Both the position numbers and the translations under genes were made by a program. This document shows, piece by piece, positions 1 to 64,000 of a stretch of DNA of 64,000 nucleotides. The notes under the pieces are model-generated. The model ran no database searches. It was given only the letters and a program-made list of their open reading frames with translations, and was not told where the DNA came from. Each line of letters starts with the position of its first letter. Within the stretch, counting starts at the first letter, position 1. This DNA is from Hormiphora californensis (lineage: Eukaryota; Animalia; Ctenophora): assembly GCA_020137815.1 (NCBI GenBank), contig CM035352.1, positions 6,324,001-6,388,000 of the forward strand, given 5' to 3'.

Positions 1-1520
1 CTCATCTACTCCATCTCTCAGCTATCCTACCCCTCAGCTACCATATTCCTCAGGTACCCCAATACCCCATCCTGCTCGATCTCTCTGCTACCCTGCCTCT
101 CATATAATACTCAATCTCTCAGCTACCCTGCCCCTCATCTACTCTATCTCTCAGCTACCCTTCCCCCTCCCCATCTACTACATCTCTCAGCTACCCTACC
201 CCTCATCTCAGCAGTCAGCTACCTTACCCCTCATCTACGTCAACTCTCAGCTACCCTACCCCTCATCTACTTCATCTCTTAGATACCCTACCCCTCATAT
301 AATACATCTCTCAGATATCCTACCCCTCATCTAGTCCATCTCTCAGCTATCCTACCCCTCAGCTACCATATCCCTCAGGTACCCCAATACCCCATCCTGC
401 TAGATAACTGTAAGATCTTATTAGACCTGCTTCTAAAACCCCCAGAATACCCACCAGACCTCATTAGATACTCCTTAGAACCTTTCAGGTACCCTTACAA
501 CCTGGTCTGGTGGGTATCCTGGGGGAAGCATCTAATAAGATCTTACAGTTATCTAGCAGGATGGAGTATTAGGGTACCTGAGGAAGATGGTAGCTGAGGG
601 GTAGGATAGCCGATAGCTGAGAGATGGAATAGATGAGGGGTAGGATAGCTGAGAGATGGAATAGATGAGGGGTAGGACATCTGAGAGATGTATTATATGA
701 GGGGTAGGGTATCTAAGAGATGAAGTAGATGAGGGGTAGGGTAGCTGAGAGATGGAGTAGATGAGGGGCAGGGTAGCTTAGAGATTGCGTAGATGATGGC
801 TAGGGTAGCTGAGAGATGGAGTAGATGAGGGGCAGGGTAGCTGAGAGATGGAGTGTAGATGAGGGGTAGGTTAGCTGAGAGATGGAGTAGATGAGGGGTA
901 GGGTCGGGTAGGGTAGCTGAGAGATGGAGTAGATGAGGGGCAGGGTAGCTGAGAGATTTAATAAATGGGGAGGGGTAGCTGAGAGATAGAGTAGATAAGG
1001 GATAGGGTAGCTAAGAGATCGAGTAGATGAGGGGTAGGGTAGCTGAGAGATCGAGTAAATGAGGGGTAGGGTAGCTGAGAGATGGCGTAGATGAGGGGTA
1101 GGGCCAAGGGTATCTGAGAGATGGAGTAGATATTAAGGGGTAGGATATCTGAGAGATGCAGTAGATGAGGGGTAGGATAGCTGAACGATGGATTAGATGA
1201 GGGAGATGAGGGGTAGGATAGCTGGTGCCTGGTAGTTGGAGTAGATGAGGGGTAGGTTAGCTGAGAAATGGAGCAGATGAGGGGTAGGGTAGCTGAGAGA
1301 TGTAGTAGATGGGGAGGGGGAAGGGTAGCTGACAGATAGAGTAGATGAGGGGCAGGGTAGCTGAGAGATTGAGTATTATATGAGAGGCAGGGTAGCAGAG
1401 AGATCGAGCAGGATGGGGTATTGGGGTACCTGAGGAATATGGTAGCTGAGGGGTAGGATAGCTGAGAGATGGAGTAGATGAGGGGTGGGGTCGCAGGTAG
1501 GGACAGCTGAGGGGAATATG
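1..1520. repeat. Foldback minisatellite: ~31-32 bp unit (ctcatctactccatctctcagctaccctaccc) in two inverted arms; left arm cut by the window edge
   Basis: 1-205 is nearly the exact reverse complement of ~1277-1482. The inner arm ends cctgctagataactgtaagatcttattaga (~396-425) and tctaataagatcttacagttatctagcagg (531-560) face each other across a ~100 bp spacer. Confidence 0.85.
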
Positions 1521-2283
1521 AAGCATTATGTGTCATGTATAATAACAGTCTACTCTTATAATATCCGGTACACTAAGTCGTGTAAGCGACAGAAATCAGA
1601 ATACCACACACACACTGCCTTGATACACCACACTCCAACACATTCACAGTCCCCACACACAGCCCCCTACGCGCCCTCTTGGCAGAGAGAGAAAAAGCAG
1701 TACTCCGGAAAAAAGCAATACTCTCTAAACATCAATGTGTCAGCACTGTGACGCACCACACGAATTATGAGCATGATTTCAAATGTTACAGCTAACTGGC
1801 TACGTCTTACGTCGGATCTTGAAAAAAATTACACCAGCTTCTTCAGCAGACAATTGTCTAGAGGGCATATCTCGCCTTTTTTTGAATTTCGCGATATTAC
1901 TCTTTCAGTGAGCCGGAGAAGCTGCCTAGGTTGACAGATTTCGTGGTGTACAGAATCATGACGACTTTTACAAAAGAGCCCATAGCCTAGCCTGTGTTTA
2001 TCCAATCAAGTCCGGGTTTGATCTACGGTATTAGGAATTGTCTGGGCTTGAACCTACTGTGAATAATTATTTGTTAATCTAATTAGGGGCTACGCTATGA
2101 CACGTGGAACTTGAAACATGCCCTGAACGCGCACGATTCCAGTGTTGCGACACACACACAGAAGAAAAAAAAGCAGTACTCCGGACAGGGGGTGAATTTG
2201 GCGGTTTCAGTACCACCCCCTCAATTCTCCTCCCCCCGCGTTTCCTAATAACACCCCACCATTCCTTATAGCACACTCACAGT

Positions 2284-5200
2284 ATGGCTGCCTTTATGAG
2301 AAAGAGTCTGACTGGCCTGGTCAGCAGCGGATCTAGGTGTCTTTCCGTCTCCGCACCCCGACACGCCAAGGTGTCAGTTCTAGGTGCTGCTGGTGGTATT
2401 GGACAACCCCTGTCTCTTCTTCTGAAGCAGGTACAAAGTTAGATAAAATATTGTGTCTATAATTTAGACCTATCTTCTCCTCAGTCTACCCTTATCTCCC
2501 CTCGCCCTCCCCTCAATCTCCCCTCAGTCTACCCTTATCTCCCCTCAGTCTACCCTTATCTCCCCTCACTATCCCCCATCTCCCCTCAGTCTACCCTTAT
2601 CTCCCTCAATCTCCCCCCATCTCCCCTCAGTCTACCCTTATCTCCCTCACTATCTCTCTCAATCTCCCCTCAGTCTACCCCCATCTCCTCTCAGTCTACC
2701 CTTATCTCCCCTCAGTCTACCCTTATCTCCCCTCAGTCTACCCTCATCCCACTCACTCCTCCCCTCACTCTACCCTTATCTCCCCTCAGTCTACCCTTAT
2801 CTCCCCTCAGTCTACCCTTATCTCGGAGTTGTCACTGTACGACGTTGCCAACACTGTGGGTGTAGCAGCTGATCTCTCTCACATCGAGTCAGCCGCCCAA
2901 GTCAAGGGATACGTGGGTGAATCTCAGCTAGAGGAATGCCTTAAAGGTAGGTGCTGTATGTCTTTCAGGTATAATACCTGAAGTACTAAATCTCTCTCTT
3001 TCGATCTCTTTCGATTATGATCTCTCTAGCTCTCTCCTTCCCCTCTCTTCCTCCATGTAACTTTGTATCCCTCTCCCTCTAGGCAGCAACATTGTCATTA
3101 TCCCTGCTGGAGTCCCTCGAAAGCCCGGTATGACCCGAGATGATCTGTTCAACATCAACGCGGGAATTGCTAAGGCACTAGCTGATGCTGCCTCAAAAGC
3201 GTGCCCTGAGGCTATGCTGTGCATCATCTCCAACCCCGTCAACTCAACCGTCCCTATTGCATCAGAGGTTAGTAAATGGGTTTTTGGACCAAATTACATA
3301 GCAACTGGGAGAGTTTGTTACTTATATACACTAAAAGACATTAAAAGATTGAGTTGTTAGACATCGAATTTCTCAGCTATGTTAACTTAATCAGGCATTT
3401 CAAAAATATACTATGATTCATTGTTCAACAATCAAATTGGTATTAACACTCACTTAAGAGTGTCCTCTCAAGCTAACACCGAACCGGAATTCTTATTCGA
3501 AAACGTTTTTTAAGTGATCCGAATAGCCCCTTTGATGAAATCCCGTAGATGGTTTGGGTGTATTAAAGCACATTTTAGTGTCATCCTACTTCAGGTCAGG
3601 TTATTCAGGTATTTTGGATTTTATGGTCAGAACCGACTTATGAACAAAATCAGTAAGGTCTTTGGTGATCTCTTGAATTAAAGGCTAAAATATATTATGT
3701 CAGGTTCCAAAACCAACAAATTTAGGTGTTCAGGGTCAGGGTTTATGGTTTTAGGGTTCTACCGAACGACCTCAGCAACAAAATATAAGCTATCGTCGCG
3801 CGTAAATGGAACTCACTTTAGTCAAACTATCTATTGGTATTTGCAGAATTTGTTATCCGAAAAAACCAAACGGGACACTTGGTTAGAACATGGGTCAATT
3901 ATCCCGAATGTATTAACTTGATTTTATGAAACAATTCTTGAGGACGCTCAACACTTAGTGTTATAAGATGATTTCGATACGCGTTTAAGGTAGAAAATAC
4001 TTTGTCAAAAAATGATGCATCAGGCAACGAAAAAACCTATCACCACTGAACATTATGACCATTTTGGAATCAATGTGGCTTAAATTAAGTCCAAAAACTT
4101 GGACATTTAAAAACATTAATTATAAGACGCATACCACTTCCCGTTTTTTTTGGTATCGTCTAGGCAAAATACCTATACAGTACAACAGAGGTTGCAATCA
4201 CTGGATCCATAAGCTAGCGCCTATATCCCACTGACTTTATGATGTTCTGCATCGAATGTAGTCCGTCTGTAGTAGTACCTGTTATACGTCCATGGTGGGA
4301 CATTTAACAGAACCACTTAAAACGAGGCCGTCTAGCCCCCATTAGATTTTTGATCGTAGAAACGATAATCCACGAAAATCGAACACAGATGTTTGAATGT
4401 CCTTGATTGATAAGCTAGTTCTGCCAGTGTAGGAAGCCACTACTCCAGGGATAGCGAAGAATCGTTACGTGAGGTATCTGTCGCGTTAGTTCCTAGCGAG
4501 AAGTGCATGTTTACCACTGTCTCTGCAGGTGAGAAGAATTTCGCGAAAAGGAACACAAGGCAGAATCGGCACGACTAGCAAAACCCATGTGGAATTGTCC
4601 TTAACCAATGATTTAATGATGCAAACACGCAATTCAGAAAAGAAGTTGTACCAACTGAATGAGCATTTTAACGATTAACTGCATAGGTGTTAGGAAGCTA
4701 TAGGGATCCGGCGTACAGAAATACGAATGGAGGTGCAGACTTTCCGTTAGTTGCCCTACGTTGTACTTCAAAAACGTGCAGCCTCCGTTTTCTACCGACT
4801 TCTCGTTCTGTATGCGATGAGATGTAACTTATCCTAAAAGAACAAAGGACCGATTTTGGCAGCACAGGCTTTAATCACTGTGGATCACTTCTTTACCAAG
4901 TATTTAAGATTCAAACACCACATTCCCGTAAAAATCCTCGACTGTTTTGCTCATTTTATTCAGCAATTTTTAAAACACCGTTTATGACATAAAGCATGAT
5001 GGTGTTGTATCACGACGTTCGCTTCGTACATTGTCGATAAAAATGGGGTTGCAGACTTTCGATTTGTCTTGAAAGTCACGTTTACCGTTCAAAAGATGTG
5101 CGCAGCGGGTTTCAAACCTAGACCCTTAAATCTTTATGCTAGGACCTAAAAAATAAAACGATTTGGCGATGGTACATTAGATTTTTTTAGTGCCCCCCCG

Positions 5201-8200
5201 AGAACATTGGTCAAGCCACAACGATTTATATCTACCTAGGATGTTACTTCGGTCTCTCAAGAACTGTCAGTTTCCAGCCGAATATACTTTAGAACATCAC
5301 TCAAGACTGGAGTTTGGTTTGAGCTTTCCAAAAATGCGGGTGATTCCCTATTATAGTAAAGGCCGTTAACAAAGTAGTCTTCAAAAATCAGTAGAATTGG
5401 ACTTACTGCAATCACCAGACTTGCGAGTATTGGGCCTCCTGCTAGGATTCCTAATTTTACAGCAGATGTGTAAGTTTGGCAGTCTTGAAGGACCATTCTT
5501 CTCACTGTGGTGACTCTACTTATTGCCAACATTGTCATTGCGAAGAGCGACAGTTGAGAACCGGTGGTGCTGAGAACCCCAAGAAAGGAGCACTCTGTAG
5601 AACTATACCATTCGTAACGTTTCTGACAATAGTCTCCAGAGATCATGTAAATCTGGTCAAAGTAGGATACTGCAATTAGATAAAGTCCTAAGCACCAGTC
5701 TCCAAGATGAATCATCGTTATACCAAGTTGGTTCAGGAACATTTCATATGTTTCTTGGTGGGTTAGTTTCGAGCCTGATCTCACAAGAGAAACAGTGTTC
5801 AGCACTGTCGACATGGTTCCCACGATGTAGCTGCCTATCCTCAGATGGTTGTTTTCGAAGATGTTAAGGGTACGCTAACCAAAAATTTTTTTCGAGTGCA
5901 GGGAAATCTCTCACCGTAGGGTTGTAGGCCATACCAAGGAGACCTCAAATATGCAATTTTAGCCCTTAAGTCGAATTCATATTTTTGCTACAGCTGTTTA
6001 AAAAATGTCCTGTAAATACGTTTTTGGCATCTCAAAAATTTTTTTCTAAAGATAGGAGCATGAAAATTTGGGGATTTGAAGAGGACATGAAGGTGAATAA
6101 CCACAAAAAATTTTTTCGCAATCCGAGCTGATTTCCGGTCCTGAGATGGATTTCTTTTTTTCCACTTTAACGCCCTATTTGGCAAAGTTCCGAAAACATA
6201 TGAAAGCTGTAAATTGGTGAAAAGTTGCGTCTAACGATTATCTAAGTGGCCATAAATTTTGGGCGTGTCCTTATTTGAGATAAGCTGTACAGAGTTTTTT
6301 TTGTGAAAGCCGTCATTTCAGAAATAAATTAATTCCCTGTATCTCAAAAACGACTGATCGTAGAGACCTGAGACTATGCTTAAACGATTCAGAAGGTCCG
6401 ATTTTGGGGGGGTCTTCTGAGAGACATTTTGCTCCTACTTCAACCGTTTTTGCTGTAATTGCGAAAAACAAAAACCCATCTTCGCCATCGTGGATTTTTT
6501 GTGATTTTGTTTTTGGTGATTATAGGGACCCATATGGACCAAATAGTGAAGGAATTAGCTTGTTACACACTTTTCCATAGTTTCGGTCCTTTCTTAGCTA
6601 AAATTCCCTAATTACAGGATATTGGAGTTTAGCTTTTGCCCTTTTCATAGAATTTGTTTTTCGCAATTACAGCAAAAACGGTTGAAGTAGGAGCAAAATG
6701 TCTCTCAGAAGACCCCCCCAAAATCGGACCTTCTGAATCGTTTAAGCATAGTCTCAGGTCTCTACGATCAGTCGTTTTTGAGATACAGGGAATTAATTTA
6801 TTTCTGAAATGACGGCTTTCACAAAAAAAACTCTGTACAGCTTATCTCAAATAAGGACACGCCCAAAATTTATGGCCACTTAGATAATCGTTAGATGCAA
6901 CTTTTCACCAATTTACAGCTTTCACATGTTTTCGGAACTTTGCCAAATAGGGCGTTAAAGTGGAAAAAAAGAAATCCATCTCAGGACCGGAAATCACCTC
7001 GGATTTCAAAAAAAAATTTTGTGCTTACTCACCTCTTTGTCCTCTTCAAATCCACAAATTTTTATGATCCTATCTTTACAAATGTATTTTTAAGATGCCA
7101 AAAACTTATTTTCAGTTCATTTTTCAAGCAGCTGTAGCAAAAATATGAATTCGACTTGAGAGCTCAAATTGCATATTTGAGGTCTCCTTGGCATGGCCTA
7201 CAACCCTACGGTGAGAGATTTCCCTGCACTCGAAAAAAATTTTTGGTTAGCGTACCCTTAAAGTGGCTTAAAGGTTGACAAGATACCTAAAACTTTTCGT
7301 ATATCGTCTTATTTTGATTTATCATTAATTTTCAGCATTTTTTCAGAATTTTTTGTCGGCTAGAAAAAAATTCGAAATAGGGGGTCTACCGATATTGTCA
7401 GCACTGGTTTTACTGGGCACACTCACTGCGTCTCGCAAATTGAAATTCATGTTTCCGGTTCCTCAAAAGATAAAGACTTGATCTTGGTTGCGTTGGATTG
7501 GTCTCAATAAGACCTTTCCAACGCTACCAAAACGGTTTCTGTATCTCATCAGGAACCGGAGATATTACGTTATCAATTTTAAAAAAGGCACACTCATTTG
7601 TCAGTAGACCCCCTATTTTGCACATATTTCTAGCCGACAAAAAATTCTGAAAAAATGCTGAAAATTAATGATAAATCAAAATAAGACGATATACGAAAAG
7701 TTTTAGGTATCTTGTCAACCTTTAACGGGCATTCAGGCTGGCACTCATCCGAGTAATCTCCACAGCTTACCACTCCATTGCACACTTGTGGCAAGTCCAG
7801 ATAAGTATCACTGGAGTTACACTTGAAGTTGTTTTTACAGTTTTTCTCGTCAGAACCATCCCCACAGTCGTCTTTAAGGTCACACACTTGTTGATATTGC
7901 ACACACCTTTTATTGAAACAGGGGAAAATTTGATGATCATACCATGAACTGTTTTCAATTTTCAGCAAAGTTGTAACTGTCTTATCCCATGTGAGGGCCC
8001 GGACACTGTCGCTACGGGTTTTGCAAGTGTCACCAGGTACATCGATCAGTGGGCATTCAGCATCCAGACAAATGTTGTTGCATGCGGCGTAGACATAGTT
8101 CTCTCCGAACAGATTTAGACAGCTGATTTTCTCATTGGGAAGAATAACCATTGTAGGCTTCGTTACATTAAGAACTGTTGGTACGAATCCGGACTTGTGT

Positions 8201-11200
8201 TCTCTGATCGAGCAGTTGGAAAATTGGTATGTCTCGTTTCCTTTAGAGAGGCAATGTGGCAGTATTTTTAGTCCGTTGTATTTAGGAGAGGTGTTATTAA
8301 CACCTCCCATCCCTAAATGGTTAGCAGCAGCACAGAGATAATTTTCAAAAGGACAGGTGGGAATCTTGTCACAAAGTTCCGGAAATCGTATGGATTTGCT
8401 TTCTGACGGGCACAAAAGAACCGATTCACAGTCTTCGTAGCTGTAGGCAAAATTTTTCGAGCCACACTTTTTCCACTGCGTTTCATCTTCATCTATTCCA
8501 TCGATACAGTCCTTCTGCCCATCCATAAGCCATTCTAACGGTATTGGTAGAGAGATATTCTTTCCCACATACTGTGACTGGAATCTTCGAACACAGTTGA
8601 TGCTAGTTTTACTAATGCAGATTTCATCTTTCCCTGAGTTACAATCAACATGTCCATCACACTTTTGTCCCTTATGGATTTTACAGCCCGGCTCAGGTTC
8701 AAAACACTCATTATTGTAGTTATCGTCACATAGATTTTCATATCCCTTGCAGTATCCCCAGATGGAAATGTTTGTTGGGTATCCCTCTGACAGACACTGC
8801 ATTGCAACTCTATCATGATCACTGCAGTTGGTCTGATCCTGCCCATTGGTACATACTGGATATAATGGCCTGGAGCACCGCATACTTTGCTGGATCTTGA
8901 TACGTTTTTTGAGACTCGCATGAGTACATGTGGTATGGTCAGCAGTGATCCAATTGTCGCACCCAATTTCATCTTCTCCATTGGGACAATCTGACTCGCC
9001 ATCACACATCAAGAAAGGAGTTACCCACTTGTCCCCACACTGTACACCATACTGCACACCATTACAGTGTGACTCATGGTCACAATCGCCAATATCCATT
9101 TTTTCATCATAAACCGTACTGTCATTCCTGCTGTTGCAGTTTACCATGTTCAAGTCTCCATCACACTGGTAAGAGTCATCGCAGCGAGTAACTTCTTCAA
9201 CTAGGCTTCCAGCCCGGTAAAATTGGTGTTTTCCGAAATTATATGTACACATGTACGTTTCACATAGGAGAGTTGTTCCATTCAGCAGCCTGGACCCTGA
9301 ACACCAATCGTGCCCACATACCTGGTACGTTCCTGGATCATCTTGACACTGGCTTGAGAAGTCGAAGAAATAACAACTACCACTAATACCCATTAGATAT
9401 CCCACGGTGTAAAGTTCATCTGACCAGGGACATTTGAATCCCCAGCGCCCGTTTTTTTCGCACTGTTCGTGCAGGTAGCCATTCACTTCAACAGCTGTAC
9501 ACTTGGACGTAGGATTGGTGGTTGGGTCTATTGTAGGGGCTGACGTTTCACCATGAACGGCTTCGGCTGTATTGGTATGTGATGTGATAGATGCCAACCA
9601 GAGTACAAGTGTAGCACAGAACAGGGCCAGCTTCATCTCGCTCCTCTGCTAGAAGGGGAGAGATGCGATGTATGAGAACAGGCTGCCATCGAGACTACTA
9701 TCGAGGGACAGATTGCAGCAACAAATTATATGAAATATAAGTTGGGCCTAGCCCTAAAAAGGCCATCGGTACCCTGACTTTGGTCGATGTCCTTTTTAAG
9801 AAAGTACAACAAAGTGGTAATAACTCATCTCCCTCAAACAACTCTTTTCTCCCCTATACGAGGCTACCTATGTTCCGGCAAAGCCAATCTAAAAGACATA
9901 AATATTATAATAATATCACACATCACCCACACAAATGAGCAAACCTGTACTAGTAGTATAATAGGGGGGGGGGGGTGATAAATGGGTGATTTTGGACAGG
10001 TAATTGACCCCCTTGGTATTAGGTTGTTCCACAATGATCGGGACTGTAGGTGTAGCTAAAAAACTAGACAACTTAGGGAAATTCTGCCGACAGCATCGTG
10101 TTTTTGGGATATTTTTCTCTTATAAGAAGCTTCGTTAAGATCCTGTTGCGTTTTTATAGGAACCAGGAAGTGTACTTTACAAATCTCACTTTTTTCGCCG
10201 CTGCAAATGAAAAAAGTGACTTTTTTCAAGAAGCTCTGAGGTCCCATAAAATTCATTAATCAATAAAAAAAACAGTACTAAGTGTTCGGAAATTGTCTGG
10301 GCTTAAACATAAGCGGAATATTTTTTTGAATGAATTTTGAATTTGCTCGGCGCAGGAGTCATTTCCTGTTGAACTTTAAAATCCGAATTTTCAAGAAACT
10401 GTGGCCCTTGCCAGCACATAGAGCTTCCAAAACACAATCTTGATTGCTAAAAGTATAATTGAAACGATTATCTTTGTGAATCCATTCATTTTAAACCTTT
10501 TAATGGTCATTTTTATACCTTTTTTGGGGTTTTAAAAAAATTGCCCCAAAATCGCCACTTATTTTAGTCATTTTTTGGTCATTTTTTGGGAACTTTTGCC
10601 GATATTGAACAACTAAACCGAATTTTTCCAACGAATTTCACACGAATGACTTGATTAGGTCCAAGTCTAACCCCTCCCGGCGTAAAATTAAATTTCGGTC
10701 ATAATAAGGTACCTTAATTGGTCGATAATTGGTCGGGCAGCGGCGGGTATTTCGAGATATTGAAAATTGGCCCTAAATCCGGAACCAAACAGTTAGCGAC
10801 AAAACTAGGGGGGGGGGGTGACACGTAACACTTTGTAACACTTTGTAACATGTGCAGAAAACTTTTTGTGCACGTTACATGTTACAAAGTGTTACAAAGT
10901 GTTACAAAGTGTTACAAAATGTTACAAAGTGTTACAAAATGTTACAAAGTGTTACAAAATGTTACAAAATGGGCATTTTTTGCAACATTTTGCAACATTT
11001 TGCAACATTTTGTAACACTTTGTAACACTTTGTAACACTTTGTAACGCTTGTAACACTTTGTAACATGTGCAGAAAACATTTTGTGCACGTTACATGTTA
11101 CAAAGTGTTACAAAGTGTTACGTGTCACCCCCCCCAAAACTAATACCAGTTTTTCTCTTTCAAATTAAGGAATTGACCTGGTAGTACCGTCAGTTTGATT

Positions 11201-11470
11201 CAGGGGGTTGCATAGCGTGGTGTATAGCCCCAGTCCCAATCATTGTGGAACAACCTAATATCTCCCATGGAGATGAACTAGGGGAGGGGGGTTTGAGTTA
11301 CCTCATAATAATAACAGTACGGCAAATAATATCTCTGTATCAGAATTATCAGAATGAATATTTGGGCCATATATAGCAGTTAGTTGTAAATCACAACATC
11401 TAAGAGAGCTTTACTACAACTGAACTATCCTCTCTTCCCCTCTCTATCATTCTCTCTCATTCTCTCTCTC

Positions 11471-11517
<47 letters not shown>

Positions 11518-13119
11518 CTCGCTCTCTCTCTCTCTCTCTCAGATCACGTGATGCACGCTCGCTTCTTCTCTCCTGTACAGGGTTGGTCACAGTATCCATG
11601 CGCACCCAATTCATCTTCCATTGGACAATCTGACCCCATCACACATCAAGAAAAGGTTACCCACTTGTCCCACACTGTACACCATCTGCACACCATTACT
11701 GTGACAGGTCCATCGCCAATTCCTTTCAGCAAACGTACTGTCATTCCTGCTGCGCAGTTACCATTCAAGTCTCACTAACAACACTGGTAGAGTCATCGCA
11801 CGAGTAGTTTTAAACCTTCCAGCCCGTAAATTGTGTGTTCCGATATTATATGATGTACACATGTACGTTTCACATAGGAGAGTTGTTCCATTCAGCAGCC
11901 TGGACCCTGAACACCAATCATGCCCACATACCTGGTACGTTCCTGGATCATCTTGACACTGGCTTGTTAATTCGAAGAAATAACAACTACCACTAAAACC
12001 CATTAGATATTCCACGGCGTAAAGTTCATCTTACCAGGGACATTTGAATTTCCAGCGCCCGTTTTTTTCGCACCGTTCGTGCAGGTAGCCATTCACTTCA
12101 ACAGCTGTACACTTGGACGTAGGATTGCTTGGCAAATAACGGGGGGTGTAAGTGGTACTTGTTGACTTTTCAGCCTCACGTCTATGTATTGGTGTTATTG
12201 TAGGGACTGGCGGTCCACCATGAACGGCTTCGGCTATGTTGGTATGTGATGTGATAGATGCCAACCAGAGTACAAGTGTAGTACACAACAGGGCCAGCTT
12301 CATCTCGCTCCTCTGCTAGAAGGGGAGAGATGCGATGTATGAGAACAGGCTGCTATCGAGACTACTATCGAGGGATAGATTGCAGCAACAACTTATATGA
12401 AATATAAGTTGGGTCCAGCCCTAAAAAGGCCATCGGTACCCTGACTTTGGTCGATGTCCTTTTTAAGAAAGTACAACAAAGTGGTAATAACTCATCTCCC
12501 TCAAACAACGCTTTTCTCCCCCTATACGAGACTACCTATGCTCCGGCAAAGTCAATCTAAAAGACATGAATATTATAATAATATCACACATCACCCACAC
12601 AAATGAGCAGACCTGTACTAGTAGTATAATAGGGGGCGGTGATAAATGGGTGATTTTGGACAGGTAATTGACCCCCTTGGTATCTCCCATGGAGATGAAC
12701 TGGGGGAGGGGGGTTGGAGTTACCGGGGGGGGGGGGGGGGGGGGGGCAACGAATTTTTTTATATACCTTACTCTCGTTTTTTAAGAAACGCTTTAGTAAG
12801 AAACTTTTTTATAAGAAACTTTTCAAATGTAAATCACACAATTCAGAGACACCACAACAAAATAGAACACCCCTAACTTGTTTAGTTTCTTGATAAAGGA
12901 GAATTTGTTTTTGTTTTTGGATTGCTTACACCTGTAGTTTCCTAGAAAAAAAGTTTCTTATTTAAAAGTTTCTTGAAATGTGCGAGCTTAATTAACGAGA
13001 GTAAGGTATTTCCTTGATTTTGGAATTTTTTATATATATATGTAGTATATAAAAAATTATGTTTTATTTTTCAAAAAAATGGGTATATAAAATATATAAA
13101 AATATATAAAAATTAGCGT

Positions 13120-13166
<47 letters not shown>

Positions 13167-13328
13167 AGTTACCTCATAATAATAACAGTACGGCAAATAA
13201 TATCTCTGTATCAGAATTATCAGAATGAACATTTGGGCCATATATAGCATATTAGTTGTAAATCACAACATCTAAGAGAGCTTATACTACAACTGAACTA
13301 TCCTCTCTTCCCCTCTCTATCATTCTCT

Positions 13329-13408
<80 letters not shown>

Positions 13409-15577
13409 CTCTCTCTCTCTCGGATCACGTGATCCAAGCTCAGCCATCTTATAATTACCATTCCTACTCTTCTAAAATATTTACCCAAATTCTCTTCGCC
13501 TATTATCTCCCCATAACTATTGTAACAAATAAAATATATTCTCCCCAAAAAATTAGTAAATATTTGTATCCTCCTGGCCTAACTCACTCTCAACCATGAT
13601 AAGATCATCAAATGTACCTATAAGAGGCTACAACAAAACTAAGAGCTTGAGCCCCGTTTTATAAGCTCTCAGAGGTCGAAAAAGTGCCCAAATAACAAAT
13701 TGGGCATAACTGGGTCAAATTGACCGAAATTATAATTTTTGTCCTGGAAACGCTAGTCATTAGAGAGCACTGAATGTGTTCATTGAAGGTAATAAACTCA
13801 CTGTCTCTTTGTCACAACAGCTCTCAGCACCTCCCCCTTCAGTGAGTAGATATGGGGGTGTAATGTTTCACCCTTCTTAATGAGTTTTGAGAATCACTCA
13901 TATTATCATCATGTTATGTATGATATTTAATCTATCGCAGGAATAGGATAGGTTAAAATAGAAAAAATCGACAAAATAAACAAATCAATAAGTTTTCACT
14001 CTTAGCCACTAATTATTGTCACCATTATTATACCCTATGACATGTATAATTGATGTGTAAAACATTTGAAGTAAGAAATATATACATTTGCCACCTTGAA
14101 AGGGTAAAGAATAAAATAAAAGCAATTGTTTTAAAAACGTCAATGTCCCTTTAAATTGGCCAATCTGACCCAATTATGCCCAATTGCAATTAGGGCACTT
14201 TTTCGACCTGTGAGAGCTTATAAAACTTACTCATGCGATTCAGTGCATCCAAATTATTGGAGTAAGAGCCCTAACATAGCTTTTACGGGAGAACAATTGT
14301 AACTCTGGTCAATTAGACCCAATTATGCCCAATTAAGGCACTTTTCCCACCACAAAAAGTTGCTCACGTTATTCAGTATATCAAAATTAGTCACATAGAG
14401 TGGTTTTTGCTTTGATAATTAAAATCAATTAGTTGATTTCAATTAGTTGCCTTTTTAGCCAAATTTTGGCCTGATCTTTGCACACGGGGTGGTGGAGTAG
14501 GCTGTAGTGTCCCTAAAATGACATGATGAAGTCCCTGGGGAATATAAAATAGAGTGGTTCTATTGGGCAAAATGAATCACATGTAATGTCACATGACCCT
14601 GTTTTAACCAATGACAGGATCTCTAACCGAAGCCATAACAATACTATTGTGCAACATAACGGCCATGGGAAAGTTTTAAAAACTTTGAGGAGCTTGAGCA
14701 CCGCGGTGATTATCATCACCTCATTATCCTGTAGACCCCCTTTCGTCGCCATGGCAACAATGGTACGGGGCTCAAGCTCTTAGTTTTGTTGTATGCCCTG
14801 ACTAATACAATCCACATCCTCCCGCTAATCACATTTCATATCTTCAGGTGTACAAAGCCAATGGAGTGTTTGACCCCCGCCGTCTCTTCGGAGTAACCAC
14901 CCTGGATGTTGTGCGAGCCAACACATTCATCTCGGAACTGAAGGGAACCCCAGTTACCCAGACCCAATGTCCTGTTATTGGTGGACACGCTGGTGTAACC
15001 ATCCTCCCCCTGCTCTCCCAAGTAGAGCCTTCCTGCACATTCGGTGATGAGGAGAGGGCTGCCCTCACCACCAGGATCCAGAATGCTGGTACTGAGGTTG
15101 TCGAAGCCAAGGCTGGAGGCGGATCTGCTACCCTCAGTATGGCCTATGCTGGTGCTCGGTTCGCTTTTGCTCTTCTGCAAGCCATGAATGGTGCAAAGAA
15201 CGTTGTCGAATGCAGCTACGTAAGTAAAAGGAGGATAATATTATCATTATGAATATGATTTTGTTATTGTGAGCCAAAGTTTAACTGAGAGAGAATTATT
15301 TAACATAATTCTCATTTCTTTTTCTCTATCCCAATTTTATAATCCTCCTCCCCCCCTTATATTAGTATATATATTAGTATAATCCTCCTGTTTCCAGGTC
15401 GAGAGTGACGTCACGGATATGCAGTTCTTCTCCACCCCTCTACTTCTCGGACCCAACGGTGTGGAACAGAACCTCGGCATGGGAACCCTCATAGATTTCG
15501 AACAGGAAGCCCTCGAGAAAATGAAACCTGAGTTGACAGGAAGCATCGAGAAGGGAATCAAGTTTGCCAACCAGTAA
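2284..15577 (+). CDS. MDH2: Mitochondrial malate dehydrogenase, 5 exons, 339 aa
   Basis: Exons 2284-2430, 2811-2946, 3083-3267, 14848-15219 and 15398-15577 join in frame over GT-AG introns (1020 nt). Transit peptide, [83 protein letters not shown]. Confidence 0.97.
2470..2824 (+). repeat. 21-bp minisatellite (ctcccctcag|tctacccttat) built from the MDH2 exon-2 acceptor junction
   Basis: About 15 degenerate copies fill intron 1. The last copy is the acceptor (AG at 2809-2810) that gives [11 protein letters not shown]. Confidence 0.9.
5868..7257. mobile_element. Non-autonomous foldback DNA transposon, TTAA TSD, GG...CC ends (Kolobok-like)
   Basis: ttaa|gggtacgctaacc ... ggttagcgtaccc|ttaa; ~600 bp inverted arms; TSDs at 5864-5867 and 7258-7261. 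Confidence 0.9.
7272..7721. mobile_element. MITE, TTAA TSD, AG...CT ends (Kolobok-like)
   Basis: ttaa|aggttgacaagatacc ... ggtatcttgtcaacct|ttaa; ~93 bp perfect TIRs. Confidence 0.9.
10019..11258. mobile_element. Mariner-like non-autonomous element, TA TSD
   Basis: ta|ttaggttgttccacaatgat ... atcattgtggaacaacctaa|ta. The paralogous empty site ccttggTAtctccc is at ~12675-12688. Confidence 0.92.
10808..11135. mobile_element. Nested MITE with poly-G/poly-C termini and an internal 10-bp minisatellite (tgttacaaag)
   Basis: (c)aaaacta|G(n)tgacacgtaacac ... gtgttacgtgtcaC(n)|aaaacta; 7-8 bp TSD; sits inside the mariner-like element. Confidence 0.85.
11570..12303 (-). pseudogene. Truncated tandem duplicate of the 5' part of the LDLa receptor gene
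   Basis: Near-identical to ~8940-9636 ([20 protein letters not shown]...). It has TCA>TAA at 12031-12033 and several small deletions downstream. The upstream flank is duplicated as well. Confidence 0.9.
12725..13165. mobile_element. Poly-G/poly-C-ended element with 8-bp TSD, containing a nested TA-type MITE (~12764-13008)
   Basis: gagttacc|G(n)caacg ... cgttgC(n)|gagttacc; empty site gagttacctcataat at ~11295-11309. Inner TIRs taccttactctcgtt / aacgagagtaaggta. Confidence 0.88.
13631..14791. mobile_element. Non-autonomous TIR element, TA TSD
   Basis: ta|caacaaaactaagagcttgagccccgt ... acggggctcaagctcttagttttgttg|ta; further inverted subrepeats inside. Confidence 0.85.
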
Positions 15578-15877
15578 TCAGGATATATGTCACGCGTCTG
15601 ACAAGATTTGTCAGAAAATAATACCTGGCCCTCTCGAGACAGTAGTAGTCATTGTCACATGGGTGATAATAAGCCACATTGGAGTTAAAAAAGTTTGAGT
15701 TACAGAGTGTCATTTTGTTGTATTTATTGCTTCGTTCTCAACTTTCCTACATTTTCTGTTGTTTTCCCTCGCCCCACAGTCCATTTTTTACCTCTTTTTC
15801 CAGTAGTCCCCCACTCTCTAACCTACTGTCCCCCTCCCCCATGATACTAACCAGCCTCCTCCCTCCTCTCTCTAGCT

Positions 15878-16192
15878 ATGCCACAAGTAGTGCTACGACT
15901 CCGGGACACCCTAGACAAATGGGGGCTAGTTGAACTCCAAGGTATGGTGGAGTGCCCCAATTCGGTAACCCTCCAGGGAGCACACATTGGGGACCTCCAC
16001 TTGGATTCCAAGGGGACCCCTCACCTGGTTATTGGGCATCATCTCCTTACGGGGAAGATCCAGAAGCTGGATAAACCATTTGGGGTGATGGAGAAAGTGG
16101 GAGATAAGGAGTGGAGAGTGTCGGCTATATTGGAGGAGAAATACATCTTTAAAACGAGACCTAAACCAATCATTGAGAAGGCGAAGAGCTGA
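15878..16192 (+). CDS. CTF8: Chromosome transmission fidelity protein 8, single exon, 104 aa
   Basis: W.LVELQG, IGDL, LVIGHHLLTGKI.KL.KPF and IFKTRPKPII match the Ctf8 family pattern. Confidence 0.93.
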   Translation: MPQVVLRLRDTLDKWGLVELQGMVECPNSVTLQGAHIGDLHLDSKGTPHLVIGHHLLTGKIQKLDKPFGVMEKVGDKEWRVSAILEEKYIFKTRPKPIIEKAKS

Positions 16193-16448
16193 ATAAATCG
16201 AGAAAAAAATAAATCATCGTTCAAATGGAGTATAAAAAGACTGACACCCTACGATCTCATCATATCTTTAAAGGGGTGATTTCTGAATTTCGACCAATAC
16301 AGTGCAGTGAGCCAGCCCCAACCCCCTGAGTGCAGATTGCAGAATTTGGCACTGATAAAGTCACAAGGTCGGTGTTGTATGTGAGGTGTGCTGCACATGT
16401 ATAAAGATAACAACGGCACCCCGTTATTAGCCTCACGCACCCGCCTTT

Positions 16449-16536
<88 letters not shown>

Positions 16537-16707
16537 CCCTCGCTTATCACTTCCTCACGAGGGCTCTATTATATGTTGTATTCTCTTGATTTCAGTTATT
16601 TGATTTTGTGTACCCCACATATTTGCTGGGAAAAATATCAATGTGGTAATCTGTTTTCAACGTTGGTGATTTTCAATATTTTCTAATCCACCGATACCTT
16701 CTAGCCG

Positions 16708-19700
16708 ATGTTACGGTTCGTACTATTAGCGTTGCTGGTAGCAACGGTTGTCAGCTACCAAAAGGGATGTCGAGATCCCGAGGGTGAGTAAAACTTAAAT
16801 AACTCCCGGGGCCCGGGCTAAGCATGGCACTTTGTATGAACTTAAATATAATTTTAATCTCCTGACTCCTCTATTTCAGCCAAATTTAGCCGAGGCGAGA
16901 AGATTCTAACAGCACGGCCCCATGAGAACATTAACGTCAAGGATCTGCCAGCAGAGTGGGACTGGGGAAACATCGAGGGGGTCAACTATTTAACTGCCAC
17001 CCGGAATCAGCACATCCCAGTTTGTAAGTGTAAATAGGCGTTGAAAGTTTGAAGCGGGAACAAAGGGAGGAGGATGTAAGTTTGATTTGGGAATGAGATT
17101 CATGTCAAGAACTGTCCCACATTCCACAATGCCACTCACACAGTTATACTAGTAGATACAACTCATTTACCAATATAATGTCCCTGCAGATTGTGGAAGC
17201 TGCTGGGCTATGGGGAACCACCTCAGCCCTCAGTGACAGGATCTCCATCCTCCGAAACAACACCTGGCCCAGAATCCAACTCGCCCCTCAGGTACTGCAC
17301 GGGGTTTTTTACATTGGGGGGGTATGGGGTTTATTTTCTCTGTGTAAACTGATACCCCTCCATGCCTACTGGGGCATGCATCTCTGCCCGGTTCGGAGAG
17401 GTCAGAGTCACGTTATTCTAATCCTCTCTTCCCCCTACCTAACCATCTCTCCCTACACAGGTGCTGGTGAACTGTCGAGGAGGTGGCAGCTGTGAGGGTG
17501 GTAACCCAGCCGCAGCCCTGGAATACATCGAGGCAAAGGGAATACCTGATGAGACGTGTCAGAACTACGTGGCCAAGGATGGGGAATGTCAACCCCTGGG
17601 TGTCTGTGAAACATGCGATCCCGACACTGGGGTGAGTTGAAGTTGGGCTTCTGTAGTTCTTCTAAGGCCCGGGATGGGACGTTGTCATACTACATGACTG
17701 TGATGTCGTGCACGCTAGTAGCGTATTCCTGAAGTCCTTATCAGAAAGAAACAATATTTCTGAAAGGAATTAAGAAATCAGCAAAATAACAAAAAAATTA
17801 GATTAAAACTAAATATGTTTTTTTCCCGAAAAAAGTCTCAAGAAACCAGCAAAATAATAATGGATTTCGATCTGAAATAAGCAACTGTTTTTTTGAAAAA
17901 GTCTAAGCTAACATCTATTGTTGGTTATATACCGCGTGGGCCAATAAAAAGGGAGGGTCTTAAATCTTCGATTTCTCCGGCACCTTAATTTCAATGGTTC
18001 TGAAATTTTGACACAATGTTGTCGGGCTTATGCCAGATATGTGTACAGAGTTTCAAGTTCAAAAATGCAGAAATTCATTAATGAACTTAAATTCCCGTTT
18101 TTTTAGTTAATTGAAGGTTTTCCCTTGTTCCAAGTTGATTTTGATCGCAAAATAGCAGCCAATCAAAAGTGTTAACATTTATCAATGGCAATCTGAAATT
18201 TCATTGAAAATGAATAAAGTTTAGTGGGTGAAATTAATGAATTAAAAATGATCATTTTTTCAAAAAATTTATTTTCGCTGAAAATGAGAGATTTGCACTG
18301 TAGAGATGAAATTAAAACCTAACTGGGTTATGATTTAATCATTTAAGTTCATTCTGGTATGAAAAACTGTTAAATTCAAAAAAATTAATTTTTTTAAATT
18401 TTTGTTTTTTTAAATTTTTTTCGTTAATAACTGCATAAATTAACATTTAACCGATAGTCCATTAACAAACCGTTAGTTGAGACATTTGTAAATCGAAACC
18501 TTGCTAATGGAAGCTTGTTAATGCTTATACTGATTGGTAACAACAAGCGTCATGTGACCTCCATGCAAGCAAGAAGAAACGTAACCAGGGTGTGACAAAA
18601 TCTTGTTAGCAAGATTGCAATTGGTCTCCAATGCCCTCTGTTGTACCTAGTATGTATCAGATATCTGGCGTGGAGTACAAAAGAGGTTCCTGGAAAACAA
18701 AAAATATGGACTAGAGAAAACCTACATTGGCTTAAAAACATGAATTTAGGTTCATTAATGAATTTCTGCATTTTTGAACTTGAAACTCTGTACACATATC
18801 TGGCATAAGCTCAACAACATTGTGTCAAAATTTCAGAACCATTGGAATTAAGGTGCCGGAGAAATCTAAGATTTAAGACCCTCCCTTTTTATTGGCCCAC
18901 GCGGTATATCGTTCATTCTGTACAACGTGTTATCATGGATAGGCCATAAAATGCTTCGTTACGTTTTTGGTCCAGTCGTGTTTTTGCAATGTCTGATAAA
19001 CTCATACCCAACTACGTTAACACCAGATGACCGTTCAGCCATGAGCCACCACAGGGTTAGCTGCACCTGGTCTTGCACCAGCACCAGTCGAGGCAGCAGC
19101 AGATGTTCCTGCAGCACCACTCACCACACCCACACGAGCAGCAGGAGGTGCTGGTCTTCTCATCCAGTCGGGGCAGCAGCAGATGTTCCTGCAGCACCAC
19201 TCACCACACGAGCAGCAGGAGGTGCGGGTCTTCTCATCCTGAGAATCAGGTTCCTGAAAAACTTCTGAACCTTGGTTAGATCTGCGTGGAACATGGGGTT
19301 GAGTGCACTGTTTGCTGGCAGAATGCCCACTCCAGTCATCTCGTACCAGGCAGGGAGGACCACCTTATCAGCCACCATCACATAGATCATGAGGCCTGTT
19401 AGGAAGAGCCAACTAACGAGTTTCATCCCGACCAGCTTAGCAACTTTTACCCGTATGTCCGGGGCTGTAGAAGCAGCGTTAGTAGTGGGCCTGGCAAGTT
19501 GCTCCTTCACAATAAGACAGTAGGACACTGTTATCATTGCTAGAATCACACATATCACCGTCATGTAGCAGACCTTGTAGTAGAATATTCCGCCCTCACT
19601 ACGCCTCGAAAAGAAGTCAGATAGACAGACAGGGGACCAACCATAGAATGAAGTCTCAACAAATTCGTAGATTTCCGGGCGGTTTGTGGTGGTTTTCAGA

Positions 19701-22700
19701 GCCTCTACCATGCTGTACAATGGTGGGGTGCTCCCTGACACGTTGAAGACCTCCCTGTAGACCCTATCGAACTCTGAGTAATTAGTGGCACCTGGTGGAT
19801 TTTAACAGGATTAAACAGGATTAAAACAGGATTATAGATAGATGGTATTGTGCTGATAGATCTTAGTTCCCTAAGCTAGAAAGTAGACCTTGCTCGAACC
19901 TGTTTCTCCGGATTAGAACATAACAACACCTTACCTCGTGTTATGAATGGGTTACCTCGTGTTATGAATGGGTTATCGTTCACTATGAACAGACCACTCC
20001 GATAGAAATCCTGGATCGGGGCGTATTTAATCAAAGGGAGGACTGCGTTAGCCATGTTGAAGATGGCCAACATGGCTGACACACCGTACACGATTCTCGG
20101 TTTGATACCGTCTGAGAACCTGTGTAAAAGAAAATGTTAGATACCATTTGGTTTCTTGGCTATGAAATACCCCTACCTGTAGTCGCTTTGCTTTGCTTTT
20201 ACCTGTAGATGATCTTATAGGCTCTGGTTCCACTGATGAGAAGGACAGTAACCAAGGACCCGTGACTCGAGAAGCTAAAGAGAACGCCCAAACAGGAACA
20301 ATATATCCCCGACCTCCACTCCTTATCGTGGTTACAGAACTCCCCCACGTAATAGAAATGTGCTATTGTAAGAAGAAGCAGGAAGAAACCCATTCCCAGA
20401 TCGTACAGGATCAGAACAAGCCGGAGGAATTTATCGACCCGGATGTGTGGATGTGAGCTGTACTCAAACCCAAACGTTAGGACATTAATCAGATTACAAA
20501 AGAAGATGAGAACAGTGATGATGATTGTCAGCATGACAAGACTAAAGTGTTTGATGATATTCTGGTCGCTCGAGAATGCTCCACTGACACAGTGGTAGCA
20601 CTCGTCCAGCCCCGTTGCACAATCCCGGACACCATTACAGAGGCGTTCTGGATCAGTCCAGGTGATGTTTTCATCCTCGCAGTAGAACCGGCCCGGACAG
20701 AGCTTCTCATCGTCCAACCCCGGACAATCCCTCACTCCATCACAAAACTGGTCCAGGCTGATCTGCCGGGTGATCCCATCTGTCTCGTTGAGATCTACAC
20801 ACTCGTAGGAGAGTGTTTCAAGGGGAATGTAAACGCCTCGACCCCACCTTAGTTGGTTGCAGAAGATCTCTGGAACACCCATTCGGACGAAACAGGTGCG
20901 CATGCAAATAAAGAAGATCTCATTCCGGATTACTTGCAGCATACTGATACACTTGCGAAGGGGAGTCAGCATCTCGTGGTCGATGTTTTCCACCACACAT
21001 GTCTCATTACACACACCCATAGCAGCCTCAGGTTCAGGGATAGTACACACGTTTATATCAATGGGTCTTTTCTCGTATCGAGGCTCTTCAAGGACGGTGT
21101 AGTTGCATGTAAGTGGTTTGGCCTCCTCACACGCACTTTCATCCTCACCCCCGGGGCAATCAAATTTCCCATCACACAGCTGATCGAAGGTGACGCAACC
21201 CGTTACATTACCCTGGCAGTAGTGGAGGGAGGTGTTTGTCCTATCCGGACAATCACACTCATCTAGGAGGCAGTGAGAGACCCCATCACACCACAGGATA
21301 TTGTTAACAGAACACTCCCACTCTTGTTCCAGACATGGCCCCATCAGCCGGGTAGTTGTCCCCCAGTCATTCCAGCTGCAGGTGTAGAGAGGGGACGGGA
21401 CAAAGGGGCACGTTTGATTTTCCAGCATTGGGTTACCTCCTTTCATGTTGAACTGGTTGACTTGGTTACAGCGGAGGTTCCTTGAGCCGTCACACATGTT
21501 CATCCAAAGTTGGGAGTGTAGGAGATCGAACACCCTCCCTTGGGTCGTCAGGAGGAGGAGGAGGAGGAGGGGAAACATTGCTGCCAACAATCGACCGAAT
21601 CAAGTAAACAACCAATCAGAACTCGTTATTTAGGTCACGTGACTGGTAATCAGCCAATCAGGGACCAGTATTCACTGGTTCGGTCGGTTCCTAATAGCTG
21701 CAGTAGTACAGTTGTTGTGATCAGTGGAGGGGGAGATGCTTTTATAGCAGTCCGATAGGGGCAGAGTCTACTAAGAAATGGTGGAGCCACCGATATACGC
21801 AGAATTCTATCAGTTTTGTGCCCCCATCATGGGGTAGTGGGGGAGAGTTAGTTAGAGACTGAGAGGTCAAGAGGCGCAGAATTCAGGGGGCGTATATATT
21901 TTTATTTCTTTATTTTACGAAACAAATAAATATAATTGCTCCCCGATTAATATTTTTACGGGGGGTATGGTACAGCCATTGATTGGTTGATATTTATAGC
22001 GGGTGGGAGAATAATTTCTTGGTAAATAATACCACTCCCGTAAAATATTGATCGGGGGAGCGCTTATATTGTTAGTTTCGTAAAATAAAGAAATAAAAAT
22101 ATATACGCCCCCTGAATTCTGCGCCTCTTGGCCTCTCAGTCTCTAACTAACTTTCCCCCACTACCCCATGATGGGGCCACCACGGAACTAACTGTTCCAT
22201 TTCTACCCCACTCAGTGCTCTTGACCTCTCAGTGCCTCTAACTACCTCTCCCACTCTCAGTGTTCCCCGATCGAAGAATACGACAACTACAAAGTCAGCG
22301 AGTACGGCTCTGTGAAGGGTGCTGATCGAATGAAGGCCGAGATTTATGCCCGTGGCCCCATTGGATGTGGTATCATGGTGACGGATAAGTTCGAGAACTA
22401 TACGAGTGGAATTTACAGCGAGTGGAAGTTGTGGCCGGTTATCAACCACGAGATCTCCATTGTGGGATGGGGTGTTGAGGGTGGGGTTGAGTTTTGGTGG
22501 TTGAGGAATAGCTGGGGCAGCTACTGGGGTCTTAACGGATTTGCCAAGTAAGAGAACCTGCTAGTCGAACCTTGAATGTGTGTTTGTATGTGTGAGAATG
22601 TATATTGTCAACTTTTTTCTGGGTGAAGCCCAACGCTTGTAAAGGTCCAAAATGAAACAATTCCAACTACCCCCTGTAGGGTTATGATGCACAAGAATAA

Positions 22701-25700
22701 CCTGGCTCTAGAGACGGATTGTACATGGGGTGTTCCAATTGTTGAATCTGTATCTGCCAACAAGAAGGAAGAGAAACCAGCCGTTATGTCTAGCTCCGAG
22801 AAGCCTATGAGCAAGCCGTCTTGCATCAAACGTGACCAGGTAGATCATGATACTCTTTGAAATATACCTCCAGCGAAAGTTACGATCCCGATCTTACCCG
22901 GCATATATACATTCGGACCCCGATTTACCGAGATACTCGGGGGAAGTGTTTTGCCGGTTGCCCGGTAAACCGGGGTTCCGGTAAATCGGGGGTCCGACTG
23001 TAATAAACAGCCACTAATTATCCCGGGTGTGTTTCAGAAAACTAAAACCCATGTGAAGACCCCCCAACCACACACATACCTGAACCCGGAGGACCTGCCC
23101 ACCTCCTATGACCCCAGGAACATGAACGGAAAGGATTACACTACAGTGAACAGAAATCAGCACATTCCAGTTTGTAAGTGACCTTTCATTACCATGTTAC
23201 GCTGTACGCAATACACAGATTGTAGTTTTGTGCTGGAAACTCTTTATATTTATTTTGCGATTTTTATTCTACTCTCTCCCTCATTGATTCTACAAAAATT
23301 ATCAATTCTACTCTCTCTCCTACCCAGATTGTGGGAGTTGTTGGGCCCATGGAACTACCTCAGCCCTGGCAGATAGGATTAAGATCATGAGAGATGCAGT
23401 GTTCCCTGACATCAACCTGTCCCCTCAACCCCTAGTTGATTGTGTATCTGCTAATGAAACTAACGGTACATCATGTGACAGATAAACCTACAGACAGACA
23501 AATTACCCACTCTGACAGACAGACAGGCACATTACGCACTACGACTAACGACTTACAGATAGACAGATTTCACAACTACTTAATAACAAGGTACCTTCAT
23601 CCTCAATAATCCATAGCATTTCTACCTTCTACCTACCTCCTTCCTAGGTTGTTTTGGAGGTGATCCTACAGCTGCCTATAGCTGGATCTATGATAACGGG
23701 GTTACTGATGACACGTGTTCAATTTACACGGCACACAACGATGACTGCAGTGCAATTAACATCTGTAAAAACTGCATGCCCACACAAATATTCCCTGTCA
23801 TCAAGTACAAGTGCTGGGCTGTTGATCAATATTACAAGGTAATGAATTGTTTGTAGTCACGTGACCTAAATAACCAGTTCTGATTGGTTGTTTACTTGTT
23901 TCGGTCGGTTCCTGTTTGTAGCATATCAGCTTGAAGTTGTATTTGTCTGGAGAAAACAAAATCGGCTGTTTTGAGATACCACACAACGCATTTTGTTGTG
24001 GGTTATCGGATATCAAAAGCTCCGAAAGTGACTTTATCTCCTCTCCTAGGAGAGAGAGATGAAGTCACCAATTCGGACCTTTTGATAAACACGTGCTGTA
24101 CCTTCATTTGGATGGGTTTACCAGGCACCAGGAATACTGTTACCAGTTACAATAAACTCTCCCACCTCACAGTACACCCCAGTCCCCACTAAACTACCCT
24201 CCCATCCGACAGTACGAGATTGAGGAACACGGTCAAGTTAGTGGAGAGCATGCCATGATGGCTGAGATAGCTGCCAGGGGACCTATCGGGTGTGGGCTGT
24301 GTGCCAATGAGAACTTCGAGAACTACAAGGGTGGGATATTTAATGACCCCACCGCTCCCAAGGTAAATCCATACTGTGGGGGGTACGTCACCTTTTTTTT
24401 TGCCCACTGCCCACATTATTCTTAAATTTTGAATTTGCCATATGGGAAATAGTTGGAGACAAGTTTGCAAAATTGGCACAAGTTAGGCAAACATTTTGAA
24501 TTTCATAAAAATAATCTAAACAGTGTTAATGTCTTAAAAGGTTTTTTCACTCACATTCTCCTAGGTCCCCTACGGTAATTCATAATTTATTTTTGCTACA
24601 AGTTGAAAGGCTTTCTATTTCCAAACTGGAAATGGGAATATATTGTTGGCAAATTTAGGAAAAATTGGTCTTTTAGGCACGTTTCTCACATGGTTGGAGT
24701 GGCAAATTAATCTAATCCTGGTATTTTGGGACCCCATGGAGTAAATCAAATCCGACCAAACCTTAGGTATGATTCTTCGGCAAATCCCCCCAAAATGAAG
24801 AAAATCATGGCCTTTGCCTATATTTTGCCAAGTTTTTTTGTCGAAAACAATTTTGTTTGACATGAAGCCTTATTCACCCTAATTCGTATCAAAGCTCCGA
24901 AAGTACTTATCGTTGCATCCATAGAGGGACTCTGTGACCAATTCGTGCTTTTGATAAACACTTGTCTCGAGGTTTTTGTAAATTTTGATCTATAATATTT
25001 TTACCCTTCTTTGGCCCATTTACCCACCACAATACTTTACCGTTTTTGAGATTTGGTTTGCCCCATTGGCAAATGGGCCAAAAGTGAAAATAATCGACAG
25101 TACAGAGAGCCCCCGCAATATGAACATGATATGGTTGAATAGTGCTGGTTGATACTATGGTTTGTTTGGTACTTGGAGCCCATAATTTAGACATCAGGAA
25201 GTTGGTTTAGGCCCTTACACTTCCAGTAATTCCCTTCTCACTCCATTCTATTTTGCTTATTGTCCGTCTTTTTTATAGCTCCCATATTCAACCACTTGTT
25301 GTTTACGGGCCAACTTTCTGGCTTCCTCCTCATCTTTATTCTTCAACTCACTGTCCTCTATCATCCTCTGTTTACACTCCTTACTCCCCAGCACCTAAAG
25401 GTAGACCCTGGTACCTCTTGAGTAACACTAGTGTTAACAAACGTCGTCTGTCATCCTCTTTACAACGTATAATACCAACCCCCCATTCCATGACAGGTAG
25501 AATCACCGGACTTTTATTGACCTGGTTGACTTATAACTGTAGCCTAAATTACTGAACCGGGATCATGTAATGAACAGGAACCCAATCCAATCCTGGCATT
25601 GGAGTACAGTCTTCACGAGATTTCTATTGTGGCTATGGAGTTAGATATGACTAAAACTAATGTGCGACTCATGTAAGTGAAACCTAGGAGAACTGTCAGA

Positions 25701-26203
25701 CCAATGATCTGGCAGTGGGAGATACAGTCTTTCTATTCCTGTTGTGTCATGATTTCACACGCATGAACAAAACAAATCATGCTTCTTTCTTTCCCTCCCT
25801 CTCTCTCTCTCTCTCTCTAGTCGATGCCCCTAGTTACTAAATTCACAGGCTCCCTTCCATCTCCATTCACTCTCGCCCCTATTCAAACCTACATCCCCTC
25901 CCTTGAATTGAGCGAGACACAATGCATTAAAGTGACCCCTCCTACACACTCCTAAATTTGTACCCTAATCTCTCACGTTGTGAATCCAAAACCTAACTAC
26001 CCCCATCTAACTCTCACTTCTTCTCTCTCTCTCTCACTTCTTCTCCAAAACCTTACTACCCCTATCTAACTCTCACTTCTTCTTTCTCTCTCTCAGGGGG
26101 AACTTACTGGGGAGAGAGCGGATGGTTTAAGATGATCAGGGGTGTCAACATGATCGGTGTTGAGGATGCTTGTGATTGGGCCGTCCCCAAAAAGACATGG
26201 TAA
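16708..26203 (+). CDS. CTSZ: Tandem two-domain cathepsin Z/X (papain family C1A), ~12 exons
   Basis: Exons approx. 16708-16783, 16880-17023, 17190-17291, 17461-17631, 22261-22547, 22680-22840, 23038-23173, 23328-23465, 23648-23838, 24212-24362, a degraded one at ~25610-25670, and 26097-26203. Signal peptide; RNQHIPVYCGSCWA occurs twice; HEISIVGWG and RNSWG.YWG. There is one extra G at ~17212. Confidence 0.9.
17932..18904. mobile_element. Tc1/mariner-type MITE, TA TSD, ~165 bp TIRs
   Basis: ta|ccgcgtgggccaataaaaagggagggtc ... gaccctccctttttattggcccacgcgg|ta. Confidence 0.9.
19160..21578 (-). CDS. Nested LDLa-repeat 7TM GPCR (GRL101-like, no LRRs), 3 exons, apparently complete
   Basis: ATG 21578 ([10 protein letters not shown] signal). 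Exons 21578-20203, 20119-19935 (or -19956) and 19791-19160 join in frame. LDLa motifs ([26 protein letters not shown]), TM3 [26 protein letters not shown]7 [11 protein letters not shown]. Confidence 0.88.
21593..21692. mobile_element. ~105 bp dispersed MITE carrying two CCAAT boxes and a GTCACGTGAC palindrome; other copies at 39897-40005 and, partial and reversed, 23856-23914
   Basis: Three homologous copies in the window; TIR caggaacc(g/a)accga / tcggtcggttcctg. Confidence 0.85.
21821..22176. mobile_element. ~350 bp almost fully palindromic foldback MITE
   Basis: ccccatcatggggtagtgggg ... ccccactaccccatgatgggg; arms pair over ~145 bp. Confidence 0.85.
22910..23002. mobile_element. Short pogo/Tigger-like MITE (TA-CAGTC ends); related copy at 54668-54734
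   Basis: tcggaccccgatttaccg ... cggtaaatcgggggtccgactgta; second copy tacagtcaaac...gtttgactgta. Confidence 0.7.
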
Positions 26204-26433
26204 TATGGTAACTAATGGTAACCATAGTAACCAATGCAGTACAGGTAACCATGGTAACGCGAACTCTCCTAAACAAGGGTTTAACGATATGACGTCATAG
26301 CGTGACGTAACAATTTGTATCTTTTGTAAACCTCCAGAACTATTATATTCGAGTGATTTAATTAATCAGACAAAACCAAAAACTAAAAACTGTTTCTTGT
26401 GATTTAATACTAATAATAATATATCTAGTGTTT

Positions 26434-26623
26434 TACAGTGGTGCTACGTCATATATTGGCCGCCCGCACAGCGCCGCCAACGACGCGATCCACAACGTCC
26501 AAGACACGCAAAAAAGCATTCAATGTCAGCTGACTGCGCCTTAGCACGTCGTGGACCGCGTCGCGGGCAACACTTTTTGCCAATATGACGGAGCACCACT
26601 GTAACTATAAATTGTGTGTGTAT
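26434..26623. mobile_element. Tc1-like MITE (ta|cagtgg...ccactg|ta); shorter relative at 57543-57620
   Basis: TIRs cagtggtgctacgtcatat / atatgacggagcaccactg; the internal gcccgcacagcgccgc is shared with the second copy. Confidence 0.85.
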
Positions 26624-26900
26624 TTTGAACTGGATTGCTGCTGCGCAGAGAGGGATTATATATATTGTTTGTGAGTGCTTTTGTTACGGCTTATTATTAC
26701 TAGTAATTTACCCCTTAGATAGCTGTTTTGAATTTGGAGAATTCGGGTAGTAGTTGGAGATTTAAAATGGTTACCATGGGAACTAGGTAGAAGGGTCTGG
26801 GTTCACAGGAAATATAACATTGCTACGTACACATTCAATAAATATTTTTTTGGTCGAAATCGTTCATTTTTAAAATCCTCTCTCTCTTTCCCTCTCGGTC

Positions 26901-28500
26901 CTATTCCCAATTGTAAATTCCCTCATTTGCATTCGTAGGATTATATCGCTCTATTGTTGGTAACTCCGTCGTGCTCCCTTCCTCCTTCTCCTCGTGGTAA
27001 TCAGGGAGATCAGATACAGTGGGTTCAGAATGGAAAGTAGGAACCATCGTTTCAGAAGTAAACATTCCAGGACTTTTGTCCATCACCTCTATCAGAAGAT
27101 CATCTGAGACTTGTCCTTCCGAGTTAGCTGCCGTGCATCTGTACCTGAAGAGAGAGGGGTGGTAAGTTGAAGTGCCTCTGTAAGAGAGTTGTTGTTGAGT
27201 AAGGGGTGAAGAGAGATAAAGAGGGGGTAGTTCGGTGTCTGAAGTTTGCTCGAACATCTCACCCCGTCTGAAGAGGGGACCAGTGTAGCATTTAGCCTGT
27301 GAATGAACGAGAAAAAAGGCAGAACCATGAAGGGAAGTTGGCAAACAGTTCACCCATTAATTAAGTAGAAGAAGAAGATCAGGGCTATTTTATGTTACTA
27401 TTTAGTTCAATTAACATTTACCATCCACTATCACTCTTCAGGACCTTCATAGAGAGACTCACTCTGATAACATCACTTCCTACCTCGTTATCATACTCCC
27501 AATTCTGAAAGTGCAGGGGTGTTATACTGCGAGGGTTGTTAACTGAGAATGGAGACTGGGTGTGAGTTACTGAGCACAGGGTTGTTAACTGAGAATGGAG
27601 ACTGGGTGTGAGTTACTGAGCACAGGGTTGTTCTGAGAATGGAGACTGGGTGTGAGTTACTGAGCACAGGGTTGTTCTGAGAATGGAGACTGGGTGTGAG
27701 TTACTGAGCACAGGGTTGTTCTGAGAATGGAGACTGGGTGTGAGTTACTGAGCACAGGGTTGTTCTGAAAAGTTAAAGTGAGGTGGACTGAACGTAGGGT
27801 GTAAGTTACTGCGAAGGGGTATGGCTTTTGATGAAACGGAATTGAAGGGGAACAGAAGAGAATGAAGTGTCTTCCAGCAGGTCATTTGGAGAGAGAGTTG
27901 TAAGGGGTTTTGCAGGATGCATGATAGAGTCTGGATAGGGTGCGGTACTGACCAAGGAACTAAATTACATATATATTTGGCCCCTCTAAATATATATAAA
28001 ATTTCCGATCGGACACTAAGTCTCATACATATATCCGAAAGTTTATTCAGCTATAATTGGATAACTGGAAGACCCTCCAGAGATATATGTTACGAAGTAG
28101 CCATGATATTCATGAAGGGCCCTCCCGCTGGATATATGTACCTCATATAATAATAGAGATGGGAATTGTGGGAGGGGCATGATATTTATTGCACACACCC
28201 ATTTCCCTCTCCAGCATGGAAGAAACAAGACTGGGCCATTTTGTCTCACAAAGGACCACTCATATCAAATGTTCAACTCACAAGATGTGGGAATATCTCC
28301 ACATGGTTCTCCTCTTCCATCTCCCCCACTTTGACAATCCTGGCCGATGCAGGGGGGTCCGCTCTCACACGACAGAATAGTAACATCCTGTCTCCCTCGA
28401 ACAAGAACTGGTCTGAGCTGAGGTCGATGATCTCTGGTTTGTAGGACCTTGCCAGCACAAATTGGAGAGTGGTGAAGTAGAGTAGCGGGAGAAGGGACAT
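26901..28500 (-). CDS. Secreted single immunoglobulin (I-set-like) domain protein, 3 exons, 181 aa
   Basis: Exons 28500-28282, 27504-27422 and 27144-26901 join in frame (546 nt). Signal peptide, EGDRMLLFCRVRADP ... KSDSGWYRCTAANSEG, then an acidic S/T/P tail; no TM seen. Confidence 0.8.
27533..27769 (-). repeat. 44-47 bp minisatellite (~5 copies) just upstream of the Ig-gene exon-2 acceptor
   Basis: Unit gggttgttctgagaatggagactgggtgtgagttactgagcaca. On the gene strand each copy contains ccattctcag. Confidence 0.9.
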
Positions 28501-28941
28501 GTCTGGGGGTGGTAGTGATGTTAGTTCATGTCAGTAGCTACTATAGTTGATTATAGAAGAAGGGGCTTAGGTCAATGCTCTGGCAGCAACTGTGTCATCC
28601 TGATTTGAGTTGTGGAGTAATAACACGGTTTGAGCATGGAGGATGAGACGACAAGTTTAGCCTGCGGGTGTCATTGGGGTGCCATTGCAAGAGAGGTCTG
28701 AGTGTGACTGTGAGTCCAACAAGTGTTAGGGGTTGCAGTTCGAGGTCTGAGCAAGAAGTGTCAAAACTGAATATAATTCACTGTGCTATCCACCAGACAG
28801 AGGGATAAAGTACCCCACAGAGATAAGACGGTCTTATCAGGGAAGTCTTAGGCAACCGCAAGGCTTCTTAGGAAATTCATAGATCGTCCCTCTTCGGCGG
28901 CCTTAACACAGCTCATATTGAGAGAGTGAGAGAGAGAAAGA

Positions 28942-29059
<118 letters not shown>

Positions 29060-29986
29060 TGGAGCGATCATGGGGGAGTTAATCTAATCATTGTCGCATA
29101 TTAAAGTAGCATATTGATATACCATGGGCATAGCTAGACGAGATATTCATACGGTGGAGCAATATACCAGTAATAAAATACCAGGGAGCTATATAATCGC
29201 AGTGGCCGGTGGGTTGGTTGAGGGAGGGGAGATATATATCTATTATAATAGAGAGAGAGAGAGAGGGAGGGAGAGACCAGTTGTATGAGAAATACATCTC
29301 AGATGTTATAAGAGAGACAAGCTAGTGGAGAGAGGAGCAACTACCATGGCTTTATTTATTAGTTAAAAGCATGGCAAAGTGTTTTATGCTAAGAGTTCAT
29401 GGTCTGTGGGTTGACCTTCAACATGTATAACATCTAGCCGGTTCAGGAAATTAGTTATAAAGTTAAACATATATCATAGCAACATCAGCAGACGCTATGT
29501 GAATTATAATGTGGCGGCCCAGTACTACTGGCGGCTCAGTACTACTGGAAGTAGGCTGCAGAATAATATGTGTGCTAGTGGAATCGTGGTATGTGAGTGT
29601 CTCCGGGGGACAACTATAAATGTGAAAGGCCGTGAATCTCTCACTGACAGCCCGCTGTTTTTACTGCTCATTTCCAGTGTCACTTTTATTGTCTTGAAGG
29701 GAACTGGAAGACCCTGAAGTCATCAAGGAACTGTACGAGTAGGATGATCTAAAGTAGTAATATGCTCCTCCAAGTATTGTGTGAGTATATTGGCATATTG
29801 GTTTAGGATTTGTTGAGTAAGATGTGGTCACTTAATATAGGTCCGGAGTCATGGTGATATATTATGAGAGTTCATAAATTGTATCACTACTCATATATAT
29901 AATTATATAGGTTTTATGCCAGGCTATGGGGGCACAAAACAGAGAGAAGAGAGGATAAGCGGCACTTTTCTAGGTATTAATAATAC

Positions 29987-30069
29987 CGTTTTCTCCCAGA
30001 CAAATCTTCGGCTCCAATCCTATAACATTATTATAGGATTGGAGCCGAAGATTTGTCTGGGAGAAAACG
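29987..30069. repeat. Perfect hairpin, ~39 bp arms (miniature palindromic element)
   Basis: cgttttctcccagacaaatcttcggctccaatcctataa-catta-ttataggattggagccgaagatttgtctgggagaaaacg. Confidence 0.9.
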
Positions 30070-31952
30070 AGCTAGCAAGTCACGGAAAGACCCCATTTCA
30101 AATTGTCTCACAAAAGACTGCACTCTCCACCGAACCGTGCCAGCTCGTTCAGTCGTCACAAACTTCGAACTGCCACCGTAAATAGGAAGTGGTGGGCAAA
30201 CTTGAAACTGCACAATGATCTTTGCACTGCATCTGCAAAGTGCTGGGCGTAGTAAAGGTGTTTCCCTGAAGAACACGTCACACAAAAAGAGAGGTCGGAC
30301 AAGAGAGATGTCGGACAAGTGACAGCTGCTAGTAGTGGTTTCACAAGAAAGAGGGCGAATGTCGACTGCATTGATAGAGAGACCTCTGCAGGACCTAACA
30401 GTGCAGGGAGGAAGCCCTTAATCCTCACCCCTTCCCTGCTAGTCCTACTAGTGAGTAGTGAGCATCTCTCTCTCCCTTCCCTTTTACTAGTGGCCCACTA
30501 TTATATCTCTCCTATTCACCCTCCCATTGCGGTTTGAGCATAAAATGTCACCTTTGGAAGATTTCCAATGCATGTGAATTGGGTCAAGTTTAGGAACTTT
30601 ATAAGGACGGGCTGAAATCTCACACTCTAAGGGATCGCCACACACCTCACCCTTTACTCATTCATCCAAAGAGTGTAGGGTGGGTTGATGATCGGTCCAC
30701 TTCCAGGGTTATAATCATTGAGCAAGGAATATCCTAGGATAAGGATTTCTAACTATAGGGGAGTTCACAAAACGAAGGGTTCTGGGATTGCAAGGTTCGA
30801 AAATAACGCGGAAAATCGGATTTTGGGCACTCGCACAGGAAGGGTGGCATATGGTGTGAGTTGTGACATATTAGAATCCTCTTTTTCTCCCCCTCTTTCT
30901 CTCTCAATAGATAAATATAACGAGGGAGAGGGATAAATGATGGATAGTTGAGTAGCTAGGACACAGAGTTGCAATGAAATAATCGAATTTAATAAAAACA
31001 GCACAAAATATTTAACAGCGCTACAGCTAGCTCTGGGTCACTAAAAACAATAAAACAATCGGATCGTGGTGCCAAGTGCTCCTAGTCCAACAACAACACA
31101 AGATGATAACATCATATCGTTTCTTCATCACTCACTCAATTTCATTCTCTCTTTTCTCTATATCTCTCTGATCTCTCTCAGTCTCTCTGATTCTCTATCG
31201 GAGTTCGTTGTTGGACATTAGCAAATCCGGACAGTGACTTGCAGGGAGGAGCGGGATTAAATAGCGACCTTGAGACTACATCCTGTATCTCAACTCAGAG
31301 TATCTACCTCTCTCTCTCTTCCCCTTTCTCTCTACGCAGTTGTAGAGTCATTTTTCTCCCTATCTTTCTCTTTTCTGGGTCGGCAACTCCCTTTATATAT
31401 TTACTCTCTCTCTCTCTCTCTCTCTCTCTCTAACAGTGTGTGTGTGTCTCTACCTATGTATCTCTCTTTCGCTCTCTCTCTCTCTCTCTCTAGAGTTGGA
31501 GAGTAACTTTCTCGTTCTTTCTCTGTCTCGACCAAATCCGTCAAATATCCGATCTAGCAAGCGAGATTATTCACGGCACCAAATATTATCTCCCTTTATT
31601 CTTCTCTCTCCTTCTCTGATCTGCCTCGCGTTTTTTCTTCTCTCTCTAACTCCCTCTCCATCTGTCTCTCCCCCCGCATTTTATGACAGTACCCTACTAG
31701 TCTCCTTCAGGACTGCTGCTATAGCTCGACAAGTTAATTCTGTTAGGTCGTCATTAGCTCCTCTTGATAACACTCTCACACCCTCCCTCTCTCTCACACT
31801 CACTGTCGTCCTCTCTCTCTCTTTCCCTCACAACATCCCTAATGACATCTTCTCTCTCGTCCAATCCGCCCTCTAGCCCCGGTTTAATCCACCTCTGCGA
31901 TCACCTCACTAGATGTAATGGTTATCACTCTATTATATAATATCTTTACAAT

Positions 31953-45661
<13,709 letters not shown>

Positions 45662-46039
45662 CACGACGTCCTACAGAATGGAAAAATAGACTTAAAAATA
45701 GACACATCAAGAAGTTTAAATAGGCAAGCAAACTCTGGTTATGTAATCTGAGAGGTTAAAACTTGCAGCGCGGGATAAGGCAGCGCTTTTCAAATTTCAA
45801 ACGCTTTTGAAGTTCAGACGAAGTTCGAAAAAACAAACCAAAAAGTTTTTTATGAACAAATTTAAACATAGAACTTACTGTGCAGCGCAGTTATTTATTT
45901 ATAGCGCGTGCTTGTTTATTTAACGCCGCGCCAAATAAAACACTTACACCTCAAAATTGGAACTTAAAAAATTTGGCTCTTTAAAGTCGGATTTTTTGAA
46001 ACTGTCACCCCCCCTGAAATAACAAAATTTGTCATATCT

Positions 46040-46143
46040 CCGGTTCCTGATAAGATAGAGACTTGAAATTTGGAGGTTCGGAAGAACTTAGCAAGATCTT
46101 CGTAACCTCCAAATTTCAAGTCTCTATCTCATCAGGAACCGGA
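46040..46143. repeat. Imperfect ~100 bp hairpin (MITE core), related to the interior of the 7272-7721 element
   Basis: ccggttcctgataagatagagacttgaaatttggaggtt ... aacctccaaatttcaagtctctatctcatcaggaaccgg. Confidence 0.75.
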
Positions 46144-46189
46144 CTTATGGTCATTTAAAGAAATTTGAAAACTCTATGGATCAAAGGGG

Positions 46190-48850
46190 AGACGAGGAGT
46201 TACTGAAATGCGGAAGAAACTCCATTTCCTTCCAGTTGAGCAAAGAATTCAGTTCAAAATTTGCCTCTTGGTCTACAAATGTCTACATGGACTTGTGCCT
46301 GAGTATCTTTCGGACATGATTACACGCAGACAGCGAAAGTCTAGAAAAGTACGTCTCGATGAGGACATGACCCTATTAGAAAAACGCCATGACACCAAAT
46401 ATCTTACCACTCAGAAGGCGTTCAGCGTTTGCGGCCCTAAATTATGGAACAAACTACCAAAGAATCTAAGAGAAGCAACATCCCTTGAAACTTTTAAGAA
46501 AATGTTGAAGTCCCATCTTTTCACCGTTGCCTATCCAGATAATAAAGCAGTGACTCAGCCACGTACGACTAAGACCAAGATTCTTAATCCCTCCTGCCCT
46601 TAGTACCTTCTAACTCAGGGGCCTCTCTCTCTCTCTCTCTCTCTCTCTGTGTTTCAAGGCGCTGACGGGGGCCATGATGCGTTTGCAACGTGAGGCGCTG
46701 ACAAGGGCCATGATAGGTTTACAAGTCATATTTCTCCTAAAAATTTGGACTCCAAGTCCACTCTCAGACTTTTGGGTTAGGGGGTCTGATATCATGTCAA
46801 GAGTGTCGAGTTTTTTGAGTATATTTTCTGGTTGTATTGTGACAGTGTGTGTTGAGTTTCTTTCCTTTCTGGCTAGAGTAGAGTCATAGGTTCTTTGAGC
46901 GAGCGAGTGAGCCAGCCTGAACAATGTTCAGTGAACATCACGGAGGGTATTACGTTCTCGAAGACATCAAGACGATAAACATACATGGACTTTATACGAG
47001 TGTGTTTGGAGAATAGACTCTAGAGTTTCTAAGTTGGGCAGCTCTTAATTTTATATCTTCTCTATCCTAGTTACCTTAAAATTACTTTAAATTAGAACCT
47101 AAATATTAGGTTGTCCCAGAAATAATGTCATGTCCCGATTTCTCCAACTTAGCCCACCGCTTTCAATTTGAAACTTTTATAGCTTGTTCATTTAACCCTT
47201 GACTCTATAAAACAAGTGTTTGTTTTGAAAAAGTTGGTTTTTGACGCACCCTGGTGAACCCGGAAACAAGCGAGGTAAAATTTCTGCTGAACGAAAAATA
47301 TGCGCATGTTAAAAACACTGCTGTACTTTTTCAGATAAGTATCTGTAAGATATTTGACTACAGCATTCTTGTTTATTGGACAATTTTCTATCGTTTGAGT
47401 GGTAGATGAAGACACAGGTCCTACTCGTTGCTGAGCTATGGAGCTCCAAAAAACTTTGGCCAAAATCAGAAATTTTCACTTCCGGGTCACTCCAGGCATC
47501 AGTGGATTGACTTACAAGAATTATTTTAACAGCTTTTATTAGTCCCAACTAAGCTCTTAGCCTTGAAGATGCTGAATGTTTGATTTGGTAAGGTTTTGAT
47601 TTGAAAATTTGAAGTTTTTGAAAGTAGCCATAAAACAGGTCAAAATTTAGGGTAAATTTGTGGACTTTTTCGCTTTTTTGCGGCGTATAAGCTTTGCCTG
47701 ACGCTTTCACAGGTTGCGTCGAGACTTAAATCGCACAGATGCATAAACTGTGGACGATGGGCTATCTTTTGGTGCCATTTGGAATTCTGAAAACTCAAAT
47801 GGCCTTTCTCCAGCGACGTTTTAAGAAATGCAAAACTCCCGTTCAGCGGCAACCCGACTTAGGGTATCACAATACCCAATTATGGGCAGGTGAAAACCTC
47901 ATTCGAGATTCAAGACACGTTCCTCAGCTAAGGATCGTCTAATTGATAAGATAGGACCGGTTAGAACTCTCTAACTCATGTATTTCTTCAAAATATCGGT
48001 ACATGACATTATTTCTGGGACAACCTAATACTTACGTCTAGTACAGTTATCTATCTTACAGCTTACTATAATTAGCTTAACGTTTTTATCGTACATTAAA
48101 TTTTAAACCCAACCGCATTAATTAACTTATTCTGACTGGCCATTGCACTGGTCTCCTGCCTTTTTATTTTTTTACCGCTCCAATTAATTAATTTATTAAC
48201 AGCTTTGTATTTAACCTATCTGACTGACCTCTGGTCTCTTGCTTTTTATTTTTCTACCTCGTTATTCATTAATTTATTACCAGCTTCTTTAGAATTTTCC
48301 ATAGGCCATTTATTAGATCATAACCTTATATAGCAATTAATATGGTTAGTGTGTATTACCTTATCGGTTATCCTGTTACAGTTACTTTATCCATTAACTA
48401 ATTACTTAGCTATTCGCCTCCTTTTTAGATCACTAGCCTTTTACTTGAATTAATTATTAAACTATACTACTTACTTAGTATTTACACTATGTACTTATTA
48501 ATCAACAGTTAATTATCTAACTAGTTAATTATCTAACTAGATAATTATCAATTATCTAACTAGTTAATTTCTCAATTATCTAACTACTTAATCACTCAAC
48601 GAATTAATTACGCTATTTCTTTATTAGATATTTTATAACCCTTATTTTCTACATACATTTATATATATTATATCGAATGACTGCCGACGGTTTTTTAAGG
48701 CCTTTAGGATCTTATAATCCTATAAGAGCCGCTTTAGAAGGCTTGTTAGTGGTGGGTGCGTTGCTTCAATCGACTGATTGAAACGGCGTCCTCCTAGCAC
48801 TAACAATGCATAGGCCCAAAAGCGGGATATAAATTATAATTGTATTTGTA
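46190..48850 (+). mobile_element. 5'-truncated L2/CR1-group LINE remnant: ORF2 C-terminus plus probable AT-rich 3' UTR; a second tail lies at ~49360-49522
   Basis: LHFLPVEQRIQFKICLLVYKCLHG..P.YL ... AFSVCGPKLWN.LP..LR...SL..FKK.LK.HLF is the typical L2-group ORF2 tail. Two similar ends (gcgggatataaat), one followed by (att)n. The 3' extent is inferred. Confidence 0.7.
47106..48028. mobile_element. Mariner-like non-autonomous element, TA TSD
   Basis: ta|ttaggttgtcccagaaataatgtcatgt ... acatgacattatttctgggacaacctaa|ta. Confidence 0.92.
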
Positions 48851-49924
48851 TTTTGACTTTATATGTGCTAATAAAGACAAGACAAGCTAAAGACAAGACT
48901 TAAACGATCACAATCACATCACTTCATTATTTATAAAGCTACAACTTATTCTAAGTTCTAACTTATTCTTTTTAATCAACTAATTTATTGTTTTTAATCA
49001 TCCAATTAATATGTTGTTCCAATCAACGCTCTGTATTATTTAATCTGACTCAAGCTACCTAGCTGTTATCATCTATTTTTTTGTATTCGCCTTAATTTTT
49101 AACCTTAGAAACTGCCTTTCCACTTCATCTACCTTACTCACCATTTTCAACTTTTTCCACTTCCCTCACACTTCCACTTCCCTCACACTGTTTTAAACTT
49201 AGCTCCATCTTAATTCTGACTAACTAACAATATTACAATTATCTATCTTTCTTTCTTTTTTTCATACTATCACATATGTTTTTATACTACTTCTACTGAT
49301 TAAACTTTCTTTCTTCATTTTTATTTCTTGTTATCAAAATAGCTTAAATGGCATTTCTCTGGCTCTGAGAAGGCCGCTATAGACGCGGTGTTAGTTTTAA
49401 CAGTAATCTCGATGTTCTTTAAGTATATCTTTTAGTTCTAGTACAAACGAGTAGTGAACTAGCATATTTAACGCATTATAGCGGGATATAAATATTCGAT
49501 ATTATTATTATTATTATTATTAAAAAACGACAGTTATTTAAAATCAGACTATACTACTTTGAATTCTTAAAATTTCGTTCGGGCCTTGAAAAGCGCTGCC
49601 TTATCCCTCCTGTAGCGTTTGCCAAAAAGGCAGAGGCCATACAAGGGTCAGGGACACGCTGAGCCAGATGCCCCTTAAAAGCGTCCCACTATCCCGGGTC
49701 GCGTGGCGCAGATTCTGTCCACAGAGGCTCTGGCAGCCGGCAGAATCGCTGCCAGATCTGACCACACGTGACACGACACGAAGGCTGAGACAGTCCAAAC
49801 TTTGGAATCCCAAGGAAATTTCCTAAGAGAATCCAGGGAATGTGCGAAATAAACTATTGGGACCGCCTGAAAAGACTTGGGAGTTGGGATCCTTTGACTC
49901 CAAAGAAGTCAGATTTCAGAAGAC

Positions 49925-50270
49925 GTCCTTTTGGGGACAAGAAACCCATTGATTATCAAAGGTATTTTTCACTTGGGAGAGTGTTTCATAGTAATCTCGG
50001 GTCGCTCTAGAAGTGAAATAGTTGTACAATTTCGATAATCGATTGTGTGGATAGTGGAGCATGGTGGCACCTCCACTCGTAATAGTCAGAGTCCGTAATT
50101 TTGGTAAATACGGATCCTGATGGCCAATATTGTGCTTCACCGTTTGCCATTTTCCAGGTCATGATGAAGTAACGTTCTCGTCTTCCCAAGTGAAAAATAC
50201 CTTTGATAATCAATATGAGAAAGGAACATTGATAATCAATGGGTTTCTTCTTCTCCCCAAAAGGACCTCA
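49925..50270. mobile_element. Degenerate inverted-repeat element directly upstream of HEN1
   Basis: gtccttttgggga..agaaacccattgattatcaaaggtatttttcacttggga pairs with tcccaagtgaaaaatacctttgataatcaat ... gggtttct..tccccaaaaggac. Confidence 0.65.
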
Positions 50271-50309
50271 TTTTATAATCCAGTGTCGTATTGTTTAGTG
50301 ATAGGTGTG

Positions 50310-51618
50310 ATGCCCAATGATTCAAGATACGCGGATGCTGAAGATGAAGATGACTACCAAAGGTACATTTGGAGTGCCCCACTTTAAAATCGTTTGGGCA
50401 GGGTGTTTTCGATTGTTTAAAATTTGATTTATGTCACCCAATGAAACATTGTCAGGGCTCGGTTAGCAAACATCCAGTATTCAAAAGAAGTTGAAGGTTC
50501 GGATACGGTTAAATTTGATCCCCCACTTTACCTCCAACGATATAGTAAGGTCAGTTTCACACATTTTCCTGCAGTTCTCATTTCTTTCTATTCACACACA
50601 TTCCTTTCAGGTAGTTGAGATTTGTAGAGATCTTGGTGTGACGAGCGTTGCAGACCTCGGCTGTGCAGAATTAACTCTGTTTCAGTACTTCAAAAACATG
50701 GACACCATCACCCGAGTTGTCTCAGTGGATTTAGATAAACAACTTCTTGAGGCGAACGCCCGAAAGACTCGGCCTCTCATGCTAGATCATATGTCTCGTA
50801 GAGAAAAACCTCTGGATGTTTCTGTCCTGTGTGGCAGTGCTACTGAGTTTGATGCCAGAGTGGCGGAGGTGGAGTGTGTCTGTGCTATTGAACTAATTGA
50901 ACATCTTCCCATTGCCCAAGTTGATGATTTTACAGCGAACATCTTCCAGCGGCTACTGCCCAAATACGCTGTTATCAGTACCCCCAACAAGGACTTCAAT
51001 GTTTTGTTTAATTTTGTGCAAGGTCAGGTGCGTCACTGGGACCACAAGTTCGAGTGGACAAGAGAGGAATTTGTGCGGTGGTGTGAGGGCGTGAGAGAGA
51101 AGTATGGGTACTCCTACACTCTGACTGGGGTGGGAGAATATGAGGAGGATAACAGTTTTGGCTACTGTTCACAGTTCGCTATATTCACTCGAAATGAGAG
51201 TTTCCCTGTCTCTAAAATGGACACTTCACAACAGCCTTACGAGGAGGTTTACTCTGTAGAATATCCTGTACGTGATCCATCAGATACACCCGATAGGAGA
51301 CTAACCCACGAGCTGCTGTACATTGTAACCCATGCTGGGATGGAGAGATGGGATGAGGAGGGGGAGGAGGAGAGTTGCGTTGCAATATCCCATCTCCAGA
51401 CATTTCCTGCCGTTCAGCAGTATGAAGTTAGTGATGAACACATAGCAAGATTAGTTGAGCTGCATTGTGAGGGGGAGGGCTGTGAAGATACAATGAGTTT
51501 ATCAGAGGACAGGGGGAGTATTGTTGTGAGGAATGTTCCTCCCTCACCCAGTGCTGAGAAAAGTGACAGTAGCTCTGTAAGAAGTGTAGTTGAAATAGAT
51601 GAGGAGGAGGTTTGGTGA
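50310..51618 (+). CDS. HENMT1: Small RNA 2'-O-methyltransferase, 3 exons, 384 aa
   Basis: Exons 50310-50362, 50456-50549 and 50611-51618 join in frame. KFDPPLYLQRY, VADLGCAE, IELIEHL, ISTPN.DFN, RHWDHKFEWTR.EF, GYCSQ. Confidence 0.96.
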
Positions 51619-51835
51619 GAATACAAATGATTGTGCGAGATTTTTAATTATATAGCATCTAATTTTATTCGCTGTCAGATATTTAATTTTAGCAATTTAC
51701 CACCACACATTTTTAACGATTCTTTATCTATTGCTTCCCTATATTTTCTATGTGTTTTATTCTCTCCTAAGTACCTTTCCTATCATAATGGCTAATACCA
51801 ACTACCTTTTAAACTCTTGTCTCAGGTTAACTGAC

Positions 51836-53239
51836 ATGCCGAAAAAGACCACAAAAAAGGGAAACACTAAAAAAGCGAAAGTTAGCCCATCTTCCTCTAA
51901 GCCCAAACAGACAGCAACTAAGCTGGATGATCACTATGTCATTAAACCCTCCCAAGTGTACACATCCTACCCCTACACAACTTACAAACCTCAGTGTGTC
52001 GGCTCGTTCTGCTCTGATAAAATGGGGGAAATTGTCCATGTTAATGATAGCTCCGTTTTCCCACGACTCAATATCCCTGAGAAACTTCCGCTAGACCTGA
52101 ACTCTGGGAACCGCACCCCTCGTACTCCTTCATCAACAATTCTGTTCCGGCGAATCCTAAAATGGATCGTTCATACTGGTTTTGATGTGTCGAGTGTTAG
52201 CGTTGTAGCACGGCGAGGCATACTAAAACACATTGGATACACCCTGTACAATAGGTACAAAAACCCATGGTCCTTTAAACTTTGTAAACACAAGGGTGTT
52301 GTGTATTTGTACGAACCTTCAACAAAACCACAATCAACAGATAGTGATTCACAGCCCTGGTTATATTGGGGTTGCCGGTATGAGGAACTGGTGACGTCAC
52401 GCAATCATGTGACGTCACGTGAAAAGGAGTTACTACAACAGCTGTCGGGTAGCTCGGTTAAGTTCTCGGGGGATTCTGTTAAGTGGTTACGGGACGGGGT
52501 TAATGAGGAAGAAGAGAAGAATGACAACCAATCCAGAGAGGAGTCTGGGGATAAGGAGGGTATTACAAAACCCACAAATTTATCTGAAAATGATAAGGAG
52601 GATGTTACGAAACTTACTGAAAATGGTAATAAATCAGAAATAAAAGAAGGATTGGATCTACCTGATCATCTGATTGAGAACCTCCGTGAGAACGTCCAGT
52701 CTATGGAACCCAGTTCAAGAGAGCAGGAAGAGAAGCTCTCTAAGATATTCCAGAAGAAAAAATCCTCTTCATCTCCCCAGATCGGATCCTATCGTGGGGC
52801 ATACACCATGGTTACCGGCAAGATCAGTCACATTAACGTCCTCCTGTGTGGTGAGGTGGATGCTGTTTGTCCAGAGACTGGCGAGTTAGTGGAAATTAAA
52901 ACCTGTACAGAACGGAAACTTCCAGATCGGTTGTGTTTTGGGTGGACTCAGTCCTTTCTGGCGGGTGTAGGGCAGCTCCATTTTGGGCTGAGAGATGGGG
53001 ATGGGGTTGTTCACAAGACTAAAACTATGAAGGTTGGGGATGCGGTGAGGGGGGCCAAGTATTGGGATCCAGCTGGTGTGATGGGGCTGATGGGTGGGGT
53101 TATTAGATGGGTGGTGGGCAGTGTTCCAGAGGGGTTCAGTGGGACACTCCTGTATATGGGAGAGGGGGAGATCTTGTTGTCGACCCAGGCAGATGGGGGA
53201 CACTTTTTGCCCGAGTGGTATACCTCATCTCTAACATAA
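51836..53239 (+). CDS. DXO/Rai1-family decapping exoribonuclease-like protein, single coding exon
   Basis: VARRGILK.I, YWG.RYE, LLCGEVDA, VEIKT and W.QSFLAGV..L.FG.RD match DXO/Rai1 motifs; there is a ~130 aa charged insert. The start is placed at the ATG following the AG at 51825. Confidence 0.85.
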   Translation: MPKKTTKKGNTKKAKVSPSSSKPKQTATKLDDHYVIKPSQVYTSYPYTTYKPQCVGSFCSDKMGEIVHVNDSSVFPRLNIPEKLPLDLNSGNRTPRTPSSTILFRRILKWIVHTGFDVSSVSVVARRGILKHIGYTLYNRYKNPWSFKLCKHKGVVYLYEPSTKPQSTDSDSQPWLYWGCRYEELVTSRNHVTSREKELLQQLSGSSVKFSGDSVKWLRDGVNEEEEKNDNQSREESGDKEGITKPTNLSENDKEDVTKLTENGNKSEIKEGLDLPDHLIENLRENVQSMEPSSREQEEKLSKIFQKKKSSSSPQIGSYRGAYTMVTGKISHINVLLCGEVDAVCPETGELVEIKTCTERKLPDRLCFGWTQSFLAGVGQLHFGLRDGDGVVHKTKTMKVGDAVRGAKYWDPAGVMGLMGGVIRWVVGSVPEGFSGTLLYMGEGEILLSTQADGGHFLPEWYTSSLT

Positions 53240-53489
53240 ACTGATATGTTTCAATTTGACAGTGACAGGATGGAGGTTACTGGTTAGCTAGTGAGGTTAC
53301 TGGTTAGCTAGTGAGGTTAGCTAGTGAGGTTAAAGTTTTATGTGATGACTGATGTATTTTAGTATTTATTTTATCCGGGTTTTGTGTTTCATGTGACTTT
53401 TAATGATCAGTATCATTTAAACTTTGCTGTTTTTGTTTTTCTCGACTTTATCCATCGACTGAATGCCCCATAATCCATATCATTCTTTC

Positions 53490-53652
53490 TAACCCTAACC
53501 CTTGTTCGGTGTTTCTAACCCCATCCCTTATTTGGTGTTCCTAACCCCATCCCTTATTTGGTGTTACTAACCCCATCCCTTATTTGGCGCTTCTAACCCC
53601 ATCCCTTATTTGGCGCTTCTAACCCCATCCCTTATTTGGTATTTCTAACCAT
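53490..53652 (+). repeat. 25-bp tandem repeat (ctaaccccatcccttatttggtgtt, ~6 copies) upstream of the phosphatase acceptor
   Basis: Direct inspection; each copy carries a CTAAC branch-point-like motif. Confidence 0.9.
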
Positions 53653-53671
53653 ATCCCCACAGTATGCCATT

Positions 53672-54632
53672 ATGTCGCAAGTGAAGGAAGTCCTGCTAAT
53701 CCGTCATGGTCAGGGAGATCACAACAGACTATTTGCAGAGGGCCGAAACGCCGAGGCATTCGCCCTCCGTGATCCAGCTATAAATGACATTGGAATAGAG
53801 CAGGCAACGACCCTGGGAGAGAAGTTTAGAGACCTGAAAGAGGAGGAGAGAAAGGTGGATTTAATCATCACATCGTGCATGAAGAGGGCCCTGATGACCA
53901 CTGAAAAAGTGTTTGGTCCCGTCCCTCCATGTCCTGTCATCGTGTCAACCCTTCCAATAGGTATGAGAACAATATACTATGGGGCTGTGTGTTTTAGTAA
54001 TTGGTGGGTCGTTTGAGATGTGATAAATCGTGTGATGTGTTAGATTTGTGTGATGTGTTAGATTTGCTTCTTCCCCTCCCCCTCAGAGCATTATGACCCC
54101 TCAGAGAATGGGGACGGCAACTGCAACTACGGGACCCCCTTATCCGAGATATCGGGACAGTTTCCTGGCTATGATTTCTCTCTTGTTACTGAAGAGGAGT
54201 GGTGGACTACCGAGGAATCCCATGAACACGTAGGAAATACATTGCAGTAAAACCCAATGCTTTTGAGGGGTTAAACAATAGTATTGTTGTATATTGAGAG
54301 AGAAGGTTGGGGGGGCTAGCAAAAGGGAGGGAGAGCCGAGAGGTACACCGCACAAATGCATTCTAATACAACATATATTAGCTTGTCTAACTTTCTCCCA
54401 TTTTCAGTTGTTGGAACGATGCCAGGAATTCCGGAATTTCCTCCTGGCACGTCCAGAGAAACGCATTGCTGTTGTGTCCCACGGCCGGTTTCTCACCGTC
54501 TTCACTGGAGAGGACAAGGAACAGTTTAACTCCTTTTGGAACTGTGACGCACGGGAGTTTGTTTTGTCAGAGGATGGAACTATGAAACAGGGAAAGGTGT
54601 TCCTAAGAGTTGAAACTTGGCCTTGGAAATGA
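53672..54632 (+). CDS. Histidine phosphatase / phosphoglycerate mutase-like protein, 3 exons
   Basis: Exons 53672-53960, 54087-54229 and 54408-54632 join in frame. LIRHGQGDHN, G.EQA, ITS.M.RAL.T, RPEKRIAVVSHG.FL, N.D.R. Confidence 0.9.
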
Positions 54633-55012
54633 TTTGAACAGTGGCCGCGGGGATAGAAAAAAGAAATACAGTCAAACCTCGATTTACCGGACCCTCGATT
54701 CAACGGACCCTCGTTTTACCGGAGTTTGACTGTATTTTCATTATTTGTGCATATGTCTTTTGTTGTTGTTCACCCATATATCAATCACGCCTCACACACA
54801 CCTAATTTCTGGTATATGTTATTTGTGTAATGAATGTTTTATTTACTAAAATCTCTTAAATTATCTCTTACTAGATGCCCGTTATCTCTTACTAGATGCC
54901 CGTTTCTTTGTTTAGCAGGTTCAGTAGTAACCAATACTGTTTACCCCTCCCGCCCGCCGCTGATAACTAACAATGCCCCCCCTAACTAACATGCCTTCAT
55001 TTCTACAGGGAC

Positions 55013-57124
55013 ATGATGTCTTCCTCAAAACGAAGAAAAACCGATTCTAGCAACAGCTCAGATTCTGAGTGGAGAGAGGAACCAATCCGGGAACGGCATG
55101 CACGCAGGAAAATGAAATGGATGAATATGACTAAAAAGGAAGAAGAGAAAGAGGAGGTAAACGCATCAGCAGTGGAATCAGGCCGGAGATCACAGAGGAT
55201 TTCAGGGCGAAAAAGAGTGTCTTACTCCCACGAATCGTATGATAAAATGTTTAATGAAAAGGAAAAAAGTTCTGGTGATGAAGAAAGCGACAACAGTTCT
55301 AGTTCCGGAGAGGAGAAAAACAGCAAAAGTTCCGGAGATCAAGACTCGTCATCAGACGAATGGTCGGAATCAGGTTCGGGGAAGGATTCAGACGCCCCAC
55401 CACCAGACTATTTTGAATCTGATCTTGATGCTCTGGGCGTGTCGGACGAAGACAAACAAGCAATGCTTGAAATCAAAGCCAAGAGCCCCCACATGTCCGC
55501 ATACGAGTGTAAAAGGGCGTTAAAACTAAAGCAGCAAAAGGATATGATGGATAAACTTGGGTTACTCGATGATATTAACGCGTTGAAACCTCCTCCAAAA
55601 CCGGCACCGGTGAAAAGGAAACCTAAGCCCAAGGTGGAGATTGTCCCGCGGAAATCCACAAGGATATCAGAGAGAAAGGAGACCATTAATTATTACAAAG
55701 AGGAAATTGAATACTCCAACAACACTCCCTTCCCTAAAACTCCCTCCGAACCACTCGGCCCAAAACATCTCCCGGTAGTGGATATTTGCGGTCCTGACTC
55801 TGCCGCCCTTGCTCCTCTTTATTGTATCATGCAGAAGTCTAACAAACGTGATGAAACTGTAGACAGTGCCAAAAGTGTTGAAACAGAAAGTTTGAAACCT
55901 GAAAGTTCTGTGGATGTGGCCGAGTTCCAACCACTACAACCACAGGACATGACCATTCGAAGGGAAACATCATCCACCCCAACAGTGGATAGGATTCTGA
56001 AACGAATCTGGAACCAGAGCAAAGGGATCCGAGTTCGTGCCTGTAAATCTCGGATAGCATCCCTTGCAGTCCACTCCGATCCCGAGACATTCCTAGTAGC
56101 CAGTGGTTCCCGGGACGGCGAGGTCGGTTTGTTCGCTATAGTTGGGGATCAAACCCAGCCAGTTGCCGTGAGACTTCAAGGGGAGGTTGATGTTGTGGGG
56201 GGACTCAAATTCTCGCGGGATAAACTATACACGTGTAACCATGAGGGAGTGTGCAGGGTCCTTGATCCCGTCACATCTTCATATCAATCTCTCATCGAGC
56301 TGAATCACAGTTTCCGTTCTTTGGATATCCGCTCCAACCGGCCCACTGACGTCATCTACCTCGCGGGTATGCAATCTTATCAGGTTAACAAGGTCGATAC
56401 CAGGACCAAGTCTGTCATTGCAACCTACCCCGAAAAACGAGATAAAACCATGACTAGTCTTTGGGATGTGAACTGTCATCCATTTGACGAAAACTATTTT
56501 GTAACAGCTACAAATAACGCTCTTGTAGTACTGTGGGATGAGAGGAGAACAGACATGCCGGTTCAGATTCAAGATGAAATTCACAGCAAGTCAGTTACCA
56601 GCGCTGTGTTTGATCCGGCCACAGGGGACTCTCTCATCACCGTTAGTTGGGATAACACTATATGTAGGTCGAGATTCAAGGATCGGACGGGGTTTGTAGT
56701 TGAGAATAGGATGGTACATGATAATGATACGTCAAGTCAGGGGTCAGGCACCAGGTTCAGGGCTGAGTGGTACCCTAACTCAGATAAGGTTTTTGTTATC
56801 GGATCCTTGGATAAACCCCGGAAGTGTGAGTTTTTTAACTCCAATATGAGGCTTCTTGAGACGCTCACCCTAACAGATGATCCTGTCTCTGTGCCGTCTC
56901 TGGTGCGGTTCCATCCGAACACAGGAGCCATTGCAGTGGGTAATTCGAAGGGTTATGTAACGGTGTGGCATGGTTCGAATGAACTTGAAGAAAAGAACGA
57001 AGACGTTCCTAACACTCCTAACACTCCTAACATTATGTCTAACATGTCTACCCGTCCTGAAGTAAAGGAGCTACTGAAATGTACTGAGGAGGAGGAAGTA
57101 GAATTAATACACATTCCCGAGTAG
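55013..57124 (+). CDS. WD40 protein of WDR76/CMR1 (DDB2-like) type, 703 aa, single exon
   Basis: Charged N-terminus with SAYE..R, PRKSTRIS; RIASLAVH, VNCHP....YFVTA, HSKSVTSAVF.P..G..L.T.S.DNTI, HDN.T.....RFRAEW, IGS...PR. Confidence 0.8.
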   Translation: MMSSSKRRKTDSSNSSDSEWREEPIRERHARRKMKWMNMTKKEEEKEEVNASAVESGRRSQRISGRKRVSYSHESYDKMFNEKEKSSGDEESDNSSSSGEEKNSKSSGDQDSSSDEWSESGSGKDSDAPPPDYFESDLDALGVSDEDKQAMLEIKAKSPHMSAYECKRALKLKQQKDMMDKLGLLDDINALKPPPKPAPVKRKPKPKVEIVPRKSTRISERKETINYYKEEIEYSNNTPFPKTPSEPLGPKHLPVVDICGPDSAALAPLYCIMQKSNKRDETVDSAKSVETESLKPESSVDVAEFQPLQPQDMTIRRETSSTPTVDRILKRIWNQSKGIRVRACKSRIASLAVHSDPETFLVASGSRDGEVGLFAIVGDQTQPVAVRLQGEVDVVGGLKFSRDKLYTCNHEGVCRVLDPVTSSYQSLIELNHSFRSLDIRSNRPTDVIYLAGMQSYQVNKVDTRTKSVIATYPEKRDKTMTSLWDVNCHPFDENYFVTATNNALVVLWDERRTDMPVQIQDEIHSKSVTSAVFDPATGDSLITVSWDNTICRSRFKDRTGFVVENRMVHDNDTSSQGSGTRFRAEWYPNSDKVFVIGSLDKPRKCEFFNSNMRLLETLTLTDDPVSVPSLVRFHPNTGAIAVGNSKGYVTVWHGSNELEEKNEDVPNTPNTPNIMSNMSTRPEVKELLKCTEEEEVELIHIPE

Positions 57125-57664
57125 AGGTTTTAACCGGGTACGAGAGGTTTTAACTGTTAAAACAAGTTGATTTTCAAAGTTGGTTAAACAACAAAAAGAC
57201 TCGGTGTCATTTTTACAGAATTTTTACAGAATTTGTCAATTGAATATAATTGATGCGAGCCGAGACTAAATGAACCGAATAAATTATTCTTAGACTATGG
57301 ATGAAATCTATCCAATTGATCTTATATTATATTTATCAATAATCAATTAGCAATGATTGTTAAATATTTTAATATATGTTACCCAATTGCGTTTTATTAT
57401 GACCTCTCCCCCTCCCAATACCACTCTCACCCTCTCATTACCCCTCTCACCCTCTTTCAATACCCCTATCCCCCTCTTTCAAAACCCCCTACTAACACAG
57501 AATTACGGGGAGACTGACGCCAGTCTTTGTGCCAAGCTCTGTTACAGTGGCGTCATATTGCCCGCCCGCACAGCGCCGCAACGGTTTATGCGGGGGGCTA
57601 TATGACAGAGCACCACTTTAACAGAGTCCCGTAACCACGTGGCTGCATTTGGTTGATGCCATGG

Positions 57665-58556
57665 GTAGAGTGGTCTTTCTGCCAATCTTTCAGATTCAGA
57701 TATTGCAATGGTACGGAGTGGTCTTTCTGCCAATCTTTCAGATTCAGATATTGCAGTGTGGTAGAGTGGTCTTTCTGCCAATCTTTCAGATTCAGATATT
57801 GCAGTGTGGTAGAGTGGTCCTTCTGCCAATCTTTCAGATTCAGATATTGCAGTGTGGTAGAGTGGTCCTTCTGCCAATCTTTCAGATTCAGATATTGCAG
57901 TGGTACAGAGTGGTCCTTCTACCAATCTTTCAGATTCAGATATTGTAGTGGTACGGAGTGGTCCTTCTGCCAATCTTTCAGATTCAGATATTGCAGTGTG
58001 GTAGAGTGGTCTTTCTGCCAATCTTTCAGATTCAGATATTGTAGTGGTACGGAGTGGTCTTTCTGCCAATCTTTCAGATTCAGATATTGTAGTGGATAGA
58101 GTGGTCTTTCTACCAATCTTTCAGATTCAGATATTGCAGTGGATAGAGTGGTCTTTCTACCAATCTTTCAGATTCAGATATTGCAGTGGATAGAGTGGTC
58201 TTTCTACCAATCTTTCAGATTCAGATATTGTAGTGGTAGAGTGGTCTTTCTGCCAATCTTTCAGATTCAGATAGTGTAGTGGTACAGAGTGGTCTTTCTA
58301 CCAATCTTTCAGATTCAGATAGTGTAGTGGTACAGAGTGGTCTTTCTACCAATCTTTCAGATTCAGATATTGTAGTGGTAGAGTGGTCTTTCTACCAATC
58401 TTTCAGATTCAGATATTGTAGTGGTACGGAGTGGTCTTTCTGCCAATCTTTCAGATTCAGATAGTGTAGTGGTACGGAGTGGTCTTTCTGCCAATCTTTC
58501 AGATTCAGATATTGTAGTGGTACGGAGTGGTCTTTCTGCCAATCTTTCAGATTCAG
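57665..58556. repeat. 46-48 bp minisatellite, ~19 copies
   Basis: Unit gagtggtctttctgccaatctttcagattcagatattgcagtgtggta. Confidence 0.95.
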
Positions 58557-59574
58557 TGGTGTCTTCTAGCACAGAGGAGTCGATAACTACTGGATACTAG
58601 TGGTGTCTTTAGGAGCGACAGCAGCTAATAAGGTACCTTTCTATTATCTAATATGGAATTTGTGGGGGTGTGGGGTTAATTTTGATAGATTTGGGAGGCT
58701 GAGAGGGCTTACACCATTGATAACCTAATTTTGCTCTCGTTAGTAAACGTAACAATCTCACTGTTTTTCTCTGCATGTACAATATCCTTTCAGCTGATAT
58801 ATTTTAAGACGATCATCAAAGGTGTACCGTGTAAGACTACACTGTAGCCTACAGCCGCAGAGAAAAACAAGACAAGGTTATACACATGGTACTTTATGTA
58901 ACGCGCAGCTAAAGTGTACCTCTAAACTATTGAAAGTGCAATTTTCAGTAGTAGTCAGGCGCGCCGCTATCCAAATCAGAACATGCCCCGTTTTGACGGT
59001 CGGATGGGTTTGTGGGGCCAGATGAACAAGACTCAAGAGCCACACTTCATCAAAACAACATCATGACTCCATCTGACCTTGTTGCACAGGTTCGGACGGG
59101 GTCATTTTGTGACCAGGTACACCGTACGAGCACTTTAAAAGTGAAACACGATCATTTCAAAACTGCTAACAAATTCCATTCCGATAGATACACATTCTGT
59201 TCATAAGATATTACATAGCTGGCAATCAACAACCAACTTCAAATACGTAGAGAATCATCGTTTGAGATTAATATAATAATTGTTAGCAATAGTTACTACC
59301 TACTTAGGGAATTTTCTAGGACTAATACTCAAGTCATCGGATGCCTAATTTCCTAACTTACCAATCTCAACTAGATTCTCCAATCTCCACTAAACACATA
59401 GCATAGATACTAGATACTTAGTCAACAAACTCAAATAACATGATACATCTTAGGGAGTCAAAGCTTAAACTTCCAGTTAAATTCTAAAAGAGTAATAATG
59501 AAATAACTCACTCTGATCGTGACACACAACATAAAATTGAAATCTGAAATCTGAATAATCTTCCCCAAATGTCA

Positions 59575-61064
59575 TCATATTCTAGTTAAATCCTCGCTAG
59601 GCCAAGTCTCTCCTTCCCGTTTCATATCATCTATCAAATACTTATACTTATTCTTATACCCCTTCTTACATCTCAAAGCCCTCAAACATTTCTGCAAAAA
59701 TCCCAACTTTCTATATGAATACTCAATACCAATTGCCAACACACAGTTTATTAGCACTAGACCCAAGAGATAAAACCTAAATGAGGTTGATTTAAGATCG
59801 GCTAACTCCAAATTTGGAACGGCTGTGTTTTTAACAAATAAAATCATGAGTAGCAAGCCTATTGATGCCACTGTCGCCACCAACATCGGTGGGTTGGTGT
59901 AAAGAGGCCTCCTATAGGGGTGCCCAATGGAGAACACTAGGGCTAGAGTAACAAACTGAAAGGAACTAACTATAAAGTTCACAGTTGTCTCATAACAAGG
60001 AATGTAATTATTCCCCTCCTCTATCGCTTTCTCTCTCTCAGCCGTGAAGGGGTTATACCACTCTTGCTGCTGCACAAACCACATAGCTAATAGGATGAAC
60101 CCTACACTGAGTGCAGTGTGGAGCACAAAACTGTAGAGCAGATAGGGGTGCATTAGACTCCCTCGGGGTCGCTTTCTAGACAGTCTTGTGGAGGGCCGGG
60201 TGTATCCTAGTGCGAAATCAAATAGCAGCACTATCGCCAGATCCTCTAGTAAGTACTGGTAGTCCCCTAGGATGGAGTCATATTGTACTAGGAGGATAAC
60301 AGATAGGAACTGGATGACGGAGTACATGGCCGTGAATCGGAACACTGCCATGCTGTTCTCCAGGGCTCCCTGGCCTTCCTTAAGGAGCTCTGGAACGCAG
60401 CTAATGTTGAAAATGGAGCTGGTAAAGGGAGCTGCCAAAGATGCCTCACCTGAAACAGGCACGGGGGTTACTTCGTTGATCATAAGACATAAAGTATGAT
60501 TGATCGTGTCGGGTGGAGAAGTGTTATTCATGGAGTTCGGAAATACGTCGCTCGTGGAATCCGCCTTAAGTCGATCAAGTAAGTCAAGCAATCTTATGGG
60601 TGACTATATATCGGGGTTAGAGGGGGACTAGGAGCTCGACTCTTGGTACTAGCACTAAAGTCTAGAACCGGTGCTAAGGAGTTAGTACCGTTACAGCTGG
60701 TAACGCACTGATGTAATGAGATAGTATTGAGGTAGTTGTAGAATGCAGAGGGAGGGAATGCAGAGAGAAGTTGGGAAATGGGATCTTTCAGTTCACGACC
60801 AATAAGCTCAAATCGATTTATTTTGTCTCTTAATTGCAGGGGAATTGAACTCAAATTAATAGAGATAGGGTAACGGGATACAAGAGTCCCAATACATAAT
60901 AAGGATATTGCAGATACAGTAAAAACTCACTTTTAGAGAGGGCTATACCGACGTTAGCGTGCTGTAACGCTTCACAATCGTTTGCACCATCACCACACAT
61001 ACAAACACTGTAGTCTCGTTTCTGTAGTTCATCAACTAGCTGCATCTTTTGCTCGGGAGAAAAC
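59575..61064 (-). CDS. P5B-type cation/polyamine-transporting ATPase (ATP13A2/3-like), last two exons; the 5' part lies beyond the window
   Basis: Exon 61064-60931 reads (R)FSPEQK..LV..LQ...[21 protein letters not shown]. Exon 60449-59575 reads [41 protein letters not shown]. Confidence 0.95.
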
Positions 61065-61305
61065 CTGGGGAGAAGAAGTGGTTAGCGGTGGTGTGAGAAA
61101 AACCTGGGGGAGAGGAATTGGTTAGTGGTGGTTGTGAGAAAAAACATTGGGGAGAAGAATTGGTTAGTGGTGGTTGTGAGAAAAACATTAGGGAGAAGAA
61201 GTGGTTAGTGGTGGTTGTGAGAAAAACCTGGGGGAGAAGAAGTGGTTAGTGGTGGTTGTGAGAACCACCTGGGGGTAGAAGTGGTTAGCGGTGAGAAAAC
61301 CTGGT
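61057..61305 (-). repeat. ~39-42 bp minisatellite built from the ATP13A acceptor junction (~6 copies)
   Basis: Gene-strand unit accaccactaaccacttcttctccccag|gttttctc; the last copy opens the exon G TTT TCT CCC GAG. Confidence 0.9.
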
Positions 61306-61406
61306 GTTGGTGAGGACTGAGAGTAAGGGGGTTAGTGTTAAGTTATGGGACAGTTTATGATGTGAGGTGCAAGTTAAGCCAGCTTCAGTGGGCCTGTCCC
61401 CCGATG

Positions 61407-61497
61407 TGGTTACGAAGTCACCGCTATTATTGGTAATGAAATTACCCCTCTGTTATGGCTCACAGAGTATGCAATAAAAGGGGTGACTTCGTAACCA
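61407..61497. mobile_element. ~90 bp MITE; an identical 30-bp end occurs at 39761-39790
   Basis: tggttacgaagtcacc ... ggtgacttcgtaacca. Confidence 0.7.
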
Positions 61498-62317
61498 ACC
61501 GCTATTATCACATTTAGCTTTGGTGGAGGGGTAATTTCAATCCCCCGATTTACTTACACATTAAACTTCATGGTATTGTACGTGAGGAGCTGTTATATAT
61601 CGCTCATGAGTCATGATATGTTTGCATCGAATGATCTGCCCAACTGTAGTTAATTAGTTAATAATTGACCTTGCGTCGTTATTATATTACACTATAGTAC
61701 ACATTGCTTTAGTACAATTTAGATATATATCCTGTTAGTACCATGTCAACTGCAGTAGGTAGTACTATGTTATCTTAGTACCTCCTTGCAAGCTTGAAAT
61801 AAATGAGCTTGCAAGCTTGAAATAAATAAGAATAGGGTCAGGCCAATACTCTGATAGTAAGAGTGATCAGCACGTACTGTGGTCAGAGCATTGGCCTGAC
61901 TTAACATAACTCTGTATAAACAGCTTGTTTAATGTTTATCTTTAAAAAGACTCAGATAGACCAGCTAATTTTAGTCGGTATTATTGTTGGTTGGTACTAT
62001 GTCTTACTGTTCATGCTCTGCGACAGAACGATTTTATATTTCATAATCTATAGATCAAAACGAGTTCGTCTCCACTAGTACTGGAGAAGAACTATACTGG
62101 ACCAGTACACCATCTTCCTTGTCATTACGTAATATTACTTTCTATTCTTCTCAGCACCATTTCGTTGGACTAGTACCAATGGTACTGTACCATCGTGGCA
62201 TAACCATAGTGGTCTGACGGAGTTGAAATCTTACGGCAGGAGGGAGAAAGGTAAACTTCCTCATTCACACGTAGGTGAATGAGCAAGTTTACTTTTCTCC
62301 CTCCGGCCGTTTTACAT

Positions 62318-62964
62318 ACAGGGTGTTCATATGGGATCTTTACAAGCGTTGGGCTTCACCCAGAAAAAAGTTGACAAAATTATCTTATGAAACTTCATAC
62401 TTGGACTAATCTATACCCTCATTCAAGGTTCCTGGTGTTTCCGGAGCTCTACTACCCCTGGAAGTGTATTTTTGGCATCAAAACCACAAGAAGGAATTTT
62501 TTGCTGATGCTGAGACTTTGCTAAAATGTTTTTTGGGTATTTTCTATGTCAATTCCAAAGTTTCGTGATGATTGGATATGTTTTATGAACTCAAAATTTC
62601 GAAACAAGTGCATGGAAAGACTCTAAAATATCAATTTTTGCCGTTTTTGAGCTGTTTTTAGGCCTTTCCAGCCAGTTTATTTTGAACTTGGTGACTGAAC
62701 CACACATCCAATCATCATGAAACTTTGGAATTGACATAGAAAATACCCAAAAAACATTCTAGCAAAGTCTCAGCATCAGCAAAAAATTCCTTCTGGTGGT
62801 TTTGATGCCAAAAACACACTTCCAGGGGTAGTAGAGCTCCGGAAACACCAGGAACCTTGAATGAGGGTATAGATTAGTCCAAGTATGAAGTTTCATAAGA
62901 TAATTTTGTCAACTTTTTTCTGGGTGAAGCCCAACGCTTGTAAAGATCCCATATGAACACCCTG
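62318..62964. mobile_element. Tc1/mariner-type foldback MITE, TA TSD, ~265 bp arms; a 40-bp fragment occurs at 22605-22645
   Basis: ta|cagggtgttcatatgggatc ... gatcccatatgaacaccctg|ta. Confidence 0.93.
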
Positions 62965-63070
62965 TATCAGTCAACTCTGCAGTATGATCTGTTGTTCCTC
63001 TAGCTCTGACTATAGTTCTAAAAGATATTCTCCAATTTAGCACTCTAATTGAGTAACAGAACAACCCAGC

Positions 63071-63779
63071 ATGCGAGGTGTGGTGGTACTAGGGCTGCTG
63101 CTTGTAGCTGCAGTTGTCCATGGAAAGTTTCATACTAGCGTATCGGAGGAATCAATGGTTCGGTGTCACACTGGTGATAGGAGTCGAGGAGACAGGTAAT
63201 TAACAACACATTTGGTAACATATTAACTAAATCTCATCGCCTGATGATTGGTTTCCCGTCAGGGATTCCATGAAACATGTGTTGCGTCCTAAATACAGCT
63301 GTATTATTTCGTTGTGATACGCTCGCCACAGTTTACTGGCGGCTTGAGCACTCTTTGCCGGAAACCAGTTGGATCCTAGACATGATGGAAATCTTGTTGG
63401 AGCTCCAAGTTCTATTGCGATTATTAACTAAATCGGCATAACCGTGCGCCTATTTTCAACCCGCTTTTGATTTACACCATCTAAAAGTCCCCTGTTTGAA
63501 TAAGCATACCAGCACAATCCCCCTCCAGGTGTACTGAGTACCAGAACCTCTACATAGACCATCCCACCCACGGTGATAGGACGAAGCGGGCCCTCGCAGA
63601 AAAGCTTTCTGAAAACAGAATGGGAGAGAAGCCAATGGGAGATGGAGAGAAGCCCCCCGGCCCACCTCCTATGAGGAATGGTAATATTACCGGACTTGAT
63701 TTCCCTGATCTCGACGAGGAGGCGTGCTTTGGGATGGAATATGGGGACGGGACTACTTGGAATCATACTAATAACTATG
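63071..63779 (+). CDS. Putative small secreted protein nested antisense in an ATP13A intron (partial, at least 2 exons)
   Basis: Exon 63071-63195 (MRGVVVLGLLLVAAVVHG signal peptide, AG|gtaatt) joins in phase 2 to 63529-63779 (ccctccag|G TGT ..., ends G|gtaaat). No family recognised. Confidence 0.6.
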
Positions 63780-64000
63780 GTAAATGGATGGTTGCGGGGA
63801 GTGTTTTTTAGCAGATTCTCAGCTGATTTACTTTACAGCTCAATGCCCTCAGCGAATCACACGATAGTCAGAGCGATGGCACAATCCATTAGCAACTAAC
63901 TCTTTGTCGCACGCTTCTGAAATGTGGTGAAAAACAACTATACCCGCTTTCAAGACCTGTCAGAGCATTGGCTTGACCCTATTCTCAGCGAGAATAGTAT

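Follow-up and report, generated by a model that had tools for sequence, protein, structure and literature searches.

The window, by which we mean the whole 64,000-nt stretch of Hormiphora californensis DNA that was analyzed, includes genes for MDH2, a nested GPCR, cathepsin Z, an Ig-domain protein, a thrombospondin-like protein, a phosphatase, WDR76, and ATP13A (Table 1). Tandem arrays make up 9.4% of it, compared with 13% of the Hormiphora genome, and the median intron of the modelled genes is 178 nt. Gene models and the array list were made by hand, and this single window was chosen for the pattern described here. The test set comprised 25 arrays; repeats with a period below 15 or a TRF score below 50 were excluded, as were one GA-simple repeat and a 48-mer at 57664-58556. 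The 48-mer was rejected as an acceptor array, as its acceptor-like words on the plus strand are not followed by an open exon; on the minus strand it reads as a 16-residue repeat, and it was treated as coding.

At four of the 49 modelled acceptors, the junction falls within the final repeat of a tandem array: one in MDH2, two in the thrombospondin-like gene (TSP35 and TSP19), and one in ATP13A. Tandem repeats of this kind, crossing an intron-exon boundary, are known as mirages in amphioxus. At these four acceptors the first-pass annotation was right about the repeat unit, which consists of the intron end, the AG, and 4-16 exon bases. It had also placed the end of the arrays exactly at the junction; they instead reach 14 (MDH2), 16 (TSP35), 4 (TSP19), and 5 nt (ATP13A) into the exon, and the exon parts of the units encode conserved residues. 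The splice signal is kept in many but not all copies, with AG in 10 upstream copies of MDH2 and AC in one, AG in four of the six upstream copies of ATP13A, and AG in all four of TSP35. Each unit is made of local sequence rather than of a shared repeat family, and the four are mutually unrelated (all six pairwise scores fall in the shuffle range, p 0.29-0.92), in agreement with the earlier claim that no single family is involved. This supports the view that the arrays arose independently. Across 21 uncorrected similarity comparisons, two gave low values (the MDH2 unit against a nearby 32-bp foldback satellite, p 0.013, and the ATP13A unit against the Ig unit, p 0.023), and we read both resemblances as shared low complexity.

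Table 1. Splice-site arrays, duplications, and associated features in the window.
Feature	Positions	Strand	Basis or remark
MDH2 trans-splice acceptor	2270..2272	+	loose end of RNA contig = tail of ctenophore spliced leader
MDH2 intron 1, 380 nt	2431..2810	+	2430 spliced to 2811 in an RNA contig of run X8, GT..AG
MDH2 21-bp acceptor mirage	2471..2824	+	TRF, 13.6 copies; DNA run X5 matches
Nested GPCR 21-bp in-frame duplication across donor	19931..19975	-	gapless contig of DNA run X1
Cathepsin Z 59-nt duplication of branch point and pyrimidine tract, before last exon	26006..26095	+	acceptor backed by RNA contig
Ig-domain gene 44-bp array with acceptor-like words	27532..27768	-	acceptor 27504 from frame only
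TSP19, 19-bp two-copy acceptor duplication, exon starts 33910	33907..33948	-	junction from reading frame only
TSP35, 35-bp acceptor mirage, exon starts 34998	34983..35165	-	homology to thrombospondin-1
Phosphatase 26-bp x6.6 CTAAC array	53486..53657	+	precedes first exon
Phosphatase 18-bp duplication, stops 20 nt before an acceptor	54030..54066	+	ends short of the exon
21-bp duplication upstream of WDR76	54861..54904	+	not a junction echo
ATP13A acceptor mirage, ~41 bp, exon starts 61064	61060..61300	-	junction by homology

The MDH2 array is the best documented. Its unit consists of 7 intron nucleotides including the AG followed by 14 exon nucleotides, with 11-bp sub-repeats present, and the AG/TCTACC junction of the upstream copies recurs at the real site at 2810/2811. 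With the array collapsed, the intron would be only ~54 nt long. An RNA contig from run X8 (1178 nt, depth 29, 0 differences) uses the last AG, confirming for this gene that the spliceosome passes near-identical upstream acceptors; in run X7 the junction was not bridged, and run X10 yielded no matching contigs. In the pieces examined, neither the GPCR nor the Ig array had RNA coverage. The loose end of the contig matches the tail of the ctenophore spliced leader as printed in PMC8527503. Five contig pieces of the independent DNA run X5, whose contigs break inside the array, show 0 differences from the array and the sequence flanking it, four of them inside or entering it and one leaving it. Since the last AG is the one spliced to exon 1 in the RNA contig, and since pieces from a second, independent DNA sample match the array, the MDH2 array is not an artefact, which answers one of the doubts raised at first pass. 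The idea that the arrays in general stem from consensus errors in a noisy long-read assembly is one to which we give almost no credence: indel-ridden stretches do occur in the window, and 24800-25619 is without cover in either DNA run, but for MDH2 the X5 pieces refute it.

Splicing at the authentic site is shown by RNA for MDH2, while the TSP35 and ATP13A junctions are placed by homology and that of TSP19 by reading frame. TSP35 (35 bp x5.2) has a CTGAC branch-point-like word in each unit and an 8-nt overhang, and its junction is supported by contiguity at thrombospondin-1 residue 289 on both sides, with a weak match of the upstream exon (E 0.03-0.5). TSP19 (19 bp x2.2) has a 4-nt overhang. 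In ATP13A every unit contains CTAAC, and the junction is supported by FAR/F[SN]PEQK in two relatives. Proteins were also searched with the TSP exon, and no relative turned up.

The weaker cases listed in the first-pass annotation mostly duplicate the branch point or pyrimidine tract but leave out the start of the exon, and in none of them does the unit cross the boundary. The cathepsin Z duplication repeats CTAAC and pyrimidines and stops 1 nt before the exon, the Ig array stops 27 nt before its likely acceptor in the hand-made model, and the WDR76 duplication is 104 nt away from the acceptor in the model. The phosphatase 26-mer carries CTAAC and pyrimidines but lacks an AG, and it stops 5 nt before the first exon, the acceptor of which is likely a trans-splice acceptor. 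On the donor side, the duplication reported in the nested GPCR does exist and leaves an open frame with either donor (exon end at 19956 or 19935), and a second donor echo is one 9-nt match. Donor echoes are no more frequent than chance predicts, with one spanning array observed against 0.3-0.5 expected by permutation in the window, a difference short of significance.

The enrichment test proposed at first pass was run here within the window and gave an excess at acceptors. Four arrays span an acceptor where 0.37-0.51 are expected, an approximately eightfold excess (permutation p ~0.001), to which the choice of this window for its pattern adds. Eight arrays lie within 30 nt of an acceptor, against 1.3-2.0 expected, and those that end before reaching the exon are likewise concentrated there (4 vs. 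1.3, p 0.036). The excess persists when restricted to the 7 arrays in introns of up to 800 nt (p ~0.01). In a set of 37 introns, from which two cathepsin Z introns flanking a degraded exon were excluded, duplications occur at the 3' end in 7 and at the 5' end in 1 (p 0.028). Spanning counts alone show no difference between acceptors (4/49) and donors (1/38; p 0.27). The explanation considered first, in which low-complexity pyrimidine tracts act as richer seeds, failed: the excess remained under null models matched for pyrimidine or G/C skew, and 35 acceptors free of arrays showed no greater density of microhomology than random non-coding sites did. Seeding by G-quadruplexes was likewise rejected, as such patterns occur in two of seven scanned splice-site arrays, namely MDH2 and weakly ATP13A, and in none of TSP35, TSP19, the Ig 44-mer, the phosphatase array, or the cathepsin Z duplication.

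We believe that these arrays are probably splice-junction minisatellites of the mirage type, likely seeded by microhomology-driven slippage, enlarged by unequal exchange, and tolerated through the AG adjoining the exon. A short segment straddling the junction, from the end of the intron into the first bases of the exon, would be copied head to tail, with seeding by 3-8 nt of microhomology, and the array would then grow through ordinary minisatellite turnover. Among arrays that span a junction cleanly, the overhangs measure 3, 4, and 8 nt, compared with a random median of 0 (P(>=3) 0.08, P(>=8) 0.009); microhomology is not general, because the overhangs of five further clean duplications measure 0, 1, 1, 2, and 7 nt. 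Acceptor choice may be anchored by the exon, such that beyond MDH2, too, the copy adjoining the intact exon would be used, and because this acceptor is used the arrays are likely tolerated. The AGs lost from two ATP13A copies and one MDH2 copy also count in favor of tolerated repeats. The arrays are likely harmless, because in MDH2, the only gene for which there is RNA evidence, the assembled transcript is spliced at the last copy. Neutral tolerance alone, however, predicts only 0.4-0.5 acceptor-spanning arrays where four are seen, which counts against this explanation. As the putative cause of the excess we favor longer persistence over targeted creation: the zone from branch point through tract to AG would be a wide target of purifying selection, and because of that selection arrays within it would escape deletion and be homogenized from the constrained last copy.

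The same excess can be read as a mutation bias, in which intron 3' ends would be preferred sites of new tandem duplications. A process coupled to transcription or splicing would be responsible, for example through pausing of the polymerase or G-rich structures in the template, and the acceptor bias would extend across the lineage. The spanning and near-acceptor counts, the short-intron result, the asymmetry between intron ends, and the failure of skew and microhomology density to account for the excess all speak for it, yet they come from one pattern-chosen window with hand-made models and arrays, spanning counts alone do not separate acceptors from donors, and G-quadruplex-like patterns are present in only two of the seven scanned arrays. 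We regard this bias as unlikely. The clustering near acceptors of arrays that do not reach the exon fits a protected zone better than a junction-specific mechanism. Within the window the excess is real and compositional explanations failed, but the window was picked for its pattern and the donor side shows no excess; a mechanism that focuses duplication on junctions is a candidate, not a finding. Intron gain by tandem duplication (the Rogers model) has precedents in that mirages have been proposed as a path to new introns in work on amphioxus, and junction repeats are described as creating introns in human paralogs (PMC2812944). It would leave both splice sites within copies of the duplicated unit, but three of the introns are contained in full in the window, and their donors sit in unique sequence 40 (MDH2), 49 (TSP35), and 94 nt (TSP19) upstream of the array. 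The introns therefore look older than the arrays, and we consider such an origin very improbable.

The first-pass annotation also raised the possibility that upstream copies serve as NMD-coupled or isoform switches. Many copies do retain the AG along with its tract and a branch-point-like word, use of the MDH2 copy at 2790 would insert 7 residues and no stop, and human IFI6 and CBS are described as using two pseudo-donors (PMC1557585). However, 17 of 19 upstream AGs would be unproductive if used (14 frameshifts, 3 stops), the copies decay and differ in phase, and the 7-residue insert is absent from all five full-length MDH2 cluster members. No alternative joint appeared in the RNA contigs, which drop rare forms and provide junction evidence for MDH2, one of the four arrays, and amphioxus mirages are reported to be spliced normally (PMC3087553, PMC3902484). 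Functional use of these copies as alternative acceptors, whether for unproductive splicing or short insertion isoforms, appears quite improbable, and the suggested switch finds no backing here.

Contrary to the impression at first pass that the phenomenon was undescribed, similar structures have been published, and because the structure is already known, the arrays by themselves only add a phylum. Our literature search found no ctenophore report of such arrays and no genome-wide test of their enrichment at splice sites. Their possible importance lies in the rate of acceptor arrays rather than in their structure. If the excess were genome-wide, it would indicate that mutation is biased in a manner linked to splicing or else that splice signals protect repeats to a measurable degree. 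It would also provide many natural contests in which identical 3' splice sites compete within short introns and a first-AG rule would predict the wrong site. A broader reading, which we put forward as a tentative and rather doubtful one, is that in ctenophores, and perhaps many marine invertebrates, a mutational process coupled to transcription or splicing aims tandem duplication several-fold at the zone from branch point to acceptor. Were duplication directed in this way, ~8% of acceptors would carry mirages, amounting to hundreds of natural experiments on the bypass of identical upstream acceptors.

The closest known system is that of the amphioxus mirages, reported in Adh3, the globins BflGb6 and BflGb9, troponin C, and PGBD5 (PMC3087553, PMC3902484). 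According to the passages on them, these are likewise tandem repeats across an intron-exon boundary in several unrelated genes of one genome, with AG kept in many but not all copies and normal splicing, as in MDH2. BflGb6 repeats the intron 3' end and exon start as the ctenophore arrays do, and the Adh3 units of 10-72 bp include the ctenophore range of 19-41 bp. Length instability is described there and the generating mechanism is called unclear; the mirage passages give no density figure or permutation test. Both boundaries are duplicated in amphioxus, whereas acceptor ends dominate in our window, and the ctenophore differs further in its short introns and leader trans-splicing. In humans, junction VNTRs are described in F7 intron 7 (37 bp), IFI6, CBS intron 13, LMNB2, and PDGF (PMC1557585). 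There, too, the monomer crosses the boundary and creates identical pseudo-sites, and the site adjacent to the exon is the main or only one used, but these VNTRs repeat the donor rather than the acceptor, and the use of pseudo-sites in IFI6 and CBS sets them apart. Internal tandem repeats also alter gene structure in human segmental duplications (PMC2812944), where, as in the ctenophore, minisatellite units of ~30 bp at exon-intron boundaries lengthen introns; the human repeats are described as often changing the protein or creating introns, whereas the modelled ctenophore proteins are unchanged.

The acceptor arrays, here called mirages (tandem arrays whose unit spans an intron-exon boundary of the host gene), are a genuine feature. 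All statistics were computed on the single 64-kb window, using hand-built models of 11 genes with 49 acceptors, 38 donors, and 37 complete introns (median length 178 nt); RNA contig pieces back about 10 of the 49 acceptors, and the remainder were placed by frame and homology. TRF recovered every array named in the first-pass annotation, and for each acceptor we recorded the longest exact word spanning it that is also present upstream. The junction copies described in MDH2, the thrombospondin-like gene (TSP35 and TSP19), and ATP13A are borne out by both approaches, with the remaining 45 of 49 acceptors giving spanning words of 9 nt or less. The four units are unrelated in pairwise comparison, as had been stated, but the arrays do not end exactly at the functional junction as claimed, extending instead 4-16 nt into the exon.

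Acceptor arrays and other features, with positions in the window
Feature	Position	Longest recurring word	Details
MDH2 acceptor	2811	50 nt	21-bp unit; true acceptor preceded by 10 AG copies
TSP19 acceptor	33910	23 nt	19-bp unit; 1 upstream copy
TSP35 acceptor	34998	20 nt	35-bp unit; 4 upstream copies, CTGAC in every one
ATP13A acceptor	61064	11 nt	~41-bp unit; 6 upstream copies, CTAAC in all, AG gone from 2/6
Foldback-like element	1-1491		32-bp tandem arrays on opposite strands flank a core bearing its own inverted repeat
Partial receptor copy	11500-12700		repeats the beginning of the nested receptor gene (8950-10020), with many indels
Cathepsin Z-like gene	16705-26200		two papain-type domains in tandem; LDL-receptor-repeat GPCR nested within one intron
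Likely insertion	17930-18904		975 bp within an intron of cathepsin Z; inverted ends
Uncovered stretch	24800-25619		zero cover in both DNA runs; contains indel-ridden cathepsin Z exon
Very large protein	31996-45670 (-)		~2,600 residues
Four close-spaced genes	50158-57124		methyltransferase, RAI1/DXO, histidine phosphatase, WD40 protein; same strand
48-bp array	57664-58556		x19; minus strand reads as 16-residue Ser/Glu/Thr-rich repeat

The concern that arrays might be absent from raw reads is answered for MDH2, the one array so covered: five contig pieces from DNA run X5, a separate sample and study, match it and its flanks with no differences. MDH2 exon 4 is 92-94% identical to protein clusters including Bolinopsis and Mnemiopsis, and an RNA contig at 2270 carries the ctenophore spliced-leader tail, the leader sequence being printed in PMC8527503. 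Parts of the assembly look locally noisy, among them the partial receptor copy and the uncovered stretch, where the RNA contig carries 74 other letters. Contigs from each of the two DNA runs pass over the 975-bp stretch, likely a transposon insertion polymorphism. Units of the 48-bp array measure 48 nt in 13 of 18 cases and 46-47 nt in the other 5, and it may be a coding repeat in which the consensus carries errors. The very large protein shows, by eye, leucine-rich-repeat-like and EGF-like stretches, with thrombospondin type 3 and C-terminal domains followed by one more domain. Each of the four close-spaced genes has an acceptor directly before its start codon, a layout as expected of trans-spliced, possibly polycistronic transcription. 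A metagenome contig (L003, 1-1230) shares a short dispersed repeat with the window and is full of degenerate units of CTAAC plus pyrimidines, which hints that repeats resembling branch points are widespread in the lineage.

In MDH2, the copy adjoining the intact exon wins. An RNA contig of run X8 (1178 nt, no differences) splices 2430 to 2811, the last AG, confirming that the spliceosome passes near-identical upstream acceptors. No other joint into this array is listed among the RNA contigs, which show presence and not absence. Alignment places the TSP35 junction by thrombospondin-1, both exons reaching residue 289, and the ATP13A junction by two relatives. Use of the upstream AG copies is predicted to cause a frameshift in 14 of 19 and to meet stops in 3 of 19, these being in frame; the MDH2 AG at 2631 is in frame, and that at 2790 would insert 7 residues from the next copy, an insert absent from each of the 5 full-length proteins in the nearest MDH2 cluster. 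The proposal that upstream copies serve as isoform or NMD switches is thus unsupported.

We compared 25 non-coding arrays (period at least 15, TRF score at least 50) with a null in which a single unit is placed randomly at any position overlapping non-coding DNA; the p-values are not adjusted for prior selection of this window for splice-junction arrays. Acceptors were spanned by 4/25 arrays against 0.37 expected (p 0.0004), and 8/25 ended within 30 nt of one against 1.33 (p 0.00004). Expectations for spanning and near arrays were 0.48 and 1.67 with dispersed repeats removed (23 arrays), 0.51 (p 0.0014) and 2.0 (p 0.0004) under a pyrimidine-skew-matched null, and 0.43 and 1.76 under a G/C-skew-matched one. 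Among 7 arrays in introns of at most 800 nt, 3 span and 5 lie near an acceptor (p ~0.01); excluding the four spanning arrays leaves 4 near against 1.3 expected (p 0.036). At donors, neither spanning (1 versus 0.3-0.5 expected) nor near counts (1 versus 1.2-1.8) were significant. Near-exact duplications favor the 3' end of introns (7/37) over the 5' end (1/37; p 0.028). A comparison of spanning counts by itself shows no difference between acceptors and donors (p 0.27).

The weaker cases proposed as junction echoes are something different: the repeats of cathepsin Z and the phosphatase duplicate the branch point and tract and exclude the exon start, the WDR76 repeat lies 104 nt from the modelled acceptor, and the Ig array stops 27 nt before the likely one. 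Of the donor echoes described in the nested GPCR, one stands, a 21-bp in-frame duplication crossing a donor, with the frame open with either donor, but donor counts do not exceed chance.

Such arrays may be seeded at short direct repeats, through slippage or repair between them. This would predict the overhangs (microhomology at the duplication ends) of 3, 4, and 8 nt seen in the three clean junction-spanning arrays, where random placement gives a median of 0; in five other clean duplications the overhangs are 0, 1, 1, 2, and 7 nt. Ordinary minisatellite turnover, of a type described for mirages in PMC3087553, could then produce the many copies, sub-repeats, and partial decay. An acceptor duplication would be neutral to the protein if the copy adjoining the intact exon is spliced, and exon-side signals probably pick the winning copy. 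Classical duplicated-site experiments agree with exon-side signals deciding acceptor choice.

Several explanations of the acceptor excess can be weighed. Composition does not account for it: microhomology is no denser at 35 array-free acceptors, or 20 nt upstream, than at random non-coding sites. Tolerance fails as well, because the null already permits acceptor placements. The main rival is a true mutational bias that creates the excess. We prefer persistence over targeted creation: purifying selection would act on 15-40 nt from branch point to AG, a broader zone than the donor signal, and arrays anchored there would for this reason be deleted less and stay recognisable. At 26/49 acceptors a CTRAY word is found within 60 nt, mostly at 15-31 nt.

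A literature search thinly covering subscription journals found neither a ctenophore mirage nor a genome-wide splice-site enrichment test. In a ctenophore genome, tandem repeats are reported to make up 13% and non-coding indels to be numerous (PMC8527503). The first-pass annotation knew of no description of junction arrays at such density, but the kind is already published. The name mirages was given in amphioxus Adh3, and accounts of them extend to globins, troponin C, and PGBD5; their units measure 10 to 160 bp, splicing is normal, length is unstable, and the mechanism is unclear (PMC3087553, PMC3902484). Junction repeats of ~30 bp are reported in human paralogs (PMC2812944), and a donor version in human F7, IFI6, CBS, LMNB2, and PDGF (PMC1557585). 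The four ctenophore arrays belong to this known mirage kind, although they lie at acceptors, whereas the human F7, IFI6, CBS, LMNB2, and PDGF repeats are described at donors.
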